Part shown: positions 1 through 64,000 of the stretch, in pieces
Layout of the letters: each line of letters begins with the position of its first letter
How positions within the stretch are numbered: position 1 is the first letter of the stretch
Source of the DNA: a virus
Reading direction: 5' to 3' (one strand)
IMG/VR virus record: IMGVR_UViG_3300044911_003339
Location: 32,001-96,000 of that record
DNA: 64,000 bases
Notes under the pieces: model-generated
What the model saw: the letters and a program-made list of their open reading frames with translations, nothing else
Database searches by the model: none
What the model was told of the DNA's origin: nothing
Made by a program: the position numbers and the translations under genes

Positions 1-2
1 GG

Positions 3-872
3 CGATGGACCGTCCCCGCGCTGAAGGGGAAGCGCGACGAGATCGGCTCGGTCGCGTTCGCTCGCGAGATTCTCTGCGAGCCGGTCACGGACGACCTCTC
101 GATCTTCCCGTCGCATCTCTTCCCGCCGCTGCGCGACGAGACCCTGCGACTCCGGCCGACGCTGGCCGAGCTTCGCGCACGCAGGATCACGACCTTCATG
201 GGCGTGGACATCGCGCGCTCTGCGAGCGTGGGCGCGGACTACTTCGTGATCTTCGTGCTCGGCCGTGACCCTGCCGGCCAGCGCTACATCGTAGACATCA
301 TCCGCAGCCGCGGCCTCACGTTCCGCAAGCAGTTGGAATCCATCGCGCTCGCCGCGCAGAAGTACGATCCTGCGCTGATCTACATCGAGAGCAACGCGAT
401 GCAGCAGGTCTACACGGACGAGATGCGGCGAGCGACGGACCTGCCCGTGCGCGAGTTCGTGACGCTGGCGCAGAACAAGTACCCGCTCGACCGTGGCGTG
501 CCTTCGCTGCGCATCATCCTGGAGAACGAGAAGCTCACGATTCCGTATGCGAACGACGTGTACACGCGCACGACGATCGACACGTGGGTCAGCGAGGCGA
601 CGCAGTTCGGATTCGTCGATGGCAAGCTCCAAGGCATCGGCGAGCACGACGACACCGTGATGGCGTGGTGGTTCGCCGAAGAGGCCGCACGCTCGGGTGG
701 CTTCTCGTTCGCGTTCGGCGACGAGGACGAGGCAGCCGACGAGGACGAGAACGAGACCGGAGAATCCTGGGAAGACGTGTTCCTCGGGGGCGAAGAGGAG
801 CGCGAGGATTCGGGCGAAGATCGCGCGAAGGGTCCCGACGACCCTGGCGGGCTCTCAGCGTTCAACGAGTGA
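3..872 (+). CDS. terL: Terminase large subunit, C-terminal nuclease part (5' truncated by window)
   Basis: Frame open from nt 3 (F-AREILCEP motif). RNase H-like motifs MGVDIA..G-ADY, IYIESNAMQ and GEHDDTVMAWWFA; acidic tail. Confidence 0.9.
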   Translation, partial: RWTVPALKGKRDEIGSVAFAREILCEPVTDDLSIFPSHLFPPLRDETLRLRPTLAELRARRITTFMGVDIARSASVGADYFVIFVLGRDPAGQRYIVDIIRSRGLTFRKQLESIALAAQKYDPALIYIESNAMQQVYTDEMRRATDLPVREFVTLAQNKYPLDRGVPSLRIILENEKLTIPYANDVYTRTTIDTWVSEATQFGFVDGKLQGIGEHDDTVMAWWFAEEAARSGGFSFAFGDEDEAADEDENETGESWEDVFLGGEEEREDSGEDRAKGPDDPGGLSAFNE

Positions 873-885
873 TCCGGCCGATTCG

Positions 886-914
886 TTGACCTCGCGCGTG
901 CTCTGGCGCACTCT
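886..914 (+). promoter_or_regulatory. Possible sigma70-like promoter (TTGACC-N17-CACTCT)
   Basis: Good -35 and 17-nt spacer but weak -10, in the intergenic gap before 969. Confidence 0.3.
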
Positions 915-968
915 CTCGGCTGACCCGCCGTGCGAGACACGGCCAAGCCCTCACACGGAGAAAGCACC

Positions 969-1382
969 ATGCCGCGCGAATCCTACGCCCAGTCCCAGTT
1001 GCCCGCTCGCGGGCGAGATGCCGTCCCCTACCCGGACTACAAGACGCTCGTCGATGGTCTGCTGCTTCGCACGAGTGAAGCGCGCTCGGGCGGCGTCACC
1101 GGCACGGGTGCGGCGATCGACGTGACGCTCGACTTCGACCCCGCGGTCGTCATCCTCATCAACCGCACGGCACCGTGCCTCGTCATCAAGCTGCCGGGCA
1201 TGGCGACCTCCTCGTCGCTGAAGGCCGTCACCGCGGGCACGCTCTCGTTCGCAGCCTCGACGTGCACGCTCGGCGCGGTCGGCGAGAACAAGTTCACCAT
1301 CGGCACCGACGCCGACATCAACACGGTCGCCGAGGAGATCGAGTGGGTCGCGTTCGGCTTCTCGCCGAAGGACGGCGACTGA
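969..1382 (+). CDS. Small beta-rich virion protein (possible capsid decoration)
   Basis: SD GGAG before ATG 969; Thr/Gly/Ala-rich beta-type sequence; followed by its own terminator. Confidence 0.6.
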   Translation: MPRESYAQSQLPARGRDAVPYPDYKTLVDGLLLRTSEARSGGVTGTGAAIDVTLDFDPAVVILINRTAPCLVIKLPGMATSSSLKAVTAGTLSFAASTCTLGAVGENKFTIGTDADINTVAEEIEWVAFGFSPKDGD

Positions 1383-1401
1383 TCGCTGATCAGCCTCTCG
1401 G

Positions 1402-1436
1402 GGAAGGGCTCTGGCGTGCTGCGCCAGAGCCCTTTC
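1402..1436 (+). terminator. Intrinsic terminator-like hairpin
   Basis: GGAAGGGCTCTGGCG-tgctg-CGCCAGAGCCCTTTC; 15-bp stem with short U-run. Confidence 0.7.
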
Positions 1437-1454
1437 GCGATTGTGGAGGGTGCG

Positions 1455-1463
1455 TGCTAGGCT
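1455..1463 (+). promoter_or_regulatory. Extended -10 (TGc-TAGGCT) 7 nt before ATG 1471; leaderless-type promoter
   Basis: TAGGCT at 1458-1463, ATG at 1471, no SD at normal spacing; same geometry at 32242. Confidence 0.5.
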
Positions 1464-1470
1464 CGTCCGC

Positions 1471-1890
1471 ATGAGCACCAGCGTCGATTCCGCCAACTCG
1501 ATTCTGAACCTGATCTACCGAGCGGCAGCGTGGGCCGACGTTGCGGAGAACGACGCCTCGTCTCCTGCGACCGTGCTCGACATCGCGCTGCACACCGCCG
1601 CTCCCGCGACGAGCGCGCAGACGAGCAACGAGGCCACGTTCACGAGCTACGCGCGCGTGTCGGTCGCGCGCTCGGGTGCGGGCTGGAGCTTGGCTTCTGG
1701 AGGCTCGCTTCAGAACGCCGCCTTGATCCAGTTCCCCGAGTGCACGGGCGGGTCGAACACCATCACGCACGTCAGCGTCGGCATCTCCGGCACCATCATC
1801 CACTACGGCGCGCTCTCTTCGTCGCGCGCCGTCTCTGCCGGCATCCAGCCGCAGTTCGCGGCCGGCGCGCTGGTCTCGACGATGACCTGA
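1471..1890 (+). CDS. Virion structural protein (small fibre/appendage-associated family)
   Basis: Motifs IALHTAAP..NEA..SYARVSV..W, N..LIQFPEC.GG..TITHV, G.L...R.V..G....F..G.L, common in phage virion proteins. Confidence 0.7.
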   Translation: MSTSVDSANSILNLIYRAAAWADVAENDASSPATVLDIALHTAAPATSAQTSNEATFTSYARVSVARSGAGWSLASGGSLQNAALIQFPECTGGSNTITHVSVGISGTIIHYGALSSSRAVSAGIQPQFAAGALVSTMT

Positions 1891-1900
1891 GAGGGGAATC

Positions 1901-2077
1901 ATGAACCACGACACCAAGAACACCGGCTACGCGTGCTCGGTCTGCAAGGCGTCTGCTCTCGTGGTGAACGGGAAGCTGATTCGCTCGTGTGAGCACTCGG
2001 CTCCAGTCCTCGCCGACATGACCGCGACCGTCTCGCAGCACGGTGGGGTCTCCCTCCCGCAGCCGCAGCGGGTGTGA
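1901..2077 (+). CDS. 58-aa Cys/His small protein (CxxC..CxH), below ORF-track cutoff
   Basis: SD GAGGGG, ATG 1901, MNHDTKNTGYACSVCKASALVVNGKLIRSCEHSAPV..., TGA 2075-2077; fills the gap exactly. Confidence 0.7.
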   Translation: MNHDTKNTGYACSVCKASALVVNGKLIRSCEHSAPVLADMTATVSQHGGVSLPQPQRV

Positions 2078-2078
2078 C

Positions 2079-2927
2079 GTGGGCTTCAGCAACTTCGGGT
2101 CGCTGAAGGAGGCTGCGGACTCGGGTCAGGTCCACACAGCGCATCTCCGCAAGGTGCCGTCACAGGCATCCGTTGCGGGCGGCTGGGTCGATCTCTCGAT
2201 GGCGGCTGGGAATCCTCTGCCCAACTACTACGCGAGCAGCCCCTTGGAGGCCGCGGTGCTGAACGGCTTCCGCGGCATCTTCCACGGCGACGCGAAGGCA
2301 CCGGCCACCAAGCACATCCTCGACATCGCGCTCTGCACTCCGACTGCGGCTCTCGTCGGCAACTACCAGCTTCTCGATTACCTGCTCTACTACCCCTTCG
2401 TCGATCTCGACGACCCGGCCGCGCAGGCGATGACGAATCTCGTCACCCTGCCTCGGTACGCAGACGGCGAGGGCGTGCGCGCGATGCTCGTCGCTCTCGC
2501 GCCTACGATCGGTGGAGGCAGCTTCACCTACAGCTACGTGAACTCGCAGGGGCAGGCGAAGTCCTCTCCCGTGATCTCGTGCAACACGTCGGCCGACAGC
2601 ATCGCCACGCTCGTCACGTCGCAGCAGGGCACCGTAGCGGGCGGGACGGTCTTCCTGCCGCTGGCGACCGGCGACACGGGCATCCGTCAGATCACCGGAG
2701 TGCAGATGCTCGTGCCCAACGGCGGGCTCGGTGCGCTCGTGCTCGTGAAGCCGCTCGCAGGCGCGACGGTGCGCGAGATCAACGTGCCCGACGAACGGAA
2801 CTACATGAACGAGATTCCGTGCGCTCCGCAGATCGAGGACGGCGCGTACCTGAATCTCATCGTCAACTGCGCAGGGTCCGTCGCCGCAGGCACGGTGGCG
2901 GGTCGCGCGACCTTCGTCTGGCGGTAG
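2079..2927 (+). CDS. Putative virion protein, paralog of 2937-4097
   Basis: GTG start directly after the previous stop; shares FLP.xGDTGIR.I and VKPLA..ER..P.I.DGA.L motifs with the next gene. Confidence 0.7.
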   Translation: MGFSNFGSLKEAADSGQVHTAHLRKVPSQASVAGGWVDLSMAAGNPLPNYYASSPLEAAVLNGFRGIFHGDAKAPATKHILDIALCTPTAALVGNYQLLDYLLYYPFVDLDDPAAQAMTNLVTLPRYADGEGVRAMLVALAPTIGGGSFTYSYVNSQGQAKSSPVISCNTSADSIATLVTSQQGTVAGGTVFLPLATGDTGIRQITGVQMLVPNGGLGALVLVKPLAGATVREINVPDERNYMNEIPCAPQIEDGAYLNLIVNCAGSVAAGTVAGRATFVWR

Positions 2928-2936
2928 AGGTCACAC

Positions 2937-4097
2937 ATGGGATTCACGTCGCAGGATGCGCTCATCAACGCGATTACGACGCTCGGGCAGTACGTGCGTC
3001 GTGAGGGCCAGAAGATCACCTCGCCAGCGCACACCGCGGGCGGCTGGCACATGCTCTTCGGCGGCGCGGGCTACCCGAACGCGACCACCTACCCAGCAGC
3101 CGCGGACCTCGTGTTCCAGGCGTGCACCGAGACCGGAGGCGACGCGGCCGGCGCGACGATTCTGGGGATGCAGCACGGAGGAGTTGTCGAGAGCGGCAGC
3201 GTCACGAAGCACCTTCTCAGCATGGCGGCCCTCGTCGTCGCGGCGGCCGGCGCGCCGTGGCAACTGAAGCTCGTGGACCTTCAGGGCTACTACCGCATCG
3301 CGACGACGAACCTCACAGGCACTGGCTCGCGCACGCTGATCAACACGAACACGTTCACCGCCGACGCGGGCACCGACCTCATCACGTACACGAACGACTG
3401 GTCGAACTTCACGAAGGTGAGGTTTACGACCACGACGACGCTTCCCGCAGGTCTCTCGCTCAACACGGATTACTGGCTCATCCGGCAGAGCACGACGACT
3501 GCGCGTGTCGCTTCGTCGCTCGCAGACGCCATCGCGGGCACGTACATCGACATCACCGACGCAGGCACGGGCACGCACACGCTCACCATCCAGATGCGCG
3601 AGCCGGACGGCGTGGGCTGCGAAGCTGCGTTCGTGATCCAGACGGCTCCTGCGACGGGAGGCCCGAACCTCACGGCGTCGAGCTACACGAACGCGGCCGG
3701 CGCGACCGGGCGTGCGTTCCAGGGCTCGCCGACCTTCGGCGCGGCAGCCGACGCCTACGCGACCCGCATCCCGCACTCGGGCAACGCTGCGGGCCGCTAC
3801 GGACCGTTCCTGCCGAAGCAGGGCGGCGACACGGGCATCCGATCGATCCAGAGCTTCACGCTGAGCGGCGGCACCGCCTACACCGGCACGGGTGTCGCTG
3901 CGCTCACGATCGTCAAGCCGCTCGCCGATATCATGGTGCCCGTCAGCGGTGCGTACTCCGAGCGCGATCTCGTGAATCAGGTGATGTCCCTACCGAGGAT
4001 TCGCGATGGCGCATGCCTTGGCTGGATGATGTTCTCGACGGGCGCGACGACGAGCAACTCGCCTGTGAACACGGTAATCGACGCCGCGTGGGGGTGA
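2937..4097 (+). CDS. Putative virion protein with inserted beta module
   Basis: SD GAGG; paralog of the preceding gene plus insert (LPAGLSLNTDYWLIR..RVASSLADAIAGTYIDITDAGTGTHTL). Confidence 0.7.
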   Translation: MGFTSQDALINAITTLGQYVRREGQKITSPAHTAGGWHMLFGGAGYPNATTYPAAADLVFQACTETGGDAAGATILGMQHGGVVESGSVTKHLLSMAALVVAAAGAPWQLKLVDLQGYYRIATTNLTGTGSRTLINTNTFTADAGTDLITYTNDWSNFTKVRFTTTTTLPAGLSLNTDYWLIRQSTTTARVASSLADAIAGTYIDITDAGTGTHTLTIQMREPDGVGCEAAFVIQTAPATGGPNLTASSYTNAAGATGRAFQGSPTFGAAADAYATRIPHSGNAAGRYGPFLPKQGGDTGIRSIQSFTLSGGTAYTGTGVAALTIVKPLADIMVPVSGAYSERDLVNQVMSLPRIRDGACLGWMMFSTGATTSNSPVNTVIDAAWG

Positions 4098-4100
4098 ACC

Positions 4101-5255
4101 GTGGCGCTCATCCGCAACGGCGTGTCGCTCAACTCGAATCCGATGCGCGTCGGGGGAGGACCGAACGTCAACTCGATCAACCGACCCATCGGGCCGGGCG
4201 CGCAGCGTGGCTTCTACGCAGGCGAGGGCACGGTCGTCAGCGGAGCATCGATCGCCGACACGGCGGCGTTCCCCAACGGCTACGAGGGCGGGACAGCGTG
4301 GCTTCTCGCGCCCCGAGGCGGCGGTCTCTCCGCCTACACGACGTTCACGCACCCGAACGTCGTCACCGCGGCGCTCGCCTCGGGCATCAACATCGGGGCG
4401 ACGCTCACGTCAGACGGCACGATCACGACCGCTGCGATTCAGGCGCTCGCGAATCTCGTCTCTACGCTCACGGCGAACGGCGCGGTCACGACCGCGGCGA
4501 TCACGACTCTCTCGAATCTCGTCGCGTCGCTGACGGCGACGACCACAGTCACCGCTGCGATTCAGGCGCTCGCGAACCTCGCAGCAACACTCACGGCTGA
4601 CGGCTCGATCTCGAACGCAGAGCTTTCACTCGTCGTCGGGCTCGCGTGCTCGATGGTCTCCGACGGTTCGATCTCGACGGCGAACCTGAAGCTCGTCGTC
4701 GGAATCGTATGCGCCATGCTCTCCGACTGCGGCGTGAGCGGCACCCTCACCGCTCCGGCCAACCTCGCGGCGACGCTGCTCGCATCCAACAACGTGACGG
4801 GTGCGCTCTCTGCTCTGAGTAATCTGATCTGCGAGATGACCGCGAACGGATCGCTCGTCGCGTCGCTGCGAGGCACTCTGAGCATGAGCGCTGTGCTCAC
4901 GACTGCCGGAAGCTCGACGGACGCTCCCACGCCAGCGGAGATTGCTGTTGCCGTCTGGCAGTACGTCCTGAGCGGTGTGACGGCAGGCGACCGCTTGTCG
5001 GAGGTCACCGCGGCCCGGATGTCGCTGCTCTCGACCGAACTCGACCCCTCGCTGTCCGGCAGCACGGCGGCGCAGATGGTGCTCGCGCGGAAGATCCTGC
5101 ACAATCGCCTGGAAGTGGACATCGGCTCGCAACGGCTGGTGCTCTACGACGACGACAACACGACCGTGCTGAAGCGCTGGCCGCTCCAGACCACCGGAGG
5201 CGAGCCGGTCACCACCTCGCCTGGTGTGCAGACGAAGAGAAGGGCTCCGACGTGA
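4101..5255 (+). CDS. Ala/Thr-rich repeat virion protein (fibre/appendage-like)
   Basis: About eight 20-21 aa repeats; C-terminal NRLEVD..LVLYDDD.TTVL..W.L motif typical of phage virion proteins. Confidence 0.65.
   Translation: MALIRNGVSLNSNPMRVGGGPNVNSINRPIGPGAQRGFYAGEGTVVSGASIADTAAFPNGYEGGTAWLLAPRGGGLSAYTTFTHPNVVTAALASGINIGATLTSDGTITTAAIQALANLVSTLTANGAVTTAAITTLSNLVASLTATTTVTAAIQALANLAATLTADGSISNAELSLVVGLACSMVSDGSISTANLKLVVGIVCAMLSDCGVSGTLTAPANLAATLLASNNVTGALSALSNLICEMTANGSLVASLRGTLSMSAVLTTAGSSTDAPTPAEIAVAVWQYVLSGVTAGDRLSEVTAARMSLLSTELDPSLSGSTAAQMVLARKILHNRLEVDIGSQRLVLYDDDNTTVLKRWPLQTTGGEPVTTSPGVQTKRRAPT
4398..4915 (+). repeat. Degenerate ~60-63 nt coding tandem repeat
   Basis: Protein repeats such as ATLTSDGTITTAAIQALANLV; exact 26-nt repeat accgctgcgattcaggcgctcgcgaa at 4428 and 4551. 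Confidence 0.7.
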
Positions 5256-7552
5256 AGATTCGCAAGTCGATCACACAGGGGCTCAACGAGGTCGGCGGGC
5301 AGGTCTCTCAGGGCCTCAACGTCGGTGGCGCGGTCCCCGCCTCAGAACCGGCAAGCACGGGCTTCGTGCTGATCCAGGAACCGGCGCGGCACCCGAGTCG
5401 CCGGTTCCCGCACATGCAGACCGAGAGGCTTCGTCGCCTCGCGGAAGCAGGACTCGGCGAGACGCAGCGCTTCGTGCGCAGAATCTCGCAGACGGAGGAA
5501 GAGGGCACGCGCCCCGCTCCTCACGTCCTCTCGCCCGAGGACGTGACGCGACAACTGGGAGTGCCGCTCGACCTCGAACAGAAGATTCACGCCATCGTGC
5601 GTGAATCGATTCCTCCGAGCGACGGATCGAAGATCGTGGACGTGAAGCGCTTCGGCAGCGCTCGAACGCGACTCCTCGACTTCATGCGGAGACAGAAGGT
5701 CACCCTCGACTCGGACCTTCGCGCAGAGATCATGCGTCGCGCCCTTCACTACTGGCGAGCAAACTTCCGCGTCGATTACGGACGCACCCCGGAGATGCGC
5801 ATGGGCAAGGCACTGGTGATCCCCAAGCAGCGCTTCGTGCTCATGAAGGGCCCGAAGGTAGAAGCCCCTGGCGCGAGCCCGACGGGTCGAGTCTCGATGC
5901 ACCCGATGCACGTGGACGCGTCGTCGGGGAAGGTCGGCCACAAGTACATCGCGCGCAAGCCCGATGGGCATGGCGGCTGGCTCTACAAGTACCCCGGCGA
6001 CACCGAGTTCCGCCCCGGCGCGGGAATCGAAGAGGGGCACACGCAGGCCCCCGAGGGCGCGCACCTCGGCGTGCACGAGAGCGGATTCCGCCCGACGCAC
6101 GAGCGCCACGCGGACGGTGGGCACACGTTCCACTTCGGAGAGGACGTGTCCGCCCACATCCCGGCCAACGCGGACCGCGAGCACCACCGGAAGGAGCACG
6201 CGAAGCACGGGGCCGCCTACAAGAAGGCGATGGCCGAGGGCAACGAGGAGAAGGCCAAGGGGCACCTGCGCGCCTACCAGATGCACGCCGAGGCCCACAA
6301 CCGCGCCCTCTCGGCCGAGCGCAAGGCCGCGAAGACGGGCATGGCTCCGCCAGGGCACGGGCTGCCTCCTGACGTGGGCAGTCAGGTCGAGGGCAAGCCC
6401 CAGAAGCAGCCCCCCGGAGCAGGCGGTCCTGCTACGATGCCCGGTGCCCCTGGCGGCTCTCCAGGCCAGCGACCTCCTACGCAGGGCGGGATGGCCGCTG
6501 GGGGCGCTCCGATGACTCCTGGGGGCGCAGGGGAGCCCCCGCAGGGCTTCGCAGCCCGCACGCCTCCCGGAGCCGACGTGGGGCAGTACCGCCAGCATCT
6601 CCAGGCCGCGAGCGACGCGATGTCGAACCTCGCGGCGACGCATGCGCACGTCGCGGACCTCGACGCCCGCATCAAGACCGTGAAGGCGGATCGCTCGCTG
6701 CACCCGCGCATGAAGAAGCAACTCGCGGCGCAGCTACAGGCGGAGAAGGCGCAGGCGGAGCTTGACCGATTCCAGCACGAGGACGCGCACGACGCGGCCA
6801 TGGAGCAACTGAAGTCGATTCACTCCGCGCTCCGAAAGGAGAAGCTGAAGCACCACCCGATCGTGAAGATGATCGACGGGCTGCTGAAGCTCATGCAGAG
6901 CTTCGCGTCGAAGATGGGCCACGGGCCGAACCCGAAGGGCGAAGAGGGCGCGAGCCCCAACGAGCGCCAGCGGGTCGTGGACTTCTACAGCGCCCGTTCC
7001 GACGCAGCCGGCGAGGCGAAGGCCGGCGCAGGCGGCGAGGAGTTCAAGCCACGCGAGCGTACGCTCTCGCTGCGCGCTCCCACCGACACGGGCGGAGCCA
7101 AGCCCGTCGGAGAGAATCCCGCTGCGAGCCCCGCGACCCTCGCACAGAAGCGCGAGGCTCCGAAGACGGCGGCGAGCGACAGCACGTGGGACGCGGACCT
7201 CGCGAGCGCGAAGGCGAAGCGTGACGAGACCGAGCGTGCTGCGAGTCAGGCTGGCGACACGTGGCGGAATCGCCAGATCGCGCAGGGCAAGGACACGCAG
7301 GGCATGCTGCGTGAGCAGCTTCGCGCTCCCACGGAGACCTCGGAGGCCAAGACGGCAGCGCCGAAGCGCCCGACTGCGGCGGGCACGGTCGCGCCGCGGA
7401 AGCGGGCCGCGAAGTCGGCGACCGAGGCGGACCTCATCGATCTCCGCAAGGCGCTCGCGCTCGCGCACGAGGGCCTGCGTGAGACCGCGCTGACCGACAA
7501 GCGAATCGTCTTCACGCCCCCGACCGAGCGCCGCGTGCGCCTGGAGTGGTGA
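5252..7552 (+). CDS. Large low-complexity putative internal head protein with HKY tag
   Basis: Overlapping GTGA start; GHKYIARKPDGHGGWLYKYP motif, His-rich helix, Pro/Gly linker, coiled coil, K|[AGS] sites. Confidence 0.7.
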   Translation: MKIRKSITQGLNEVGGQVSQGLNVGGAVPASEPASTGFVLIQEPARHPSRRFPHMQTERLRRLAEAGLGETQRFVRRISQTEEEGTRPAPHVLSPEDVTRQLGVPLDLEQKIHAIVRESIPPSDGSKIVDVKRFGSARTRLLDFMRRQKVTLDSDLRAEIMRRALHYWRANFRVDYGRTPEMRMGKALVIPKQRFVLMKGPKVEAPGASPTGRVSMHPMHVDASSGKVGHKYIARKPDGHGGWLYKYPGDTEFRPGAGIEEGHTQAPEGAHLGVHESGFRPTHERHADGGHTFHFGEDVSAHIPANADREHHRKEHAKHGAAYKKAMAEGNEEKAKGHLRAYQMHAEAHNRALSAERKAAKTGMAPPGHGLPPDVGSQVEGKPQKQPPGAGGPATMPGAPGGSPGQRPPTQGGMAAGGAPMTPGGAGEPPQGFAARTPPGADVGQYRQHLQAASDAMSNLAATHAHVADLDARIKTVKADRSLHPRMKKQLAAQLQAEKAQAELDRFQHEDAHDAAMEQLKSIHSALRKEKLKHHPIVKMIDGLLKLMQSFASKMGHGPNPKGEEGASPNERQRVVDFYSARSDAAGEAKAGAGGEEFKPRERTLSLRAPTDTGGAKPVGENPAASPATLAQKREAPKTAASDSTWDADLASAKAKRDETERAASQAGDTWRNRQIAQGKDTQGMLREQLRAPTETSEAKTAAPKRPTAAGTVAPRKRAAKSATEADLIDLRKALALAHEGLRETALTDKRIVFTPPTERRVRLEW

Positions 7553-8262
7553 TGTCCAGCAAGGCCGAAGCCGTCGTCGTCGCGAAGGCGCTCGCGCTCA
7601 TGGGCAAGCGAGGTCGCCGAGGTCCCGTCGAGGACGAGGTGGCTCCGCGTCGCGCGAGCACGAAGCTCCATCGAGGCCGGAAGATGCCGGCCGAGCCTGC
7701 GTCTCGCTGGCCTCACAGCGCGAAGCGGCCGAAGGCCGTCGTCCAGCCCGACCTCACAGAGCCCGGTGTGCAAGGTCGCCCGCCGAAGTCGAGCGAGACG
7801 CCCGTCTACGGCAAGGGCTCGACCATCGGACCCGGACCAGGCGGCGGAGGGATTCTCGGCAAGCGGAAGGGGAAGCGCCCCTACGCACGCTCGCCGAAGT
7901 ACACGACGCTCGACATGATGGCGGCCGATCTCCACGGCAAGGTCGTCGGCCCGATGGGGTCGAAGGAGAACTCAGGCACCAGCTACGGGCCCGGCCCTGG
8001 ATGGAACTCGAACCCGATGCCGGACTTCGGCGACATGTTCCCCGGCCGAGACCCGAAGGGGTCGGAACGCGAGGAGACGAAGGCGCAAGCGAATCGCATG
8101 GTCTCGAATCGCAAGCGCAACGAGGGTACGATGGGGTTTCACGGAACCCCTCCCAAGCCGACGCTTCGGGCTGAAGCGAAGGAGCAGTTCTTCATCACCG
8201 CGACGCGCGAGAGCGAGAACAAGCCTCGCCTCTACGCGCGCGTCGGCTACAAGAGGTCGTGA
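7552..8262 (+). CDS. Basic, probably disordered hypothetical protein
   Basis: TGATG coupling at both ends; VVAK|A site near N terminus; Lys/Arg/Pro-rich. Confidence 0.65.
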   Translation: MSSKAEAVVVAKALALMGKRGRRGPVEDEVAPRRASTKLHRGRKMPAEPASRWPHSAKRPKAVVQPDLTEPGVQGRPPKSSETPVYGKGSTIGPGPGGGGILGKRKGKRPYARSPKYTTLDMMAADLHGKVVGPMGSKENSGTSYGPGPGWNSNPMPDFGDMFPGRDPKGSEREETKAQANRMVSNRKRNEGTMGFHGTPPKPTLRAEAKEQFFITATRESENKPRLYARVGYKRS

Positions 8263-11200
8263 TGCCGCTCGGTCACAAGTACATCTCGCGCAAGCGCAAC
8301 GCTTCTGGCGGTTACGATTACGTCTACCCGCATCCCACGACGGGTGAACGCGTTCGCATCCGCACTTCCCTGCGTCTCGACGGCGAGCATCGCTCGGTCA
8401 CGGCCGAGAATCCCGAAGACCGCACGATGTCGGCGACAGCCTGGTCGCGTCGCGGGGCAGACGGCAAGACGCTGACCGAGGCTCACTCTGCGCTCGACGA
8501 GGCCGAAGCTCCGATTCATCGCGCCGCGGTCGCTGACACGATGAACCGGAAGAAGACGATCACGCGCCTCTCGCACAAGACCTCCAGCTACGGCGAGAAG
8601 CACGGCATCGGCCCTGACGACAAGGGAGGCTCTGCGGTTCGTGACGCCGCACGCAAGGCGGCGTGGGCTGCTTCCGAGCCGCCCACTGGAGGCCACACCC
8701 GCGAGACGCACGAGAAGGCCGCGAAGGCGCACGAACACGCCGCGAAGCTCGAACGCGAGGCCGGGCGACGTGATGGCTACGTGAGGCACGCTTCGATGGC
8801 CGAGCAGCATCGCAACGCGATGGAGCGGCTGGGCTCCTCAGAATCCGATTCACCAGTCTATCCGTTCTGGGTCCGCAACCAGAGGACCGGGGTCTCCGAG
8901 GGATTCAAGACGCGTGAGCAGGCCGACACGCACCTGCGGCACTACGTGAAGAATCCCGAGGACCACATCATCGAGCAGGTCGGCGCGAAGGGTCCGAAGG
9001 TCAACGTGGACCACCTGCTCTCCGGCAACATGGGAATCCCGCGCATCGAGATGCCGCAGATCCGTTCCTTCAAGCTGCCCGAGTTCCTCTCCAAGCTGGA
9101 GAAGAAGGGCATCAAGGCGACGAAGGGTGAGCGCGCAGTCGGCTCGCTGAAGCCGACGCAGAACGAGATCCACGGCGAGCGCGTCCAGGAGATCATCGAA
9201 GACCCGAAGGAGCGAGAGAATCTCGCGAAGCAGATCATCATCTCGAACGACGGCTTCATCCTCGATGGGCACCATCGCTGGGCAGCGCTCACGACGATCG
9301 ACCCGAAGGCGAAGATCAAGACGCTCCATGTGGACATGCCGATGCGCTCTCTGCTGAAGGAGGCGCACGCGTTCGAGGGTGTGGAGTACCAGAAGAGCGA
9401 ACAGGAGACGGACATGGGCGGCGACCTCATCGACAACCTCGAACTGCTCGCGAAGGGCGACACGCTCGTCGGCTTCTACTCGCCCGGTGTCGCTCGCGGC
9501 GGCAAGTACTACCGCCGAGTCCCGACCGGGAATCCGAAGCACCCGTGGAGGTACTTCTACACGGAGGCGGAGTACAAGGACGCGATGAAGGACGCTTCGC
9601 ACGTCGGCGGGACCGAGGCGAAGCGGGCGCGCGTGAAGAAGCGCGTCTTCGTGAGCGAGAAGGAGGCGCGCGAGAAGTACGGCCTTCCTGGTACGACGAA
9701 GGAGCTTCACGCGCCGGACGGGAACTACCCGCCCGAGCGGAAGAAGCTCCACGAGGAGATCATCTCGCACTTCCTCGACGGCAAGGGGAAGCCCCCCGCA
9801 GGCAAGAAGCCCGTCGCGCTGCTCACCGTCGGAGGTCCGGCCGCGGGCAAGTCCACGCTGCTGAAGCACCTCGGCGAGAACCTCGACGATTACGTGATGA
9901 TCGCCGCCGACGACGTGAAGGAGAAGCTCCCCGAGTTCCAGCGCGCGCTCAACCTCGGGAATCGCAAGGTGACGCAGCCCGACGGCTCGGTCACGAGCGT
10001 GCCAGTCACGGCGAGCCACTCGGGCTGGATGGCGCACGACGAGAGCACGGACATCTCCGACGAACTGGAGAAGCGCGTCATCGCCTCGGGCAAGTCGGCC
10101 ATCTTCGACGGCACGGGCAAGAACGTCCCGAAGATGCTCGCGAAGATCGCCGCGCTGAAGAAGGCCGGCTACCACGTGCGCGTGGTGATGCCGCACGTGC
10201 CGATGGGCGAAGCGATCAAGCGGCTGCACTCGCGCTCGGAGGACACGGGCCGCACGCTGCCCGTCGATGCGGCGATCGACATGCACCGGAAGATTCCGGG
10301 CAACTTCGAAGCCATCGCTCGCGCTGCCGACGACTTCTCGCTCTTCAAGTCGGGCAACCCGCCGAAGCCGATCTGGACGGGCGGCGCGGGTCAGGAGGAC
10401 AAGATCCACGACCACGAGGAGATGTCGAAGTTCAACCTCGCGCGAGGACTGCACCAGGACATCGGCGCAGAGGAGAAGGCGGGCGGAATCTACAAGAAGA
10501 GCGAGGACCCCGAAGCGCTCGACGCGACCGGCCCGAAGCAGCCGCACCACACCATGAACGAGTTCATGGAGATCCTCTCGCGCTGGAACGGCTCCATCGA
10601 CAACCACGAGGACGGCCGGAGCAAGGTGCCGCACGACGGCGACATCGAGGACGGCCTCGCGGACGTGATTCCCGACGCGGAGGACGAGACCGTCAAGCAC
10701 CTGAAGCGTCGTGCTCCGAAGGCCAAGAAGGCGAAGGGCGCTCGCTTCATGGAGCGAGGCGAGGTCGAGAAGAGCGGCGACCTCATCGACTCGCTGGAAG
10801 CTCTCGTGAAGGGCGGCGAGGCTGCGGGGCACAAGCTGGTGCACTCGGAGAATCCGCGTGCGCACGGAGGAGACGTGACGAAGAGCGACCGCTCGCGTCG
10901 CCTGGAGGAGAAGATCATGAGCGACGAGATGCAGAAGGGCCTCTACCAGTTCCAAGGTCTCGGCTCGGGCGAGGTCCCGGACCAGTACCTCTACGATTAC
11001 CTCTGCGCGTTCGTCGAAGAGGCGTACGAGCACGAGCGGCAGGAGAAGGTGCACCAGAACACGCTCGTGCCGCCGTCGAGCACGGGGGCGAGCATCGAGG
11101 ACGTGTGGGCGACCGCCGTCTTCAACGAACTCGTCAGCATGATGGGCTCGAACGCGAACCTGAAGCGCGCGGCGGTGAAGTACAACGTCACGAAGGACGT

Positions 11201-11624
11201 GATCGCGCACATCCTCCGCAGCAAGGGCCTCGTGCGCCCCTTCTCCGACGCCGGCACGTGGACGAGCGACTACGACTCGATGCGCGCGATGGACGGCGAG
11301 GGCGTCACGCGCCCGCTCGTGCTCTCCGAGTCGGCCCGCGCGCAGTACCGCGACATCGTGCCGGATCCGTTCGGGCACAACGTCGGAGTCGCGCTCGCGA
11401 AGGCCGAGCCCGCGCCGACCGCGCCGCTCTTCATCGACGATTCCCACGACCCGCACGGGAATCTCGCGAAGGCCGAGCGTGCTCGCCTCGCACTCGTGGA
11501 CTACCGGCAGAACGCCGAGTGGCGGCCGAACGTCTCGCCGACGTGTATGATCCACGGCAGCGCGGATCTCACGAAGTCGATGAATCTCTCGAACCCGCAC
11601 GCTCGCTGCACCTGCCCGCGCTGA
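8262..11624 (+). CDS. Polyvalent protein: HKY tag + ParB/Srx-like domain + zeta-toxin-like P-loop kinase + C-terminal domain
   Basis: ParB-like LKPTQ..IIIS.DGFILDGHHRW (~9130-9330); zeta-like GGPAAGKST, I.ADDVK, HDES, IFDGTG, R...TGR.LP (~9800-10350); C-terminal CxxH..CxC. Confidence 0.8.
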   Translation: MPLGHKYISRKRNASGGYDYVYPHPTTGERVRIRTSLRLDGEHRSVTAENPEDRTMSATAWSRRGADGKTLTEAHSALDEAEAPIHRAAVADTMNRKKTITRLSHKTSSYGEKHGIGPDDKGGSAVRDAARKAAWAASEPPTGGHTRETHEKAAKAHEHAAKLEREAGRRDGYVRHASMAEQHRNAMERLGSSESDSPVYPFWVRNQRTGVSEGFKTREQADTHLRHYVKNPEDHIIEQVGAKGPKVNVDHLLSGNMGIPRIEMPQIRSFKLPEFLSKLEKKGIKATKGERAVGSLKPTQNEIHGERVQEIIEDPKERENLAKQIIISNDGFILDGHHRWAALTTIDPKAKIKTLHVDMPMRSLLKEAHAFEGVEYQKSEQETDMGGDLIDNLELLAKGDTLVGFYSPGVARGGKYYRRVPTGNPKHPWRYFYTEAEYKDAMKDASHVGGTEAKRARVKKRVFVSEKEAREKYGLPGTTKELHAPDGNYPPERKKLHEEIISHFLDGKGKPPAGKKPVALLTVGGPAAGKSTLLKHLGENLDDYVMIAADDVKEKLPEFQRALNLGNRKVTQPDGSVTSVPVTASHSGWMAHDESTDISDELEKRVIASGKSAIFDGTGKNVPKMLAKIAALKKAGYHVRVVMPHVPMGEAIKRLHSRSEDTGRTLPVDAAIDMHRKIPGNFEAIARAADDFSLFKSGNPPKPIWTGGAGQEDKIHDHEEMSKFNLARGLHQDIGAEEKAGGIYKKSEDPEALDATGPKQPHHTMNEFMEILSRWNGSIDNHEDGRSKVPHDGDIEDGLADVIPDAEDETVKHLKRRAPKAKKAKGARFMERGEVEKSGDLIDSLEALVKGGEAAGHKLVHSENPRAHGGDVTKSDRSRRLEEKIMSDEMQKGLYQFQGLGSGEVPDQYLYDYLCAFVEEAYEHERQEKVHQNTLVPPSSTGASIEDVWATAVFNELVSMMGSNANLKRAAVKYNVTKDVIAHILRSKGLVRPFSDAGTWTSDYDSMRAMDGEGVTRPLVLSESARAQYRDIVPDPFGHNVGVALAKAEPAPTAPLFIDDSHDPHGNLAKAERARLALVDYRQNAEWRPNVSPTCMIHGSADLTKSMNLSNPHARCTCPR

Positions 11625-11660
11625 ACGCGCAGGAGTCGCCCCGAGGCGTAGAGGAGACGC

Positions 11661-13460
11661 ATGGGCCTGTTCGACAAGTTCAAGGATGGATTCGAAGCGC
11701 TCGCGAAGGCGCTCGGCGAATCCGAGGAAGACGGCGAGGACATCCCCTTCGACAAGATGCGGGATGCCCTCGTGCGTTCAGGTCTCGCGGAACCGACGGA
11801 GGAGAAGCCGCGCGCGCTCTTCCACGATCCCTACGCGGTCACGGACTGGGGAGGCTGGCGAGAGCGACCGTCGTCGATGACGTACGAGACGCTTCGCATG
11901 ATGAGCGTGAAGAACACGGTCATCGCCTCCATCATCCAGATCCGGTGTAATCAGGTCGCGCAGTTCGGTCGGCCTCAGCAGGGCCCGTACGACAAGGGCT
12001 ACCGGATCATCCCGCGCGACAGGCGGGACAAGAAGAAGGTGCTCACGCCCGCGGAGAAGAAGCAGGCCGCGGAGATCGAGCGGATGCTGGAGACGACGGG
12101 CTTCCTCCTGCCCGGCGAGAAGCCCGCGGATCGCGACAGCTTCCGCACCTTCTTGCGGAAGGCCACGCGCGACATCCTCACCTACGACCAGTGGGCGTTC
12201 GAGAAGATTCGCGACCGCAAGGGTCGCGTCTCGCGCTTCATCGCGCTCCCCTCAGAGAGCATCCGGCCGGCGAGCGCGGACATCGAGCACATGGACGTGA
12301 AGTCCCTGCGCGAGCGCGTCTCGCACGTCCAGGTCTACGAGGACACGCCGATCGCCGAGTTCAGCCCCGAGGACATCGCGTGGTGCGTGATGAATCCTCG
12401 CTCCGACCTGCGCGCGAACGGCTTCGGCTTCTCGTACATCGAGATGCTCGTCTCGCTCGTGACCGCGTGGCTCTACGGGTTCGAGTACAACCAGCGATTC
12501 TTCATGCAGGGCAGCGCCATCAAGGGCATCCTGAACGTGAAGGGCGCGATTCCCGATCGTCAGCTTCGTGCGTTCCGACGCATGTGGTATTCGATGGTCT
12601 CGGGCGTGAGCAACGCGTGGAAGACGCCGATCCTCAACAGCGAGGATCTCCAGTGGGTCCCGCTCCACGTGAACAACCGCGAGATGGAGTACGGGCAGTG
12701 GATGGACTGGCTCACGAAGCTCACGTGCGCCGTGTTCGGAATCGATCCCGTCGAGATCAACTTCATCTTCGGCAACAGCGGGCAGTCGTCGTCGCTGAAC
12801 CAGTCGCGCCCGAACGCGGCGGAGGTCCAGGAGTCGAAGGACAAGGGCCTCGTGCCTCTCATGGACCACATCGCCGACAACCTGAACATGCACATCATCT
12901 GGGAACTCGCACCAGATTTCGAGTTCGCCTTCACGGGCTTCGACGCGCAGGCCGAGGAGAAGGAGCAGGAGGGTCGCATCAAGGCGGTCACGAACTACAA
13001 GATGATCGACGAGGTGCGCGCGCTCTACGAAGACGATCCGCTGCCGAACGGCATGGGCCAACTGATTCTGAATCCGACCTACATGCAGTGGGCGATGCAG
13101 AAGGAGCAGGCCGCGATGGGCGGACCTCCCGGTGGAGGTGAGGGCGACATGGGCATGGGCGATCCCGACGCGCTGCCCTCCACAGCACCGGGCAACGACG
13201 AGGAAGACCTCGCAGGGCCTCCCCAGAAGGGCCCGCCCAAGCCCGGCCAGCCCCCGAAGGGTCCGCAGGGCCCGCAACCCCCGAAGGGCGCGCAGAAGCC
13301 CCCAGGGAAGCCCTTCGGCTCCCCCGGTGAGGAAGCGCTCCAGGCGTCAGCCTTCGTCGAGCGCACGGCGCGTGGCATCCTCCGCAAGTCCCGCGTACAC
13401 ACGCGCACCGAAGGCGGGCGGGAAATCATCGACATCGAACTGCCGGAGGATCCGACATGA
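11661..13460 (+). CDS. Portal protein
   Basis: FLRKATRDILTYDQ.AFE, NPRSD..GFG.S.IE, YN.RFF.QG..KGIL, G..NAWK.PI, DP.EINF motifs of SPO1-like portals; Pro-rich tail. Confidence 0.92.
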   Translation: MGLFDKFKDGFEALAKALGESEEDGEDIPFDKMRDALVRSGLAEPTEEKPRALFHDPYAVTDWGGWRERPSSMTYETLRMMSVKNTVIASIIQIRCNQVAQFGRPQQGPYDKGYRIIPRDRRDKKKVLTPAEKKQAAEIERMLETTGFLLPGEKPADRDSFRTFLRKATRDILTYDQWAFEKIRDRKGRVSRFIALPSESIRPASADIEHMDVKSLRERVSHVQVYEDTPIAEFSPEDIAWCVMNPRSDLRANGFGFSYIEMLVSLVTAWLYGFEYNQRFFMQGSAIKGILNVKGAIPDRQLRAFRRMWYSMVSGVSNAWKTPILNSEDLQWVPLHVNNREMEYGQWMDWLTKLTCAVFGIDPVEINFIFGNSGQSSSLNQSRPNAAEVQESKDKGLVPLMDHIADNLNMHIIWELAPDFEFAFTGFDAQAEEKEQEGRIKAVTNYKMIDEVRALYEDDPLPNGMGQLILNPTYMQWAMQKEQAAMGGPPGGGEGDMGMGDPDALPSTAPGNDEEDLAGPPQKGPPKPGQPPKGPQGPQPPKGAQKPPGKPFGSPGEEALQASAFVERTARGILRKSRVHTRTEGGREIIDIELPEDPT

Positions 13461-14221
13461 GCGTCCGCACCTTCCTCGACATGAGCTTCCAGATCGGACT
13501 GGAGAACAGTCTCGACGATTCGCTGTTCGAGCGCACGAACTCGCAGCTTCTCGACACGCTTGACCACGCAACCGGAGGTGTCGTGTCGCTCGCGGCGCTT
13601 CAGACGAACGTCACGCTGCCCTTCGGCGACGTGACCGAGGCGCGAATCCTCTACATCGAGGCCGAGGACGGCGACGTGCGCTTCACGCTCGGCGGCGGGC
13701 TCGCGACCTCGGGGCGTATCGACGCCGTGGGCGCGGCCTACCCGACGGGCTTCGTCGGCGCAGAGACGCTCGACTTCGAAGTGGACGCCACGGCGATCGC
13801 CGTGACCTTCACGTCGGGAGACCAGACGATCACGCAGGTCATCAACCGTATCAACGCGGCGTGCGCGCTCGCGGGATTCGCCACGCCGATCGCGAAGGTG
13901 AGCGCGGGGCAGCTTCGCCTCGAAAGCCCGACGACGGGCACGTCTTCGTCGATCGAGATCATCGGAGGCACAGGCCGCGCGACGCTCGGCCTCCCCGCTC
14001 CCTCCACCATCAACTCAGGTGCGAACTCGACGCCCGGCACGAGCCCCGTGGAGCTTCGTCGTCCCGCGGACCCCGCGGGCGCGAGCGCCGCGGCAGGCGT
14101 GAAGGCGATCTTCTTCGGCACCGTGAAGACGAGCAGCATCGTCATGGAGAATCTCTCCGACAACGTGACGAAGGTGCGCTGGGCGATCGCGGGAGACCTC
14201 ACGACCGACGACGCGTGCTGA
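13457..14221 (+). CDS. Putative virion structural protein
   Basis: ATGA coupling; beta-rich with a sheath-insert-like motif (V..RINAA..A....GQLRLES.TTG.SSSIEI). Confidence 0.6.
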   Translation: MSVRTFLDMSFQIGLENSLDDSLFERTNSQLLDTLDHATGGVVSLAALQTNVTLPFGDVTEARILYIEAEDGDVRFTLGGGLATSGRIDAVGAAYPTGFVGAETLDFEVDATAIAVTFTSGDQTITQVINRINAACALAGFATPIAKVSAGQLRLESPTTGTSSSIEIIGGTGRATLGLPAPSTINSGANSTPGTSPVELRRPADPAGASAAAGVKAIFFGTVKTSSIVMENLSDNVTKVRWAIAGDLTTDDAC

Positions 14222-14231
14222 CGGAGGTCCC

Positions 14232-16046
14232 GTGGCTCGCGTACGCATCGAAGCCCCCGAGGGACTGGACCGACTGACGCTCGCGCAGATCGTCGTCGGT
14301 CCTCACCTGCTTCTGAAGTCCCAGCACGTCCGGCATGCCGGCGAGCGGACGTTCTCGCGCTACGTCGCGCTCCAGGAGTTGAACGAGCACGTCGTGAAGT
14401 CGTTCGAGGAGACGCTGAAGCAAGCGCTGAAGCGCGCGGACGATTACATGCAGCGCACGGTGCTGCTCGCCGACGTGGGGCTGCGGAAGGCGGACGAGCA
14501 CCTCCCCGCGTTCCCTCCGCTCTTCACGCCCGAGCAGATGGAGGCGGTGCGCCGCATCCTCACCGATCACGTGCACGGCTTCATCGCGACGACCGTGGAT
14601 CCGAATCTTCTCTCGCAGCACGAGGTCGCGCGCCTGATCGCCGAGGGAGTGATTCCCGCGTCGATGAGCTACGTGTTCCAGGCCGAGCCGGGGCAGGAGG
14701 CTCCTCTCGCCGAGGACTGGATCGGAGCGGCCTACACCTACGGCGCGATGCTCGGCTCGATGCGAGAGGGCGATGACGCCGCCTACGTGAAGTCGCTGTC
14801 GTGGCCGACGTTCGCCAAGAAGCAGAAGGCACAGCCGCTCGTGCTGACCCCGCACGAGCAGGCCGCGCTCGACGTGGCGAAGCACAGCGCGGGCATCCAC
14901 TGCCGCGGGCTCGGGAACGAAGTCGCCGACGACTTCTCGACGATCGCCATCGACACGGACCGCGCGCTGCGGAAGCGATTCGAGCACGAGATCCAGACCT
15001 CGACCGAGGCGAACATCGCGCGCCGCGACGCGTGGCGGAAGCTCGCGAGCGACCTCGGGCACAAGACCGGGGACTGGGCGCGAGGCTTCGGGCGCATCGC
15101 CGCGACCGAGAAGCAGCGCGCGTTCCAGGAGGGATTCTCCACGACGCTGAAGAAGCGCGAGAAGAAGCGCCCCGAGGACGTGCGCGTCGCCAAGCTCCCG
15201 GCACCCGACGCGTGCCCCGACTGCGTGCGCCTGCACCTCACCGCAGGTCCCGGTTCCAAGCCGCGCATCTTCTCGCTCGCAGACCTGGAGGCCAACGGCT
15301 CGAACATCGGCGTGAAGCGCGCCTCGTGGAAGGCCGTCGTCGGGCCGGTGCATCCGTGGTGCGGGTGCGAACTCGTGCACGTGCCCGACGGCTGGGATTT
15401 CGACGACGAGAACAAGCTCATGCCCACGAAGCTCGAACGCAGCGCACGCCTGGAGGCGGACCTGCGGAAGAGCGCGGACAAGCAGCGACACCTGACCTAC
15501 AGGGAATCGGTTCCCGAGAAGGGCATCGTCGTTCGCGTCGGCGACCCGCTCACGCGAGCGGAGATCGACAAGGTGATCGCGCGCACGCCCGAAGTGCTGT
15601 TCGACCACAAGGTCGGCGTCACGCTCATCACGACCGATCTGCCGACGGTGCAGAACGTGCTCGACCCGCACGATCTCGCCTACTGGACGGGCAACGAGAT
15701 TCGCCTCTCGCAGACTCTCGCGCCCGAGCGCGTGAACCTCGTGCTCATGCACGAGTTCGGTCACGCGCTGAACGTGTTCCTCTACCAGAAGTTCGACGAG
15801 AACACGGACCGCGTGCGCGCGTGGCACGACGCCCTGTTCGCCATCGCGAAGGTCGAGGGCTTCGTCTCCGATTACGCGACCCGCGAGCCGATCGAGAACG
15901 CAGCCGAGGTGACCCGGCTCTACCTCTACGACCGGCCGAAGCTCATGCGGGAGTTCCCGCGGCAGTTCGCCTTCTGCCAGAAGGACTACCGCGACATCCT
16001 CCCGCCCTGGAAGTGGAGGAACGATGGCGATTCTAAAGATCGCTGA
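14232..16046 (+). CDS. MuF-like (SPP1 gp7-like) minor head protein fused to a C-terminal zincin metallopeptidase
   Basis: RIAATE..A, DACPDC, GPVHPWCGC.L (MuF Cys/His motifs); HEFGH..VSDYA...E..AE (zincin). Confidence 0.82.
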   Translation: MARVRIEAPEGLDRLTLAQIVVGPHLLLKSQHVRHAGERTFSRYVALQELNEHVVKSFEETLKQALKRADDYMQRTVLLADVGLRKADEHLPAFPPLFTPEQMEAVRRILTDHVHGFIATTVDPNLLSQHEVARLIAEGVIPASMSYVFQAEPGQEAPLAEDWIGAAYTYGAMLGSMREGDDAAYVKSLSWPTFAKKQKAQPLVLTPHEQAALDVAKHSAGIHCRGLGNEVADDFSTIAIDTDRALRKRFEHEIQTSTEANIARRDAWRKLASDLGHKTGDWARGFGRIAATEKQRAFQEGFSTTLKKREKKRPEDVRVAKLPAPDACPDCVRLHLTAGPGSKPRIFSLADLEANGSNIGVKRASWKAVVGPVHPWCGCELVHVPDGWDFDDENKLMPTKLERSARLEADLRKSADKQRHLTYRESVPEKGIVVRVGDPLTRAEIDKVIARTPEVLFDHKVGVTLITTDLPTVQNVLDPHDLAYWTGNEIRLSQTLAPERVNLVLMHEFGHALNVFLYQKFDENTDRVRAWHDALFAIAKVEGFVSDYATREPIENAAEVTRLYLYDRPKLMREFPRQFAFCQKDYRDILPPWKWRNDGDSKDR

Positions 16047-19000
16047 TCTCGTGAAGAGCGGAGGTCCGTACATCGGGCCGAAGGGCGGTGTGTGGGCCGA
16101 CCCGCAGCACACGGTGCCGTGGAAATCGGATCATGAGGACACCACCTCTCACTTGTTCCACTCCACGCCCGCGTACGCGATGAGCCGGATCAAGCGGGAA
16201 GGTCTTGCTCCGCGCAAGGGCGCAGGTCTCTTCCAGCACGGCGGCTACGATCTGCACTCGCAAGGCAAGGTGTTCCTCTCGAACAACCTCTACGCGGCGA
16301 AGCAGTGGCACAGCAAGGTCGAGGCTCAACTCGAACACCACCACGATAATCCGAAGCACCACGTTGCAGTCATGCTTCGTGTGAAGCCTCGGGAGACGCA
16401 TCTCGACGATGTTGGAGACCGCGATGTGAGCGGCTCTCGCTTCGTGCGCGACGTTGTGCCTGCAACCGACATCGAGTTCTTCCACGAAGGTACGAAGCGC
16501 TGGAAGCCGGTGAAGGATTACAAGCACGGCACGCACGGTATCCCGGACGACCACTACGAAGCTCACGCGCCGCGCGACGAAGAGGCAGACGCCGCCGAGA
16601 AGGCCGCAGCGAAAGAGGCACGACGCGCGAAGCGCGAAGCCGAGGAGCAGGCGACTCGCGCGCGGCTCGCGGCGCTCCAGGAGGAGCGCGCGAAGCGCGA
16701 GGCTGCGGAAGCGCAGGTTCACTTCAGGGATTCTGACGAAGGCAAGGCAATCCTCACGCGCTGGAAGGGCCTCTCCCCCGAAGAGCGTCAGGCGAAGGCG
16801 AAGCGCATCCTCGACGCGCCCCGCCCTTTCCCCGGCGCTCCCTCGATGCTGTCGCTCGGGCAGCGAGGCGAGGTGTGGCGCGAAGCTCTCGGAGTCGATG
16901 AGAAAGGGAATCTCGTGAAGTCGCGATTCATCATCAAGGCAGGCCCCTCAGGTGGGGGTTGGATGCCGATCCCCGGAGGCCACCACGGAGGGCTTCGGCG
17001 ACGACACGGCGCGGGCTGGGAGTACTGGTACCCGAACGGAGCCCCGCACTTCGTGCTCCGCGAGCAGAAGCACCCCGAGGAGCAGCACGGGCACGAGCAG
17101 ATCGACCCGGAGCCCTCGCACTGGGCCCTCGTCACGCCCGGCCCCGGCCTGCCCCCGGTCGGGTGGACCGCGGGCGGCGTGAACCCGCACGACACGAAGA
17201 CCCCCGTGAAGGAGGCCGGTGTCTCGGGGAAGCTCTACCGCATCAAGAATCCGCACATCCGAGAAGGCTGGGCGCTGCTCACCGACGTGCGCTCGGGCGA
17301 GGACCACATGGTCCAGCACGACCGCGTGATGCCCGTTCGGTGGCTTTCGCCCGAAGAGAGGGCTCTCCAGGGCTCTACAGAGCCTCAGGAGCCGTTTTCG
17401 ACCTGGAAGCCAGGGGTGGGTCCCTCCAAGCGCCCGAGCGGCGGAGGGGCGTCTGAGGGCAAGCGGATGCCCTCCTTCCCCGACTCCCGAGCGCTGCCCG
17501 GAACCGAGACGCACAAGCTGGAGAACGGCGCGTACGTCTGGCGCAAGGTCACGCGGTACGAAGCCGACGAGGACGGCACCACTCGCAAGGTCGAGCGGCT
17601 CGCGCCTGGAATCCCCGACTCCGACAAGATCGCGCTCATCGCAGAGTACGAGGGCCTCGTCGCCAAGACGGCGAAGCGCGTGCGCAGCGCGTTCGGGCTC
17701 AGCGCCCGCCTCTCCACCGGCCCCGGTCAGCGCACGGTGGACGACACGCTCGTCGAGCTTCGGCAGGCCGGCGTGGAGGGTCTGCTCCACGCCATCGACA
17801 GCTATCGCCCCGTGGGCCCGTTTGCAGCGCACGCCCAGCAGTACGTTCGCGATTACGCGCGTCTCCACGCCGCACGGGAGTTCGCGGGAGGCATCGCGAT
17901 CCCGCGGCGGCATGCGCGCCTGCTCTCGTCCTACATCGCGGCCCGCGCAGAGGCCGCGCGCGTGAGCGGAAGCCACGACCCGAGCCCCGAGGTGGTCGCG
18001 GAGTTCTGGAAGCCGAAGAAGCGGGACCTGCACTCGGGCCTCTCGCCCGAGGAAGGCGGAGGAACGATTCCTCTCGCTGGCTACACGCTGAAGCGCAAGA
18101 CGACCTCGACCGATCCCGAGACGGGCAAGAAGAAGACGACCGTCGAGGGCGAGGACGTGGTGCAGCAGCCCGGCCGCCTGGAGTGGGCGCAGCAGTTCCA
18201 CGCGTTCCTCGTCGGGCAGGGAGGCATGGCGGACATCGACGAGCAGGCCGCGCTGTTCCCCGGCCTCGGCGTCGGCACGGGGCTCGGCGCGGACGAGCGC
18301 ATCGCCGTGCGCGAGGCGATGATGCGCGCGCTCCCTCCCGACGGGACGATCGTCACGGTCCAGGCGGGCCCGCAGGCCCAGTTCCGCGGCGAGACCTGGA
18401 AGGCGATCGACCTCGCCCTCGGGCTCTCGTCGGGCGATCCGCTGCCTCTCGACGAAGTGGTCCGTCGCGTGCCCGTCGAGGGATCGCGCGGAGGTGAGTG
18501 GAAGCGTCTCGGAAGCTCGCGAGCGCGCGCCGCGATCGAGGCGCTCATCCGCGACGGCCTGAACACGGTCGCGCGTCACCTGCGAGGCGACGAGGACCGA
18601 GCAGCGTCGCTCGCGCAGGCCCTCGTGACGAAGCTCGTGCCGACCGAGGCTCCGAAGGAGCGGCTCCCCACGATGCGAGAGCGAATCCGCGCTGCGATGG
18701 CCCGCATCACCCCGGCCGAGGTGCAGCGCTGGCGCGAGGAGACGCGAGCGCGCTACCCCGAGCGGCCCGACATCGGCCGACGGATGTCTCGTGTCACCGA
18801 TTCCGAAGCGAAGCGCCGCATCGTCGAGGAGCGCATCGCCGCAGCCCCGCTCACGCCCGAGATGCACGAGGCGATGCTCCGCACGATGACGGCGATTCGC
18901 CAGGGCGTCTCGGCCTCGGGCCAGAACGTCTTCGGCGTCGTGGACCCGAAGGGGTCGAAGAAGAGCCTGCGCGTGCACTCGCTCTCCAAGGCCGGCGACC

Positions 19001-19137
19001 ACGGCGCGTCCGATTCGGCTATGGTCGGGGAGTGGCTCCGGTTCCCGGAGCTTTCGCGACTTCGCTGGGCGAGCGAAGATCCGCTCGTGCACGCTCCGAC
19101 GATCGCTCGCGCACGGTTCGATTCCATCATCGGGTGA
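16024..19137 (+). CDS. Polyvalent protein: ADP-ribosyltransferase/Tpt1-like domain + sigma70-like regions 2 and 4
   Basis: LFHST....I..EGL.P, VFLS, MLRV, VP..DI (ART fold); LV...AKR, EL.QAG.EGLL.AI.SY....F..HA..YVR, I.IP (sigma region 2); LGL....L.L.EV (region 4-like). Confidence 0.7.
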   Translation: MAILKIADLVKSGGPYIGPKGGVWADPQHTVPWKSDHEDTTSHLFHSTPAYAMSRIKREGLAPRKGAGLFQHGGYDLHSQGKVFLSNNLYAAKQWHSKVEAQLEHHHDNPKHHVAVMLRVKPRETHLDDVGDRDVSGSRFVRDVVPATDIEFFHEGTKRWKPVKDYKHGTHGIPDDHYEAHAPRDEEADAAEKAAAKEARRAKREAEEQATRARLAALQEERAKREAAEAQVHFRDSDEGKAILTRWKGLSPEERQAKAKRILDAPRPFPGAPSMLSLGQRGEVWREALGVDEKGNLVKSRFIIKAGPSGGGWMPIPGGHHGGLRRRHGAGWEYWYPNGAPHFVLREQKHPEEQHGHEQIDPEPSHWALVTPGPGLPPVGWTAGGVNPHDTKTPVKEAGVSGKLYRIKNPHIREGWALLTDVRSGEDHMVQHDRVMPVRWLSPEERALQGSTEPQEPFSTWKPGVGPSKRPSGGGASEGKRMPSFPDSRALPGTETHKLENGAYVWRKVTRYEADEDGTTRKVERLAPGIPDSDKIALIAEYEGLVAKTAKRVRSAFGLSARLSTGPGQRTVDDTLVELRQAGVEGLLHAIDSYRPVGPFAAHAQQYVRDYARLHAAREFAGGIAIPRRHARLLSSYIAARAEAARVSGSHDPSPEVVAEFWKPKKRDLHSGLSPEEGGGTIPLAGYTLKRKTTSTDPETGKKKTTVEGEDVVQQPGRLEWAQQFHAFLVGQGGMADIDEQAALFPGLGVGTGLGADERIAVREAMMRALPPDGTIVTVQAGPQAQFRGETWKAIDLALGLSSGDPLPLDEVVRRVPVEGSRGGEWKRLGSSRARAAIEALIRDGLNTVARHLRGDEDRAASLAQALVTKLVPTEAPKERLPTMRERIRAAMARITPAEVQRWREETRARYPERPDIGRRMSRVTDSEAKRRIVEERIAAAPLTPEMHEAMLRTMTAIRQGVSASGQNVFGVVDPKGSKKSLRVHSLSKAGDHGASDSAMVGEWLRFPELSRLRWASEDPLVHAPTIARARFDSIIG

Positions 19138-19145
19138 GGTTCTCC

Positions 19146-19490
19146 ATGAAGAGGTTCTCCATCGACCCCGCCACGCTGCCGACCACATGGCGGGTCGGGC
19201 GGCGTGTCGGCAATAGCGGGCTGGAGCACGCCTTCGATCTCCGCCGTCGGGATGACGGCGGAATCTCCATCTCGAACGTCGAGCACCCGCTCACGGAGAC
19301 CGAGCGCACCATGCTGCTCTCGCACTTCGGCAAGGCGCGCGTCGTGACGATCGGAGGCGAGGCCGACAACGGCGCGCTCGTGACGACGATGCAGCGCCAC
19401 GAGCCGGGGGAGATCGAGAACTTCGTGGAGGCGGTCTACTCGCTGCCCTCACCCTTCATGGTGATGCCGAACGCTCGGAGGGAGACATGA
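19146..19490 (+). CDS. Hypothetical protein (114 aa)
   Basis: SD GAGGT before ATG 19146; ATGA-coupled to the next gene. Confidence 0.65.
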   Translation: MKRFSIDPATLPTTWRVGRRVGNSGLEHAFDLRRRDDGGISISNVEHPLTETERTMLLSHFGKARVVTIGGEADNGALVTTMQRHEPGEIENFVEAVYSLPSPFMVMPNARRET

Positions 19491-22400
19491 GCCGGTTCGT
19501 GATTCCTGCGCTCCGCGCCGCACTGCCGGACGCCCTGGCGAAGTCGTTCCAGCGAGGCCCGCTCGCGCAGCACAAGTACCTGAAGCGAGAGCCCTACTTC
19601 GTCGGGGGCAAGCTGCGCTGGAGGTACTGGTACGCGAGCGACGAGCTTCGCAAGCAGGGCATGGTCGAGCACGACCCCGCGGGCGAGCACGAGCACCACC
19701 TGCTCGCGAACATCGCGGACATCTACGAGCACTTCAAGTCCGTGATCCGCTCGACTGCTGCGACCCCGACGACGGCGATCGAGGGAATCTTCCAGGCCGC
19801 GGTCGATGACCCGAAGGCGCAGCGCGTGCCACAGGTCGCGATGTCTCCGGCGTTCCAGGCGCAGCACGTTCAGCCGTTCATCGACGCAGAGGCGAAGGGA
19901 GCACCTCCCGAGGCGAGCCCGATCGTGCGCGTGCACGACGCGCTGGAGATGGTGCCCGACTACCTCCTGAAGCTCGTGATGGGCGGGACGAAGAACACGA
20001 AGCACCCCGGCTACAAGGGGCTCGGCCCGTACCCCGGTCTCTCCGCGCTCGTGATGAATCGCCAGGAGGACGAGGGAGCGGATTACGCGAACACCGCAGG
20101 TTGGGCGCATCCGAAGACGGGCGAGCTTCACCTGCTTGGCGGCGGCTCGGGCAAGCACGGCAGCGATTCGAGCTACTCCTTCCTCGACGGCGGCGACCCT
20201 GCCACGGCTCCCACGCCGACGGACTTCAACGACGCGAAGGTGCATCTCGAAAAGGTCGTCTGGCACGAGCTTGGGCACCACGTGCACTTCACGCTGGAGA
20301 CCGAGCAGCCGGACGTGATGGATTCGTGGAGGGACCTCTCGACGGGTCCGGGTCCGAAGCCGACGGCCTACGCGCACACGGCATGGTGGGAGGACTTCGC
20401 AGAATCCTTCTCGGGCTGCTTCGCGCTCCCGAAGGTGATGGCGATGCGCTGCCCCGAGCGATACGACTGGATGCGACAGCACGTCCTGAAGTCGCTGCCC
20501 GAGAGGTCCGCGCTCCTGAAGATGTCGGACGAGGAACTCGCGTGGTGGAACAAGAAGAAGACCACGCCGCCCGGCAAGCTGCTGATGCACCTGAAGTCGA
20601 ACGCGCCCGCGCGTCGCTTCGGTGCCTACTACAGCGACAAGGACCAGTTCTTCACGGTCGGCAAGGGAGGGCGCACGGTCTACCTGCGCTTCGGTCCGTC
20701 CGAGCCTGATCAGGAGGACGGCTGGACGCAGGTCCCCTCGACCATCGACCCGGAGACCGGGCTGCCGGTCTACGACGCCGCCTACGGTCCGCGCTTCAAG
20801 GTGCAGGGCAACCTGAAGGAGATGTACGACGAGCGCGGGAATCCGCTCGACGACTTCCAGGCGTTCCTCTACCTCGGACAAGACGACCCCGAGGTGCAGA
20901 AGTTCGTCGCCGACACGATGGAGAAGTACGTCGCGACGTTGCCTCCGAACTCGCCGCAGCCGACGGAGTACGACGCGGTGCAGTGGCTCGCCGCGAAGGG
21001 CGGCGACGAGGCGAAGGCTCTGGAGACGCGTCTGCTCTCGTACAAGATGTACACGTCGCTCGGCTACAAGCGGGAGTCGGAGAAGATTTCCGCGAAGGAA
21101 GCCCACACGACGGAGAAGGAGCGCAAGCGAGTCGAGAAGGAGCGCGCGAAGGGCGGCACGGGCTACCTCGATCGCCACGACTGGGTTCCGGTCGAGATTC
21201 CTCGCTCGGAGTTCGTTCAGAAGTCGGGCACCTTCAAGTTCGACAACGTGCGACCCGCGGAGTACCAGCCGTGGCAGGCCCGCGAGTGGGATCCCGTCAC
21301 GAAGACCTCGCGTGTGAAGACCGTCTACGACCCTGCGGCCGGCAAGGTGGTGCCCGTGCGCACGGCGACGGTCTACGAGCAGGAGAACCCCGACGGCACG
21401 ACGTTCCGTGTGACGGTCGCGGAGGGCGAGCCCTTCTCGATCGGACAGACCATCCTCGCGCCGGTCAGCGTGAAGCTGCCCGACGGTCGCATCTCGCAGG
21501 ACTGGCAGCCCTACAAGCTGTCCGTCGAAGACGGCGAGATGACCGTCACGAACCTCGCGAAGAAGTTCCGCGTCGATCCTGAGGCGCTCCTTCGTCAGAA
21601 TCACCGCTACATGCGCGGGCAGATCACGGACCCGATGCTCGCCGCGCTCCTCAACCCGAGCGGCGAGGTGATTCGCGATCAGTTCGATCTCATGCGCCTC
21701 ATGAAGCTCGCGGCCGAGCAGCCCACGCCGCCGACCGCGTGGGTCAGCGTCCGGGGCAAGACGGGCTCGATCGCTCACTTCAAGGTGAGCTTCGACGGCT
21801 CGGGCCCGCCGCGCGTCGAGGGTCGTCAGTGGGCCGCGAAGCTCGGGAAGGACCCGACCGAACCCATCCGCCTCGATCAGATTCTCGGGAAGGACGACGA
21901 ACTCATCGGCGTCGAGACCGTGCGCGAGCGGAAGGCGAAGGAGGTCAAGATCAAGCCGGGCGGCCTGGTGTGGGTCACCGTCAAGAATCACCTCGGCGAC
22001 GCGAAGCGCGTGATGGCGCGCTACATCGAGAAGAAGTCGTTCGAGGAGAAGGGCAAGAAGAAGAACGCCCACGTCGTCCAGGTGCTCCCCGGTCAGGGCA
22101 CGGGTCTGCCGAAGGACCGCGTGATCGTCACGCGCGTGAACAAGAGCGACGAGAGCCAGATCCCCGGCAAGCCGGAGATTCGTCGGCGCTTCGTCGAGCC
22201 GATGCAGAAGGACGTGCTGCTCTACGCCGACGAGGTGCGGGTCGGCTCGGGCGACCGAGACACGAGCGGCGTGATCAAGATCCTCCCGCCGAAGAACGGC
22301 TCGGTCACGAAGGCGCAACTCGCTGCGATTCCTGGCGTGCGCATCATCGGACTGGAGAAGGCACGGAACAAGAAGGGCGGAGCAGTCACGGAGGAGCTTC

Positions 22401-25400
22401 CCGAGGGCGTCGAGCTTGCCATCTCGCCCCGTGACCTCCCGGCCTTCCGGGAGTACCTCGGCGGCTTCGTGATGGACGAGCGCGTCTCGTCCATGATGGA
22501 CGAGCAGGCTGCCATCATCCGAGAGCGCGCGCTCCAGGTGACCGGAGAGGACTGGCCTCCCGCAGACCAGATCGTCGATGCGGACGGCAACGTGAATCCC
22601 AACGGAGTGCTGCGCGGCATGGTGACGGGCGCGATGGGCATGCAGCCCGGCGCGCATCGCATCGAGGCGCTTCAGCGCGTCGCGATGAACAACGGTCGCC
22701 TCATCGCTGCGCACTTCATGGGCACGGGCAAGACCGCGTTCTCGATCGCAGCCGCGCAGATGATGCGGAACCTCGAATCCCGCGAGCAGCCCGGCAAGCC
22801 GCACCCGAATCAGGTGAAGAAGAAGGTGCTCGCGCTCGTGCCGCTCAACACCGCGAACAACTACGCCGACGAGGTGGAGGTGTTCACCGGAAGGCCCGCA
22901 ACGATCATCGGCTCGGGCTCGCTCGCGGGCAGCGTGCGGATGTTCCGCATGCCGAAGGACCAGGGCCAGAAGAAGAACGAGACGCGCGAGGCGTTCATCG
23001 CGCGCTCGCTCGCCGCATGGAAGGCGGCGGTCAAGACCGACCCGACGCTGTGGAACCCGTGGGCAGACGATTCCCAGATGTGCGTCTGCCCCTACGAGTA
23101 CTTCCGCGACAACGAGGAGTTGATGCGGGCCACGGAGATGTTCGACGGGCTCGTCGTGGACGAGGCGCACAACATCGCACGTGAGAACGAACTCTCACGT
23201 GCGGTCGAGCGCTGGAATCCGAACATGAACATGTTCCTCATGCTCACCGGCACGCCCGTGACGAACACGCTCGACGTGCTCCCGCGTATGGCGAGCCTCG
23301 TGAGCGCGGGCAAGGTGAACCTCGGCACGAAGCAGGAGTTCACGGAGCGCTACCTCGTCGGCTCGGCTGTCGCGAAGGGCGAGGGCGCGAAGAATCCTCC
23401 GAAGACGGACCTCAACCCGCAGCGTGCCGGCGAACTGGCGGCGATCATGCGTCCGCTCATGCACATCGCGACGACGCAGGACGTGAAGGGCAAGACGATG
23501 CCCGCGGTGCTGCTCGACGAGAACAAGCCCGCGCACATGATCGGTCAGCAGGCGCGCATGTACCGACTCTCGATGGCGAAGTTCACGCCCGAGGAGAAGG
23601 CGGCGATCATCGAGAGCGGTGCGGTCGGCACCGACGAGTCGTACGCGCTCGATGACGAGGGTCGCCGCAAGATCGGTGTCGCTCGCTCGATCGCGAACTG
23701 CCTCGCCTACAAGGCACCCGACCAGCGTGAGAATCTCACGTACGAGTCGAAGAGCACCGAGGAGAAGAAGGGCAAGGTCATCGAGAAGACCGTCACCCGC
23801 GTCTTCTCGCTGCCCACGCACGCGATGATGACGACGAAGCGCCCCGAGGGCTGGGGCGGGAAGTGGCCGACGTTCTCGGAGGTCGAGAAGGGAATCGTCG
23901 AGCCGGGCTACTACAACGTGCTCTCGGAGTACTACGAGCGCCTCTTCGGCGTGACGTACGACTCCGTGGAGGGCAAGCCCATCGCGAAGGAGATCCTGGA
24001 CGGCGTGAAGCGCGGCGACTACGTGACGCCGAGCGGCGCGCCGTGGGGTACGGTCGTGAATCCCGATTACGGCCCAGAGGGCATGATCTGTCGCGGCACG
24101 CTCGACCCGGTGACGGGCAAGATCGAGCCGCTGCGGAAGGAGATCGTCGAGAACGGGCAGAAGCGCGTCGTCGAGGTCAAGCCGGGCACGCGCTTCATCC
24201 GCGATCCGAACTCCAAGGCGGCGGGCCTCTTCTACCACGAGGATGACTGGAACTTCACCGGCCGCTTCATCGACTCGGGCGAGGGAGGCGGCGGCGAGGG
24301 TGGAGGCGAGGACGATCCGTCCGACCCGAAGCCCGCGTCTGCCGGCAAGCAGGCCCCGAAGGACCCCTCGCTCTCCATCCAGCGTTCGACGAAGCGCCGG
24401 AAGGAGCGAGAGATGTTCGACCTCGCGGTCACGGCGGGCAACGCGAAGAGCGACGAACTGGAGCAGTACATCCACAACGCGCTTCGCGACGACAACCTCG
24501 GGCCCGATCAGCAGTTCATCCTCTTCGGGAATCGCATCGGCTCTTCCTTCCGCACGATGGAGAGCAAGCTCCGCACGATGGGATTCCAGGACGTGAACGA
24601 AGCGCTCGGGCACCCCGAGTGGAGCACGGCCGAGGACAAGGCGATGATGCCTCGGAAGTTCTTCGTGACGTACGCGGGCAAGGGAGCAACGCTCGGCGAC
24701 CGCGACATCAACTCGGAAATCTTCCGACAGAAGCTCGACCAGTTCGGCCACAAGACCGGGCAGTCGATGTTCGTCTTCCGCACGCTCAACGGCGGCACGA
24801 AGAAGCCACCCAAGGTCGGCGAGATGCGCGAGGGCTGGAGCCGTGGCCAGCGGAAGCGCATCGCCGACGCTCTCGCGGAGCCCACGCGCAAGACGGCCGA
24901 GGGCAAGCCTGCGGGCCTGGAGGTGCCGATGCGCGTGACGAGCGTCGAGGTCGATGGTCGCATCGAGCAGCGGTACCTCTACGAGTCGGACATGAAGCCG
25001 AAGGATCGCGCAGAGTTCCTCCGGCTGGAGAAGGAGCGCCGCGGCGCGGACAAGGCGCGCAAGCAGGCGATCGACGGCGAGATGCGCGCGCTCGCCGACC
25101 GCTACTGGAGCGACCGGATTCCTCTGTCCGATCACTACCAGTACGTGCTGAACAACACGCAGATCATGGTGGCGACCGACGCCGCGAACGTCGGCCTCAA
25201 CTGGCCTGCTCCCAAGCTCGTCATGTACGACTCGCTCTTCTCGCCGATGGACGAGTGGCAGCGCATGACGCGTGCGGCCCGCATGCTCGACGCAGCGGTC
25301 ACCGGACCCGCGAAGAAGTACGTCGAGAAGATCGACGCGAAGCTCTCCGAGATGGAGAAGCAGACCGGGCTGAAGGAGTACGGACCAGAATCTTCCCTTC

Positions 25401-26122
25401 AGGCGGTGCAGGACGCGATCGAGTCGCTCCCCGAGGACGAGCGCGCCGAGCTTCTGAACCTGGAGGGAGGAGGCCCCGATCAGATCGTCGAGGCCATCTT
25501 CAGCCGTCGCGCCATGGACAAGATCGCGAAGCTCCGCCCCGAGGTCGGCGCGCATCTCCGGCAGGCCGGCGCTGCGCCTGATCCCGATCGCCCCGAGATC
25601 CGCATCCGTCCATCGGCCATCCAGGAATCCGACGTGACGAACGAGATCATCCGCAAGCACCTCACGCCCTTCGAGCAGCGCGTGCTCCGAGGACGCATGT
25701 ACCTCGTGGACGTGAAGCGGCTCACGACCTCGTGCGACGTGCCCGAGATGAAGTCGATTCGCATCGAAGACCCGATGACGGGCAAGAAGACCACGGTTCA
25801 GGTCCCGACCGGCAAGTGGTCGGTCGAGGCTCCGACGCAGGCCGAGCGAAGCCAACTCACGCAGGGCCGCATGAAGATGGTGCCCTACGAGAAGGCGATG
25901 AAGGCGTTCCAGAACGCGCAGCCGGTGAAGACCGACTACGACTTCCTCGTGACGCCTCGCGGGAGCGTGCGTAGCTTCTCGATCATGCCTGAGGAGATCG
26001 AGCGCGAGAAGGCGAGTCGCGCGAAGCGCGAGGTCGCGAAGCCGAAGCCCACGAAGACGAAGAAGTCGGAGAGCTACAGCCGATTCTTCATTCCAGCGCG
26101 AACCGCGCGCGGGGAGGCGTGA
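19487..26122 (+). CDS. 2211-aa polyvalent protein: HKY tag + zincin peptidase + LysM-like + SNF2/SWI2 helicase
   Basis: HELGH..TAYA..W.EDFAESF; LAKKFRVDPEALLRQN; HFMGTGKT, LVVDEAH, LTGTP.TN, VATDAANVGLN, YD..FSP....QR..RA.R. Confidence 0.85.
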   Translation: MSRFVIPALRAALPDALAKSFQRGPLAQHKYLKREPYFVGGKLRWRYWYASDELRKQGMVEHDPAGEHEHHLLANIADIYEHFKSVIRSTAATPTTAIEGIFQAAVDDPKAQRVPQVAMSPAFQAQHVQPFIDAEAKGAPPEASPIVRVHDALEMVPDYLLKLVMGGTKNTKHPGYKGLGPYPGLSALVMNRQEDEGADYANTAGWAHPKTGELHLLGGGSGKHGSDSSYSFLDGGDPATAPTPTDFNDAKVHLEKVVWHELGHHVHFTLETEQPDVMDSWRDLSTGPGPKPTAYAHTAWWEDFAESFSGCFALPKVMAMRCPERYDWMRQHVLKSLPERSALLKMSDEELAWWNKKKTTPPGKLLMHLKSNAPARRFGAYYSDKDQFFTVGKGGRTVYLRFGPSEPDQEDGWTQVPSTIDPETGLPVYDAAYGPRFKVQGNLKEMYDERGNPLDDFQAFLYLGQDDPEVQKFVADTMEKYVATLPPNSPQPTEYDAVQWLAAKGGDEAKALETRLLSYKMYTSLGYKRESEKISAKEAHTTEKERKRVEKERAKGGTGYLDRHDWVPVEIPRSEFVQKSGTFKFDNVRPAEYQPWQAREWDPVTKTSRVKTVYDPAAGKVVPVRTATVYEQENPDGTTFRVTVAEGEPFSIGQTILAPVSVKLPDGRISQDWQPYKLSVEDGEMTVTNLAKKFRVDPEALLRQNHRYMRGQITDPMLAALLNPSGEVIRDQFDLMRLMKLAAEQPTPPTAWVSVRGKTGSIAHFKVSFDGSGPPRVEGRQWAAKLGKDPTEPIRLDQILGKDDELIGVETVRERKAKEVKIKPGGLVWVTVKNHLGDAKRVMARYIEKKSFEEKGKKKNAHVVQVLPGQGTGLPKDRVIVTRVNKSDESQIPGKPEIRRRFVEPMQKDVLLYADEVRVGSGDRDTSGVIKILPPKNGSVTKAQLAAIPGVRIIGLEKARNKKGGAVTEELPEGVELAISPRDLPAFREYLGGFVMDERVSSMMDEQAAIIRERALQVTGEDWPPADQIVDADGNVNPNGVLRGMVTGAMGMQPGAHRIEALQRVAMNNGRLIAAHFMGTGKTAFSIAAAQMMRNLESREQPGKPHPNQVKKKVLALVPLNTANNYADEVEVFTGRPATIIGSGSLAGSVRMFRMPKDQGQKKNETREAFIARSLAAWKAAVKTDPTLWNPWADDSQMCVCPYEYFRDNEELMRATEMFDGLVVDEAHNIARENELSRAVERWNPNMNMFLMLTGTPVTNTLDVLPRMASLVSAGKVNLGTKQEFTERYLVGSAVAKGEGAKNPPKTDLNPQRAGELAAIMRPLMHIATTQDVKGKTMPAVLLDENKPAHMIGQQARMYRLSMAKFTPEEKAAIIESGAVGTDESYALDDEGRRKIGVARSIANCLAYKAPDQRENLTYESKSTEEKKGKVIEKTVTRVFSLPTHAMMTTKRPEGWGGKWPTFSEVEKGIVEPGYYNVLSEYYERLFGVTYDSVEGKPIAKEILDGVKRGDYVTPSGAPWGTVVNPDYGPEGMICRGTLDPVTGKIEPLRKEIVENGQKRVVEVKPGTRFIRDPNSKAAGLFYHEDDWNFTGRFIDSGEGGGGEGGGEDDPSDPKPASAGKQAPKDPSLSIQRSTKRRKEREMFDLAVTAGNAKSDELEQYIHNALRDDNLGPDQQFILFGNRIGSSFRTMESKLRTMGFQDVNEALGHPEWSTAEDKAMMPRKFFVTYAGKGATLGDRDINSEIFRQKLDQFGHKTGQSMFVFRTLNGGTKKPPKVGEMREGWSRGQRKRIADALAEPTRKTAEGKPAGLEVPMRVTSVEVDGRIEQRYLYESDMKPKDRAEFLRLEKERRGADKARKQAIDGEMRALADRYWSDRIPLSDHYQYVLNNTQIMVATDAANVGLNWPAPKLVMYDSLFSPMDEWQRMTRAARMLDAAVTGPAKKYVEKIDAKLSEMEKQTGLKEYGPESSLQAVQDAIESLPEDERAELLNLEGGGPDQIVEAIFSRRAMDKIAKLRPEVGAHLRQAGAAPDPDRPEIRIRPSAIQESDVTNEIIRKHLTPFEQRVLRGRMYLVDVKRLTTSCDVPEMKSIRIEDPMTGKKTTVQVPTGKWSVEAPTQAERSQLTQGRMKMVPYEKAMKAFQNAQPVKTDYDFLVTPRGSVRSFSIMPEEIEREKASRAKREVAKPKPTKTKKSESYSRFFIPARTARGEA

Positions 26123-26123
26123 G

Positions 26124-26429
26124 ATGCCGTTGCTCGGGAAGCAGATCGACCCCATCTCGATGTTCCAGGGAGGCCCCTTCGGCGGGGCCCCTCAGGGCGC
26201 GATCGACCTGGAGGCGTTCGAGAAGATCACCAGCGCGGACCTCGCCTTCAAGCGGCTGAACTGGCTCCGCAACTACGACGTGGTGCTGCGCGGCTTTCAC
26301 GCGCCGTCCGACATGCAGCGCATGTGGCGCGCGGTCTTCCGCTCCTCACTCGCCTACGGCTCGCCCATCCCAACCGACATGATTCCGTACGCACGCGCGC
26401 TCGGCGTCGTGATCCCGTCGAGTTCGTGA
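26124..26429 (+). CDS. Hypothetical protein
   Basis: SD GGAGG; typical codon usage; TGATG coupling to the next gene. Confidence 0.7.
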   Translation: MPLLGKQIDPISMFQGGPFGGAPQGAIDLEAFEKITSADLAFKRLNWLRNYDVVLRGFHAPSDMQRMWRAVFRSSLAYGSPIPTDMIPYARALGVVIPSSS

Positions 26430-26656
26430 TGCTGTGTCCTCACTGCGGATCGGCTGTCTTCAAGTCGAGCGGCGACGCCCGGCTGAAGGCGCGCGTCACG
26501 GTGCTCGTGCTCCGCAAGGGCACGGGAGGCGAGGTGCAGGTCGAGACGAACTGCGATTCGTGCAAGGGAGCAATCCTTCTTCCTCTCGTGCTCGCAGCCG
26601 GTCCGTTCGAGATTCGAAAGTCGGACCAGCCGCGACTCGTCGTGAGGCGGACTTGA
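26429..26656 (+). CDS. Zinc-ribbon protein (CPHC...CDSC)
   Basis: 75 aa with two CxxC pairs; coupled start at 26429. Confidence 0.7.
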   Translation: MLCPHCGSAVFKSSGDARLKARVTVLVLRKGTGGEVQVETNCDSCKGAILLPLVLAAGPFEIRKSDQPRLVVRRT

Positions 26657-26716
26657 CGCTGCTGCCGGATTCGTGACACACCATGGACCGTGGCCTGCTC
26701 CCGTGTGGAGCACGAG

Positions 26717-26752
26717 AGGCGACCGAAGGAGAAATCCATCGGTCGCCTTTTT
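26717..26752 (+). terminator. Terminator/attenuator-like hairpin before the prohead protease
   Basis: AGGCGACCGA-aGGA-GAAA-TCCa-TCGGTCGCCT-TTTT. Confidence 0.7.
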
Positions 26753-26782
26753 CGTTCTCGGGTCGCAGATCGCGCGGACGCG

Positions 26783-27538
26783 ATGAAGACCTCTCCCCAG
26801 CGCAAGTTCAGCTTCGACTTCGATGTCGAGGTGTTCGAGAAGGCGAGCCCCGAAGGAACGGAGCGCCGCATCGGCGGAATCGTGTCCACCGATCACCTCG
26901 ATCGTCAGAGCGAGGTGCTGCTTCAGGAGGGCCTGGACTTCTCGCCCTTCCTGAAGGGCGGGTGGTTCAACGACAACCACGAGTCCACGACGGACAGCGT
27001 GATCGGCTACCCGACGGCGGCCGAGCTTCGTCACCTGCCGGACGGCAGGAAGGGCTGGTACGTCGAGGGCTACCTCCTGAAGACCGACCGCGCGAATCGG
27101 ATCTGGGACCTCGCGACCGAGCTTCAGCGCTCGGGCTCGGGGCGCAAGCTCGGATTCTCGGTCGAGGGCTCGATCGCCGAGCGCGACCCGGACGACCCGA
27201 AGAAGGTCCGCAAGGCCGTCGTGCGCGAGGTCGCGATCACGAAGTGCCCGGTCAACACGAACACCGCGCTGCACGTGCTGGCGAAGTCGCTGGCCGTTGG
27301 TGCGGGTGGGCCGCCCTCAGGGCCGACGGGTGACGCGAGCGTGCTCGCGCCCGAGGCTCTGGAGGGCGTGAGTCCCGCGCGCCCGAGTCCGAAGGACCCG
27401 AAGAAGCGCCGCAAGGTCAAGCAGCGGATGAACAAGTCCGAGGCTGTGGATTTCTTGCTGTCGGTTCGGCCTGGGATGTCTCGGGCGCTCGCAGAGCGCG
27501 TGGTCGAGTACGCGATTCGGTGGCACCCGGCCGCCTGA
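26783..27538 (+). CDS. Prohead (capsid maturation) protease
   Basis: IGGIVST..LDRQ.E.L.Q.GLD..F..GWFN.NH, G.YVEG.L, LGFSVEG, EVAIT..PVN; directly upstream of scaffold/MCP. Confidence 0.88.
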   Translation: MKTSPQRKFSFDFDVEVFEKASPEGTERRIGGIVSTDHLDRQSEVLLQEGLDFSPFLKGGWFNDNHESTTDSVIGYPTAAELRHLPDGRKGWYVEGYLLKTDRANRIWDLATELQRSGSGRKLGFSVEGSIAERDPDDPKKVRKAVVREVAITKCPVNTNTALHVLAKSLAVGAGGPPSGPTGDASVLAPEALEGVSPARPSPKDPKKRRKVKQRMNKSEAVDFLLSVRPGMSRALAERVVEYAIRWHPAA

Positions 27539-27553
27539 AGAGGAGAAGAGGAC

Positions 27554-28588
27554 ATGAGCGGAAGCAACGTCGAAGTGGACGTGAGCGGTCTGGAGGCCAG
27601 CCTGAACGATCTCGTGAAGGCAGCCGACGCGACCGATCTCGTCAAGGGCAAGGGCGCAGGCGGTTCGGTGAACCGGGACTACTCGGGTCACATGGACGAG
27701 CGCGGCAAGGTCGGCGGAGGTGCCGCGGGCAGCGGCGACATCGGCGGCATCGACGACATGATGATCGGCAAGATGGGCGAGACCGCGATGTCGGCCCTCG
27801 CGTCGGCGGGCTTCAGCGCGCCGCAGATCGCCGCCTTCATGTCGGGCAAGGCCGCGGACGAGGACGAGGACGAGAGCGACGACGAGGACGAGAGCGACGA
27901 CGAGGACATGAGCGGTCAGGCCGACGGCTCGTTCGTCTCGCACAACCGCCCCGAGCCGACCGGCAAGATGGCTCCTCCGATGCCGCCCTTCCGCGGCAAG
28001 GCGAAGAAGAGCGGCGCGGGCGAGGGCGAGCCCCTCAACAAGTCGCTCGACATGCTCCGGCAGGACCCGGACATCGGCGACGCGATCGACGTGTCGGCGT
28101 ACCTGGAGGCCATGACCGCGCGTGTCGCCGAGCAGATCGACGGGCTCGCGAAGGGCGTCCACGGCGCGCGCACGGAGCAGGCGCAGGTCAACCGCGCGAT
28201 GGCCGCGGCACTCTGGCAGACCGGCAAGCTGGTGAAGAGCCAGCAGGCGATCATCCAGGCGCTCGGCGAGCGTCTCGGAATCGTCGAGGCGACGCCGGTC
28301 CCGCCGAAGGGCGTCCAGGACCCGCGTCGGGCTGCCGCGCTCGCGAAGGGATTCGCGGGCGAGGCGGGCGGGCCGGGCTCGCGTCAGATGAAGAAGAGCG
28401 AGATCCTCGGAGCGCTCTCCTACATGACGCTGGAGAAGGGCATCCGCGAGATCAACGGCCAGAAGACCTCCGAGGTCATCTCGCTGTTCGAGGGCGGCAA
28501 CGTGATCGCCCCCGAGACCATCCAGGCGGTCGAGAGCTTCCTCCGCCAGAACCCGAGCGACGCCGCGAAGGCGCTCTCGTACCGCTGA
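27554..28588 (+). CDS. Scaffolding protein
   Basis: Between protease and MCP; acidic tract, helical, many K|[SAG] sites. Confidence 0.75.
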   Translation: MSGSNVEVDVSGLEASLNDLVKAADATDLVKGKGAGGSVNRDYSGHMDERGKVGGGAAGSGDIGGIDDMMIGKMGETAMSALASAGFSAPQIAAFMSGKAADEDEDESDDEDESDDEDMSGQADGSFVSHNRPEPTGKMAPPMPPFRGKAKKSGAGEGEPLNKSLDMLRQDPDIGDAIDVSAYLEAMTARVAEQIDGLAKGVHGARTEQAQVNRAMAAALWQTGKLVKSQQAIIQALGERLGIVEATPVPPKGVQDPRRAAALAKGFAGEAGGPGSRQMKKSEILGALSYMTLEKGIREINGQKTSEVISLFEGGNVIAPETIQAVESFLRQNPSDAAKALSYR

Positions 28589-28658
28589 ACAACGTCTGGG
28601 CTCGCTCGGAAGTGATTCCGAGTGAATCCACCGAACCGAAGAGAGAAAGACCAGGATC

Positions 28659-30083
28659 ATGAACACCACCCCGTTCGTCAGCGCACGCGACTACGGCGGC
28701 TTCGGGTCGAGCAGCCCCGACGAGATCGCCGCACTCAGGAAGGCCCTCTACGCGGGCCAGGACGTGAACGCCCCCGCGGTCGTTCCCGGCGAGGGCTTCC
28801 CGCTCCGCACCGAATCTCTGGAGGCGAGCTTGAAGGTGCTCACCTACGAGATGGACGAGATCAAGCTGTTCAAGACGATCAGCAAGATTCCCGCGACGAA
28901 CACCGTCGAGGAGTTCAACCGTCTCCTGAGCTACGGCCGCGGCGGCAGCCGACGCTTCAACCTCGGCTGGATGACCGAGGGCGATCTTCCCGAGGAGGAG
29001 GACTCGACCTACGAGCGCATCACGATGCAGATCAAGTTCCTCGGCGTGGTCGGCCGCGTGACCCACGTCGCGAACACGATCCGCGCCGCGCACGGCAACG
29101 TGATCGCGATGGAGACGCAGAACAAGACGATGGAACTGCTGAAGCAGTTGGAGAACGCGCTGTTCTTCGGCGATTCCTCGCTCATCCCCGAGCAGATCGA
29201 CGGCCTCGAACGCCTCATCACCGCGGGTGCTCCGAACAACGTCATCGACCTCCGCGGTGGACCGATCACCGAGGAGATCATGAACGACTCGCTGCTCCAG
29301 ATCCGCGACAACTTCGGCATGGCGACCGACTGCTACCTCGGCACGGGCCCGTTCGCGGACCTCGCGAAGCAGGTCTACGACCGTCAGCGCTTCGGCGTCG
29401 CTCCGGCTCCGGGCGTGCTCGGCGCGCAGGTGACGGCGTTCCAGGGCCAGCACGGCAAGGTGTCGATGCACGACCACGTGTTCATCACGGAGGGTCAGAC
29501 GGCGCTCGCTGCGGGCCTCGGCTCGACCACGAAGCGCGCGGCGGCTCCGACCATCACCGTCGCTCCCGCGGCCGGTGCGGCGGCGGGCTCGCTCTTCACC
29601 GCGGCCGACGCGGGCACCTACATCTACCGCGTGGTGGCGGGCAATCGCTTCGGCCTCAGCGTCCCCGTGAACTCGGCGGGCGTGGCGGTCGTCGCGGGCG
29701 ACGGCGTGACCTTCACGGTCGCGGACGGCGGCCCCCCGAGCGCGACCTTCTACGAAATCTACCGCACGACCCCCGGAGGCTCGGCGGCAGATGCTCGTCT
29801 CATGACGCGCGTCGCGCGCACGGGTGCCACGCAGGTCATCACCGACCTCAACGCGGACATCCCCGGCACGTCGAAGGGCTTCATGCTCATGCAGAACGCG
29901 CGCTCGTTCTCGTGGGCGCAGCTTCTCCCGATGACGCGCATCCCGCTCGCCGCGATCGACACGTCGATCCGCTGGGCGCAGGTGCTCTACGGCGGCGTGA
30001 AGATGTACACGCCCGCGAAGAACATCGTGTTCAAGAACATCGGTCGCCTGCCCGGCTCGCTCCCGTCGTCGGTCGTCCCCTGA
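28659..30083 (+). CDS. Major capsid protein
   Basis: ALRK|ALYAG propeptide, LRTESLE..LK.LT, A..TV.E(F)N, EG.L..E.D..Y.R, E..LFFGD, inserted TY.Y.V.A.N..G.S domain; followed by terminator. Confidence 0.93.
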   Translation: MNTTPFVSARDYGGFGSSSPDEIAALRKALYAGQDVNAPAVVPGEGFPLRTESLEASLKVLTYEMDEIKLFKTISKIPATNTVEEFNRLLSYGRGGSRRFNLGWMTEGDLPEEEDSTYERITMQIKFLGVVGRVTHVANTIRAAHGNVIAMETQNKTMELLKQLENALFFGDSSLIPEQIDGLERLITAGAPNNVIDLRGGPITEEIMNDSLLQIRDNFGMATDCYLGTGPFADLAKQVYDRQRFGVAPAPGVLGAQVTAFQGQHGKVSMHDHVFITEGQTALAAGLGSTTKRAAAPTITVAPAAGAAAGSLFTAADAGTYIYRVVAGNRFGLSVPVNSAGVAVVAGDGVTFTVADGGPPSATFYEIYRTTPGGSAADARLMTRVARTGATQVITDLNADIPGTSKGFMLMQNARSFSWAQLLPMTRIPLAAIDTSIRWAQVLYGGVKMYTPAKNIVFKNIGRLPGSLPSSVVP

Positions 30084-30108
30084 CGTGAGCGCCGTGAGCG
30101 TGTAGGCT
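30080..30108 (+). promoter_or_regulatory. sigma70-like promoter CTGACG-N17-TAGGCT
   Basis: Exact 17-nt spacer; same -10 hexamer as at 1458; predicted start lies inside the MCP terminator 5' arm. Confidence 0.5.
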
Positions 30109-30110
30109 CG

Positions 30111-30143
30111 GAAGGCGAGCGGGCTACGGCTCGCTCGCCTTTC
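30111..30143 (+). terminator. Intrinsic terminator after MCP
   Basis: GAAGGCGAGCGGGC-TACG-GCTCGCTCGCCTTTC, with a C(UACG)G tetraloop. Confidence 0.8.
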
Positions 30144-30165
30144 ACGTTTGTAGGAGGATTTCCCC

Positions 30166-30621
30166 ATGGCCCGAATCCAGAACAAGAATCTCCCGTGGAC
30201 CCAGCTTCGCCTGCGGAGCGGCAAGGTCGTCCAGACCGACGGCGACGGCGTGCTCTCGGACATCTCCGACGAGGACGCGAAGATGCTCGGCGCGACCCCC
30301 GGCTGGCGCGTGGCAGGCGCGATCGGCGAGGTCCGGTCCGACGGCATCGCCACGGTCTCCAGGCGGGCTCCCGTGCCCCCGAAGGTCGAGGAGGAGCCTC
30401 CCGCCGCCAAGGTCGAGCCGAAGGCTCCCGAGAGCCCGGAGCAGGCCGCGAGCGAGACCGAGGAGAGCGAGGAGGCCGAAGGGCCGGACATCGACGGGCT
30501 CCGGTCGAAGGCCGAGGCTCTGCGCATCGCCGAGGAGTACGGCGTGGAGGGGCTGACCGAGGACATGAAGCTCGCCGACATGAAGGCGAAGCTGAACGCG
30601 GCCCTCTACCCCGAGGGCTGA
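30166..30621 (+). CDS. Hypothetical protein with C-terminal helix-extension-helix-like motif
   Basis: SD AGGAGG; KAEALRIAEEYGV....MKLADMK resembles HeH/Rho-N modules often found after the MCP. Confidence 0.7.
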   Translation: MARIQNKNLPWTQLRLRSGKVVQTDGDGVLSDISDEDAKMLGATPGWRVAGAIGEVRSDGIATVSRRAPVPPKVEEEPPAAKVEPKAPESPEQAASETEESEEAEGPDIDGLRSKAEALRIAEEYGVEGLTEDMKLADMKAKLNAALYPEG

Positions 30622-30662
30622 ACTCGCCGCAGAACTGATCTGCGCGGAAACGGAGGATTCTC

Positions 30663-31016
30663 ATGGCGGCTCGTGGCGACGATCTCCTCGACTTCTACAG
30701 GCGGGATCCCGACAAGGCGATCGTGCTCGCGCTGACGAACGTCTCCGCGCAGATCCCCGCGCCCCTGCCTCCCGGCAGGTACTTGCTCATCCTGCGGGCA
30801 GTCGCAGGCGTGTGGGCCTGGTTCCGGGCGGAGCCCTACGAGGACGGAAGCACCGTGACCGTGGTGGCCGCGCAGGGAATCCCACTTTCCATCGACGGTC
30901 TTCAGACCATCGAGATCAACGTGAGGAAGGGTCACAACGACCGCATCGCCGCCATCACCGAGGCCGGTGTCGGCACGCTCTACATCGTGCCTCTCGCGCG
31001 GCCCGCGCGCCGCTGA
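30663..31016 (+). CDS. Small beta-rich virion protein
   Basis: SD GGAGG; located in the head-completion region. Confidence 0.6.
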   Translation: MAARGDDLLDFYRRDPDKAIVLALTNVSAQIPAPLPPGRYLLILRAVAGVWAWFRAEPYEDGSTVTVVAAQGIPLSIDGLQTIEINVRKGHNDRIAAITEAGVGTLYIVPLARPARR

Positions 31017-31026
31017 AGGAGTCCCC

Positions 31027-31680
31027 ATGCCGCTCCCGCGCATGCGCACTGACGGTGCGCAGCCCATCACGAACGATGGCACCGTGCCGATGGCGGCTCC
31101 GCTGTCTCTCGGCGGGAATCGTATCGAGCGCCTGGGGCCTCCGACGCAGCCCGACGATGCGGCTCGACTGGCGGACGTGAGCGGGGGCGGGGCTGCGGAT
31201 GAGGTGACCTACGACGATTCCGCGGTCTCGCCTCCACTGGGAGCGGCCGATGTGCAGGGCGCGCTCGACGCCGTGAAGGGAGACCTCGCAGATCGCGCAA
31301 CGAGCAGCGCGAGCACCTACGCACCAACCATCACGCCCGTCACGCCCGGCACGCTGGTCGCTGCTGCGGCAGCGAACTTCAGGTACTTCCGAATCGGCTC
31401 GATGGTTCACGTCATGGGCACGCTCAACGTGACCCCTGCCTCGCTGGCGGGCAACAACCAGATCGACATCTCGCTGCCTGTCGCAACCGCGAGCGTCGCT
31501 GACCTCACGGGCGTCGCAGCAGGCTCGTCTCTCCCCGGATCGAGCTTCGACGTGATGTTCGTCCACGGGCCTGTGGTCGGCTCGGGAGGCAACGCTCGCG
31601 TCTACTTCTCGCTCGCCATCGCGAACGCTCCGGGCACGCAGTTCAAGCTGCCCGTGAGCTTCTCCTACACCGTCTCGTGA
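31027..31680 (+). CDS. Head/neck fibre-like protein
   Basis: SD AAGGAG; DG..PM..PL.LGGNRI..LG.PT..DDAA and VQ.ALD fibre motifs; C-terminal Y.RIG.MV.V knob-like domain. Confidence 0.65.
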   Translation: MPLPRMRTDGAQPITNDGTVPMAAPLSLGGNRIERLGPPTQPDDAARLADVSGGGAADEVTYDDSAVSPPLGAADVQGALDAVKGDLADRATSSASTYAPTITPVTPGTLVAAAAANFRYFRIGSMVHVMGTLNVTPASLAGNNQIDISLPVATASVADLTGVAAGSSLPGSSFDVMFVHGPVVGSGGNARVYFSLAIANAPGTQFKLPVSFSYTVS

Positions 31681-31705
31681 TCAACCCTCTTGCCGTGAGG
31701 TTTCA

Positions 31706-32047
31706 GTGGACGCAGCGACGAGCACGCTCATCACACAAGGTGGAATCTTCGGAGCGTTCTTCGTCTTCGTCACCATCCCTCTCGCGCTCTACGCGCGCAC
31801 GCTCGCTCAACGTCTCAACGAGGTGCAGGCCCAGCGCGTAGCAGATGCCCGTGAGGTGCGAGACACGCTTCTCGCCGTCACGGCTGAGTTCTCTGGGGCC
31901 TTGCGAGAGCAGGTCCGCACTTCGACTGAAGTGAAGGGGGTCTACGAGCGCACCGTAGCGACCCTCGAACGCGTGGAGAAGAGAATCGAGACGCTGGAAG
32001 ACACGGTGCGCGCTCATCAACACCACTTCGGAGGGAGCAAGCGATGA
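31706..32047 (+). CDS. Single-TM coiled-coil protein (holin-like)
   Basis: N-terminal hydrophobic helix (QGGIFGAFFVFVTIPLALY) followed by a coiled coil. Confidence 0.55.
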   Translation: MDAATSTLITQGGIFGAFFVFVTIPLALYARTLAQRLNEVQAQRVADAREVRDTLLAVTAEFSGALREQVRTSTEVKGVYERTVATLERVEKRIETLEDTVRAHQHHFGGSKR

Positions 32048-32244
32048 AGCCTGCCGTCGGCGAAGAAGAAGCGATCCAGGAGATGCGCGCGTCACTCGTG
32101 GCCTTCCGAGAAGCCGCGACGCGAGTCGCCCGCCGCGTGAGCGACTCGCAGCGAACGCTGCGCGCGGTGCTCACGCCTCCAGGCGGCGTGCCCTGTGCGC
32201 CTCTCGACCCAGCCCCGCTCGCCGATCCTCCGGCAGAACGGTAG
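32044..32244 (+). CDS. Small hypothetical protein
   Basis: SD GGAG and ATGA coupling. Confidence 0.5.
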   Translation: MKPAVGEEEAIQEMRASLVAFREAATRVARRVSDSQRTLRAVLTPPGGVPCAPLDPAPLADPPAER

Positions 32245-32247
32245 ACT
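32242..32247 (+). promoter_or_regulatory. -10 element TAGACT 7 nt before ATG 32255 (leaderless-type)
   Basis: Same TAGRCT-N7-ATG geometry as 1458/1471; no SD. Confidence 0.45.
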
Positions 32248-32254
32248 CGATCTC

Positions 32255-33319
32255 ATGCCTCCTTCAGCGCGCATCGACGCAGGGTCGATCGGCACCGTCA
32301 TCACGGTGGCCGTAATCGACGAGAACATCGACGCTGCCATCGAGAGCGGCTACAGCCGTCTCGTAGTCGAGCGCTCGACGGATGGTGGTCTCACGTACTC
32401 CGAGATCACGATCCCTTCCGAGCGGCCGGTGCTGGCGAAGGGGCAGACGACGCTGAAGTTCGTCGATCGTCGAGGAGACCCGAACGCGCTCTACCGCACA
32501 CGCTACCTGATTCGGGGTGGAGAGTTCGATGGAGAGACCAGCGATCCGTCCGACCCGATTCCTGGAGCCGGTCTGGCGATCCGTCGAATCCTGTCGGTTC
32601 CTCAGTTGAAGGACCGCTACCTCTTCGGCGTGAACATCACGCGCGACGACGGGACGCCGCTGCCCGATGCCGTGTTCCAGCACTACATCATGCAGTCGAT
32701 TCGCTGGATGGAGAAGCAACTCGACATCCCGATCCTGCCGACGGTGTTCGTCGAGAAGCACGATTACTTCCGCGGCGACTACCAGGCGTTCAACCTGATT
32801 CGCCTCGACAACTACCCCGTGATCGACGTGGAGGAGTTCCGCGTTCAGTACCCGTCGGGGCAGAACGTGGTCGTGTTCCCTCCCGAGTGGTACCGACTCA
32901 ACAAGCCCGAGGGGCACATCCAGATCGTGCCGACTGCGGGCACGCTCTCGAACATCATGATCGGACAGGGAGGCTCGTTCCTGCCCGCCATCTACTCCGG
33001 CATGGATTATCTGCCGCAGTTGTTCGAGGTCACGTACACCGCGGGCTTCGAGGACGGACAGATTCCCGAGGACATCCTCGACCTCATCGGCATGTTCGCG
33101 TCGCTCGGTCCCTTCAACATCTTTGGCGATTTGATTGCGGGGGCGGGCATCGCGACGATCTCGCTGTCGATGGATGGGCTCTCGCAGAACATCGGCACCA
33201 CGTCGAGCGCCACGAACGCGGGGTACGGTGCGCGCATCATCCAGTACTTGAAGCAAATCAAGGAACAGATTCCGAATCTGCGCCGCTACTACAAGGGCCT
33301 GCGCATGGTGGTCGCGTGA
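32255..33319 (+). CDS. Head-tail adaptor/neck protein
   Basis: YLFGV.I...DG..LPD, E..LDI.I.P, L..YPVI.VE, V.YTAG, IAG.GIA..SLS.DG.SQ...TT.SA...YGARI motifs of SPO1-like neck proteins. Confidence 0.8.
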   Translation: MPPSARIDAGSIGTVITVAVIDENIDAAIESGYSRLVVERSTDGGLTYSEITIPSERPVLAKGQTTLKFVDRRGDPNALYRTRYLIRGGEFDGETSDPSDPIPGAGLAIRRILSVPQLKDRYLFGVNITRDDGTPLPDAVFQHYIMQSIRWMEKQLDIPILPTVFVEKHDYFRGDYQAFNLIRLDNYPVIDVEEFRVQYPSGQNVVVFPPEWYRLNKPEGHIQIVPTAGTLSNIMIGQGGSFLPAIYSGMDYLPQLFEVTYTAGFEDGQIPEDILDLIGMFASLGPFNIFGDLIAGAGIATISLSMDGLSQNIGTTSSATNAGYGARIIQYLKQIKEQIPNLRRYYKGLRMVVA

Positions 33320-34206
33320 CCGACTCGCGACGCATCGACCGACGGAAGATCAAGCCTGCGTCCGTAGTGGACGAGGGAGATTACCGCGTTGCCGTTCCTC
33401 CGACCGTGCTCGACCAGGACACGCCTCGGAACAGCAACGACGACGCTCGACTGCGCAAGCAGCGCGCGGACTTCCGGCCGGACTACTTCAAGCAGGCCAT
33501 CGACCAGAAGGGCCGCCACGTTGTGTGGCGCAAGGCGCTCGTCTGTCCCTGCTTCAACCCGACGACGAACCAGACCGAGATCAACTGCGAGGACTGCGAC
33601 GGCTCGGGCTACGTCTACGTGGACCCGCTGCGCATCCAGGCGTGGACGACGAACTTCGATCAGAATCTCTCCATCTACAAGCACGCAGGCTCGTGGCTCG
33701 CTGGCGAAGGGTCCGCGACGACCTACCCCGAGCACCGCTGCGGCTACAGGGATTCGCTCGAACTCGTGAACGACCTCATGCCGTTCAACGAACTGCTGAA
33801 GCGCGGTAATCGACGCGGCATCCGCAGCAAGCTCCCCGACGGGGTGGACTCGGCGCGGTACCGCATCAAGCAGATCGTGCGCATCGGCTACAAGAACGCA
33901 GAGGGGCGTGTCGCGCTCGCCGAAGAGGACGTGCACTTCAGGCTCACGAAGGAGGGCTGGATCGAGTGGCTCCCCGCGAGCAACGCGATCATCGCCGACG
34001 AGAGCTACTTCTCGATTCTCTACAACTTCGCGCCCGTCTACATCGTGAACTCGCACGCGAACGTGACGCGCAACGAGATGAACATCTTCGCGCAGCCGAA
34101 GAACACCCTCACGGCGCTCCCCACGCGCGTGTTGATCAAGCTCGACTACCTGACCGACGTGAACGCACCCGTCACCGGGCCCCTCGGAGAGCCCACCTCG
34201 ACCTGA
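33316..34206 (+). CDS. Neck/head-closure protein
   Basis: GTGA coupling; F...I..KG..V.W.KA..CPC.....C..C.G.GY motif. Confidence 0.75.
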   Translation: MTDSRRIDRRKIKPASVVDEGDYRVAVPPTVLDQDTPRNSNDDARLRKQRADFRPDYFKQAIDQKGRHVVWRKALVCPCFNPTTNQTEINCEDCDGSGYVYVDPLRIQAWTTNFDQNLSIYKHAGSWLAGEGSATTYPEHRCGYRDSLELVNDLMPFNELLKRGNRRGIRSKLPDGVDSARYRIKQIVRIGYKNAEGRVALAEEDVHFRLTKEGWIEWLPASNAIIADESYFSILYNFAPVYIVNSHANVTRNEMNIFAQPKNTLTALPTRVLIKLDYLTDVNAPVTGPLGEPTST

Positions 34207-34208
34207 AC

Positions 34209-35018
34209 ATGCCGGCAATCGTGAAAGTGGACATCACGCCGCTCGTGGCGACGGTGCTGAGGGCGATGCCCTCCGCAGACGATCGCACGCGCATCGTCCA
34301 CGGAATCGCGGCGAGCGCGCGAGCCTTCTGGATCTCGCTCGCGCAGACGCGTCTGCGCTCGACCGCTCGCGACTACATCCAGGGCATCCAGGAAGACATC
34401 GGAGACGACTACGCCGTGCTCACGCTGGAAGGCACGGTGCCCAACATGGTCGAGCAGGGATGGACCGGAGGCGATCTGCGGCAGTGGCTTCTCCACGGTC
34501 CGAACGCGAAGCAGGGCAAGAACGGTCCGTACAACGTGATTCCGTTCGGCCACGGCACGCCCGGCACTGGAGGTCGCAACGTCGGCCGCCCGATGCCGAC
34601 CGACATCCACGCCGCTGCGAAGATGCTCGCCCCCACGCTCTCCCGGCCGGGCAAGGTGGACACGAAGGGCGGACGCACGACCGTCTACGGCGAGAGGCTG
34701 CACCCCGGCTCGCGCAACGTGAACGACGTGGCGCACAAGCTCCTCACCACGAAGTCGAAGCCGTGGCACGCGACCTCGATCTTCATGGGCATGATCCGTG
34801 AGGGCAAGCAGTTCTCGTCTGGGCGAATCCAGACGACGGGGTACAAGTCGTTCCGCACGATCTCGCTCACCGATCGCGCGCCCGGCAAGCACTGGTTCCA
34901 TCCAGGAATCAAGGCGCGCCGATTCGCGAACGAGGTCAACACGCACGTCGGCCAAGTCGCATCGCGGATCGTCTCCGCGACGCTCGCCGACGCTTCCACG
35001 CCGCGAGGTTCTCGATGA
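34209..35018 (+). CDS. Neck/tail-completion protein
   Basis: L.ST..DY..GI, P.M.EQG...DL...LL, Y..FRT.S......W.HPG..AR motifs. Confidence 0.7.
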   Translation: MPAIVKVDITPLVATVLRAMPSADDRTRIVHGIAASARAFWISLAQTRLRSTARDYIQGIQEDIGDDYAVLTLEGTVPNMVEQGWTGGDLRQWLLHGPNAKQGKNGPYNVIPFGHGTPGTGGRNVGRPMPTDIHAAAKMLAPTLSRPGKVDTKGGRTTVYGERLHPGSRNVNDVAHKLLTTKSKPWHATSIFMGMIREGKQFSSGRIQTTGYKSFRTISLTDRAPGKHWFHPGIKARRFANEVNTHVGQVASRIVSATLADASTPRGSR

Positions 35019-35779
35019 GCCGCAAGCAGCGACTTCTGCGGAACCTCGGAGGCACCACCTCGGCGGCGACGCCTGAGGCCCCCGACGCGCCCGAGGTGAT
35101 GCGCACGAACATCGTGCTCGTAGAGCGCATCGTGCTCGCAATCCTCCGCTCCGAGGTGGAGCGGCTGTCGAAGGACACGTCGGAATGCACGCGATTCTTC
35201 TCGCACTTCTTCGATCCCATCGCTGGACCGACCGAGCGCGCGGAGTTCGTGCGCAACTTCGTGAGGCGGCCTCCCACGGTCGTGCTCGGCTATCCGAGAA
35301 CCTCCGCCGAGTTCCCCTGCGTCTCGATCGTGCTCGGCAGCGAGGAGGAGACGCAGAACGCAGTAGGTGATTTCATCACGCAGACCGCTTCGGATTCCCC
35401 GGAGCGCGACGCGCGGGAGTACGTCGGCGCGACCTTCTCGCAGAGCTACATGATCTACATCTACGCCGAGCACCCGGACGTGGTGATGTACCTCTACCAG
35501 TTCGTGAAGCTCTGCCTGTTCGGCGCGAAGCAGACCTTCCTGGAATCTGGTTGCACGGAGGTCAGCTTCAGCGGCGGCGAACTCTCGCCCGACGAGGGCT
35601 ACCTCCCCGAGAACATGTTCGTGCGCTACCTCCAGGTGCGCGCGCAAGCGCAGGTCACGATTCCGAAGCTGCTCGTCGTCGATCCTCGCCGCATGAGGGT
35701 CACTGGGATTCACATGCACGACGTGGTAGTAGACGGCATGCGTGGCGGCGTGACCCCGTACGCAGAGGACGACGAATGA
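35015..35779 (+). CDS. Tail terminator-like protein
   Basis: V.LGYPR...FPC.SI.LG.E.E motif; located just before the sheath. Confidence 0.65.
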   Translation: MSRKQRLLRNLGGTTSAATPEAPDAPEVMRTNIVLVERIVLAILRSEVERLSKDTSECTRFFSHFFDPIAGPTERAEFVRNFVRRPPTVVLGYPRTSAEFPCVSIVLGSEEETQNAVGDFITQTASDSPERDAREYVGATFSQSYMIYIYAEHPDVVMYLYQFVKLCLFGAKQTFLESGCTEVSFSGGELSPDEGYLPENMFVRYLQVRAQAQVTIPKLLVVDPRRMRVTGIHMHDVVVDGMRGGVTPYAEDDE

Positions 35780-36039
35780 CGCGCAGGAATCGAGAGACCC
35801 GCCACGAGGAGGAGATTCCCATGGCGCTCCAGACGCCCGAGCCCGAGTCCGAGGCTCCGCCGCCTCGCGCGGTGTTCGTCGCCGAGTTCGTCCGGCTCCG
35901 GCATCACGGTGTGCTGGGCGAGGCGTTCGCGAGCCAGCTTCGCGGTGAAGCTCTCGTCGCGAAGCAGCCCCCGAAGAGGCTCCCGCTCACCGAGTGGGAT
36001 TCGATGTTCCAGGAGTGGTCGCGCAAGTCGCGCGGGTGA
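35776..36039 (+). CDS. Small hypothetical protein (alternative start 35821)
   Basis: ATGA coupling; strong SD before 35821; sits immediately before the sheath. Confidence 0.6.
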   Translation: MTRRNRETRHEEEIPMALQTPEPESEAPPPRAVFVAEFVRLRHHGVLGEAFASQLRGEALVAKQPPKRLPLTEWDSMFQEWSRKSRG

Positions 36040-36054
36040 GGAGACAAGGGAATC

Positions 36055-38325
36055 ATGCCGACCGCAATCTTCTTCAACGGCCGTCGCATCGTGCGCCCCG
36101 GCGCGTACTCCAAGGTGGACGCGAGCGCGCTCTCGTCCGTGAGCCCGTCTGCCGTCGGCATCGTGGCTCTCATCGGAACCGCAGAGGGAGGCAAGCCTCT
36201 CTCGGTCGCGTCGGAGGACAGCGACCACACGCGGCCGGAGACCGTGCTGGAGCGCTACCGCTCGGGCTACCTCCGCACGGCGGGCCAGTTCTGCTTCGAG
36301 CCTGCGAACGACGAGGCAGTGCCCGGTGGCGCGCAGCGTCTCGTGTGCGTGAAGGTGAACCCCGCCACGCAGGCGACCGCGACGCTCTTCGACTCGACGC
36401 CCACGGCGTCAGTGCTGCTCACGTCGAAGGACTACGGCGCGTTCACGAACCAGATCAACGTGGAGGTCGCCGCGGGCACGACGCTCGGCAAGCGCATCAC
36501 GGTGCGGTTCGAGAGCACGACCGAGGACTTCGACGACGTGGGCGGGCTCGACGTGCTCTCCCTCGCCTACCCGGCCGTCGCAGGGCAGTGGTCGAGCGCC
36601 ACGCTCGAATCGCTCACGACGAGCCTTCGCGTGAACCTCACGCGCTCGATGACGGGCCTCATCGGCGAGCGTGCTGCCGACATTCCCGCAACCGGCGTGG
36701 TGCGCGTGGTCTCGACCGACGCGGGCGACACCACGCAGACCGTGACCGTCTACGGCCTCGACGGCACCAACACCCCGGTGAGCGAGACGCTCTCCCTGAA
36801 CGGCACGACGGCAGTCGTGGGCACGCAGTCGTTCGCGAGCGTGACCGCAGCGCGGAAGAGCGCGGCCACGATCGGCACCGTGACGGTCGAGGATTCGCCG
36901 TTCACCGTGGCGATGTTCTCGCTCGCACCTGCGACGCTCACGCGCGGCCTCGTGTCCGTGACCGACATGACGGTCGCTTCGGCGCTCGCCATCTCGATCG
37001 ACACGCTCACGGCCGGTGCGAACGCGGTCATCCGCGGTCGGACGGCGGCGAACGCCGACATCGCGGTGCGCTGCGACCTCTCGGCTGCGGTGCCTGCGAC
37101 GGCGGTCTTCTCGCGCATCACGCAGATCGAACTCGGCGACGTGTCGGCCGCGCGCACGGTCACGGTCGCAGGCTCGATCAGCTTCTCGCACAGCGTCTAC
37201 AACACGGTGCAGAAGGTGCTCGACGCGCTGAACAACATCACGGGCTTCACGGCGACCAGCGAGGTCGCGAATCCCACGACGTTCCTCCCGAGCGACTTCG
37301 ACCGCACGCTCGTCGCCGTCTCCGCGACGCCCGGCCCCGCCACGCTGTCGGCCGACCTCTTCTACTTCATCGACAAGCTCAACAACGAATCCGCGTTCGT
37401 GAGCGGCTCTCGCGTGGCCGCGCCGAGCGGCGTCCGCGTGCCGGCGAACACGGCTGCTCCGGTCTTCCTCGGGGGCGCGGTCGAGGGCACGCCGACCATC
37501 TCGGAGTACCAGCAGGCGTTCACGCTGCTGAAGAAGCGCAGGGTGAACATCATCGTCCCGCTGACGGGCGACCCTGCCGTGCACGCGCTGCTCCTCTCGC
37601 ACCTCATCGAGCGCGCGGGCAAGCTGCGCTCGGAGGCGAACGGCTACGTGGGCCTGGAGAACGTCGGCCTGACGGCGGCCCCCGACCTCTCGCGCATCAA
37701 GTCGCTCATCCAGGTCATCCAGTCGCGCCACATCTCCGCGGTCGCGCAGGAGCCTCAGCGCTTCGATCCCGACACGGGCGAGGCGACCTACTACCCGACG
37801 TGGATGCTCGCCGCGATCGCCGCGGGCATGCAGGCGGGCTCGCCCATCGGCGAGCCGCTCACGCGCAAGAAGCCGCTCCTCACCGACTTCCGCCAGGATT
37901 CGTCCTGGACCTCGGAGGACAACGGCGACGAGCTTCTCGACGCGGGCCTCATGTTCTTGGAGAAGGTGGACGGCGTGGGAATCCGCTTCGTGCGCTCCCT
38001 GACGACCTACCTCGCCGACGACAACGTGGTCTTCAGCGAGATGAGCGCGAACGAGAGCGCGAACACCGCGGTCTACCGTCTGCGAACCGCGCTCGACCGG
38101 CGCATCGGCTCGCGCGGCCTTCGCGGCACCGTCGCGGCGATCAAGTCCCTCGCCAACGACGAACTCTCGCGCATGCGAGACGAGGAGATCATCGTGGACT
38201 ACAGGAATCTCCAGGTGGAGCAGGTCGGCGACGTGTTCCCGATCTCGGTGGAGATCGCGCCCGTCTTGCCGGTGAACTTCATCCCCATCACCGTGCATCT
38301 CGTCGCCACGCGCGCTGCGGCGTGA
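36055..38325 (+). CDS. Tail sheath protein
   Basis: FNGR.I.RPG.Y.KVD, ALIG.AEGGKP, SKDYG..TN.I, A..AG..AG...GEPLT.K, C-terminal P..P.NFI.ITV. Confidence 0.92.
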   Translation: MPTAIFFNGRRIVRPGAYSKVDASALSSVSPSAVGIVALIGTAEGGKPLSVASEDSDHTRPETVLERYRSGYLRTAGQFCFEPANDEAVPGGAQRLVCVKVNPATQATATLFDSTPTASVLLTSKDYGAFTNQINVEVAAGTTLGKRITVRFESTTEDFDDVGGLDVLSLAYPAVAGQWSSATLESLTTSLRVNLTRSMTGLIGERAADIPATGVVRVVSTDAGDTTQTVTVYGLDGTNTPVSETLSLNGTTAVVGTQSFASVTAARKSAATIGTVTVEDSPFTVAMFSLAPATLTRGLVSVTDMTVASALAISIDTLTAGANAVIRGRTAANADIAVRCDLSAAVPATAVFSRITQIELGDVSAARTVTVAGSISFSHSVYNTVQKVLDALNNITGFTATSEVANPTTFLPSDFDRTLVAVSATPGPATLSADLFYFIDKLNNESAFVSGSRVAAPSGVRVPANTAAPVFLGGAVEGTPTISEYQQAFTLLKKRRVNIIVPLTGDPAVHALLLSHLIERAGKLRSEANGYVGLENVGLTAAPDLSRIKSLIQVIQSRHISAVAQEPQRFDPDTGEATYYPTWMLAAIAAGMQAGSPIGEPLTRKKPLLTDFRQDSSWTSEDNGDELLDAGLMFLEKVDGVGIRFVRSLTTYLADDNVVFSEMSANESANTAVYRLRTALDRRIGSRGLRGTVAAIKSLANDELSRMRDEEIIVDYRNLQVEQVGDVFPISVEIAPVLPVNFIPITVHLVATRAAA

Positions 38326-38345
38326 GAAGGATTCGGAGGTAGGTC

Positions 38346-38783
38346 ATGGCCGAACTGGGCAGGGTTCTTTCTGGCGCACGGGCGCGTCTCATGATCGAGG
38401 GCGTTCCCGTGATGTACGCCACGAACTGCTCGTACTCGGAGGAAATCCAGTACGACCCCGTGGAGGTGCTCGACAAGCTCGACGTGGCCGAGCACGTGCC
38501 CGTCGCGTACCGAGTCACCTTCTCGGCGCAGATGGTCCGTGTCGTGCTGAGCCCGATCAAGAATCGGGACGGCGTGGCGATCATGCCGGTGCTGGAGGAC
38601 ATCCTCACGGCCGGCGAACTGACGGCGACCATCGAGGACTCGGTGACGGGCGCGGTCGTGGCGAGCATCGAGCGTGTGCGGGCCTCCCGCTACACGCAGA
38701 ACATCGGTGCCCGCGCGATGGTGCTGACGGATGTCGAGTTCGTCGCCATCCGCGTCCGCGACGAGAGCGAGATCGGAACCTGA
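38346..38783 (+). CDS. Tail tube protein
   Basis: 145 aa directly after the sheath; V.SGARA.L.I.G..V.YA, EH.PV.Y.V.FS. Confidence 0.85.
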   Translation: MAELGRVLSGARARLMIEGVPVMYATNCSYSEEIQYDPVEVLDKLDVAEHVPVAYRVTFSAQMVRVVLSPIKNRDGVAIMPVLEDILTAGELTATIEDSVTGAVVASIERVRASRYTQNIGARAMVLTDVEFVAIRVRDESEIGT

Positions 38784-38812
38784 TTCCAGGTTCCACACAG
38801 GGAGGGTGATCC

Positions 38813-39403
38813 ATGACGAGTGCATCGGCGGCGAGGAAGAGCCTCGCAGCAGCGCAACAGGCGGCGTCGAAGGACGAGACGGCGAAGAAGACCGTCTCGT
38901 CCGAGACGTACATCGACCTCGACGTGACCGACACGTCGGGGCGGCGCTTCACGGGGCGGTTCAAGTACCGCGTCCCGAACCTCTCCGCGATCGTCGAGAT
39001 CGGGAAGCTGAAGGCGCTGCTCGCAGCGGGTCAGAATCTCGCCGTCGTCGATCCGGCTTCAGCAGGCATCGTCGAGGTGACGGCGTACCTGGAGGTCACG
39101 ATCGACCACAGCGCGCCCGGCACGCCTTCGTGGTGGCAGGAGACCGACCACGGCTCGCGCCTCTACGACTTCACCCCGCTGCGGCGGCTCTACGAGGAGG
39201 TGCGCTCGTACGAGGAGAGGTTTCACGGAGGAGGTAAGAAGCGCGGCGAATCTGAAGCCGCTGCTCCAGCACCCGAAGAGCCCGGAGATGCAGGTGATGC
39301 TGGTGCGGACGCTCTGGGCGAGAGCGTTCAACCTGAGCCCGCTGGACCCGTCGTGCTCGCAGGTGACGGTGCGCGAAGCTCTGGAATGGATCGCCGCGGC
39401 TAA
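38813..39403 (+). CDS. Tail assembly chaperone (G-like)
   Basis: Between tube and TMP; G.F....P....V.I and P.WW motifs; low-complexity tail after TTT-CAC. Confidence 0.75.
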   Translation: MTSASAARKSLAAAQQAASKDETAKKTVSSETYIDLDVTDTSGRRFTGRFKYRVPNLSAIVEIGKLKALLAAGQNLAVVDPASAGIVEVTAYLEVTIDHSAPGTPSWWQETDHGSRLYDFTPLRRLYEEVRSYEERFHGGGKKRGESEAAAPAPEEPGDAGDAGADALGESVQPEPAGPVVLAGDGARSSGMDRRG

Positions 39404-39632
39404 CGCGGTCGAAGAGATTGCGAACGAGAGCCGGAAGAAGAGGGAGCGAGAGCAGGCGAGGTACAAGCTCGGAGACACGGAGGTCACCGTGCGCAGCGAC
39501 GAAGAGGCGAGGAAGCTCGCAGACACGCCGCACCTCACGGGCGATCCTGAGTGGGACGCCATCGAACTCGCCGCAACCGACGCTTCCCGGCCCCTGCTCG
39601 ACAAGGGAATCAAGGTGAAGCGTGGCCGGTGA
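39222..39632 (+). CDS. Tail assembly chaperone extension (T-like), probably reached by +1 frameshift
   Basis: +1 frame open from TTC 39222; LW...FNL.P.DP....T..E motif. Confidence 0.65.
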   Translation, partial: FTEEVRSAANLKPLLQHPKSPEMQVMLVRTLWARAFNLSPLDPSCSQVTVREALEWIAAANAVEEIANESRKKREREQARYKLGDTEVTVRSDEEARKLADTPHLTGDPEWDAIELAATDASRPLLDKGIKVKRGR

Positions 39633-41466
39633 GAAGCTGAAGACGACGATCGAGATCGGGGTCGATGACCGTCAGGTCCGCGGCCTCGGTCGAACGCTCG
39701 ACGGTGCGCTCAACCCGCGCACCGTCGATCGCTTCACGCGTTCGATCGATCGCGCCACGGCGGCCATCGAGAAGATGGCGAAGCTCCAGGCGGGCCTCGT
39801 CGGGCACCTGGAAGAAGCCGCGAAGATTCAGAGCGAGATGGCTCGCTCGATGGAGATGGCGCAGCGGCGGCAGCAGCAGCAGATGCCCGGAGGCGCGCTG
39901 GCTCCGACGCCTGGGCAGCGCTCTCCCGCAGACGAGCGCGAGCGAGACGAGCATCGTCGCGAGCTTGCGGCGCAGCGCTACCAGCGATGGGAGAATCGAG
40001 TCAACTCCGCTGGCGCTGCCGTCGTGCCTCAGGAGGGCATGATCGCGCGCGCCCTCGGAGGTCTCCCTTGGGTCGGCGGCCTGCTCGGCGGAGCGGCGAG
40101 CGCCGCCACGCAGTTCTCGTCGCACAGCGACGCCTACAGCCGCGCCCTCGCACAGACCGCAGGCGTGCTCGGCACCTCGCGCGGCTTCAACACCCGGATG
40201 CCGGGTGAGGAGCGGAGCGCTGTCGGCGCGTATCAGCGCGCAGGATTCTCGGCGACCGAGATGCTGCCCATGCTGCGCGAGCTTGCGCAGGCTGGTTGGA
40301 TCAGCGGCGACAACGTGCTCGGCGTCGCCCCCACGGCTGCGCGCCTTCAGGCAGGTCTCGGAGTGGGCGCGGGGCAGGCCGGCTCGCTGATCAGCGCGAT
40401 CGGCACGGCGCGCATGGACGAGCCGAACCCGCAGGAATCCATCGCCATCCTCACCGACGCAGTGGACTCCGGCATCCGCTCGGGCTTCTCGCGCTCCGTC
40501 ATCGGGCAGTACATGCAGCAGATGGCGTCGGACATCGAGGGGCTCCGACGGCAGGGCATCATGATCGACCCGCACGGCATGCTCGCGATGCAGCGGTTCG
40601 TGGCGAATCTCGGGCAGGGCTTCGCGGGTGCTGCGGGCCCGCAGGCGGCGCAGGGCATGCGCGACGCGCTCCGGGGTGCCCCTGACCGCTCGGGTGCCTT
40701 CTCGGCCTTCGCGATGCAGGCGGCGGGCTTCGGAAGGGGGCGCTCGGCCTTCCAGGCGGCCCGTACGCTGGAGGAGAGCCCCTGGGAGGTGCTTCCGACC
40801 ATCCTCCAGCAGATGAACGCTCGTGGAGGCTCTGAGGAGTCGCGCGCCATGGCGATCCGCCAGTTGTTCATGGACGGCGGTCACACGCTCTCGCGCACGC
40901 AGGCCCTCACGCTCGCGCAGATCGCCCCCGAGGACATCCAGCGACGCATCGACGACGCGAATCGACGCGGAGGGCTGTCGGACATCGAGCAGCTTCTCGA
41001 ACCCGGTGAGCGTGGGTCGGGAGGAGCCGCGGTCATCGCGGGCGAAGAGAATCAGCGCATCGCAGTCGGCCAGCGTGTGCGTCCCATCGTGACCCAGATG
41101 CGAGGGCTCGAACTCCAGTACGCGCGCGAGTTCGCAGAGATCGGCGTGAACGTCTTCAACGCGGTTCGCGAAGGGCTGCGAGAGGCAGCCGACGCCGCGG
41201 TGAGCGGAGGTGCGCGCGGGCTCATGCGTCATCTCGCGAGCACGGTCGCTCCGAGCGGCTCAACGGCGCGAGCTTCCGCAGACCAGTGGGAGGCCGGCCG
41301 CGAGGACATCAACCGCTCGTTCGACGAAGCCATGGCTCCGGTCATCGGCTCGCTCCAGGACTTCGATTCCGCGCTCTCGACCGTCATCAACCGGATCAGT
41401 CGCTTCTTCGGTGGAGGCAGCGAGGCCCCCGCACCCGCAGCGCTCTCTGCCGGAACGAGGGAGTGA
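39622..41466 (+). CDS. Tape measure protein
   Basis: Follows the chaperone; helical, Ala/Gly/Gln-rich, 614 aa. Confidence 0.75.
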   Translation: MAGEKLKTTIEIGVDDRQVRGLGRTLDGALNPRTVDRFTRSIDRATAAIEKMAKLQAGLVGHLEEAAKIQSEMARSMEMAQRRQQQQMPGGALAPTPGQRSPADERERDEHRRELAAQRYQRWENRVNSAGAAVVPQEGMIARALGGLPWVGGLLGGAASAATQFSSHSDAYSRALAQTAGVLGTSRGFNTRMPGEERSAVGAYQRAGFSATEMLPMLRELAQAGWISGDNVLGVAPTAARLQAGLGVGAGQAGSLISAIGTARMDEPNPQESIAILTDAVDSGIRSGFSRSVIGQYMQQMASDIEGLRRQGIMIDPHGMLAMQRFVANLGQGFAGAAGPQAAQGMRDALRGAPDRSGAFSAFAMQAAGFGRGRSAFQAARTLEESPWEVLPTILQQMNARGGSEESRAMAIRQLFMDGGHTLSRTQALTLAQIAPEDIQRRIDDANRRGGLSDIEQLLEPGERGSGGAAVIAGEENQRIAVGQRVRPIVTQMRGLELQYAREFAEIGVNVFNAVREGLREAADAAVSGGARGLMRHLASTVAPSGSTARASADQWEAGREDINRSFDEAMAPVIGSLQDFDSALSTVINRISRFFGGGSEAPAPAALSAGTRE

Positions 41467-41469
41467 CCG

Positions 41470-43296
41470 ATGCGCGGGCAGCACACGCGCGTCATCCCGA
41501 CGTTCTACTCGGCGCAGGGATTCTCAGGTGAGGTCGTTGACGGCTATCACCAGGACTTCGGTCACATCGTCGGCTTCACGCACCAGAAGGCGTTCGGCGG
41601 CGCGAGTGGTCGCTGGTCGATCACCTTCAAGAAGGCGAGTGCCGACCCGCTGCGTCTCTGGCGCGAGCCCGAGGGCGTGTGGGTCGGCCTCGACGTGCTG
41701 CTCGGGAATCGTCGTCATCCGCTGACGCTCGGTCACGTCGATTCGCTGCGCAAGAACGTGGCTCGCGGCGGAGGTGGCGATCGCGACGTGACCTTCACGC
41801 TCTCGGGACGCGACATCGGCAAGCCGCTGGAGACGACGGAACTCTACATCAACATCTACGAGCAGACCGGGGCGATTCCCATGGTCCCGCTCTACGACGC
41901 GGTGCAGGACGACCTGGAGGGATCTCCCGACACCATCATCGCGTCGATCATCAAGGCGTGGCTCGGCAACAACGGCGTGGCCGACAAGCAGTGGGTCCTG
42001 CCTCCCGGTCTCGGCTCGGGCTCGACCGCGTTCTTCGACGAGCTTCGCCTCGCGCTCGGAACCACGCGCGGACGCATCTACGAGCCTGCGCTCTACAACC
42101 CCGACCAGTGGCAAGGCCGCAAGCTCTGGGAGTGCCTCCAGGAGTACCAGAACGGCCTGCTCAACGAGATGTGGGTCGATTACGCGCCCGAGCGCCCGAA
42201 CACGACCGACCCCAGCACGCCGGCCGAGAACCTGAAGCCGACGCTCTTCCTGCGCGAGAGGCCCTTCCCGACATTCGAAGGAGGTCATCGCGCGTGGGAC
42301 GCGCTCACGACCTGGAAGCTCCGCTTGGAGGACTACAGGAGCCTCGACGTGAACGTCGGGAATCCGACCGAGCGCTTCAACTACTGGATGATCGAAGGGC
42401 AGGGTCTCGGCAGCGAGCGCTACGAGTCGATCGCGTACGTCCAGGAGTCGGTGCAGCGCCAGCGCGGCGAGCCCGGCTCTCTGCCGATCTACAACCTCGA
42501 ATCCATCCGCAAGCACGGCTTCCGTCGCTGGCAGCAGAGCACGCGCTACCTCCCGCTCGCTGACGAGAAGGAGTGGCTCCAGCAGTGCGCGCCGTGGCTC
42601 CAGATGGTGCACGACTGGTACGTCATCTCGCCGCAACTCGCCTCGGGCATCGTCCAGACCTCGCGCCTCATGCCGTGGATTCGCATCGGCGACCGCGTGA
42701 AGATCACGGAGTACGAGGGGCACACGCGAATCTACTACGTCGAGGGTGTCTCCCACGCCTACCAGTACCCGCAGGCCGGAACGACCACGCTCACGATCAC
42801 GCGAGGTCAGCGGATCGATGAAGACCTGCTCTCGGTCTACTATCGGACGGTGGTCAGCGCGCAGGTCGAGGAGAACGACCGCGCTCGCATCGAGGAGAAT
42901 CGTCGCATGAGCGTGGAGGACGCAACCGATCGCGCGCTCGCGTCCTACGACGCCACGGTGGGCACGCCGCTCGACTCGCCCGAGGAAGGGCTCGACGCGA
43001 GCGAGGCGGGCAACCTCGATCGTGTCGATCCTGAGGACACGTCTGCGGTCGCCGACGACACGACGCTCGGAGACGATTCGTCGCTGCGGGGTCGCGAGGT
43101 CGCGCCCGACGCAGAGGCCCTCGTCGAGACCCCGAGCGACGACACGGCGGCGACGAGCCTCGAACGAGGAGACCCGATCGCGACCGAGGATGCTCCGACC
43201 GATGACGTGCGCGCACCCCTGGAGGACCGTCCTGGCGTCGTCCGCATCTCGGAGCCGATGGTGTTCGAGGGCCGCATCGGCGGAGGTCGCCGATGA
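41470..43296 (+). CDS. Baseplate hub protein
   Basis: K..G..SG.W.I.F, G.VDS.R, ..L.GRD.GK.L, LNE.WVD, LRERPF, IRIG.R, YYVEGVSH.Y...TT.LT.TRG; acidic tail. Confidence 0.75.
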   Translation: MRGQHTRVIPTFYSAQGFSGEVVDGYHQDFGHIVGFTHQKAFGGASGRWSITFKKASADPLRLWREPEGVWVGLDVLLGNRRHPLTLGHVDSLRKNVARGGGGDRDVTFTLSGRDIGKPLETTELYINIYEQTGAIPMVPLYDAVQDDLEGSPDTIIASIIKAWLGNNGVADKQWVLPPGLGSGSTAFFDELRLALGTTRGRIYEPALYNPDQWQGRKLWECLQEYQNGLLNEMWVDYAPERPNTTDPSTPAENLKPTLFLRERPFPTFEGGHRAWDALTTWKLRLEDYRSLDVNVGNPTERFNYWMIEGQGLGSERYESIAYVQESVQRQRGEPGSLPIYNLESIRKHGFRRWQQSTRYLPLADEKEWLQQCAPWLQMVHDWYVISPQLASGIVQTSRLMPWIRIGDRVKITEYEGHTRIYYVEGVSHAYQYPQAGTTTLTITRGQRIDEDLLSVYYRTVVSAQVEENDRARIEENRRMSVEDATDRALASYDATVGTPLDSPEEGLDASEAGNLDRVDPEDTSAVADDTTLGDDSSLRGREVAPDAEALVETPSDDTAATSLERGDPIATEDAPTDDVRAPLEDRPGVVRISEPMVFEGRIGGGRR

Positions 43297-44354
43297 GCCG
43301 CTTCGGCCCCGTGCTGGGTCCCTCGGGCGAGATCGTCCAAGGAGGCGTCGCACCCCGCCTCGCCGGCTCCACGCCGCGCTACGGGCCCCGCGGGACGCTC
43401 TACCGGGCCATCGTGCTCCGCACCTTCACGACCGACGACCCGGTGCGCACGGAGGGACGCAAGGGCTCGACGGATCGCACGGTGGACGTGGAGTGCGACG
43501 TGGTGCTCACGAAGTCGCACGTGCGACTCCGACGCGTGCCGGTGCTTCAGCGCAACCACGGCTTGAACGACCTGCACAACGTCTGGATTCCGAGGCCGTG
43601 CTCCCGCGTGATCAACGTGGACGGCACGACTGATCCGAATCGCCAGTTGAACCTGCGAGGCGTCTCGCGCCGCGGCGTTCCGATCAGCGTGCCTCCCGCC
43701 TTCACTGACCTCGACGGCGATCACGTGCTCGTCTCGTTCATCGACAACGACATGGAGTCGCCCGTCATCGTCGGCGCGCTCGCGCACGCTCGCACGCGCA
43801 GGCTCGTCGTCTCGGGCAGCGGGTGGCGCGAGGACGGCTCGGGCGCGGCCCGCGGCGAGGTCGGCGAGAACGAGTTCTACACGCGTCACCGCGGGACCGA
43901 GGTGCGCATCAACGATCAGGGCGACCTGCTCTTCGACGCGCTCGGCGCGACCACGAACGAAGAGAATCAGTCGCCCGGAAGTGGCATCGGTCAGATCCGA
44001 TTCCGGGTGAAGGACTCGACCCGCCTCACGATCGAGGTGGACGGCACGGACGTGCTGGAGGTGTGGCAGGACGGCGCGCAGGTGCGCATCGACCTCGGCG
44101 AAGGCGCGAGCGAGAGCCTCATCCTGGGCGACTCCTTCCGCTCGTTCCTGAACGACTGGCTCACGCACGTCTTCGCGCAGCACCAGCACCTCCCCGGTAC
44201 GCTCACGAACAGCGGAGGTGCCGTCACAGGGCTCTCGGGCACGGTCTCTCCGGTGACCGTCCCGCCGCTCGTGCCTCCACCTCCCCTCTCCTACACCGGC
44301 TCGCAGATGGCGGCTTCGCTCCTCTCCGACCTCGCGAAGACGAAGCGGACCTGA
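43293..44354 (+). CDS. Baseplate central spike (gpV/gp45-like)
   Basis: OB-fold-like DGDHVLV.FI......P.I.G; beta-repeat region; C-terminal HQH metal-binding tip motif. Confidence 0.75.
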   Translation: MSRFGPVLGPSGEIVQGGVAPRLAGSTPRYGPRGTLYRAIVLRTFTTDDPVRTEGRKGSTDRTVDVECDVVLTKSHVRLRRVPVLQRNHGLNDLHNVWIPRPCSRVINVDGTTDPNRQLNLRGVSRRGVPISVPPAFTDLDGDHVLVSFIDNDMESPVIVGALAHARTRRLVVSGSGWREDGSGAARGEVGENEFYTRHRGTEVRINDQGDLLFDALGATTNEENQSPGSGIGQIRFRVKDSTRLTIEVDGTDVLEVWQDGAQVRIDLGEGASESLILGDSFRSFLNDWLTHVFAQHQHLPGTLTNSGGAVTGLSGTVSPVTVPPLVPPPPLSYTGSQMAASLLSDLAKTKRT

Positions 44355-44367
44355 CAGGATCACCACC

Positions 44368-46146
44368 GTGACCGCATCCACCGATAGAACGACGATCTCC
44401 GCCCCGAGCTTGCTCCAGGCGGAGACATCGCTTGTCGATGCTCGAATCGGCTTCCAGAACGGATTCGTGTTCGAGCTTTTCGACGCCGCTCCCGGTGCCG
44501 GAATCATCGCGACGCACGTGCTCGTCCTGAACCCGAGCGGCTACACCCTCGGCGAGCCGTTCCAGGCTGCGCTCACGCCGACCGAGGACAACTCGATCGT
44601 GGCCGAAGAGGTCGGCACGATCATGCGGGACATCACGCTGGAGGGCACCTTCGGCTTGGCGAAGAAGCGCGTGACCTCCTTCGACGGAGCGCAGGGAGGC
44701 GGAGCCGAACTCTCCGGCTCCGAGCACTTCATGAAGCTGCGGAATCTGTTCCGCGAGTACAGCCGCTTGAAGAAGGATCACACGCGCTCCGAGAACATCC
44801 GCATGCACTTCCACGCGCTGCGCGACGACGACCACTTCATCGTCGTCCCGAAGATGTTCGAGACGCCGCGCGACGCGAAGGGCAACCGCGTCCACTACGA
44901 ATACAGAATCCAGTTGACCGTGGTCGGCACCGTGGATGGCTCGACGCTTCGCCCTCGCGCAGACGAGTCGGACTTCAGCGATGCGCTCCGCGACATCAAC
45001 GAATCCTTCCACGACATGCGCGGTTACTTCTCCGACATCACCGCGTCGATCAGCAAGGCGCGCCGCTACGTCGGCACGATCAACACCGTGATGCGCCAGG
45101 GCGCGGTACTGATCAACTCGGTCGGCAACGTCGTGCGCGGAGCGAGCAGCTTCATCGAGGGCTCGATCCTCGGCTTCGTCTCGACCATCGAGGAGTACGA
45201 GCGCACGAGCCTTCGTCTCGCAGATTCCATCGTGGCCTTCCAGGTTGGCACCGACGACCTCTTCGGCGTCGAGCGCGCCATCCGAAGGCTGGAGGCCGCG
45301 GGCGACCGCATCGCGGCCTACCCGGAGAAGTTCGCGCCTCCGACGGGCTCGGGCGTGGCGGCTGCGTACGACGGCGAGCGCCGCCTCACGCAGCGAGACG
45401 TTCGAGAGCGCACGGCGGGCGCGAACGTCGGCTCTCGCACTCGTGTCGCGCTCGGCTCGGAATCTCGCGCGGGGCTCGACCTCTCGGTCTACACCGGCCG
45501 CCTGACCGTGATGGTGACCCGCACGGACACGGTGGAAGGTCTCGCGGCCCGCTACGGTGTGGAGCCCGAGGCGATCATCATCATCAACGACCTGCGCCCT
45601 CCCTACATCGCGGAAGGTGGCGGGCCGGGCATCTTGGCTCCTGGCGACGAGATGCTGATTCCCGTCATCGGCGGAGCGGCGCTCACCGCGAGCCCCTCGA
45701 ACGCGTTCTACCGCACGCCCGACGACCTGCTCTACGGCGTCGATTTCATGATCGACCCCACGACGTTCGAGCGCGAGGGTCTGTTCGAGATCCAGATCGA
45801 CGCCGCGCACGGAGCGACCGACGCATCGCTGATCCGCGGTGTTCAGAACGTCGTGCAAGGCACGCGGATTACCATCGAGACCGAGCGCGGCTCGACGACG
45901 TTCTTGCCGCAGGTCGGCATCTTGCGGAACGTCGGGGTCCGGGGGACGCTCCAGCACATGTTGCTCGCCGCTCTCCGGCTTCGCGAGGCTGTTCTCTCCG
46001 ACCCGCGCATCGAGCGGATCGCGAGTTCACGCATCGTGCTGGAGGCCGACGTGCTGACGCAGGAAATCACCCCCGTCGTTCGCGGTCGCACGGCTGCCCC
46101 CACGATCGCAATCCCGTTCGGCCGCGCGTCTGGCGGAGGAGCCTGA
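44368..46146 (+). CDS. Fused baseplate protein: tube-initiator-like + LysM + gp25-like
   Basis: LNP..Y...EP, ITLEGT.G, Y.Y.I.L; TDTVEGLAARYG......INDL..PYI....L.PGD..LIP; GV.N..Q.....TERG.....P..G..DPRI..I. Confidence 0.7.
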   Translation: MTASTDRTTISAPSLLQAETSLVDARIGFQNGFVFELFDAAPGAGIIATHVLVLNPSGYTLGEPFQAALTPTEDNSIVAEEVGTIMRDITLEGTFGLAKKRVTSFDGAQGGGAELSGSEHFMKLRNLFREYSRLKKDHTRSENIRMHFHALRDDDHFIVVPKMFETPRDAKGNRVHYEYRIQLTVVGTVDGSTLRPRADESDFSDALRDINESFHDMRGYFSDITASISKARRYVGTINTVMRQGAVLINSVGNVVRGASSFIEGSILGFVSTIEEYERTSLRLADSIVAFQVGTDDLFGVERAIRRLEAAGDRIAAYPEKFAPPTGSGVAAAYDGERRLTQRDVRERTAGANVGSRTRVALGSESRAGLDLSVYTGRLTVMVTRTDTVEGLAARYGVEPEAIIIINDLRPPYIAEGGGPGILAPGDEMLIPVIGGAALTASPSNAFYRTPDDLLYGVDFMIDPTTFEREGLFEIQIDAAHGATDASLIRGVQNVVQGTRITIETERGSTTFLPQVGILRNVGVRGTLQHMLLAALRLREAVLSDPRIERIASSRIVLEADVLTQEITPVVRGRTAAPTIAIPFGRASGGGA

Positions 46147-46147
46147 G

Positions 46148-47548
46148 ATGCCGATCTTCTCGCTGCGAAATCGAGTCCAGATCATCCGCGACATGGTGGC
46201 CCGCGTCGTCGCGCGGAGTCCTCTCGCGGGACTCACGCGCAACTCGGTCGTCTACCACGTCCTCGCAGCAGCGAGCGCAGAGGACGCGGAGCAGTACCTC
46301 CAGCTTGCGCGCCTGCGCGCGCTCTTCTCGATCGACACCGCGACGGGCTCCGACCTCGACGAGCGCGCAGCGGAGATCCAGCCCGCGGTCGTCGCGCGCC
46401 GAAGCGCACTCTACGCGTCGGGGGTCGTCACCTTCTCGCGCCCCGGCACGATCGGCGCGACTGCGGTCCCTGCGGGCTCCATCGTCGCGGCCACGGATGC
46501 ACGTGGGCAGATCCGATTCCGCACGACGGCCGCGGCGACGATCCTCGCGGGCAACACGACCGTCTCTGGCGTGCCCGTGATCGCCATGGAGGCCGGCTCT
46601 CGGGGGAACGTGGACGCGGGCCAGATCGTCCGCTTCGTCACGCGCATCCCTGGCGTCACGGGCGTGACGAATCCTGCCTCGTTCACGACGGGCCGCGATC
46701 GCGAGAGCGACGAGGAGTTCCGCGCGCGGTTGAAGGCGTACACGCAGTCGCTCTCGCGGGGGACGGTCACCGCGCTCACGGGCTACGCGCTGAACGTGCT
46801 GCTCACGACGGGACAGCGCGTGCTCTTCGCGAAGGTGTTCGAGCCTGCGATTCCGAACGGCACGGTGCGCCTCTACATCGACGACGGCACGGGCGCGGTC
46901 GAGAGCTACTCGTCAGCGTTCATCGGCACGCCCGACGTGTTCCTGCCCGCCGCAGTCGGCGGAGAGCGCGACGTGTTCACGACGCAGAAGCCGATCCGCG
47001 ACGATGGCTCGTTCGTCTTCCGCATCAACGCAGTCGTCCAGACCCGCAACGTCGATTACACGCTGAACGCGGCGACGGGGCAGATCACCCTCACGACGAC
47101 GAGCTACCCCACAGGGCTCGCGCCCGCGGATGCCTGCGAGGCGGAGTACCGATTCTACACGGGCCTCATCGCGGCCACGCAGCGAGTCATCGACGGCGAC
47201 CCGGCCTTCCCGACGCAGTTCCCCGGTGTGCGCGCGGCTGGCATCACGGTGTACGTGCTCCCGCCGCAGACGCTCCTTCAGAGCGTGACGGCGAACCTCT
47301 CGGTCGCCTCGGGCTTCGACGTGACGGTCGTGACGCAGCGCGTGCGCGACGCCATCCAGGATTACATCAACACGCTGAACATCGGCGACGACGTGATCGT
47401 CGCGGAACTGATCCAGCGCATCATGGACGTGGACGGGATGTTCGATGTGGACCTCCAGTCGCTCACAGGCTCGGCGCCTCCTGCGAATCAGGTCGTCGGA
47501 GCGACGCAGGTCGCTCGAATCTTCTCGGTCAACATCACTCTGACGTGA
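46148..47548 (+). CDS. Baseplate J-like wedge protein
   Basis: TATG.DLD.RA, A.G.VTF, AG..GNV..G.I, G.D.ESDEEFR.R, YIN.L.IG.DV. Confidence 0.88.
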   Translation: MPIFSLRNRVQIIRDMVARVVARSPLAGLTRNSVVYHVLAAASAEDAEQYLQLARLRALFSIDTATGSDLDERAAEIQPAVVARRSALYASGVVTFSRPGTIGATAVPAGSIVAATDARGQIRFRTTAAATILAGNTTVSGVPVIAMEAGSRGNVDAGQIVRFVTRIPGVTGVTNPASFTTGRDRESDEEFRARLKAYTQSLSRGTVTALTGYALNVLLTTGQRVLFAKVFEPAIPNGTVRLYIDDGTGAVESYSSAFIGTPDVFLPAAVGGERDVFTTQKPIRDDGSFVFRINAVVQTRNVDYTLNAATGQITLTTTSYPTGLAPADACEAEYRFYTGLIAATQRVIDGDPAFPTQFPGVRAAGITVYVLPPQTLLQSVTANLSVASGFDVTVVTQRVRDAIQDYINTLNIGDDVIVAELIQRIMDVDGMFDVDLQSLTGSAPPANQVVGATQVARIFSVNITLT

Positions 47549-47557
47549 GGCTCGCAC

Positions 47558-48904
47558 ATGGCAGCGAAGATCGTGATGGACGATGGTGGCGGGCCGGTTA
47601 CCGGCTCGATCGAGGTGCCCGCGAGCACGCTCGTCACGCTGTCCAACCTCAACGACACGGGCGTCGCCGCCTGGGCATGGACGCTGCGCGACAAGCCCGC
47701 GGGCTCGGCCGCAACGCTCTCGGCGTCGAACGTCGCCTCTCCAACGATCACGCCCGACATCGAGGGTGAGTACCTGATCGAACTGATCACGTACCGCGAC
47801 GCCGCGATGACGGTGTTCGACGGCTCTGACACTCAGGTCGTGGGAATCCGCTACGCAGGACCCTACGCGTGGCTCCTGCCTGCCGCGGGGCAGACGAACC
47901 AACGCGACTCCGGCAAGGGCTGGAAGGTCGAACTGAACGCGATTCTGACCCAGATCCGCTCGGCACTCGCCGCTGTGGTCTCGGGCATCAACCAACTCAC
48001 GGGAGACGCGACTGCGGGGCCGGGCTCGGGCTCTCAGGCGGTCACGGTGGTGCAGGCGCGAGGTCTGCGCGAGACCGGAGGACCGACAACGCTCACGATG
48101 GGCGCAGTCGCCGATGGTGAGTACCTCCTCCGTTCCGGCAACACGATCGTTGGCGGATCTGGCGGATCTGGCGGCGGTAGCACGGTGCTCTACGACATGC
48201 CGATCAGCGTCGGTTCCGTCGGTACCCCGTACTACTACCGATGGTCTGGCGACACGGGCACACCCGTGCCTACGTCGGTCGCCACGTCGATCGAAGCATG
48301 GGAGTGCTACCCCCGCTTCAACGCGCTTCGCTTGTCGGCCTCAGGACTCTCGTTGGGTGGGGTCGTCTGGCCAATCAACCATGGAATCGTGCTCCCGGAG
48401 CAGTATCTCCTGGAGGTGACTTTCTCGGGAATGGACTCGATGCTCGGCTCTAACAAGGCCGTTGTGTTTCCGTTCTGCGAGTTGTTCCTGGACGGAGCAA
48501 ACCGCACGGTGCGGGGCTTGTCGGTCGAGTTCTATCGGTACCAAGGTCAAGCCGAGCCGCGCCCGGTCGATGTCGCACTTGGCCCGTACTCCCGTGTGTC
48601 TGGCAGCACGCTCGGGCCCGTTCAGGGATACGGCTCCACACCAGATTTCCCAGCGGGGGAGAACGTTGTCACGTTCCTCGTACGGCGCAGGCTGCCCAAC
48701 TTGGGCACCACTGCGGAGTGGTCGATGCGGAGTCAGTACCTCGGCACTGATACCCCGATGACGAACTACTTCATTTCAGGAGAAGCGGATGCACATGCGC
48801 CGTTCGACGCCCAGGCTATGACAGAAATCGCCATTGGCGTCTTCGGTGGCTCTGGCGACATGGATGTGGACATCGCTCGGCTCCGCATTCTCTCGGTTCC
48901 GTGA
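47558..48904 (+). CDS. Tail fibre/receptor-binding protein with PKD-like N terminus
   Basis: W.WTL..KPAGS.A.L....F(I)TPD..G.Y.I.L; INQLTGD.TAG fibre motif; GGSGGSGGG linker followed by a divergent C-terminal domain. Confidence 0.7.
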   Translation: MAAKIVMDDGGGPVTGSIEVPASTLVTLSNLNDTGVAAWAWTLRDKPAGSAATLSASNVASPTITPDIEGEYLIELITYRDAAMTVFDGSDTQVVGIRYAGPYAWLLPAAGQTNQRDSGKGWKVELNAILTQIRSALAAVVSGINQLTGDATAGPGSGSQAVTVVQARGLRETGGPTTLTMGAVADGEYLLRSGNTIVGGSGGSGGGSTVLYDMPISVGSVGTPYYYRWSGDTGTPVPTSVATSIEAWECYPRFNALRLSASGLSLGGVVWPINHGIVLPEQYLLEVTFSGMDSMLGSNKAVVFPFCELFLDGANRTVRGLSVEFYRYQGQAEPRPVDVALGPYSRVSGSTLGPVQGYGSTPDFPAGENVVTFLVRRRLPNLGTTAEWSMRSQYLGTDTPMTNYFISGEADAHAPFDAQAMTEIAIGVFGGSGDMDVDIARLRILSVP

Positions 48905-48963
48905 TGTGTGGGCGAGGAATCAATGACAGCGAAGACCACCAACCTACTCGCTGAGAGGCCGAC

Positions 48964-49440
48964 GTGACTTGGGGACTCGGCACATTCGGAATCTCGCCGT
49001 GGGGCACGGGCATCACCGCGCCCCCTCCGGGGCTCGCTGCCGTGTCGAGTCCTCACGGTGCGGGTCCTCTCGGCGGCTCGCTGGTCGAGGTGCGCGGCGG
49101 CACCGTCATCACGATCGCAGGGACCGACTTCTTCTCTCCCGTGCTCATCGAGGTGTTGGAGGGCGCGGGTGCTCCCTTCAACGTAGTCGGCACGTGCTTC
49201 GTGTGGGATTACGAGTTCGACCTGAAGAACAACCTGATCTACGCAGGCACCCCAGCGCTTCCGGCCGGCCTCTACTCGCTGCGTGTCACGACCGACGGAG
49301 GCCCGAGTCCCGTGCTCCTCGATTGCCTGGAGTACGTGCCGTTCTCGGAGGAGATGAAGGTGCAGCGCGCTCGCCGCGGCTTCGCCCCGGTGTGGAAGAC
49401 GGGACCTCGCGTGCTCGTCACGAACGAGGACGGAGGCTGA
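48964..49440 (+). CDS. Baseplate-associated IPT/TIG-like protein
   Basis: WG.G.FG.SPWG N terminus; GGT.ITI.G..F, TPALP.G.Y...VT..GG. Confidence 0.6.
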   Translation: MTWGLGTFGISPWGTGITAPPPGLAAVSSPHGAGPLGGSLVEVRGGTVITIAGTDFFSPVLIEVLEGAGAPFNVVGTCFVWDYEFDLKNNLIYAGTPALPAGLYSLRVTTDGGPSPVLLDCLEYVPFSEEMKVQRARRGFAPVWKTGPRVLVTNEDGG

Positions 49441-49441
49441 C

Positions 49442-50428
49442 GTGGGACTACTTCAGGCGATTCTCGACGCCATCCAGGGCGAGGACGAGCGCATCGGCGG
49501 TCAGAAGCTCACGCGTCTGACCGCGACGCTCTCCGAGACCGAGGTCGCCACGATGAGCGTGGACACGACGTACGGCTTCGGGGAGTACGACGACGGCACG
49601 GGCAACGGTCGCGTGCTCGTGGGCGGAGAGGTCATCACGTTCACAGGTCGCACGCCGACGACCTTCACAGGGCTCACGCGCGGCGTCGGAGCCTCCCGCG
49701 TGAGGCAGCACGTTCCCACGTCGCTCGTCTACGATCTCTCGCAGAACACGAGCGCGATCGATCACGTGAGGCGCGGGCTGTTCGTCAACTTCGCCATCGG
49801 CGAAGACCTCGACGTGATCGCGCGGAATCTCGGGCTGCCGAAGTGCCCCGGTCTCTCGGAGGCGCAGTGGCGCGCCGTGATCAAGGCGACTGCCTACCTC
49901 GCGAAGCAGCCCCTCGACGCCTTCAGGCAAGCGCTGACGGCGCTGCTCGGCGCAGGCAACTTCTCGATCCGAGAGGGCATCACGGACCCGTGGAAGGTCT
50001 TCGTCTCGATCGCGATCGTGCTCGCCACGTCGCTGCGCGGTCGTTTCGTGTTGAACGGAGGCACGCTCGCGACGGCCGACGGTGCCGGTGCGACGGTGAC
50101 GGTGCCCTACGACGTGAATCACGTCATCGGCGTGTACCTCGACACGCCGCTCGCGCGTCGCGGTGAGCGCTCGGGCCTCACGAACTACTTCCTGCCCGGA
50201 GGCTCCTTCCTCGGGCCGGTCATCACGCTGGGCACGGCCACGGCACCGTCTGCGGCGGTCATCGTCGATTACGGCGCGCACGAAGCCCACTACCTCGCAC
50301 CGAACGAGACCACGCTCGACGACGCCGATTACTACGCCTATCTCGCGGACCCGCTCTTGACCGCTCGCTGCTTGGTGGATCACATCCGAGCAGCGGGCAT
50401 CAAGGTCGAAGTCACCGCGATGCTCTGA
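49442..50428 (+). CDS. Baseplate wedge protein (gpI/gp7-like)
   Basis: A.G.DLD.IA.N.GL.K..G.S...WR.VI; C-terminal ..IRAAGI.VEV. Confidence 0.65.
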   Translation: MGLLQAILDAIQGEDERIGGQKLTRLTATLSETEVATMSVDTTYGFGEYDDGTGNGRVLVGGEVITFTGRTPTTFTGLTRGVGASRVRQHVPTSLVYDLSQNTSAIDHVRRGLFVNFAIGEDLDVIARNLGLPKCPGLSEAQWRAVIKATAYLAKQPLDAFRQALTALLGAGNFSIREGITDPWKVFVSIAIVLATSLRGRFVLNGGTLATADGAGATVTVPYDVNHVIGVYLDTPLARRGERSGLTNYFLPGGSFLGPVITLGTATAPSAAVIVDYGAHEAHYLAPNETTLDDADYYAYLADPLLTARCLVDHIRAAGIKVEVTAML

Positions 50429-50437
50429 GGAGACGCC

Positions 50438-53080
50438 ATGAGAATCGTTCAGTGGACCGCGCAGGAGCGAGTCGATCAGCCCGACATCACGGCGATGTCG
50501 TTCCTCGTGCTCGGGGAGTTCCGTCGCCTTGCGCGTTCGGTGCTGCTCGGAGAGAGCGCGCTGAAGGTGATTCGAGGCTTCGCGGTCGAGGCCGCGGCCC
50601 CGCCCGACACGACGGTCATCGTGAAGCTCGACCCCGGAGGCGGAAATCCCCTGTCGGCGGCGCTCGGCGCAGAGGACACGGGCTTCACTGATCACGGCGC
50701 GCTCATCGGCGATCGCGACTCCAACGGCGCATCGAGCCTGGAGGGCAACGCGCAGCAGATCATCGACTTCACCGGACAGCCGGTCGGCGTCTACACGATC
50801 GAGATGACGTTCCAGTACGCCTCGGGTGCGAACGACAACCGCGCGTTCTGGAATCCTGGCACGAACACGGAGAGCATCGCCGCGACCGACACGCGCTTCC
50901 TCCCGACGTGGACCACGCAGATCGTCGCAGCCCCCACGGGAGGTGCGTGGATCCCTCTCGCCACGGTCAACTGGGGCGGCGGCGTCATCGTGAGCGGCGA
51001 CATCACGGACGCGCGCACGTTCGCGTTCGAGGGGACCCGACCATTCCGGCAGACGACGCAGACCGGCACGGGCGGCGTGCCGGACTTCTCGCGCTCGACC
51101 TCGCGAGGGTCCGTCACGGTCGAGCGCAACGGCGTCTACACCGCGCTCCGCGCGCTCGCGCGTCAGGTGCAGGACATCAAGGGGCCTGCGACCGATGGGC
51201 AGTGGGACTGGTTCTCCTACGTCGCGAAGCCCTTCGATCCGGGAGGCGTGCTCACGGCGGGGCTCACGAAGAATCTTCGCTCCATCGACACCGTGACCTA
51301 CACCGTCGGCGACGGCACGACGACGTTCGGCGACTTCAACGGCGCGACGGGCCTCAACGCGTGTCTTGCTCACCTCGACGCGATGGCCGCCGCGAACGTG
51401 CCCGAGCGTGTCGAGATCGTGCTCCACGGCGGAGTCACCTACACGCTGACGGGCTCGAAGAACATCGCGGGAGGTCTCGGCAATCCGCTCACGATCATCA
51501 TCCGCGCAGGGCAGACTCTCGCGCAGGCGAACACGGGCACGTACGGCAGGCCCCGCGTGGAGATCGACGGTGCGTCGCTCGCGGTCTCCTCGTACGCGCT
51601 CGCGGTTTCTGGCAGCGGGCTCGGCTCGCTCACGCTGCGCGACATCGACGTGACCTGGACGGGCACCACGGCGGGCGGGCGAGGCGCGTTTGCGACCACG
51701 GGCGCTCTCATCGTCGAGCGATGCAGTCTGCTCTCAGGCACGACGCCCGCCGTGGACGCGGGCTACACGCTCTCGTCGGCGAACGCGCGTCGCAGCGCTG
51801 TGAGGCACTCGACCATCGTGGGTCGTGTGCAGTTCTACGACGACGATGCCTCGGGCTCTCCTCCGGTCGAGGGTGAGTGCGGCGTGATCGAGCACTGCCG
51901 AATCGACTCCGCGCAGGTCGTGCTCCACGCAGACGCGGCCGGCGCTCCGGGCCGAGACATGGTGAACGGATTCGCGATCCGCAACACGTTCCTCCAGGGG
52001 CGCGGCACGGCGATCTACAACTCCTCGCTCGCGGTCATCGACGCGCGAAGCGCGCGCAAGCTGCGCGTCTCCGACTGCACCATCAACTACGGCACGAACG
52101 AGAACGCGATCGACGGGCGCACCTACAGCACCGTCACGCCGTTCGACTGGTGCATCGAGCGCTGCCGCTTCGACGACGGAGCGACGAACGGCGCAGCCCA
52201 CGCTTCCGGTGCTGGAGGCTCGGGCGCGGCTGGTACGGGCTGGGCGATCTCGGTCAGCGCGGGCGCGATGATCACGCTGCGGGGCAACCGCTACGCCGTG
52301 ACGAACTCGGTCGATGCCGGCTGCGTGCGGCTCTCCGACGTTCAGGGATTCGAGATCGACGGTGCTCAGCACCTCTTCTGCGGGCACGCCTCGGGCGGTG
52401 CGGACCAGTTCGACGGCTACCTGCTCACTGGCACGGGCAACGGCTGCTTCCTCGGCTCGATGCGCGGAATCAACTTCTCCGACTGGAGCACGGGCGTCAC
52501 GCGCGTGATCGCGATCAACCTCGACTTCGTGTCACGCCTCGACATCGAGGCGAGCGTGCTGCTCGGGCAGGAGACCGCGTTCGGCGCAGCCCTCGTGCCT
52601 GCTGCCGGCTTCGGCGCGATGCGCGTGGATCAGATCCAGGACGTGTCGGTGCGCGGCTGTCTGTTCGAGAAGTGGGCGAACGCGACTGCGAACTCTCGGA
52701 CGATCTTCTTCACGTCGAACCTTCAGTCGTTCACCGCGAGCGAGTGCAGCTTCCTCGACTGCGGCGGCTTCTCGGTCATCCGCTCCGCAGGCTCTCCGGT
52801 CGCCGTGACGCTGGACGACTGCAAGCACTACACGGGCGATGGCGCGAACGAGGATTTCGCGGACCTGCGCTCGTGCATCGCGCCTCGCGTGACGAACTGC
52901 AAGGGCACGGTCACGGCGGGCGGACCGAACACGTTCGTGTCGTTCAACACCGCCAACTTCCTCTTCATGGGGAATCAGTGCCCGAACGGCGACTTCAACA
53001 TGAACGGCGCAGCGGTCGCGGGCCGCGGCTTCAACGAAGCCGGGCAGGATCTCAACCTCGTCAACGCGTACACGCCCTGA
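50438..53080 (+). CDS. Tail fibre/tailspike with right-handed beta-helix (possible depolymerase)
   Basis: N-terminal baseplate-attachment region; C-terminal repeated I..C.F/V..C.I pectin-lyase-like coils. Confidence 0.7.
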   Translation: MRIVQWTAQERVDQPDITAMSFLVLGEFRRLARSVLLGESALKVIRGFAVEAAAPPDTTVIVKLDPGGGNPLSAALGAEDTGFTDHGALIGDRDSNGASSLEGNAQQIIDFTGQPVGVYTIEMTFQYASGANDNRAFWNPGTNTESIAATDTRFLPTWTTQIVAAPTGGAWIPLATVNWGGGVIVSGDITDARTFAFEGTRPFRQTTQTGTGGVPDFSRSTSRGSVTVERNGVYTALRALARQVQDIKGPATDGQWDWFSYVAKPFDPGGVLTAGLTKNLRSIDTVTYTVGDGTTTFGDFNGATGLNACLAHLDAMAAANVPERVEIVLHGGVTYTLTGSKNIAGGLGNPLTIIIRAGQTLAQANTGTYGRPRVEIDGASLAVSSYALAVSGSGLGSLTLRDIDVTWTGTTAGGRGAFATTGALIVERCSLLSGTTPAVDAGYTLSSANARRSAVRHSTIVGRVQFYDDDASGSPPVEGECGVIEHCRIDSAQVVLHADAAGAPGRDMVNGFAIRNTFLQGRGTAIYNSSLAVIDARSARKLRVSDCTINYGTNENAIDGRTYSTVTPFDWCIERCRFDDGATNGAAHASGAGGSGAAGTGWAISVSAGAMITLRGNRYAVTNSVDAGCVRLSDVQGFEIDGAQHLFCGHASGGADQFDGYLLTGTGNGCFLGSMRGINFSDWSTGVTRVIAINLDFVSRLDIEASVLLGQETAFGAALVPAAGFGAMRVDQIQDVSVRGCLFEKWANATANSRTIFFTSNLQSFTASECSFLDCGGFSVIRSAGSPVAVTLDDCKHYTGDGANEDFADLRSCIAPRVTNCKGTVTAGGPNTFVSFNTANFLFMGNQCPNGDFNMNGAAVAGRGFNEAGQDLNLVNAYTP

Positions 53081-53092
53081 GTGGAGGCCGTC

Positions 53093-53458
53093 ATGGGAAT
53101 CTGGTCTGAGTTGCTCTGGAACCCGATCATCGTCGTCATCGCGTTCGTCATCGGCACGCTCGGCGAGATCGCGAAGCGAGCCGTCAAGGCGAAGGCCGGC
53201 GACAAGGGGTGGCGAGGCGTCTACTACGTCACGCTCCCCGCGCATCCTGTGCTCGTCGGCGCGCTCGTGGGCCTGATCCCGTGGCTCCCGATCCCCGAGG
53301 CGCTCACGAAGGAGGGATTCGAGTTCGCGGGTCGCCTCGCGACGGGTCTCCTGGGAGGCATCCTCTGCAAGATCGGCTACGACATCCTCGTCTCGACCGC
53401 GAAGCGCATGCTCGGTCAGGGCGCGGCGCGCGAGAGCAATCCTCCCGACGGAAGGTGA
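53093..53458 (+). CDS. Three-TM holin-like protein
   Basis: SD GGAGG; three hydrophobic segments and a basic C terminus; after the tail module. Confidence 0.6.
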   Translation: MGIWSELLWNPIIVVIAFVIGTLGEIAKRAVKAKAGDKGWRGVYYVTLPAHPVLVGALVGLIPWLPIPEALTKEGFEFAGRLATGLLGGILCKIGYDILVSTAKRMLGQGAARESNPPDGR

Positions 53459-53461
53459 CCC

Positions 53462-53947
53462 ATGACGAAGCGCCCCTGGTATCGCGGATTCCTCTACATC
53501 GGCACGCTGCCGACTGATCTCGTCGGCTGGCTCTGCGTCGCCGTCGTGCGCGCTCTCTGGGGGCGTGACCTCGCGTGGCAGGACGGCGTGCTCTTCGTCC
53601 GGCTGAAGAAGGACACGTGGTTCGAGAAGCGCTTCTATCAGAAGTGGGGAGGCTCCACGATCGGCCACGCGATCATCATCAACGAGCGCTGGGACGGCGA
53701 GCGCATCGTGCTCCACGAGTTCGCGCACGTGGAGCAGAAGGAAGCCTACGGCCTGCTCGGCGTCGTCTGCGCGCTCGCGTGCGTGTGGTGGGCGTGGTGG
53801 ATCGCGCTCCTCTTCTGGTTCTTCATGCCGACGCTCTCGTACGTGCTCGGCGGCTGCGCGGCGGTGCTGCGCGGCGAGGACTGGTACCGCGGCAACCACA
53901 ACGAGGAGAGCGCTCGCGCGCACGCTCTCGCTGAGGGGCGCGAGTGA
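53462..53947 (+). CDS. Membrane protein with HExxH metallopeptidase motif
   Basis: TIGH.I, VLHEFAHVEQ, Y..N..E..AR; hydrophobic segments. Confidence 0.7.
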   Translation: MTKRPWYRGFLYIGTLPTDLVGWLCVAVVRALWGRDLAWQDGVLFVRLKKDTWFEKRFYQKWGGSTIGHAIIINERWDGERIVLHEFAHVEQKEAYGLLGVVCALACVWWAWWIALLFWFFMPTLSYVLGGCAAVLRGEDWYRGNHNEESARAHALAEGRE

Positions 53948-54303
53948 GCGACGGCCCCGTCAAGATTCCCGTCTCGTGGTTCGTGGCCGCCATCGGCCTC
54001 GGGCTGCTCGTGGTCGTGCTCTCGTTCTTCATCGGGCGAGGGTGCGAGCGTTCTCCACAGCCTGTGGATGAACTGGGGATCGATGCGGGGCCTGGAGAGG
54101 CCGAGATCGCGGCGAGGCTCGACGGGTCGCTTCAGGCGGCCGAGGTCGAGCTTCGTCGCATCGAGGAGCAGCACGCAGCCGACATCGCTGCGTTCGAGGC
54201 GCTCCAGCGCGAGAAGTACGAGGAGATGCGCGCCGAGGGGCCCGAGGCCCTCGCGCACTGGTTCTCCGACTTCAATCGGAGGCTGCGAGACGGAGGTCCG
54301 TGA
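53944..54303 (+). CDS. Spanin-like protein (N-terminal TM/possible lipobox, coiled coil)
   Basis: Hydrophobic helix ending FFIGRGC, then a charged helix. Confidence 0.55.
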   Translation: MSDGPVKIPVSWFVAAIGLGLLVVVLSFFIGRGCERSPQPVDELGIDAGPGEAEIAARLDGSLQAAEVELRRIEEQHAADIAAFEALQREKYEEMRAEGPEALAHWFSDFNRRLRDGGP

Positions 54304-54815
54304 TGATTCGTGCCTTGCAGGTTGCCGTCCTGTGTTGCGTGGCGGCGTTCACCCCCCTGTCGCATGCTCGGGCGCAGGACGGCAACCTGCAAGGCACGGG
54401 GCCCGCGCAGACGCCCCCAGGAAGCCCGGAGAGCACCGAGCCGCGTGGAGAGGTCGTCTTCCTCCCTGCGGGCCGGCCAGCCCCCTTCGCGGGCTTCCTC
54501 CTGGAAGGGCAGGATCTCGCGCGCTGGCGCTTCCACATCGAGACCCTGGAGTACCGGCTCGCGCGAGACGCCGAAGCCGCGGCTGCTCGGCTCGACGTGC
54601 TGCTCGGGATGGAGCGCGCCCGCACGAGCGCGGCCGAGGAGAGGCTCACGCTCCGCGACACGCTCTGGCAGCAGCGCGTCGAGCAGCTTGCTTCAGAGCT
54701 TCGGGAGGCGCGGCGTGCCGTCGAGCGCGGGTGGTGGGAGAGCCCCGCTCTCTGGTTCGCGATCGGCATGGTCGTCGCTGGCGGTGCTGTGATCGGAATC
54801 GCCGCCGCTCTCTGA
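54300..54815 (+). CDS. Spanin-like protein (signal peptide, coiled coil, C-terminal TM)
   Basis: Signal peptide ..ARA|QD; G.PAPF.G.LL; WW....WF.IG C-terminal TM. Confidence 0.55.
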   Translation: MMIRALQVAVLCCVAAFTPLSHARAQDGNLQGTGPAQTPPGSPESTEPRGEVVFLPAGRPAPFAGFLLEGQDLARWRFHIETLEYRLARDAEAAAARLDVLLGMERARTSAAEERLTLRDTLWQQRVEQLASELREARRAVERGWWESPALWFAIGMVVAGGAVIGIAAAL

Positions 54816-55754
54816 GCGTGCGCGGATGTTCGCCAGCTTGACGGCCTCGCCGAACGCGGTGAAGGCCGCTCGCTCTTCCTCGGTCAGCGGATCCGCCATG
54901 GGGTCAACGTTGATCAGAGAGAGCGCGTGAACGACGCTCGCGTAGGGAGTTGCGAACGGCGGGGGCATCGGCGGAGGACTCTTCATCACGGTCTTGAACA
55001 TCCCCGGTGCCCCAGGTACCGGCTCCAGTTCGCGATCGTCGGGAAGCCGGAGCTTCCCCGCGTACTGCCGTACGTACGGACCGACCGACTTGGCGGCGAT
55101 GGCCTGAGTCAAGAGTCGCGCTCGGTAATCGCTGTCCAACTCTCCTGCGTAGCGAAGCATGCCAAGCTCGGTGCCGATCTCATCCAGCAGCCCGGCAGCG
55201 TTCTCGGCGAGCAGGCGGCGCAGATCCTCTTCAGCTTGATCGGGTTCGAATCCCGCAGGCACGGCCTCGCCGCGTCGCTTCCGCATGAAGGCTGCGAACG
55301 CGGTAGCGCTCATGGAGGCCGAGTGCGCGCCTTCCTTCTTGCTGCTGTGAGGTCCCAGCAAGAAGCTGCGCGCTCTGGTGCGCACATGCGTAATCGCATT
55401 GGCGCGCGAGACGTGCCAATCCAGACCGCGCTCACCCTCCACGAGACCGGCGAGCAGCTTGCCGCCGCCCTCCCACGAGAACGCCGCGGTGTACGAGCGA
55501 GAGCGACCGAGGGTCAGCACGAGGAAGGCGAGGTCTTCCTCAGGGTCGCCGTCGAGGAGTTTCACGGCGTTGAACCCGCCGATTCCTCTGAGCGTGAGAG
55601 AATCCAAGATCGTGACTTCTTCTCCGAACTCGGTCGCAATCTTGTGGAGGTGCTCCGCGCGCGTCCAGATCGTGATCTCTTCGCTGTAAGAGATTACCCG
55701 CTGCCGGACGTAGTTGAGAACGATCTCCAGGGTCTCTCTGTAGCTCTTGCCCAT
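54693..55754 (-). CDS. Hypothetical protein, the only convincing minus-strand gene; contains a baseplate-wedge-like motif
   Basis: SD AAGGAGAG before ATG 55754; LLDEIG.ELG..R..GE.D.DYR.RLL; its 3' end overlaps the + gene by 123 nt. Confidence 0.7.
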   Translation of the reverse strand: MGKSYRETLEIVLNYVRQRVISYSEEITIWTRAEHLHKIATEFGEEVTILDSLTLRGIGGFNAVKLLDGDPEEDLAFLVLTLGRSRSYTAAFSWEGGGKLLAGLVEGERGLDWHVSRANAITHVRTRARSFLLGPHSSKKEGAHSASMSATAFAAFMRKRRGEAVPAGFEPDQAEEDLRRLLAENAAGLLDEIGTELGMLRYAGELDSDYRARLLTQAIAAKSVGPYVRQYAGKLRLPDDRELEPVPGAPGMFKTVMKSPPPMPPPFATPYASVVHALSLINVDPMADPLTEEERAAFTAFGEAVKLANIRARSESGGDSDHSTASDDHADREPESGALPPPALDGTPRLPKL

Positions 55755-55888
55755 GCTCTCTCCTTACCCGATTACGACCCGCTCCTCTCCGGCCGGACTC
55801 TGGTGCTGGGATCGCGCGGAGCGCACAATGGGTCGGGCGAAATCCGAAGCGAAGCGCGGACACACGCCCCCCATTAGCCGCTCCGCGG

Positions 55889-55926
55889 CTTCAATCTGAT
55901 TCGACGTTAGGAGAATCAGATTGAAG
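55889..55926. repeat. Perfect 14-bp AT-rich inverted repeat
   Basis: CTTCAATCTGATTC-gacgttagga-GAATCAGATTGAAG. Confidence 0.85.
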
Positions 55927-55989
55927 GCTTCCCGGATCTCCGGGCGGAGGGGGTCAGACGAGTTGAACGCAGGTAGCTCTGAAGCGTGA

Positions 55990-56730
55990 GGCCCGCGGCG
56001 AGGTGTCTACGCTCGCCCGGCTCGTGTTCAGGATTCCCGGCTATACGAGTCAGCGAAGGGGTGTTGCTCCACACTGGGGTGGGGGGCGTTCGTTGCTCGG
56101 TCCTTCTCAGGACTTCGCATAGCGGCGATGCCGCCGCGCTCACGCGCGTCGAGGTGCCTTCCTCGATCCGGGACGCAGGCTCCGGTATGGCGGGGGTCCC
56201 CCAGTGCGCCGTCCACCACATCGACCCTGTACTGCTCCGCCGCGATTACCGCGGCAGTAGGGGAGGTCGGTCGCGACGCGACCTCACACGAAGAGGCCAC
56301 CTCTGCGGGATGGAAGTGCCAGGATGCACGCTGTTGCAAGGTCCCGCCTCTCGTCGTCGATGCGGCTGCTAGGGCTCGGCCCGATCTCAGCCTCGGCACG
56401 CATACGGCGTGCGCGTCACGAGGCACCGATGCCTCGCTCGCGGTGCCCTGCCAGGGACTACCCGCGAGCGAAGACCCTGGCCGACTTGCAGCCGAAGCGC
56501 AAGTCCTGCATCCTCTGAGGGTCCCGATCTCATGGTTCCTCCCACAGCACCCGCTGAACCCGGAGGCACCAACACGAAGCCCGGTGTGCCAGCACTGGGC
56601 TTCGGCGTTTCTGGGCTACGCGTAATCGTGTAAGACGGGCTTGCTCCCGAGCGTGCGAGTCCCGTAGACCGGCAACGGGCACAGGTCACGGCAGTCCGGC
56701 TCCACCACTGGTTCAAGTCCAGCGTGCGCT
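55990..56730 (+). ncRNA. Candidate large structured non-coding RNA or long structured leader
   Basis: No credible ORF; dense hairpins with G-U pairs on the + strand, one long-range helix and a T-loop near the 3' end. Confidence 0.4.
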
Positions 56731-56748
56731 CGGGAGCGCTACCCACAC

Positions 56749-58161
56749 ATGCGCGTCTTCGTCGGCAACTCCTGGGCGGAACTCATGGGCGCGAGCCCGA
56801 GCTTCCTCGACTCGTGCACGAGGCACCTCGCGGTCTCCCTCGGGGACGATCCAGGGCCGGGCGCGAAGGTCGGTCACCGCTTCGGCGCGCTCTTCTGGGC
56901 GACGCACCAGGGGCAGCGCACGCTCTGGGGCTCGCTGCTCCACGAGAGGCGTCGCGTGGCCTCGGGGCTCGTGCCGTGGGTCGAGGCCCTCGCGCGGCAC
57001 TACGGCGAGCCGATCGAGATCGTCGAGTGCCGCCGCCGCCCCGAGTGCGAACTGCCGATGTGGTCGATCAGCGGCGTCTCGTGGAGGCCGTACCAGGACG
57101 CGGTGCAGAAGCAGATTCTTCTGCATGACCGCGGGGTCGTCGCTGCCCCGCCTCGTTCCGGCAAGACGCTCATGGCCGCGCGTGCGTTCGACGCGATCGC
57201 GCAGCCGTGCCTCTGGCTCGTGCCCAGCCTCGCGATCGGCCGGCAGACCTACACCGTGCTGAAGAAGCACTTCGGGGCCGACTTCGTGGCGCGTCTCGAC
57301 GGCGAGGCGAGCCGCGACGAGCGCGACATCGAGAAGAGGCTCGTCGTCTCGACGATCCAGTCGGCGCTCTCGCAGAGCCCCGAGTGGTTCAAGACGCGCA
57401 AGATGCTCGTCATCGACGAGTTCCATCACGCAGCGGCGGAATCCTATCATCGCCTCAACGCGCTCTGCGAGCACGTCTACTATCGACTGTGCTGGACGGG
57501 CACGCACTTCCGCACGGGAGAGGACGCGCTCGCGATGCACGCGATCTGCTCGACCGTGCTGCACAAGATCGAGTTCGATGACCTCGTGGCCGAGGGCTTC
57601 CTCGCGCCCGCGCGCGTGCTCTTCATGCAGCCGCGAGCGCCCGCTCCGATCTTCACCGACAACCGCTGGATGCAGGTCTACCAGACCGGAATCGTCGAGT
57701 GGGAGCCGCGCAACGCGATGATCGCGTTCACCGCGCGCACGCTCGACGCGAGCGGCGTCCCGACGATCGTGCTCACGCGCCGCCGCGCGCACGCAGAAGC
57801 TCTCGCGAAGATGATCCCCGGCGCGCAGGTCGTGCTCGGCGGAGACGGCGCGCTCCTCTCGCGAGCGATCGCCGACTTCAACGACGGCGTGACGAACGTC
57901 CTGGTCGGCACGCAGGTGATCGGCGAGGGTGTGGACGTTCCTCGCGCCGCAGCGCTCATCTACGCGGCAGGCGGCAACGAAGGGGTGCAGCAGATGCAGA
58001 GCTACTACCGACCGCTCACGGCGTTCCCTGGCAAGAAGATCGGCCTCATCTACGACTTCCAAGATTCCCAGCACGGCATGCTCAACGCGCACGCGCGCTC
58101 TCGGCAGCGCATCACGGCAGAGATCCTCGGCGAGAAGGCTCTCGTGCGGGTGGAGCGATGA
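56749..58161 (+). CDS. SF2 DEAD/DEAH-like DNA helicase (UvsW-like)
   Basis: RPYQ, APPRSGKT, VIDEFHH, TGT, GEGVDVP, Q...R.L....K. Confidence 0.9.
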   Translation: MRVFVGNSWAELMGASPSFLDSCTRHLAVSLGDDPGPGAKVGHRFGALFWATHQGQRTLWGSLLHERRRVASGLVPWVEALARHYGEPIEIVECRRRPECELPMWSISGVSWRPYQDAVQKQILLHDRGVVAAPPRSGKTLMAARAFDAIAQPCLWLVPSLAIGRQTYTVLKKHFGADFVARLDGEASRDERDIEKRLVVSTIQSALSQSPEWFKTRKMLVIDEFHHAAAESYHRLNALCEHVYYRLCWTGTHFRTGEDALAMHAICSTVLHKIEFDDLVAEGFLAPARVLFMQPRAPAPIFTDNRWMQVYQTGIVEWEPRNAMIAFTARTLDASGVPTIVLTRRRAHAEALAKMIPGAQVVLGGDGALLSRAIADFNDGVTNVLVGTQVIGEGVDVPRAAALIYAAGGNEGVQQMQSYYRPLTAFPGKKIGLIYDFQDSQHGMLNAHARSRQRITAEILGEKALVRVER

Positions 58162-58829
58162 GCGCCGACCTGCTCGCGCGCTACGACGCTCTCTGCCAGG
58201 AGCACGGCGTCTACTCGGGCAAGCGCAGCCTCTCGCGATTCCGTGAGCCGATGGAGCACTACGCAGCGTGGTGCGCGGAGAGGCAGATCGACCCGAAGCT
58301 CTTCATGCGATTCCGGTTCGAGCAGGCGCTCGCGCGGCACAAGGCCGCACCGAGCATCAAGACGCTCGTGAGCGACGACTCCGCGCAGGAGTACCTCCGC
58401 ACGGAGGCAGGCGCGTCCCTCGCGGTGTTCGAGCAGACCGTGAAGCCCGTCTACGATCTCGTGGGGCCGGGCAACGGACGAATCTACTCGCTCGTGCGAG
58501 ACGCGATGTGCGCGCCCGAGCCCTACGTCGAGCGCTTCCGGCACCAGCAGGTCTCGACTGGCAGGGCGTGGGCGTGCCGCTCCGAGCGCCTCAGGTTCGG
58601 AATCGGGTATGACCCTCGGAGCAGCGTGTGTCCTCGCTGCCCCGAGGCTGCTCTCTGCGCGCAGCAGACGAGCGCGGAGATCGGCTTCGACATCACAGCG
58701 CTACGCCGAGGAGACTTCGACTTGCTCCCTGAGATTCCCAAGAAGGTCGCACGCCACAGCTCGGAGCTTCACGCTCTCGTGAAGCAGGGCTCCGCTGCTC
58801 GCCGCCGCGCAGCACGGAGGCTCGCATGA
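58158..58829 (+). CDS. Hypothetical replication-associated protein with C-terminal Cys cluster
   Basis: ATGA-coupled between the two helicases; C...Y.P.S..CPRC....C. Confidence 0.7.
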   Translation: MSADLLARYDALCQEHGVYSGKRSLSRFREPMEHYAAWCAERQIDPKLFMRFRFEQALARHKAAPSIKTLVSDDSAQEYLRTEAGASLAVFEQTVKPVYDLVGPGNGRIYSLVRDAMCAPEPYVERFRHQQVSTGRAWACRSERLRFGIGYDPRSSVCPRCPEAALCAQQTSAEIGFDITALRRGDFDLLPEIPKKVARHSSELHALVKQGSAARRRAARRLA

Positions 58830-60169
58830 CCTCGCTGTCGGAGTTCGGAATCGACTTCCAGCGCGCCATCGTGCGGCTCGCGCAGGTCGATGACGCGTTC
58901 GCCTACCGCGCAGTGAAGCACGTCGAGCCCGGCTTCTTCTCGATCGAGCCTCTCGGCTGGTTGTGGAAGGGAATCCGCGCGCACGTTGAGGCGTACCGCA
59001 AGCCTCCATCGGACCTCGTGCTCAACGAGTGGCTCCGCACGCTGCCCGGCGACAAGCAGCCGGTCTACGCGCCCGAGGTGTACGCGGTCCGCACGCTCGG
59101 CGAGGTGAAAGACTCGGAGTACGTGAAGCACAAGCTCCGCGACTTCCTTCGTCGGAATCTGTTCGCGACCGCGCATCGAGAGAGCGCGCTCCTCTTCAAC
59201 GAGAACAAGTTCGACGAGAGCTACGACGTGATGGCGAAGGCGCACGACGCCATCGCGACGCTGGATTTCGAGATCGTCGATCGCCAGTGGTTCTTCGACG
59301 AGGTGAGCGAGCGCCAGCACTCGCGCGCTCTCGCAGCGATGTCGTTCGAGCAGAACTTCACGACGGGCGTGACGATGCTCGACAGGATCTCCGAAGGTGG
59401 CGTGAAGCTCGGCGAGGTCTGGTCGATTCTGGGCTACGCGAAGCGCGGCAAGACCACGTGGTTGATCAACCAGGCGTTCGGAGCGACGCGCGTGCATCGC
59501 GCTCCCACGCTCGTAATCAACATGGAGGGCAAGGGCTCTCAGTGGGCCGACAAGCTCGACGCGTGCTTCTCACGCGAGTTGTACTCCAACGTGAAGCGCG
59601 GCCAGATCGATCCCGTGCTCTGGCGCGAGATGCACGCGGAGTACCTCGGGCTTCGTCGTCTGCTCGTAATCCGCACACGCAACGAGTGGGACACGAACAT
59701 CCTCGACATCCAGGCGGAGATCGACGAACTGCGCGCGCAGAACTTCAAGCCGCGCATGCTGATCGTGGACTACATGGATCTCGGCCGCTCGCGTGACCGC
59801 GTGGATTCCGAGACCGCGCACCAGATCGCGTTCGGTCGCGACCTGAAGCGGCTCGTCGTGAACGAGGAGATGGCGTGCTGGACCGCGTGGCAGGCGCAGC
59901 GCCCGAAGGCCGACGCGAACGTGCGCGAGCACATCATCACGTCCGGCATGGTGGCCGACGCCTACGCGAAGGTGCGCATCGTGGACGGCTTCGGATCGAT
60001 CAACGCGACCGATGAGGAATGGAAGCGCGGCCACGCGCGCCTCTACTGGGAGAACTACCGCGACGCTGCGGTCAACGAGACCTTCTGGCTCCAGAACGAC
60101 CTCGCGCGCATGCGAATGGCGGTCGCCTCTGGTGCAGGCGTAGACCCGAGCACGATGGGGCATCCATGA
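58826..60169 (+). CDS. DnaB-like replicative helicase
   Basis: TG...LD....GG...GE, G.AKRGKT, NMEG, LIVDYMD, WTA.Q.R. Confidence 0.88.
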   Translation: MTSLSEFGIDFQRAIVRLAQVDDAFAYRAVKHVEPGFFSIEPLGWLWKGIRAHVEAYRKPPSDLVLNEWLRTLPGDKQPVYAPEVYAVRTLGEVKDSEYVKHKLRDFLRRNLFATAHRESALLFNENKFDESYDVMAKAHDAIATLDFEIVDRQWFFDEVSERQHSRALAAMSFEQNFTTGVTMLDRISEGGVKLGEVWSILGYAKRGKTTWLINQAFGATRVHRAPTLVINMEGKGSQWADKLDACFSRELYSNVKRGQIDPVLWREMHAEYLGLRRLLVIRTRNEWDTNILDIQAEIDELRAQNFKPRMLIVDYMDLGRSRDRVDSETAHQIAFGRDLKRLVVNEEMACWTAWQAQRPKADANVREHIITSGMVADAYAKVRIVDGFGSINATDEEWKRGHARLYWENYRDAAVNETFWLQNDLARMRMAVASGAGVDPSTMGHP

Positions 60170-60615
60170 GACCGCTGATCTTGGAAGACGGGCAGCAGGA
60201 TCGCTTCGCAGAACACGTGAAGCGCGTCATGAGCGCGCTCTGGGTTGACACGACCGATTACGAAATCGACGCGCACCTTCGGCAGACGTGCGCGCAGTGG
60301 CTCGACGGCACGACCTGCGACATCGTGATCGCGCGCGAGTCCCTGGACAACGGAGATGTCCGGCTGGACGTGGACTTCCGCTGGAGGGTCGGCACGCCCC
60401 TTTCCGGTGCGAGTCTCACCGGGGAAGGGCCCATCGCGGGCGTCTCCTTCGCATTCGATCGTGAAGGTCCCGTCATCAAGTTCCGATTCTTGCGCAAGGG
60501 CTGGGAGTCCCGCAGCTTCGCCCCCTCCACCTCCTCGCTGCCGCTCGACCACACCAAGCTCTCGAATCGCGACTTCGCCAAGCTCATGCGCGAGCGCAGG
60601 AGCGGCGGTCGATGA
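60166..60615 (+). CDS. Hypothetical protein
   Basis: ATGA coupling on both sides. Confidence 0.65.
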   Translation: MRPLILEDGQQDRFAEHVKRVMSALWVDTTDYEIDAHLRQTCAQWLDGTTCDIVIARESLDNGDVRLDVDFRWRVGTPLSGASLTGEGPIAGVSFAFDREGPVIKFRFLRKGWESRSFAPSTSSLPLDHTKLSNRDFAKLMRERRSGGR

Positions 60616-61670
60616 GCAACGTGCGCAGGGCGCTCGCGCAGTTCGACGCGCACGCGTTCGTGCGCAAGCATGGAGGCCGGAAGGAATCCAGTTCGGCGCT
60701 CTCGCAGGAGTACCTGCTCAACTGCCCCGCGTGCGGCTCGTCGCGTCTGCGCTGGAACGCAGCGAAGAAGCAGGGCGCGTGGACGTGCTGGGGCTGCCAT
60801 CGCTCCGGCGACACGCTCTCGCTCGTGAGGCTGCTCGAACGCACGACCGACATGGGCGCGATCGACTTCGTGATGCAGGGCTACGTCGGAGGAGACCAGC
60901 CGACGAACCTCGAACCGCTCGGAATCGTCGCGCCTCGCGCGCCCCAGCGCGCCACCGTGAAGCACCTGCCCGCGATCTCGTGGCCTCACGGTGTGGACCT
61001 GCTCGCGCCCGTGCCTGCTCACGCACGAGCGTTCGATTACCTGCGAGGTCGAAAGCACTTCGGCGTGGACCCCGCGCTGCTCGCGCCGCATCGCGTCGGC
61101 TTCGGTCGCTCGGGCCGCCTCGACGGCTACCTCGTGTTCCCGTGCTGGATGGACAACGGGCTCGCCTACTGGCAGGGCCGCGCGACGTGGGACCCTCCCG
61201 CGGGCACCGACGAAGAGGTGCGCGCGTGGAAGGAGAGCACGGGCTACCGCAAGACGCTGAACCCCGTCGCGGTGCCCGGAGCGGCTACGGCGAGCGACGT
61301 GATCTTCGGCTTCGATCACGCGCGCACGGCCGAGCACGTCGTCGTGTGCGAAGGTCCCTTCGATGCCGCGCAGATCGGAATCCCTTCGACGGCGGTCGCG
61401 GGTGTCGCGCTGCTCGGGAAGGCGTGGAGCGATCAGAAGCTCGCGCGCCTCGCACGCCTCCCGGCACGACGCGTGACCGTCTACCTCGACCGAGGTCGCG
61501 ACGAGTGGGAATCCGCGTGCCGGCTCGCCGCCGCGCTCTCTCCCTACGTGGAGACCTACCTCGCGGTCCCTCCCGAGGGGTGCGATGCCGGATCCCTGAC
61601 CCCCCAGCACAACGCGGTCGTGCTCGCGCACGCCACCCGGTACGCGGGGCAGGCCCTCCAGGGCGTCTGA
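60612..61670 (+). CDS. DNA primase (Zn finger + Toprim)
   Basis: CPAC..CWGC, YL.GR, FP....G...WQGR, VCEGPFDA, LLGK, VYLD, DAG. Confidence 0.88.
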   Translation: MSNVRRALAQFDAHAFVRKHGGRKESSSALSQEYLLNCPACGSSRLRWNAAKKQGAWTCWGCHRSGDTLSLVRLLERTTDMGAIDFVMQGYVGGDQPTNLEPLGIVAPRAPQRATVKHLPAISWPHGVDLLAPVPAHARAFDYLRGRKHFGVDPALLAPHRVGFGRSGRLDGYLVFPCWMDNGLAYWQGRATWDPPAGTDEEVRAWKESTGYRKTLNPVAVPGAATASDVIFGFDHARTAEHVVVCEGPFDAAQIGIPSTAVAGVALLGKAWSDQKLARLARLPARRVTVYLDRGRDEWESACRLAAALSPYVETYLAVPPEGCDAGSLTPQHNAVVLAHATRYAGQALQGV

Positions 61671-61687
61671 TAATCCTGAGTCTTTAC

Positions 61688-61728
61688 GGCGACTTCTGAG
61701 AATCTTTCGGAGATTTTCCAGAATCGCC
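61688..61728. other. AT-rich long hairpin at the replication/early-gene boundary
   Basis: GGCGAcTTCTG-AGAATCT-ttcgg-AGATTTT-cCAGAATCGCC. Confidence 0.55.
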
Positions 61729-61876
61729 CTCCGACGGTCCATCTCTCTGAGTGTCGGTCGCTGCTGGGCTTCGTGCTCGGAGGAACCGACTTCGGAGCGG
61801 TGTCGGCCCCTGCGGGGTGTGCGGTCGCTCCCCAACTCTGCGCTGCGTAGGTCGCAGCGCTCTCTGGGAGGGCATC

Positions 61877-62101
61877 ATGCTCATGCACGTCGGCGCGGTC
61901 TCGCGCGTGGTCGTCTCGTCGCGGTACGAGGACCGGGCGGTTCGCTCGGTCTCGCGGTCGAAGGATTCGGTCGTCTGCTGCGGCCGGGTCGAGCGGGAGG
62001 AGTGGTCGTGGCGGTGCGCGCGGTGCAACGCGCGCGGCGTCGGCAACCGGAACCGCTGCGACTGCGGCATGCCCGTCGTCCCCAACCTCAACTACGTCTG
62101 A
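61877..62101 (+). CDS. Small zinc-finger protein
   Basis: SD GGGAGG; W.CARC......RC.CG. Confidence 0.6.
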   Translation: MLMHVGAVSRVVVSSRYEDRAVRSVSRSKDSVVCCGRVEREEWSWRCARCNARGVGNRNRCDCGMPVVPNLNYV

Positions 62102-62114
62102 AGGAGAAGGAATC

Positions 62115-62432
62115 ATGGACAGCTATCAGGATTCGGTCGAGCACGGCAAGGCTCTCGCGGCGGCGGTCGGTCGCGCGGTGAAGAAGGTCTGGCCGGGCAC
62201 GACGGCGCGCCTCAACTACGTCGGCACGGGTTCGAAGGCCCATCGGCGGCAGGTCTGGCTCCGGTGCCCGGACGGCTACTGCGTGGACGTGTGGCTCGAC
62301 GGCGCGCAGTCCACGGCGCAGGTCGGCGGCGTGGTCGGGCGGCAGGGCGTGCCGCGGGTCGTCGGCGTGGGCTCGGTCGGCGATTACGTGGTCGAGGAGA
62401 TGCGGGCGCGTGGCGCGGCAGGAGGTGCGTGA
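62115..62432 (+). CDS. Small hypothetical early-type protein
   Basis: SD AAGGAG/AAGG upstream. Confidence 0.65.
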   Translation: MDSYQDSVEHGKALAAAVGRAVKKVWPGTTARLNYVGTGSKAHRRQVWLRCPDGYCVDVWLDGAQSTAQVGGVVGRQGVPRVVGVGSVGDYVVEEMRARGAAGGA

Positions 62433-62671
62433 TGGCGATGGTGAAGCGCTTCGTCGTGACGCACGCGAGCCAGAAGCTCGGGCTCCGCATCCTGACCTTC
62501 CCGGCCCAGGGCCGGTGGACGTTCGAGACGCGCGAGGAAGCCGAGAAGGTGCTCGCGACCTTCGCGCCCTCGCTGCGCGAGAAGGTGCTCGGCGACCTCG
62601 CGGACACGCTGGAGGTCACGGAAGTGGATTGCTATCCGGGTCATCACGACCCCTCACGCACGGTTTTCTGA
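62432..62671 (+). CDS. Small hypothetical early-type protein
   Basis: SD GGAGGT; TGATG coupling. Confidence 0.65.
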   Translation: MAMVKRFVVTHASQKLGLRILTFPAQGRWTFETREEAEKVLATFAPSLREKVLGDLADTLEVTEVDCYPGHHDPSRTVF

Positions 62672-62683
62672 AGGGAGCGAACG

Positions 62684-62980
62684 ATGGAACGAGGAGATTA
62701 CGTCAAGGTCCGGGCTCTCGCGGGTGTCGCCTGCGTCTTCCTCGGGCCCGGCCGGGTATGGGAGCAGACGACGGTGCTCGTCGAGAACGAGGACGGCGAA
62801 GAGGTCGAGCACGAGATTCCGGGCGACGGCGAGTGGGTCCCCGACGAGTCGGTCGCTCGTGTGCGCATGGTCGGCGACGACACGGTGTACGAGGTCGATC
62901 CCGACGACTGCAAGCCGCTCGACGAGAGCGAGTTCTGCGGCTCCTGCGGGCAGATGGGCTGCTCGCACGGGCGGCAGTGA
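62684..62980 (+). CDS. Small acidic protein with C-terminal C..CG..GC.H
   Basis: SD GGGAG; MVGDD....VD..D...L....FC..CGQ.GC motif. Confidence 0.7.
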   Translation: MERGDYVKVRALAGVACVFLGPGRVWEQTTVLVENEDGEEVEHEIPGDGEWVPDESVARVRMVGDDTVYEVDPDDCKPLDESEFCGSCGQMGCSHGRQ

Positions 62981-62990
62981 AGGAGGAATC

Positions 62991-63230
62991 ATGAGTCTGG
63001 CTTTCCGATACAGCCTGCGGGCGATCGAGGTCCGCTGCGGTTCGCGCGTCTGCGCGCTCGCAGTGGACTCGGGATTCACTGGCGCGAGCCTCGTGCTCAC
63101 GAGCGGCGAGGATTGGGTCTGCCTCTGGTACGAGACCCTGGACGCCGCGGCCAAGGCCGCCGCGGACTACCTCGTCGTGTTCGCGACGCACCTCGAATCG
63201 AAGGCGACGCTCCCCGCGTTGCCGCGCTGA
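62991..63230 (+). CDS. Small hypothetical protein
   Basis: SD AAGGAGG. Confidence 0.6.
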   Translation: MSLAFRYSLRAIEVRCGSRVCALAVDSGFTGASLVLTSGEDWVCLWYETLDAAAKAAADYLVVFATHLESKATLPALPR

Positions 63231-63232
63231 CC

Positions 63233-63279
63233 GCGCGTGTGGTGACAGCCGAGGTTCGACTCCTCGGCCGCGCATTCCA
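63233..63279 (+). ncRNA. tRNA-like top-half (acceptor + T-arm mimic), not a complete tRNA
   Basis: GCGCG..GCCGAGG-TTCGACT-CCTCGGC-CGCGC-ATTCCA. Confidence 0.5.
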
Positions 63280-63294
63280 ACAGGGAGGGATTCA

Positions 63295-63666
63295 ATGCTC
63301 GGAATCAACGTGGTGAACGCGCTTCGTGCGCAGGAGATGAAGATGAAGACGGATCAGGATTCGGTTCCCCTCACCCCCGGCGAGGAGAACCTCTCGCACT
63401 TCGCCCCCGACGAGCACACGACCATCCGCATCGGCAGTCGCGTGCGCCTGAACGATGAGACGCTCGCGGAGTACCGCGCCGCGGGGATCAGCGAGGGCAC
63501 GCGCGCCGCGTACCGCAAGGGCGGCACCGTCACGCAGATCGTCACGCATCGCCGCCACGGCTGGGTCTCCATCCGCATCCGGCTCGACGAGCCCTTCTCG
63601 CACGCGGACGGGTCGGGAGGCGACCCCTACACGTGGCAGGCACCCGGTGACCTGACCTCGCTCTGA
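63295..63666 (+). CDS. Hypothetical protein (SH3/KOW-like beta domain possible)
   Basis: SD GGAGG; IG.RV.L....GTV..I pattern. Confidence 0.6.
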   Translation: MLGINVVNALRAQEMKMKTDQDSVPLTPGEENLSHFAPDEHTTIRIGSRVRLNDETLAEYRAAGISEGTRAAYRKGGTVTQIVTHRRHGWVSIRIRLDEPFSHADGSGGDPYTWQAPGDLTSL

Positions 63667-63718
63667 GGTCTGTCAGTTCAGCAACAAGTCGATCGTCAAC
63701 AACCAGGAGAAGAGAACC

Positions 63719-64000
63719 ATGGATTACTCGAACAGCAGCAAGAACGATCTCATCGCCCTCGTCGTCGCTCGCGGCCTCGCGAAGAACAAGACCGCGGCCC
63801 GCGACATCAAGGCGGCTGACCTCCGCGCGATGCTCGCGGAGAACGACACCGCGAACCGCGCCGCGCTCCGCGAGTCGATCGACCCGACCCCGGTCGTCAC
63901 CGCCCGCGCGCCGAAGATGATGCCGGGCCAGGAGCCCTACACGCCCGCGGAGATGGCGCGCCTCAACTCGCTCGTGAGCGATGCGGCCCGCGCGAACGTC
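63719..64000 (+). CDS. Hypothetical protein, 3' truncated; N-terminal HeH/SAP-like motif
   Basis: SD AGGAG; MDYSNSSKNDLIALVVARGL...KAADLRAML; frame open to the window end. Confidence 0.65.
   Translation, partial: MDYSNSSKNDLIALVVARGLAKNKTAARDIKAADLRAMLAENDTANRAALRESIDPTPVVTARAPKMMPGQEPYTPAEMARLNSLVSDAARANV

Follow-up and report, generated by a model that had tools for sequence, protein, structure and literature searches.

A putative tag-and-cut route for loading polyvalent proteins into the head of an uncultivated contractile-tailed phage

Gene Order around the Portal

We analysed a 64,000-nucleotide window (positions 32,001 to 96,000 of IMG/VR record IMGVR_UViG_3300044911_003339) from the genome of an uncultivated, contractile-tailed phage of 105 kb and 66% G+C. 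GC3-based gene calling placed seven plus-strand proteins around the portal between positions 5252 and 26122 of the window, and three of them are 1037-2211 aa long. The genes of the region are as follows.

1-872, + strand: large terminase, 3' part (Pfam Terminase_6C, E 1.2e-9, and gene map; gene start 861 nt upstream of the window)
930-5255: five further genes (gene map)
5252-7552, + strand: g5252, 766 aa
7546-8262, + strand: g7546, 238 aa
8259-11624, + strand: g8259, 1121 aa
11661-13460, + strand: portal (Pfam Phage_portal, phrog_12)
13457-14221, + strand: g13457, 254 aa
14232-16046, + strand: g14232, 604 aa
16024-19137, + strand: g16024, 1037 aa
19487-26122, + strand: g19487, 2211 aa
26124-26429: small gene between g19487 and the prohead protease
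26690-27538, + strand: prohead serine protease (phrog_1028)
27554-28588, + strand: scaffold-like protein
28659-30083, + strand: major capsid protein (phrog_752)

The initial annotation had described about 21 kb of large modular proteins between terminase and prohead protease. Seven plus-strand proteins do flank the portal there, but the large terminase is not adjacent to them because its gene ends at 872 and five others lie at 930-5255. As judged from their sequences, the portal, protease, scaffold and capsid proteins belong with those of Herelleviridae (SPO1/A511).

Lysine Sites in the Canonical Head Proteins

A hydrophobic-x-K/[SAG] motif, in which the slash marks the predicted cut, was found at conserved positions in the canonical head proteins, namely at the N-termini of capsid protein and portal, in the scaffold and at the C-terminus of the protease, and these sites are kept in relatives at 35-75% identity as well as in Bacillus phage SP-10. 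The prohead protease matched phrog_1028 at E 4.3e-50 and Pfam S78 (PF04586) at E 0.011 with 16.3 bits, below the cut-off of 21; this cut-off is exceeded, at 36.6 bits, by the procapsid protease of SP-10, where the gene order is the same. Its C-terminal L-A-K199/S200-L site (nt 27278-27289) is kept in five homologues. The scaffold-like protein has an acidic tract and five L-[AV]-K-[S/A/G] sites (K22, K31, K200, K228, K265), which are kept in relatives L008, L021 and L022 at about 40% identity, and its SP-10 counterpart has eight sites of this type. The capsid protein (phrog_752, 4e-87; 32-35% identity to SPO1-group capsid proteins) has a predicted 28-residue propeptide ending in a conserved L-R-K28/A29 site (nt 28659-28742), which aligns with the annotated mat_peptide start of the Listeria phage A511 capsid protein, A-L-K23/S24. 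Likewise, the portal (Phage_portal, 1.5e-21; phrog_12, 1e-50) has a predicted N-terminal propeptide ending L-A-K16/A17 (nt 11661-11708), and the site is kept in L008 as L-V-K/A-L.

A Two-Part Tag Enriched in the Head Module

The tag carried by the large proteins has two parts. The first is a short amphipathic peptide, typically D-x-I-D-x-L-x-x-L-x-K and more rarely R-F-V-I-P…L-x-K, that ends in hydrophobic-x-K followed by S, A or G. The second is an aromatic motif of about 20 residues, H-K-Y-x-x-R…W-x-Y-x-Y or Y-x-G-P-x-G-G-x-W-A-D-P-x-H-T, lying usually, not always, downstream of the lysine site, as had been annotated; all six aromatic motifs of the genome are within this block.

Motif counts were compared with shuffles that preserved the composition of each protein. 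With a motif refined after the sequences were inspected, L.K[SAG], we counted 29 matches in the head block versus 8.7±2.6 in shuffles, and 12 versus 14.3 expected in the rest of the proteome, indicating that the tags are enriched in head-module proteins, as the initial annotation had presumed. The form L[AVMI]K[SAG] occurs 15 times in the block versus 2.2 times in shuffles, and four control motifs (R for K, E for K, the reversed motif, another residue after K) were flat. The looser motif first proposed was also enriched (67 versus 42±5.8), although not all of its matches can be cut, since some fall within folded domains, e.g., L-K-K-A in the zeta domain.

Searching 1.84 billion proteins with a 42-position tag profile gave 430 clusters at E<=1e-3, of which many contain 2-5 copies, and Pfam families in the top 40 clusters were Zeta_toxin, LPD1, RelA_SpoT, SNF2, ddrB-ParB, InPase and ART-PolyVal. 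Hydrophobic-x-K-[SAGT] was present within 16 residues upstream of 94% of 268 aromatic motifs against a background of 14%, a co-occurrence that is partly circular because the tag profile included upstream columns. The D-x-ID-x-L-x-x-L-x-K peptide was found in 42 copies versus about 1 in shuffles; ten copies directly follow the start Met, and many internal ones retain a Met. Tag-bearing viral contigs span 30-73% G+C; the tags adjoin portal, protease, capsid or g14232-like genes, and the prohead protease family is encoded in four of the five tag-bearing records tested. In L028 and L029, the tag directly follows a g14232-like head-protein match, and a solved portal (PDB 9b41, 'gp19 Portal') bears an InPase cargo domain at its C-terminus. 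Our searches for a cultured phage with the tag returned none.

Comparison with relatives showed gain and loss of modules at tags. In a relative at 96-99% identity, entire modules are present or missing, with the breakpoints exactly at tags, as seen when g8259 is aligned with its 96% identical homologue in L005. BLAST boundaries also coincide with tags: alignments run from residue 386-389 for the zeta module and from residue 300-321 for the sigma-like module, and correspond to residues 1-20 of other proteins. Some proteins of other phages open with these modules, the same peptide following Met directly.

Modules of the Tagged Proteins

Upstream of the portal, g5252 is a cargo protein rich in lysine and proline, with an R-F-V-L-M-K/G site (K199/G200) and then an H-K-Y tag at residues 230-247 (nt 5834-5992). 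Its true start may lie near Met54, because homologous proteins start at what is about residue 40-57 of g5252, and it had no family match in Pfam, PHROG and NCBIfam searches. The basic protein g7546 has a V-A-K/A-L site near its N-terminus (K14/A15), is kept in L005 and partly in L035, and is a candidate small internal head protein. The third protein, g8259 (+ strand), is built as follows.

Residues 6-23: N-terminal H-K-Y tag; module A follows
Residues 254-385, nt 9018-9413: ParB-like region
Nt 9393-9560: linker helix ending K399/G400, with G-K-Y tag at residues 415-434
Residues 509-690, nt 9783-10328: zeta kinase (Pfam)
Nt 10764-10838: second linker, ending K851/G852; a K893/G894 site follows
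Residues 894-1121, nt 10938-11621: conserved portal-adjacent C-terminal domain

The zeta-like kinase of the initial annotation is firmly placed, with Zeta_toxin (PF06414) at E 5e-20 and 72.1 bits against a gathering cut-off of 22.3 and a Walker A motif, G-x-x-x-x-G-K-S-T. For the ParB-like region, the evidence is a D-G-H-H-R motif invariant in 10 homologues and a phrog_2859 match to g8259 at 3.6e-30. The domain label itself is weak: other matches were sub-threshold (ParBc_2 in Pfam, E 0.12), and in a profile search against PDB the matches, to 1vk1 and the serine kinase SerK (E 0.04-0.1), covered just the motif.

Downstream of the portal, g13457 has no K-sites and no family match, and it adjoins the portal in relatives L005-L011 and L035 too. 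In the predicted head protein g14232, a C-x-x-C … H-P-x-C-x-C region (residues 97-396, nt 14520-15419) is fused to an H-E-F-G-H zincin (residues 462-570, nt 15615-15941) with HExxH at 507-511 and weak metallopeptidase matches. The MuF domain of the initial annotation found no model match: the MuF/SPP1 gp7 model (PF04233, Phage_Mu_F) had none across the whole genome at E<=1, and PHROG and NCBIfam gave none either. The likeness consists of a Cys/His motif of similar form; the region is also 29% identical (E 7e-36) to the head protein next to the portal in SP-10, itself without a Pfam match.

The features of g16024 (+ strand) are as follows.

Nt 16024-16122: N-terminal propeptide ending K11/S12, with Y-x-G-P-x-G-G-x-W-A-D-P tag
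Residues 44-182, nt 16153-16569: ART/Tpt1-like domain; a charged linker follows
Nt 16906-17031: K299/S300 and K305/A306, with W-E-Y-W-Y tag; a conserved middle domain follows
Residues about 530-859, nt 17611-18600: sigma-70-like module; the C-terminal region follows

Homologues of g16024 carry other N-terminal cargo. The annotation as sigma70-like is supported at the level of fold and found no HMM match. The AF2 model of this module (pLDDT 75) has the fold of sigma domains 2 to 4 in order, as seen with AF2, Foldseek and VIA. The Foldseek top 50 were nearly all sigma factors (~340 columns, E 6e-4 to 2.6e-2); VIA returned almost only sigma factors at Z 9-11.4, values to be read with the caveat of a helical fold, and superposed the sigma-2 domain at 1.8-2.5 A over 74-88 residues with 19-24% identity; Atlas scored 0.94-0.95 to sigma clusters. 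Against the Sigma70_r2/r4 sequence models, g16024 had no Pfam match, and NCBIfam SigF reached just E 0.018; the sole match in a PF04542 search of the genome was another gene (genome positions 103761-103937), and a profile search of PDB sequences gave no sigma match. The ART/Tpt1-like assignment is weak. Among sequence models, NCBIfam RNA 2'-phosphotransferase reached E 0.029, far below cut-off, and Pfam gave no match; the fold matches agree with one another and are weak, with a best Foldseek E of 0.16, to KptA/Tpt1, for an AF2 model of pLDDT 68, and Z of at most 5.2 in a wide VIA search, though most rows were ART-fold proteins. This domain is distinct from the ART-PolyVal domain of protein P0163.

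The features of g19487 (+ strand) are as follows.

Nt 19487-19633: N-terminal propeptide ending L-A-K19/S20, with H-K-Y tag at residues 29-49
Residues 260-264, region nt 19934-20476: H-E-L-G-H zincin
Residues 1025-1378, nt 22559-23620: SNF2 ATPase (Pfam)
Residues 1889-1933, nt 25151-25285: Helicase_C

With the HExxH here and that of g14232, both annotated zincins were recovered. The SNF2 helicase is clear, with SNF2-rel_dom (PF00176) at 4.8e-11 and 42.7 bits against a cut-off of 24.9, a ResIII match and phrog_62 at E 1.2e-27; Helicase_C (PF00271), at 22.2 bits, is slightly under its cut-off of 23.5. The domains of the block had been described as separated by the same tags, which applies to many module boundaries but not to the 2211-aa g19487, tagged at its N-terminus only and with few internal sites; if cut, it would remain a ~240-kDa protein.

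Proposed Mechanism and Alternatives

The block at 5252-26122 is probably the cargo compartment of this phage's head module. We consider it fairly likely from the sequence features that polyvalent proteins are loaded by tag and cut, and we infer targeting, cleavage, encapsidation and injection alike. The amphipathic peptide would act like a T4 capsid-targeting sequence, holding cargo on the scaffold core during prohead assembly, and the S78-type prohead protease would cut after the tag lysine, by the same cut that would remove the capsid propeptide, dice the scaffold and trim the protease itself. Cutting would free single mature modules with the aromatic motif at each new N-terminus. If they behave like T4 Alt and the T4 internal proteins, P1 Dar and N4 vRNAP, these modules would exit together with the DNA and have an early role; the ParB-like, SNF2 and kinase modules may serve in counter-defence, and the ART-like and sigma-like modules in transcription takeover. 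The polyproteins may have arisen by fusion of neighbouring, separately tagged cargo genes. A presumed former start Met is still present in many internal tags. Such a route for loading enzymes into the head is a suggestion that can be tested.

The lysine motif also occurs without the aromatic motif exactly where head proteases are known to cut (capsid propeptide, scaffold, protease C-terminus), and internal linkers are equivalent to the N-terminal Met-started peptides, which fits removable propeptides better than permanent linkers. Both points argue against the alternative, in our view unlikely, that the tags serve in structure or binding rather than as cleavage signals, the cargo being packaged uncut like N4 vRNAP or P1 DarB, the aromatic hairpin-like motif serving as a small DNA-, portal- or capsid-binding anchor and the lysine motif being a conserved stretch of the linker. 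That alternative draws on the aromatic motif being the best-conserved part of the tag, on the single clear site of g19487, on N4 vRNAP being packaged unprocessed, and on the nucleic-acid-binding anchor domains proposed in polyvalent proteins (Iyer et al., PMC5512222).

Less probable still is that the zincins of g14232 and g19487 process the cargo before or after injection, with the prohead protease limited to capsid and scaffold. Although two HExxH domains lie within the block and zincins, the commonest polyvalent-protein domain, have been proposed as processing enzymes (PMC5512222), the cut-site motif is common to the capsid, scaffold and protease of SP-10 and A511, which are without such cargo between portal and protease, and this points to the head serine protease. 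The two kinds of processing could coexist. Finally, it is very improbable that these are late cytoplasmic enzymes and not virion components, their motif enrichment stemming from shared ancestry or composition (lysine-rich helices), since the block is indeed lysine-rich (6.4% versus 2.8%) but composition-preserving shuffles do not reproduce the enrichment, control motifs are flat, the genes lie between terminase, portal and protease, the portal itself shares the tag, a tag comes directly after the head-protein match in L028 and L029, and the solved portal has an InPase cargo domain.

Comparison with Known Systems

Our analysis supports the large proteins as phage polyvalent proteins as defined by Iyer et al. 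2017 (PMC5512222), sited in the head module, a class that the initial annotation had named. As in that class, which comprises giant proteins made up of enzyme domains of unrelated kinds (zincin, ParB, SNF2, kinases, ART, InPase) and encoded beside portal/terminase genes, single polypeptides here combine several disparate activities (ParB-like and zeta kinase in g8259; ART-like and sigma-like in g16024; zincin and SNF2 in g19487), and the block lies on both sides of the portal, with the terminase before it and the protease/capsid genes after it. The window proteins have HExxH motifs but gave no LPD, ddrB-ParB or ART-PolyVal match in Pfam searches, and relatives and tag-bearing proteins matched ddrB-ParB, LPD1, InPase, ART-PolyVal and DarA_C. 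Polyvalent proteins were predicted to be packaged and injected, with zincin-mediated processing, whereas we propose the prohead protease; a search of that text (PMC5512222) found no recurring tag, no lysine cut-site shared with capsid, scaffold or protease, and no sigma-like module ('sigma' 0, 'linker' 0).

In T4, short N-terminal propeptides send non-structural proteins to the scaffold core, and the prohead protease removes them at a consensus that also matures capsid and scaffold proteins; the cargo consists of IPI-III and Alt and includes an ADP-ribosyltransferase acting on host RNA polymerase (PMC9026906). Here, too, the propeptides end in a consensus also found in the phage's own capsid, scaffold and protease. 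The consensus is however hydrophobic-x-K/[SAG] and not L/I-x-E, the protease is S78/HK97-like and not gp21, and, unlike in T4, the tags are reiterated within polyproteins and precede a conserved aromatic motif, which the predicted product would retain. No sequence homology was found between the tags and the T4 peptides. The tag system is thus analogous to T4 capsid targeting in its presumed working and not a member of it, since the protease matches phrog_1028 and weakly S78, and the consensus ends in K, not E.

The P1 Dar system (DarA, DarB, DdrA/B, Hdf) consists of large proteins that are packaged in the head and processed in part, among them one with a helicase and the ParB-like DdrB; DarB has about 2,200 aa. 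The window proteins match no Dar family above threshold, the head type differs, and a tag system is not described for P1. In giant phages of the phiKZ/SPN3US type, the motif is [S/A/G]-x-E and the protease is T4-like, and their cargo includes a multisubunit RNA polymerase rather than tagged polyvalent polyproteins. In phiKZ and SPN3US, the prohead protease cleaves numerous proteins of the head interior at a common motif, and these are ejected into the host (PMC10052503, PMC7411985).

The general-purpose head payload of the initial annotation is less new than implied, since polyvalent proteins (PMC5512222), T4 capsid-targeting sequences (PMC9026906) and protease-processed giant-phage ejection proteins (PMC10052503) are already published; it is partly supported, by the head-module polyvalent proteins, the shared K-motif and the modules bounded by tags. 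The closest head module is that of Herelleviridae (SPO1, SP-10, A511), with homologous portal, protease, scaffold and capsid proteins and K/[SA] sites alike. In SP-10 and A511, these four genes are adjacent, and SP-10 has no cargo genes between portal and protease, whereas this phage has ~13 kb of cargo genes there and 6.4 kb more (5252-11624) upstream of the portal.

Head module, relatives and host

The virus record of 105,161 bp, rated complete by CheckV, has 66% G+C and carries nearly all of its genes on the + strand. Its structural landmarks in the window were as follows.

Gene ending at 872, + strand, large terminase (family match)
11661-13460, + strand, portal (family match)
26690-27538, + strand, prohead protease (family match)
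28659-30083, + strand, major capsid protein (family match)
36055-38325, tail sheath

The presence of the tail sheath indicates that the phage is contractile-tailed, and capsid proteins of the SPO1 group of Herelleviridae are 32-35% identical to the window capsid protein. Among 50,697 cultured phage records, we found no DNA-level similarity to 11661-16046 and no protein match to g16024 (genes are named by their start positions). No related prophage was detected when 185,579 species genomes were scanned with the portal, and the database protein P0016 had no match in viral contigs. Note that in the portal homologues of three related viral contigs (L016, L017 and L018) the match is interrupted, within a single open frame, by an in-frame insertion of ~166 residues that falls between residues 177 and 179 of the query and is possibly an added domain or an intein.

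Four genes in 1441-5255 (1441-1890, 2043-2927, 2937-4097 and 4101-5255) are missing from L005, a viral contig whose portal is 99% identical to that of the window. These genes had no family matches. Two of them are paralogues with similar C-terminal ends, and the gene at 4101-5255 has reiterated A-L-A-N-L…T-L-T-A repeats like those of a fibre or decoration protein.

Domains of the large proteins around the portal

The initial annotation had described a series of large proteins carrying enzyme modules (cargo) around the portal at 5252-26122, and this was borne out, with seven genes besides the portal found there. Its domain labels stood to different degrees. The zeta-toxin-type kinase of g8259 (Pfam E 5e-20) and the SNF2 ATPase with Helicase_C of g19487 were firmly identified, and both zincins were present as HExxH motifs, with weak metallopeptidase matches for one of the two. 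The ParB-like label in g8259 is weaker, its support being a D-G-H-H-R loop that is invariant among homologues, together with matches below threshold. The MuF label found no support in Pfam, whose MuF model had no match across the whole genome; g14232 is instead homologous to a head protein encoded next to the portal in Bacillus phage SP-10 (29% identity, E 7e-36). No match in Pfam, PHROGs or NCBIfam was obtained for g5252, g7546 and g13457, nor did any sigma, ART or MuF model in these databases match a protein of the head block (5252-30083). A phmmer search of g19487 against PDB sequences gave no match.

The sigma-like label of g16024 was recovered at the fold level. A profile made from g16024 homologues (A1 profile) found no sigma match in the PDB; its matches to clathrin light chain were spurious and lay on a charged helix. 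Residues 500-870 were modeled by AlphaFold with nine homologues as input (pLDDT 75), and Foldseek with this model returned almost exclusively sigma factors over ~340 columns. In VIA-align, Z was 9-11.4 and the sigma-2 domain superposed at 1.8-2.5 A, and protein-atlas features of the module agreed with the sigma assignment. As judged from this model, g16024 very probably carries a divergent sigma-like module. Support was weaker for the N-terminal ART/Tpt1-like domain of g16024 (model pLDDT 68, best Foldseek E 0.16, VIA Z ≤5.2), although KptA/Tpt1 and other ADP-ribosyltransferase folds dominated both the Foldseek and the VIA lists.

Past the window end, near the right genome end, a locus at genome 103761-103937 matched sigma-70 region 2 (Pfam PF04542) with 26.5 bits, above the cut-off; the phage thus encodes a canonical sigma factor in addition to the putative divergent module of g16024.

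Residues 894-1121 of g8259 (window 10938-11621) form a C-terminal domain whose end is Cys-rich. In relatives, this domain is always found directly before the portal, and everything upstream of it varies among them. This domain may be a core head component onto which cargo modules were fused.

Tags in the head block and at module boundaries

The modules carry tags, namely an amphipathic peptide ending in hydrophobic-x-K/[S/A/G] (the slash marks the putative cut) that is usually followed by an aromatic motif of ~20 residues. We compared motif counts with those in shuffles preserving the composition of each protein. L.K[SAG] occurred 29 times in the head block versus 8.7±2.6 in shuffles, and 12 times in the remaining proteome versus 14.3. 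For L[AVMI]K[SAG], the counts were 15 versus 2.2 and 4 versus 3.6, respectively. Head-block proteins contain 6.4% lysine as compared with 2.8% in the remaining proteome; composition bias as the source of the enrichment was ruled out by the shuffles and by the flat counts of four control motifs (K to R, K to E, K followed by a different residue, and the motif reversed). In addition, the six aromatic motifs of the genome, which take the three forms H-K-Y-x-x-R…W-x-Y-x-Y, Y-x-G-P-x-G-G-x-W-A-D-P-x-H-T and W-E-Y-W-Y, were all inside the head block.

Exchange of cargo between tags in related phages was also observed. The g8259 homologue of L005 is ~96% identical but differs by two additional modules and one missing module, and every difference starts and stops at a repeated tag copy. 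Furthermore, in BLAST against tag-bearing proteins, the alignment of the zeta module started at g8259 residue 386-389 and, in several of the other proteins, at residue 1-2, and that of the sigma-like module started at g16024 residue 300-321 and at residues 2-18 of others; elsewhere, InPase or ParB-like cargo stands upstream of the sigma-like module in place of the ART-like domain. Around the portal of distant relatives, only the g8259 C-terminal domain, the portal, g13457 and g14232 are kept, and the rest is swapped. We regard it as almost certain that the modules and the tags are real.

Distribution of the tag in other viruses

A tag profile of 42 positions, built from 19 tags, was searched against 1.84 billion representative proteins, yielding 430 clusters at E≤1e-3, of which 74 reached E≤1e-10. 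Many have 2-5 tag copies, and the proteins are up to ~3,100 aa long. Pfam domains in the top 40 tag-bearing proteins were Zeta_toxin (7), LPD1 (4), RelA_SpoT (4), SNF2 (3), ddrB-ParB (3), InPase, ART-PolyVal, DUF5661 and a few others, a set that is the repertoire of polyvalent proteins, the multi-enzyme phage polypeptides of Iyer et al. 2017 (PMC5512222). Exact matches to a degenerate DNA pattern of the tag occurred in viral contigs of 30-73% G+C. Where flanks exist, tags adjoin portal, g14232-like, protease or capsid genes of this phage's families, and the protease family was encoded in 4 of 5 tag-bearing records tested.

Hydrophobic-x-K-[SAGT] was present ≤16 residues upstream in 94% of 268 aromatic motifs versus 14% of random windows in the same proteins, a co-occurrence that is partly circular because the tag profile took in upstream columns; the preferred spacings were 4 and 10 residues. 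The pre-lysine peptide was usually D-x-I-D-x-L-x-x-L-x-K (42 versus ~1 in shuffles), and a R-F-V-I-P…L-x-K form was rare (6 versus 0.25 expected). Ten copies of the former are directly behind the start Met and 28 are internal, behind another K-[STAG], with the Met retained in many, suggesting that the internal linkers are former N-terminal propeptides. On these sequence grounds, the polyproteins may have arisen by fusion of neighbouring tagged genes.

Searches of cultured phages with the zeta module and with a 42-aa query covering the tag found no tagged protein. The zeta domains that they returned were untagged, occurring in a 'minor head protein / head morphogenesis' gene of cyanophage PSS2 and in the haloviruses HCTV-5 and HVTV-1 ('zeta toxin and ParB nuclease domain protein'); the PSS2 and halovirus matches left the tag region uncovered.

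The lysine motif as a putative head-protease site

HK97 gp4, the type protease of S78, cuts its capsid protein after lysine (K103/S104). In the window, the lysine motif occupies conserved positions in proteins that are classical prohead-protease substrates, namely at the capsid-protein N-terminus (L-R-K28/A), the portal N-terminus (L-A-K16/A), five sites of the scaffold-like protein and the C-terminal region of the protease (L-A-K199/S-L), and these positions are retained in relatives at 35-75% identity. SP-10, a true member of Herelleviridae in which no cargo separates the adjoining portal, protease, scaffold and capsid genes, has the motif at equivalent places, with eight copies in its scaffold-like protein. 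For Listeria phage A511, GenBank annotates the mature capsid protein from residue 24, after A-L-K23, a position that aligns with K28/A29 of the window capsid protein. The lysine motif is thus a likely cut-site of the head protease.

A candidate route from tag to injected effector

The interpretation of this region as a payload system was supported in part, by the modules, the tags, their boundaries and a putative cut-site shared with capsid, scaffold and protease. The large proteins are quite probably packaged in the head, and we lean slightly towards the prediction that their products are injected. A more general reading is tentative and, in our estimate, rather unlikely as a whole, namely a widespread tag-and-cut encapsidation code. 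Under such a code, any enzyme gene that gains a ~12-residue amphipathic peptide (hydrophobic-x-K/[S/A/G]) and an aromatic hairpin would become head cargo, in phages from 30% to 73% G+C; neighbouring tagged genes would fuse into polyproteins, and an S78-type head protease would dice them back to single effectors. The sigma-like effector, paired with the ART-like domain, would be virion-delivered and redirect host RNA polymerase right after injection to the early A-A-T-C-G-K-G-T-A-R promoters of the phage itself.

The + strand has 13 copies of the 10-mer A-A-T-C-G-[T/G]-G-T-A-[A/G] and the - strand has one, at genome 681-27208 (upstream of the window) and at window 56624-56633 (+) and 55764-55773 (-). 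Eleven copies fall within the first 28 kb. Most copies are intergenic, and several precede a start codon by 3-28 nt. The 10-mer looks like a phage-specific promoter.

Comparison with known systems

P1 packages Dar proteins. The solved portal structure PDB 9b41 (chain L, 'gp19 Portal') has a C-terminal InPase domain (residues 635-752, E 4e-29 to the A1 profile), indicating that at least one cargo-type domain is a physical component of a head. The window's large proteins fit the polyvalent class, for which packaging and injection were predicted and zincin-mediated processing was proposed (Iyer et al., PMC5512222). Polyvalent proteins are common in phages, and their route into the head and their division into active pieces had been left open. 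The text of Iyer et al. is without 'sigma', 'linker' or any tag; the published processing proposals that we found concern only self-processing by embedded zincins, and the literature found to join polyvalent proteins with a prohead protease was a passing mention in the same paper. A tag cut-site matching head-protease sites makes their loading and processing directly testable.

Provided that the tag suffices for loading, phages outside the T4 group would have a portable capsid-targeting signal, and virion-delivered effectors of metagenomic phages could be predicted by a sequence rule. If a sigma-like factor is indeed carried in the virion, it would be a further way of starting phage transcription, alongside virion RNA polymerases of the N4 type and Alt of T4. 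In an account of SPN3US and similar giant phages (PMC10052503), the head protease is described as processing ejection proteins. The predicted tag mechanism would work like the capsid-targeting sequence and gp21 protease of T4 (PMC9026906), but it differs from that system in consensus, in protease family and in sequence, and the relation is therefore one of analogy rather than membership.

Follow-up and report, generated by a model that had tools for sequence, protein, structure and literature searches.

A short, two-part peptide cassette recurs ahead of otherwise unrelated enzyme modules in the 64-kb stretch of phage DNA analysed here (the window, part of a record of 105,161 bp), and at roughly even odds (about 0.5) we take it to mark the modules of predicted virion-carried polyvalent effectors in phages with SPO1/Herelleviridae-type heads, with a hairpin as the handle common to them. 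The cassette comprises about 30 residues and reads [LIVMF]-x-K-[AGS], 2-9 residues, GHKY[ILV]xRxPxGxGG[WY]xYxY, an unconserved linker and the cargo. Its first element is a putative prohead-protease cut site, [LIVMF]-x-K|[AGS], often ending a short amphipathic leader or spacer; the second is a basic, aromatic predicted beta-hairpin of 18-22 residues, 2-9 residues past the site, and a linker predicted to be disordered and then the cargo domain follow. Under the mechanism we propose, giant proteins would be built into the prohead, the prohead protease would cut them at each junction, each enzyme module would thereby be released with its new N terminus at or close to the hairpin, and the hairpin would act as a handle that addresses or holds the module in the head until it exits with the DNA. 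Its probable function is to mark cargo destined for loading into the head, cleavage into modules and injection, and it is plausible that the hairpin is the addressing signal.

Copies of the motif in the window

A preliminary description of this DNA had listed five copies of the motif, and all five are in frame, in four large plus-strand genes, with their coordinates confirmed. The copies, together with two related sites considered below, are as follows.

5936..5995, + strand: canonical HKY hairpin header (gene 5252-7552, aa 229-248; 44.3 bits, with a near-identical contig among the profile seeds)
8271..8330, + strand: HKY hairpin header (gene 8259-11624, aa 5-24; 23.5 bits), preceding a ParB-like module
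9444..9560, + strand: junction within gene 8259-11624, with a long-loop hairpin variant after a spacer that ends in LLAK|G (K399)
10770..10844, + strand: remnant of a junction, with EK|S, a DLID-type spacer and LVK|G ahead of a hairpin reduced to G-H-K (3.9 bits)
16054..16122, + strand: sister ('class 2') header GGP[YF]IGP[RK]GGxWAD..HT[IV]xW, immediately following LVK|S where gene 16024-19137 begins
16930..17034, + strand: IIK|A site, then the hairpin variant 'GW..IPGG..GGLRRR..GWEYWYP', inside gene 16024-19137 (5.7 bits)
19487..19633, + strand: 19-residue leader ending LAK|S, then a longer-loop hairpin, heading the zincin-SNF2 giant protein 19487-26122

The hairpin at 9498 (aa 414-434), in which H is replaced by G, precedes a zeta-toxin-like kinase module and belongs to a long-loop subtype; relatives at two other loci (L005 and L007) retain HKY with the same loop. 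The one at about 16987 (aa 322-337) is likewise a subtype, 'IPGG..GG[YFL]R[KR]R..GW.YWYP', that recurs in five other proteins (P0075, P0107, P0152, L058 and L086), and the copy at 19568 occupies aa 28-49 of its gene (12.1 bits). A profile seeded solely with copies from other phages recovered the previously described sites in this genome and nothing else, with scores of 44.3 (that near-identical contig being among its seeds), 23.5, 12.1, 5.8, 5.7 and 3.9 bits.

A strict two-part regular expression gave four matches across six frames, in the window and in the whole record alike, and none in 100 shuffles. Chance or low complexity as the origin of the motif is ruled out by these shuffles together with conservation beyond the pattern's own demands (G at -1, P at +7, G at +11 and the upstream L..K[AGS]). 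Recent DNA duplication is ruled out also, as the copies are only 63-79% identical in DNA over at most 45 nt.

Two sites named in the preliminary description proved to be something other than variants of the motif. The 'degenerate' GHKLVH near 10830 (at 10827) is, on alignment with locus L002 of a phage whose portal is 99% identical, a deletion scar, because L002 retains a whole hairpin and tagged module at the equivalent junction; L002 also has a second extra tagged module just downstream. The 'variant' at 16063 (GPYIGPKGG) had no match to the HKY profile in this genome and belongs to the separate sister header, which has no Pfam match. Nineteen copies of the sister header occur in 13 of 208 HKY carriers, where 0.02 would be expected by chance, and 16 of the 19 directly follow a cut-site motif.

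Spread, conservation and predicted fold

Far from being limited to this genome, the motif forms a cassette widespread in a phage lineage. Its profile finds 656 protein clusters at E<=0.001 among 1.84 billion, with up to six copies per protein among the profile matches. Pattern matches in IMG/VR, for which the genomic context of carriers is known, fall in long open reading frames in approximately 84 of 100 cases and on contigs of 29 to 73% GC. Eight hairpin positions are almost invariant across phages spanning that range. The spread and the conservation indicate that the cassette is real and under selection, which acts on the protein because the peptide is kept across 29-73% GC while DNA identity between copies is as low as noted above. 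Among cultured phages, tblastn with single copies retrieved only the Thermus Lalka phages and weak matches.

The earlier suggestion that the motif heads cargo modules is borne out: the first copy lies at a median of residue 30, unrelated modules follow, and at least 40 residues remain downstream of the last copy in 204 of 208 carriers. Of the elements, the hairpin alone is shared by every unit; some N-terminal copies sit 2-8 residues after the initiating Met with neither leader nor cut site, and the spacing between K and hairpin is variable, with K at -4 or at -9/-10.

The small beta-hairpin that had been surmised is also what AlphaFold2 predicts, with pLDDT of 87-93 in the hairpin and disordered flanks (for copy 19568, strands 33-39 and 42-48 at pLDDT 92-93). 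The cassette is uncatalogued, in that no Pfam model, PHROG model, PDB chain or searched paper covers the hairpin, and its identity as a known domain is thereby ruled out. Against Pfam at E<=10, the copies returned only DUF3892, at E 0.09 for one copy; PHROGs gave no match below E 0.03, the PDB only a chance 15-residue match, and a literature search with literal motif strings only unrelated papers. DUF5661 and LPD1, which do occur in carriers, show no overlap with the hairpins. A likeness of the 'PDG...Y.Y' turn to YD/RHS repeats was considered and set aside, no RHS family having matched when the copies were compared with Pfam.

The probable cut site and the prohead protease

The preliminary description held that most copies lie shortly after a K|[SAG] site. 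A K|[AGS] site does precede 76% of 319 copies and, among internal copies, 92%; the two controls gave 10% (random positions) and 3%. Within the window, K stands at -10 for 19568, -7 for the scar at 10827, -15 for 9498 and -17 for 16987, and a site is present at 16063 as well. The claim fails at 5936, where the 18 residues upstream contain no cut-site motif and the closest one, VLMK|G, is about 30 residues away on that side, and the copy at 8271 begins 4 residues past the start codon of its gene.

The head genes of the window provide the context in which this site can be read.

11661..13460, + strand: SPO1-type portal gene, with tagged cargo genes on both sides
26690..27538, + strand: prohead protease (phrog_1028, E 4e-50; 33-40% identity to Herelleviridae prohead proteases)
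27554..28588, + strand: probable scaffold protein, 8 cut-site motifs in 344 residues (function from position and composition)
28659..30083, + strand: major capsid protein, propeptide site ALRK|A at residue 28

In every one of the 16 carrier genomes with an alignable N terminus, the capsid-protein propeptide contains L-x-K-[AGS], 15-25 residues before a conserved anchor; it reads L-x-K-A at the aligned position, as it does in SPO1 Gp6.1. The deposited Kayvirus capsid chain has 439 residues against a 463-residue precursor, and the missing first 24 residues end VVK|S, a trimming site that we infer from comparing the lengths of deposited chains. L-x-K-[AGS] is most likely the cut site of the head protease, because it matches the propeptide site at which the Kayvirus capsid appears to be trimmed; the cassette thus has its cut-site motif in common with capsid propeptides of the same lineage, as substrates of a Herelleviridae-type prohead protease would. 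A literature search found no paper giving the cleavage specificity of Herelleviridae proteases. Cut-site motifs have a density per 1000 residues of 6.1 in the head block, 1.3 elsewhere and 23 in the probable scaffold, and the product of 26690..27538 is proposed as the enzyme acting at these sites.

Cargo and head lineage

[quoted passage not shown] Pfam matches include InPase, ddrB-ParB, ART-PolyVal, RelA_SpoT, SNF2, zeta, LPD1, 2H and SAM lyase, 28 families in all among 36 carriers. In the window, gene 8259-11624 combines a ParB-like motif with Zeta_toxin (E 5e-20), and gene 19487-26122 combines HExxH with SNF2. Most carrier genes are 0-7 kb from the portal gene, and in the window tagged genes precede the protease and capsid genes as well.

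Among the phages compared, the cassette is restricted to one head lineage, the SPO1/Herelleviridae type. The co-occurrence of the motif profile with SPO1-like portals, previously put forward as a check, is found: a homologue of the SPO1-type portal is present in 21 of 25 carriers and in none of 11 control contigs, a small and mostly incomplete set. All 13 complete carriers match PF04860, one just under the curated cut-off. A capsid protein of the SPO1 type occurs in 20 of 22 carriers and the prohead protease in 17 of 25; three complete carriers have no detectable protease of the prohead-protease family. A MuF-like protein was considered as a specific partner and rejected; its homologue, found in 13 of 25 carriers, does not discriminate, because it also occurs in 4 of the 5 relatives whose loci flanking the portal yielded no hairpin. 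No MuF fusion was detected in carriers.

Possible roles of the hairpin

Several observations count against the reading of the cassette as a cargo header. No partner was found for the hairpin, the lineage restriction could reflect common descent and not functional dependence, copy 5936 has no nearby cut site, three complete carriers show no detectable protease of this family, and the distance from site to hairpin is not fixed. Furthermore, one loading tag per polyprotein would suffice, and the internal copies are as conserved as the N-terminal ones, such that a role after cutting, in ejection or in action within the host, fits at least as well as loading. Such a role, in which the hairpin would have no part in loading and would be either an exit leader through portal and tail or a binder of DNA or a conserved host target, keeping each freed enzyme with the genome as it comes in or at the site of entry, strikes us as rather doubtful but deserving of attention. 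The eight almost invariant positions point to a ligand that does not itself vary, DNA for example; the hairpin has a basic and aromatic character, and lysine accounts for 6.4% of residues in the cargo proteins against 2.7% in the remaining proteome. However, the cassette is seen with one head lineage only, while its cargo domains InPase, ddrB-ParB and ART occur in other phages and elements also (PMC5512222); were the ligand a universal one, in DNA or in the host, the cassette should have spread. The hairpin is also without similarity to any known DNA-binding family in the Pfam and PDB comparisons. A more specific form of the cargo-header reading, which we advance tentatively, is that the hairpin is a portable signal that binds one conserved site inside the prohead or on the portal, is retained once the protease has released the modules, and is needed to hold and then expel each module; the sister header (GGPYIGPKGG..W) would then be a second key for the same lock.

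Site and hairpin are tightly linked, in keeping with a reading in which the hairpin has no addressing role and serves as a dock where the prohead protease, or an embedded zincin peptidase, meets the neighbouring L-x-K|[AGS] bond. Embedded zincin peptidases have been proposed as processors of polyvalent proteins by Iyer et al. 2017 (PMC5512222), and the window has two HExxH domains, in 14232-16046 and 19487-26122. We nonetheless think this reading unlikely, given that sites in the capsid protein, scaffold and portal bear the same motif without a hairpin, that site-to-hairpin distance varies, that N-terminal copies without a site exist, and that zincins are missing from the 25 commonest of 28 Pfam families in the 36 carriers. 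Least probable, and in our estimation improbable indeed, is that the cassette is mainly a recombination linker easing module shuffling, kept by turnover and not by peptide function. The window and the phage with the 99%-identical portal do differ by whole-module insertions or deletions that begin or end in the cassette, yet at the DNA level the copies share only 63-79% identity, over stretches of 45 nt at most, and it is the peptide that persists over the range of 29-73% GC.

Comparison with known systems

As is proposed for the cassette, the cargo-loading peptides of encapsulins address diverse enzymes to the interior of an HK97-fold shell by means of a short peptide; these are usually C-terminal and extended, not hairpins, and have neither cleavage nor a sequence relation to the cassette. 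Giant phages of the phiKZ/SPN3US type use a different protease family and a different consensus site, and to our knowledge no conserved retained header has been described for them. In these phages the prohead protease cuts many head-internal proteins at a short consensus (PMC7411985, PMC10052503).

Closer in organization is T4, in which head-internal injected proteins carry a short N-terminal signal coupled to a site for the prohead protease, gp21 (PMC9024508, PMC9026906). The cassette resembles this capsid targeting sequence in coupling a short putative signal to a probable prohead-protease site. The T4 signal lies upstream of the cut and is removed, whereas the hairpin lies 2-16 residues downstream of the cut-site motif and would consequently be retained on mature cargo. 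Unlike the T4 signal, most hairpin copies are internal, the unit is repeated inside polyproteins, no sequence similarity is present, and cutting is predicted after Lys where the T4 protease cuts after Glu. For P1, the first 30 residues of DarB suffice as an N-terminal packaging signal that takes this giant anti-restriction protein into the head, and the authors found no common consensus among Dar proteins (PMC9024508).

Polyvalent proteins of phages and conjugative elements were described by Iyer, Burroughs, Anand, de Souza and Aravind in 2017 (PMC5512222). The carriers share with them several unrelated enzyme domains per chain, the families InPase, ddrB-ParB, ART-PolyVal, LPD1 and SNF2, and a location next to portal and head genes with predicted packaging and injection; the main text as searched does not mention the cassette. 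Unlike the model of embedded zincin processing set out there, the cassette junctions bear the capsid-propeptide motif, which points to the prohead protease rather than the embedded peptidases as the processing enzyme.

How phages choose head-borne proteins and dismantle giant polyvalent proteins is known for few models (T4, P1 and phiKZ-like phages). With the cassette as a simple criterion read from sequence, candidates for injected effectors can be picked out in hundreds of uncultured phages, and the ends of their mature modules predicted. Should the hairpin turn out to signal loading or ejection, proteins of choice could be introduced into phage particles by means of a compact tag; on the portable-signal reading given above, about 30 residues would suffice for SPO1-type-head phages to load and deliver any protein. 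One cultured carrier, Thermus phage Lalka8, makes the idea testable; its DarB-like protein has no hairpin itself, and the hairpin-tagged gene adjoins the DarB-like and Ulx-like genes.

Results

A widespread cassette in phage proteins

A cassette composed of a putative cut site (L-x-K-[AGS]), an HKY-type beta-hairpin and a linker, set ahead of a cargo module, almost certainly exists and is widespread among phages. The back-translated DNA pattern HKYxxR-x7-WxYxY gave 100 matches in 86 IMG/VR stretches. Sixteen of these look like chance matches, in ORFs of fewer than 100 residues; the other ~84 occupy ORFs of up to 2566 residues on contigs of 29-73% GC, and have in common features that the pattern itself does not contain (G at -1, P at +7, G at +11 and an upstream L..K[AGS]). 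A profile search of 1.84 billion cluster representatives returned 656 proteins at E<=0.001, of which 63 also pass E<=1e-10; individual proteins contain as many as five matched stretches. Relatives by portal gene are also tagged: the contig with a 99%-identical portal (L002) has two further copies in its ParB/zeta gene, and in a 104-kb relative, whose portal is 64% identical, four genes together contain at least ten copies, which show a sharper consensus. The portal flanks of relatives at 35-39% portal identity contained no copies, and tblastn of single copies against the cultured-phage collection found the Thermus Lalka phages only.

The anatomy of the unit was derived from 340 copies in 208 proteins. 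Counted from the histidine, positions -6 to +17 have a high information content, reading G-x-[EKQ]-[RA]-[AP]-G-H-K-Y-[ILV]-[RS]-R-x-P-[DG]-G-x-G-[GK]-[WY]-x-Y-x-Y, beyond which it falls to background in a linker enriched in A, G, K and E. The first copy stands at a median residue of 30 and consecutive copies are spaced by a median of 292 residues. Since 204 of the 208 proteins extend at least 40 residues past the last copy (median 298), the unit is a header and never a tail. The small beta-hairpin suggested in the preliminary description is also what AlphaFold2, given an alignment of copies, predicts, and it predicts nothing further: strands at 29-32 and 38-41 in a canonical copy (pLDDT ~87) and at 33-39 and 42-48 in the window protein encoded from 19487 (pLDDT 92-93), with low confidence in all hairpin flanks.

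Copies in this genome

The source record is an IMG/VR virus genome 105,161 bp long, complete by CheckV and of 66% GC; the window covers its bases 32001-96000. For such a GC content its head-block proteins (window 5252-26122) are rich in lysine, which makes up 6.4% of them versus 2.7% of the remaining proteome. The genes concerned are as follows.

Genes of the head region (window positions, strand)
2043-5255, +, three genes without annotation
5252-7552, +, 766 aa, no Pfam match
7546-8262, +, gene
8259-11624, +, 1121 aa, ParB-like motif and Zeta_toxin
11661-13460, +, SPO1-type portal gene (PF04860; 36-37% identity to SPO1-group portals)
13457-14221, +, gene
14232-16046, +, MuF-like protein (CPDC ... 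HPWCGC) fused to a HEFGH (HExxH) zincin tail
16024-19137, +, 1037 aa
19487-26122, +, 2211 aa, HExxH and SNF2
26690-27538, +, prohead protease (phrog_1028)
27554-28588, +, probable scaffold, 8 cut-site motifs and a long acidic run
28659-30083, +, major capsid protein (phrog_752)

The HKY-type peptides previously listed at 5936, 8271, 9498, ~16990 (16987 here) and 19568 were all found in frame at those coordinates. A strict expression (HKY-type strand, 3-12 residues, aromatic-x-aromatic-x-aromatic) has four matches across all six reading frames, whether the window or the whole record is scanned; all are in tagged genes, and 100 shuffled genomes gave none. When the genome was scanned with a profile of 64 copies, all from other phages, matches were confined to the sites named in the preliminary description (5891, 44.3 bits; 8265, 23.5 bits; 19538, 12.1 bits; 9480, 5.8 bits; 16993, 5.7 bits; 10788, 3.9 bits). 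The copy at 9498 has glycine in place of histidine and a 9-residue loop, and relatives with the same loop retain HKY. The copy at 16987 represents a subtype, GW..IPGG..GG[YFL]R[KR]R..GW.YWYP, which five other proteins have after the cut-site motif, some of them bearing canonical copies as well.

Two further sites had been listed as a degenerate and a variant copy. GHKLVH at 10827 is indeed present, but it is a deletion scar rather than a degenerate hairpin: in the alignment with L002, GHK continues into a whole hairpin and its module and then into a second tagged module, both missing from the window. In the reverse direction, an insert of 84 residues, rich in His and Ala, is found in the window but not in L002. 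The supposed variant at 16063 proves to be a separate conserved header rather than a degenerate copy: GGP[YF]IGP[RK]GGxWAD..HT[IV]xW (16054-16122), also present in four other loci (L005, L007, L048 and L086). Thirteen of the 208 carriers have it, in 19 copies, as compared with 0.02 copies expected by chance, and 16 of the 19 directly follow the cut-site motif. This second header, for which a Pfam search gave no match, stands after the L-x-K|[AS] site just where the HKY hairpin does, and the two often share polyproteins.

The upstream element as a probable protease site

The earlier remark that most copies lie shortly after K|[SAG] holds across the family, as [LIVMF]-x-K-[AGS] with its lysine 2-16 residues before the histidine is found at 244 of 319 copies (76%), against 10% at random positions of these proteins and 3% downstream of the hairpin. 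The lysine is mainly at -4 or -9/-10. The element accompanies 92% of copies that lie more than 100 residues into the protein versus 50-60% of N-terminal copies, some of which begin, leaderless, 2-8 residues past the methionine. At many internal junctions a second K|S is found ~12-15 residues further upstream, and the two flank a 'DAID/DLID..L..L.K' spacer that resembles the N-terminal leaders.

We read L-x-K-[AGS] as probably the cut site of the prohead protease, on the grounds of capsid-propeptide sites, deposited Kayvirus chains, protease homology and motif density in the head block. ALRK|A, found at residue 28 of the window capsid protein, aligns with the DALNK|A in Gp6.1, the capsid protein of SPO1 (PDB 9vel), and L/I-x-K-[AGS] lies 15-25 residues (mostly ~19) before the conserved 'LR.ESLE' anchor in 16 of 16 carrier genomes with an alignable capsid-protein N terminus, low-GC genomes included. 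For the capsid protein of a Staphylococcus Kayvirus there are two deposited chains, a 463-residue precursor (5lii) and one of 439 residues (9row), the latter lacking the first 24 residues by alignment offsets. The precursor has DVVK at residues 21-24 followed by S; this is indirect evidence, the trimming point being read from the deposited chain lengths. Identity between the window protease and prohead proteases of Herelleviridae is 33-40%. Motif density in this genome is 6.1 per 1000 residues in the head block as against 1.3 elsewhere, and reaches 23 in the probable scaffold; the Kayvirus protein encoded between protease and capsid protein (303-1259 of locus L104), also full of V-x-K-S, parallels the latter.

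Association with one head lineage

Co-occurrence with SPO1-like portals, proposed earlier as a check, is borne out by a portal homologue in 21 of 25 carrier contigs and in 12 of the 13 complete ones, the thirteenth matching PF04860 at 37.5 bits, slightly short of the curated cut-off of 39.1 bits. A capsid-protein homologue is present in 20 of 22 carrier contigs and a protease homologue in 17 of 25 (13 by protein search and four by phrog_1028). No portal was found in 11 control contigs with chance DNA-pattern matches, a rough and small control of mostly incomplete contigs.

By the definition of Iyer et al. (2017, PMC5512222) the carriers are polyvalent proteins, and their domain repertoire is that of the phage-type ones. 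Pfam domains in 36 long carriers comprise InPase (9), ddrB-ParB (9), SNF2 (4), LPD1 (4) and ART-PolyVal (3), together with zeta toxin, RadC, PAPS reductase, SAM lyase, GNAT and DarA_C; a word-indexed search added RelA_SpoT, 2H phosphoesterase and a glutamine deamidase fold. The searched parts of the main text of Iyer et al. contain neither the motif nor prohead-protease processing of polyvalent proteins. No Pfam or PHROG model spans the hairpin (the DUF5661 and LPD1 matches of carriers lie elsewhere in the chain, without overlap), no PDB chain contains it, and a literature search with literal motif strings retrieved no relevant paper.

Discussion

The best-supported reading is that these giant polyproteins are head cargo that would be cut by the prohead protease at every junction, each cut freeing an enzyme module whose new N terminus carries the hairpin. 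That the carriers are head cargo seems quite probable; for the model as a whole, in which the cassette marks head cargo, the protease cuts it and the hairpin serves as a handle, we would put the probability at about 0.5, judged from sequence comparison. Given that the hairpin alone occurs in every unit, any common addressing function must lie there, and we offer the hairpin as an addressing handle tentatively. The nearest functional precedents are the capsid targeting sequence of T4 and the N-terminal signal of P1 DarB (PMC9024508); the P1 authors found no consensus among Dar proteins. The T4 signal lies upstream of the cut and is removed, whereas the hairpin of the cassette lies downstream and would be retained. 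Were the role of the hairpin purely one of loading, internal copies would not be expected to be kept as well as N-terminal ones, which they are. Their conservation fits a need in each freed module, be it retention, exit or action in the cell.

As to what such a handle might bind, the hairpin is confined to a single head lineage, whereas its cargo domains also occur in other phages and plasmids, and this favours a partner in the virion rather than a universal ligand. The MuF-like protein was considered as the particular partner, and a homologue is indeed encoded in 13 of 25 carriers; as one is also found in four of five relatives without the hairpin in portal-flanking loci, it is not singled out. 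The window's own MuF-like protein (14232-16046) contains no hairpin.

A tractable test system for the cassette is offered by Lalka8 (PQ109075.1), a cultured myovirus of Thermus thermophilus HB8. Its gene 4 (9001-10284) encodes a 427-residue hypothetical protein that starts with the cassette, adjoins DarB-like and Ulx-like genes and lies 3 kb from a portal gene whose product is 27% identical to the window portal (E 8e-36). The authors of the Lalka phages have already proposed packaging of Dar homologues.

Two further observations concern the modules themselves. The C-terminal domain of the ParB/zeta protein (10880-11621, aa 876-1121) is kept just upstream of the portal gene in the related loci L004, L005 and L008 irrespective of the preceding modules, and may be a structural or anchoring part. 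A His/Ala-rich helical module with 'H..AA.AH..A' periodicity is repeated downstream of hairpins, at ~6150-6330 (gene 5252, aa ~300-360) and ~8600-8850 (gene 8259, aa 115-198); as the window and L002 (5819-9961 of the latter), whose portals are nearly identical, differ in its presence, it looks like a small mobile module.

Follow-up and report, generated by a model that had tools for sequence, protein, structure and literature searches.

A phage head-cassette protein combining an ART-fold enzyme domain with a sigma70-like module: a possible virion-carried transcription take-over factor

A single protein encoded in the head gene cassette of a phage carries an NAD-type ADP-ribosyltransferase (ART)-fold enzyme domain together with a copy of a sigma factor, and may be a virion-carried transcription take-over factor of a kind not described before. 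The gene lies in a 64,000-nucleotide stretch of DNA (the window, in which all positions are counted unless the genome is named) from a complete 105-kb IMG/VR phage genome. Phages are known to start transcription either from promoters read by the sigma factor of the host or by injecting an RNA polymerase (RNAP) of their own, as do N4, phiKZ-like and crAss-like phages.

Results

The open reading frame at 16024 to 19137 on the plus strand encodes a protein of 1037 aa (P0001) and starts with an ATG at 16024, with GGAGG at 16015-19, 4 nt 5' of the start codon; its homologues reach down to E = 0. The first-pass annotation, made from the sequence of the window, had assigned it to a head module, and the position is confirmed by the gene order on the plus strand: the portal protein (11661 to 13460; PF04860, E 1.5e-21; phrog_12, E 1e-50), P0001, the head maturation (prohead) protease (26690 to 27538; phrog_1028, E 4e-50), the scaffold and the major capsid protein (28659 to 30083; phrog_752, E 4e-87; PF17236), the last with 32-35% identity to SPO1-like capsid proteins. 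P0001 is followed by a conserved 114-aa ORF (19146 to 19490, plus strand), which is translationally coupled (ATGA) to the giant gene of a 2211-aa SNF2-helicase polyvalent protein (19487 to 26122, plus strand), a neighbour in the same variable block of putative cargo genes.

Searches with the single sequence returned nothing significant, whether against Pfam (E <= 10, five segments), PHROGs, PDB sequences (phmmer) or 50,697 phage records (tblastn). As the Pfam and PHROG searches were empty, the domain similarities described below are visible solely with profiles and folds. When GTDB genomes were scanned with the single protein, no relative came up, and the analysis therefore pinpoints neither a prophage nor a host. 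That the ORF is an artefact of high GC content was considered and rejected, given its homologues and confident models.

The C-terminal part of P0001 is, judged by profile and by predicted fold, a divergent but apparently complete sigma70-family module, in which regions 1.2/2, 3 and 4 follow one another, with a linker ahead of region 4. A family profile built from 63 P0001 relatives and searched against PDB sequences with hmmsearch matched SigA, RpoS, FliA and RpoD (best E 9.8e-10), and nearly all of its matches other than inorganic pyrophosphatase (InPase) were sigma factors. By hhalign, the family aligned to Escherichia coli RpoD with a probability of 94.3% (E 1e-7), collinearly over sigma70 residues 376-586 (regions 2.1-4.2), and to FliA with 92.4%. 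The best conserved part of the family is the region 1.2/2-like domain (17488 to 17898, plus strand; aa 489-625), supported by profile, hhalign and fold; sequence profile and fold alike place the core among proteins with sigma2 (regions 2.1-2.4). It is followed on the same strand by a segment with a region 3-like helix, an inserted beta-hairpin and a conserved loop rich in Gly (17899 to 18291; aa 626-756; hmmsearch, hhalign and model), in which DPSPEVVAEFW aligns to sigma region 3.0 by both hmmsearch and hhalign, and the loop, LFPGxxxGxGL, occupies the place of the sigma3-sigma4 linker, with P450, G455, G457 and L458 invariant in alignment A5. A region 4-like domain (18292 to 18609, plus strand; aa 757-862), suggested by profile, hhalign and fold, comes last, with weak conservation and per-domain HMM E-values of about 0.5-1. 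Run directly on P0001, the Pfam models Sigma70_r2 and Sigma70_r4 gave nothing even at E <= 10, and the NCBIfam SigF model reached only E 0.018.

Structure prediction agrees with the profiles. The AlphaFold model of the sigma-bearing part has a pLDDT of 85 and a pTM of 0.74, and in an unbiased VIA search its sigma2 fold matched 1sig_A (Z 8.7, rmsd 1.5 Å over 75 aa), 5h6x_B (Z 9.1) and 9wsf_A (Z 9.2, rmsd 1.8 Å), and, independently, its sigma4-like part matched 6ono_B (Z 6.1, 69/69 aa), 2h27_D (Z 5.7), 3vep_D and 4g6d_A. Phage sigma factors head the BFVD structure matches of the core, and its ESM Atlas neighbours carry Sigma70_r2/r4. The region 2-like segment read by the first-pass annotation is confirmed at aa 535-640 (nt 17626-17943), and its region 4-like segment probably corresponds to aa 757-862; the hhalign alignment extends to sigma70 residue 586. 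Upstream of the sigma regions, the model contains a small beta barrel (17158 to 17361, plus strand; aa 379-446; model strands 98-144) with VIA Z scores of 5.4-6.1 to Tudor, KOW and NusG domains; the SH3/Tudor/KOW fold is a common one, and the barrel is therefore assigned by fold only. Downstream lies a helical and beta-sheet domain (18610 to 19134, plus strand; aa 863-1037) that is conserved in the family by alignment and model, and for which the structure searches returned no fold match. The core is predicted to form one compact body rather than beads on a string.

The N-terminal part of P0001 contains an ART-fold domain (16135 to 16518, plus strand; aa 38-165), identified by fold search, conservation and weak Tpt1 sequence matches, whose nearest relative is the NAD lobe of Tpt1/KptA. 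The ART-type, Tpt1/KptA-like motifs noticed in the first pass, namely H46 within LFHST and the VFLS of aa 83-86 (together nt about 16159-16281), fall inside the modelled domain (pLDDT 90). The top structural match is the Tpt1/KptA NAD lobe (Foldseek E 1e-4); in VIA, the model of aa 38-165 superposed on Tpt1/KptA with Z 8.2-8.3, an rmsd of 2.0-2.4 Å and 24-27% identity over chain residues 87-180, and all entries below Tpt1/KptA in the fold search were ART toxins or DarT. Twelve residues (H46, R64, H72, Y75, H78, S79, K82, R119, D128, D134, S138 and E151) are kept in 83-97% of 59 ART sequences, H46 in 97% and E151 in 85%; Phe84 probably occupies the second triad position. Matches to Tpt1/KptA family models stayed below their cut-offs (NF002013 scored 13.9 bits at E 0.029, where 231 bits are required), and the domain had no Pfam match, the PF01885 threshold not being reached. 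A PF01885 match in alignment A3 (best 5.5e-7) was dropped as evidence: it may belong to a second domain, since overlap was seen in 1 of the 10 members checked (P0096, E 0.069). The ART domain is followed by a long helical extension (16552 to 16893, plus strand; aa 177-290; helices 186-231, 238-264 and 279-289; pLDDT 94-98), which accompanies it in many relatives ("ART-coil" architectures).

The first-pass annotation had drawn a parallel to the ART Alt of phage T4, which sequence motif and modelled fold do not support. The domain appears not to be Alt-like: Tpt1/KptA provides the best structural matches, and the conserved beta-1 position holds His where R-S-E enzymes have Arg. Alt-like proteins were absent from the Foldseek and VIA lists and from the PHROGs results, with which a distant kinship is still compatible. 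The nearness to Tpt1/KptA raises the possibility that the domain is a modifier of nucleic acid ends and not a protein ART, moving ADP-ribose from NAD onto a terminal phosphate (for example the 5'-phosphate of injected DNA, or cleaved tRNA) independently of the sigma module. Tpt1/KptA is both the closest fold and the source of the only sequence hints; GL-P-R64 and V-x-L-S are kept as in Tpt1, alongside a conserved basic/His loop (H72, Y75, H78, S79, K82) and R119, and the domain occurs without any sigma core in 50 of 59 proteins. However, a Tpt1-type N-terminal RNA-binding lobe was not found in P0001, where nothing but the first of two linear tags lies ahead of the domain (aa 1-37, low pLDDT); the alignments with Tpt1 never take in chain residues before about 87. 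That lobe carries most of the R-H-R-R catalytic tetrad of Tpt1, and P0001 has Phe for the second His of the Tpt1-type motif. We regard this reading as possible, if somewhat doubtful. The domain is best described as a representative of a compact, strongly conserved family of predicted enzymes that consists of the Tpt1 NAD lobe only.

The whole-protein family comprises 420 representatives at E <= 1e-3. Among the 160 proteins retrieved, 85 had the sigma core, which invariably formed the C-terminal module and was preceded by an InPase (PF18823) in 55 of the 85, by an ART domain in 9 and by an S-AdoMet (SAM) lyase in several; P0004, P0025, P0026 and P0035 are stand-alone cores without a head. Since InPase is the commonest head, ART is found in so few and heads are swapped between syntenic relatives, the ART-sigma fusion is one combination among many, and an obligatory pairing of the two was rejected. 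The frequent InPase-sigma fusion would fit a role in promoting transcription and gives a first contextual hint of the purpose of the "InPase" in polyvalent proteins; the Pa193 portal ends in an InPase of the same type. IMG/VR scans with P0018, P0009 and P0004 returned InPase-domain matches only, or nothing. The sigma-core family is thus sizeable yet invisible to Pfam, PHROGs and NCBIfam.

Gene contexts were read in four related phages. The block of sigma-core gene, 114-aa ORF and SNF2 giant is syntenic in L002, L013/L014 and L042, and the 114-aa ORF always lies directly after the sigma-core gene in the syntenic phages, with 44-49% identity in L013, L014 and L042. In L042, an InPase and a SAM lyase stand where P0001 has its ART domain, and the P0001-type protein is 32% identical, compared with 82% for the capsid protein, so that the sigma-core protein evolves much faster than the capsid with which it travels. 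L016 lacks the P0001-type gene altogether and, with it, the 114-aa ORF and the rest of the block.

Two linear tags separate the modules of P0001. Tag 1 (16045 to 16122, plus strand; aa 8-33; low pLDDT) is a recurrent inter-module motif, DLVK/SGGPYIGPKGGVWADPQHTVPW (the slash marking a candidate cut), which in P0001 consists of a K-S site, DLVK11-S12, plus GGPYIGPKGGVWADPQHTVPW; it occurs in 110 copies in 59 related proteins and was recovered in a second, independent search. Tag 2 (16912 to 17034, plus strand; aa 297-337), LVK/S..IIK/AGPSGGGWMPIPGGHHGGLRRRHGAGWEYWYP, comprises the sites LVK299-S300 and IIK305-A306 plus GGGWMPIPGGHHGGLRRRHGAGWEYWYP, recurs in 70 copies in relatives and precedes the sigma core in most full-length family members; the K-S site and second tag seen in the first pass are therefore genuine recurrent features. 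Neither tag is in Pfam or covered by a fold match, and in relatives both are almost always preceded by hydrophobic-x-K-[SAG] (h-x-K-[SAG]). Tags akin to tag 2 (GxWxYxYP) are found in the neighbouring ORFs at 5252-7552 and 8259-11624. With their K-[SAG] boundaries, the two tags may represent a general code for loading into the capsid or for processing, and as the conserved tag 2 boundary with its h-x-K-[SAG] site lies between them, the ART head and the sigma core may be separated from each other.

A 12-nt motif lacking a -35 element, TAATCGTGTAAG, occurs 14 times against about 0.24 expected; 11 copies lie in the first 28 kb of the genome, mostly 8-10 nt 5' of an ATG or a Shine-Dalgarno sequence, and the structural region has no copy. 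Examples are at genome positions 16107, 23998 and 27208. Both count and placement suggest that the phage has its own, putative promoters that need a dedicated factor. Among relatives, the motif was found only in the near-identical G001, the remaining records being structural fragments. A second and more ordinary sigma-like gene lies at genome position 103722 onward (Sigma70_r2, 26.5 bits in a whole-genome scan; sigma70-ECF, E 0.0015) and could equally read TAATCGTGTAAG, which counts against P0001 as its reader. Sigma70_r4 models had no match in the genome, and a search for a T7-like RNAP (PF00940) had none either, but its control search was silent too.

Discussion

We tentatively propose, giving it a little less than an even chance, that P0001 is capsid-carried cargo with a working sigma module and a co-delivered ART effector. 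The protein would be made late, and its short tags would bring it into the procapsid. The prohead protease may then cut it at the h-x-K-[SAG] sites, after the Lys, and it would reach the next host along with the DNA. There, the constant C-terminal module would dock on the host core RNAP as a sigma factor does and let the polymerase initiate on the entering phage genome ahead of all phage gene expression. The variable N-terminal head, here of the Tpt1/KptA-type ART fold, would be a co-delivered NAD-dependent effector modifying either RNAP or a phosphate end of nucleic acid. The first-pass annotation had suggested an injected package that both modifies and redirects host RNAP or competes for it. 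Its two domain assignments and the head-module position are supported; the idea of ART and sigma as a designed pair is weakened by the 9 ART heads among 85 cores.

The cargo status is supported by the position between portal and protease, scaffold and capsid, by the syntenic block, by the polyvalent-type heads and by the InPase in the Pa193 portal; the loss of the block in L016 makes it dispensable in a related phage and counts against the proposal. The same dispensability is compatible with P0001 being a late intracellular factor (a late sigma, an assembly protein or a DNA-handling protein) that merely lies in the head operon and whose tags serve otherwise, particularly as packaging of the family members is itself deduced from context and phage sigma factors known to date do their work once they have been made inside the host (PMC7824862). 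We consider this quite unlikely: a late sigma factor inside the late operon that it must switch on would be awkward, and the portal/MuF-like-to-protease position, the tags shared with neighbouring giants and the polyvalent-type heads match proteins predicted to be packaged (PMC5512222).

Regions 2.2-2.4 are the most conserved stretch of the module, and the DNA-contact positions (equivalents of Y430, W433, Q437 and T440) and the sigma4 recognition helix vary, the pattern expected of sigma factors that differ in promoter specificity. The -10 melting and recognition residues of sigma70 (Y430, W433, W434, Q437, T440) are not kept, being mapped by hhalign to H603, Q606, Y607, D610 and R613; only F427 (F600) and an aromatic residue at W434 are retained, and these positions vary across the family. 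Alternative sigma factors also differ at -10 recognition positions. Several features count against a functional sigma: (i) the sub-threshold Pfam similarity; (ii) the lost -10 residues; (iii) a weakly conserved sigma4 whose helix-turn-helix (HTH) is predicted to contain a beta-hairpin within its turn (aa 818-828); and (iv) the compact predicted body, in which core-binding faces might be buried.

The module may instead be a docking handle only, which would bind host RNAP without initiation and bring enzymes (ART, pyrophosphatase, SAM lyase) or the injected DNA end to the polymerase. Varied heads that are always N-terminal to the same core, conservation concentrated in the core-binding region 2.2 and not in DNA-reading residues, and the predicted HTH hairpin would all suit such a handle; stand-alone cores exist, however, head and core meet at a conserved tag with an h-x-K-[SAG] site, which speaks for separation and not for tethering, and the whole sigma2-3-4 span with its linker exceeds what a handle needs, so that we hold this to be unlikely. 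Very unlikely, in our judgement, is a sigma decoy that would be injected to fill the sigma site of host core RNAP, or to titrate a host partner of sigma, and so shut off host transcription. The docking arguments apply to it equally, and the lost -10 residues and compact predicted fold would suit a non-productive binder, but the few dozen copies packaged would hardly suffice against thousands of polymerases, and a fused pyrophosphatase points to support of RNA synthesis and not to its inhibition (PMC5512222).

Extended to the family (at least 85 metagenome clusters), the proposal of a working injected sigma would read that these are capsid-carried sigma factors, packed by tags, released by the protease and injected, with which host core RNAP would read promoters without a -35 element (TAATCGTGTAAG) at time zero while swappable heads support the first minutes. 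This wider claim is doubtful. If it is true, no sigma factor had been known before to be carried inside a virion, and immediate-early transcription would have a third route in addition to promoters for the host sigma and the injection of a polymerase; an injected sigma-like subunit would be cheap and would explain private early promoters without a private polymerase.

Among known systems, polyvalent proteins (Iyer, Burroughs, Anand, de Souza, and Aravind, 2017, PMC5512222) are the nearest in architecture, with InPase, SAM lyase and ART among the module types of these virion-packaged proteins (PMC5512222; PMC9503650). P0001 is likewise large, multi-modular and portal-side in the head cluster; it joins unrelated effector modules in one polypeptide next to portal/MuF/head genes, these modules are shared with other polyvalent proteins, and its relatives carry InPase (PF18823), ART and S-AdoMet-lyase modules as freely recombined heads. 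It differs in its sigma module (the word sigma has 0 occurrences in PMC5512222) and in a 740-aa core covered by no LPD or other Pfam family, and we found no published description of a sigma-like module in virion cargo proteins. With the sigma70 family (sigma28/FliA, RpoS and ECF sigmas; phage T4 gp55), P0001 shares regions 1.2/2 and 3 and probably 4, collinear by profile and fold, and a recognisable region 2.2 core-binding motif, E/D-L-x-Q-x-G-x-x-G-L-x-x-A-x-x-x-Y; unlike these factors, its core forms the C-terminal part of a head-cassette protein of 1037 aa, lies below Pfam thresholds, carries beta-hairpin insertions (the sigma4 HTH turn has one of them) and is flanked by two additional domains, the N-terminal barrel and the C-terminal domain.

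T4 Alt is an ART that is packed in the head, injected and modifies host RNAP (PMC5512222). The logic proposed for P0001 is the same, a late-made, packaged and injected ART acting on transcription, whereas no sequence or fold match between the two was obtained and the beta-1 residue is His in P0001 and Arg in R-S-E enzymes. Tpt1/KptA and P0001 share the NAD-binding ART lobe and the H-x-T, GL-P-R and V-x-L-S motifs; unlike Tpt1/KptA, P0001 is without the RNA-binding N lobe, has a conserved 15-residue insertion and carries Phe for the second His. Finally, phages with virion RNA polymerases (N4 vRNAP, phiKZ/AR9 vRNAP and crAss-like gp66) inject the polymerase itself. Both concepts place the means of early transcription inside the capsid, but P0001 would bring only a sigma-like specificity or docking subunit and use the core enzyme of the host.

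Head cassette position

P0001, the 1037-residue protein encoded at 16024-19137 (+), is most plausibly, if still tentatively, a sigma-like initiation factor that the capsid delivers and whose enzymatic head can be exchanged, an account in which domain identities, genomic context, family structure and head swapping are observed and every functional step is one that we infer. The window spans bases 32001-96000 of an IMG/VR virus record (105,161 bp) that is complete according to CheckV, and the GC content is ~67%. The gene is preceded by GGAGG 4 nt 5' of its ATG, and its start overlaps by 23 nt the end of an ORF with weak zincin matches (14232-16046, +). Further upstream lie the genes for a 1121-aa protein with a Zeta-toxin/kinase domain (8259-11624, +) and for the portal (11661-13460, +; PF04860, E 1.5e-21; phrog_12, E 1e-50). 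Downstream follow a 114-aa ORF (19146-19490, +), a 2211-aa SNF2-helicase protein (19487-26122, +), the head maturation protease (26690-27538, +; phrog_1028), a probable scaffold gene between the protease and capsid genes (+), and the major capsid protein (28659-30083, +; phrog_752), which is 32-35% identical to SPO1-like phage capsid proteins. The order from portal through P0001 to protease, scaffold and capsid places the gene within the head morphogenesis cassette, in agreement with the head-module position claimed in the first-pass annotation.

A sigma70-like core

Taken as a single sequence, P0001 had no significant match in Pfam, PHROGs, PDB sequences (phmmer) or cultured phages (tblastn). 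A profile of A4, the alignment of aa 297-1037 with 63 relatives, matched SigA, RpoS, FliA and RpoD chains in the PDB (best whole-sequence E 9.8e-10) in two collinear stretches, one running from region 2 to 3.0 and the other covering region 4; once matches to the inorganic pyrophosphatase domain (InPase) of relatives' heads were set aside, nearly all matches were sigma factors. By hhalign against single E. coli sequences, A4 aligned with RpoD (probability 94.3%, E 1e-7, 209 columns, sigma70 376-586 on aa 535-821) and with FliA (probability 92.4%). The AlphaFold2 model of the core built from A4 (mean pLDDT 85, pTM 0.74) retrieved sigma factors at the top of a Foldseek search of the PDB over ~340 columns, the E-values being weak because sigma factors in holoenzymes are extended. 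In the structure comparison VIA, all 50 matches listed were sigma factors or sigma-containing complexes (model 193-566, i.e., aa 489-862), with sigma28 superimposed at Z 9.2 and an rmsd of 1.8 A over 78 residues (24% identity). A second structure search, independent of Foldseek, recovered the two domains separately: sigma2 through 1sig_A (Z 8.7 at 1.5 A), 5h6x_B (Z 9.1) and T4 gp55 (Z 7.3), and sigma4 through 6ono_B (Z 6.1, 69/69 residues), 2h27_D, 3vep_D and 4g6d_A. The best named BFVD matches were phage sigma factors, and clusters with Sigma70_r2/r4 were among the ESM Atlas neighbours. Together, these matches give good support for regions 2-4 being homologous to those of the sigma70 family, and the region 2-like and region 4-like segments first read from the sequence are upheld, region 2 more firmly than region 4.

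The module is nevertheless an atypical sigma. It reached none of the curated Pfam thresholds; sigma70 residues Y430, W433, Q437 and T440 are replaced by H603, Q606, D610 and R613, positions that vary across the family, and its sigma4 is poorly conserved among relatives, with a beta hairpin (aa 818-828) modeled within the turn of the helix-turn-helix. F427 is retained as F600, as is the region 2.2 motif ELRQAGVEGLLHAIDSY. It is unlikely that the module is purely a handle for docking on RNAP, and its being a sigma decoy is the least probable of the readings considered. Between tag 2, a short recurrent motif, and the sigma module lies a Tudor/KOW/SH3-like beta barrel (17158-17361, aa 379-446; Z 5.4-6.1); KOW domains of NusG/Spt5 are among its matches, the fold being too common for a functional reading. 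The 175-residue domain C-terminal to the module had no fold match in the Foldseek-independent search.

The N-terminal ART-fold domain

The first-pass annotation had proposed a Tpt1/KptA-like ADP-ribosyltransferase (ART) head; the fold holds, and the domain can be classed as a Tpt1-type ART fold, though it is not Tpt1 itself and does not appear Alt-like among the structures matched. The AlphaFold2 model of aa 1-300, made with 35 relatives (pLDDT 90), matched KptA/Tpt1 best in Foldseek (E 1e-4), followed by cholera, pertussis and heat-labile toxin A chains, TreX and pierisin. VIA aligned it with Tpt1 at Z 8.2-8.3 (rmsd 2.0-2.4 A, 24-27% identity), model 38-165 covering Tpt1 residues ~87-180, which is the NAD lobe only; sequence matches to Tpt1 were subthreshold (E 0.08 and E 0.029) and agree with the fold. 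The H-x-T, GL-P-R and V-x-L-S motifs are kept as in Tpt1. Unlike Tpt1, the domain is without the N lobe, which carries most of the R-H-R-R tetrad, has Phe at the position of the second His and contains a conserved 15-residue insertion. Across 59 nonidentical members, H46, R64, H72, Y75, H78, S79, K82, R119, D128, D134, S138 and E151 are 83-97% conserved, and such conservation of polar residues looks like that of an active enzyme. That the head has phosphate ends of nucleic acids, and not proteins, as its substrate is conceivable but on the unlikely side, independently of how the sigma-like module is read. The 254-aa ORF 3' of the portal gene (13457-14221, +) gave a very weak NCBIfam match to RNA 2'-phosphotransferase (positions 27-72; E 0.087, no stretch passing), corresponding to the N lobe absent from P0001; this match is probably due to chance.

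Family architecture and exchange of heads

Relatives of P0001 numbered 15 in an index of 5.8 billion proteins and, by exhaustive HMMER over 1.84 billion representatives, 420 at E <= 1e-3 (70 at E <= 1e-30). Separate sets of matches fell on aa 7-41 (tag 1), aa 42-182 (N-terminal domain), aa 164-299 (a helical stretch), aa 297-356 (tag 2) and aa ~460-1037 (the core). The sigma-like core occurred in 85 of the 160 proteins retrieved and surveyed for architecture, always as the last module (85/85), with tag 2 immediately before it in most full-length members. The N terminus of most relatives is PF18823 InPase, known as the pyrophosphatase of polyvalent proteins, at times with an S-AdoMet lyase, and not the ART-like domain: of the 85, 55 carry InPase, only 9 carry the ART-like domain and 4 have tag 2 alone ahead of the core. 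The sigma core is missing from 50 of the 59 proteins that bear an ART-like domain. The relatives' InPase profile also matched residues 635-760 of the Pseudomonas phage Pa193 portal gp19 (PDB 9b41_L, E 2e-29); the published model of that portal ends at residue 528, its C-terminal domain being unresolved and unremarked (PMC11456595).

Heads also differ among syntenic relatives and are therefore exchangeable: the sigma-core protein of L013/L014 is ART-coil-InPase-sigma core (P0005) and that of L042 InPase-SAM lyase-sigma core (P0012). Genomic context was compared in four related phages, of which L002 (96% identity), L013/L014 and L042 share a block comprising the homologue of ORF 14232-16046, the sigma-core protein, the 114-aa ORF, the SNF2 giant and the protease. 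L016 (portal 64% and capsid 73% identical) carries between its MuF-like/zincin gene and protease only a 472-aa tag 1-InPase protein (L016:9908-11323); the sigma core, the small ORF and the SNF2 gene are all missing from that position, so these three constitute a variable, optional cargo slot. Identity between L042 (GC 59% versus 67% here) and the window falls from the capsid (82%) through protease (60%), small ORF (44%) and SNF2 protein (41%) to the sigma core (32%); rapid change of this kind is typical of proteins at the host interface. The 114-aa ORF, which overlaps the SNF2 gene start (ATGA), is syntenic in L013, L014 and L042 (44-49% identity), is missing from L016 along with the sigma core, and has no match in Pfam or NCBIfam. 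It could encode a chaperone, inhibitor or immunity partner of the cargo proteins.

Tag 1, GP[FY]IGP[KR]GGxWADPxHT[IV]PW, was found 110 times in 59 retrieved proteins (at most four per protein) and tag 2, GWxxIPxGxxGGxRRxxxxG[WY]xYWYP, 70 times in 60. Hydrophobic-x-K-[S/A/G] almost always stands just before them; the prohead protease may cut at such sites, whose pattern is confirmed by sequence. These sites are common in the giant cassette proteins, with one at K28 of the capsid protein. In this phage, GxWxYxYP tags related to tag 2 occur in two other large proteins of the cassette, in the form HKYI[AS]RK....GG[WY].Y.YP: the zeta-kinase protein has one at its N terminus (aa 17 of ORF 8259-11624) and ORF 5252-7552 an internal one (aa 241).

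A promoter-like motif and a second sigma-like ORF

The motif AATCG[TG]GTA[AG], mostly TAATCGTGTAAG, has 14 copies in the genome, ~0.24 being expected by our own estimate from composition, and 7 in the near-identical record G001. Eleven lie on the plus strand of the first 28 kb, before the window (genome 681-27208); the stretch from 28 to 87 kb has no copy, and the others are at window 55773 (-), window 56624 (+) and genome 100087. Most are followed by ATG 8-9 nt downstream (leaderless) or AGGAGG ~10 nt downstream, and no conserved -35 element was found near the copies. This excess, the placement before starts and the lack of a -35 element suggest that the motif is likely a private single-element promoter of the phage, used outside the structural region. 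The sigma-like core possibly targets it; the other candidate reader is a second, ECF-like sigma ORF across the record end (genome 103722-105161; L001:1462-2901 in locus coordinates), with Sigma70_r2 at E 5.1e-7 (26.5 bits against a 24-bit cutoff) in a scan of the genome and sigma70-ECF at E 0.0015. If the record is treated as circular, this ORF has 685 codons without a stop; both ends of the record consist of repeated sequence, and its first 100 nt recur elsewhere.

Comparison with known systems

No sigma carried in virions or within polyvalent proteins turned up in full-text literature searches; the term appears neither in the polyvalent-protein paper PMC5512222 nor in PMC9503650, a survey of viral NAD/ADPr. 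Phage sigma factors are covered in the jumbo-phage survey solely as expressed factors (PMC7824862). That P0001 is an unpackaged protein acting inside the cell late in infection we regard as rather improbable, somewhat more so than a docking handle. A capsid-delivered factor would have its closest counterparts in the polyvalent proteins, the modular giant proteins predicted as head cargo, in which InPase, ART and many more modules are combined (PMC5512222).
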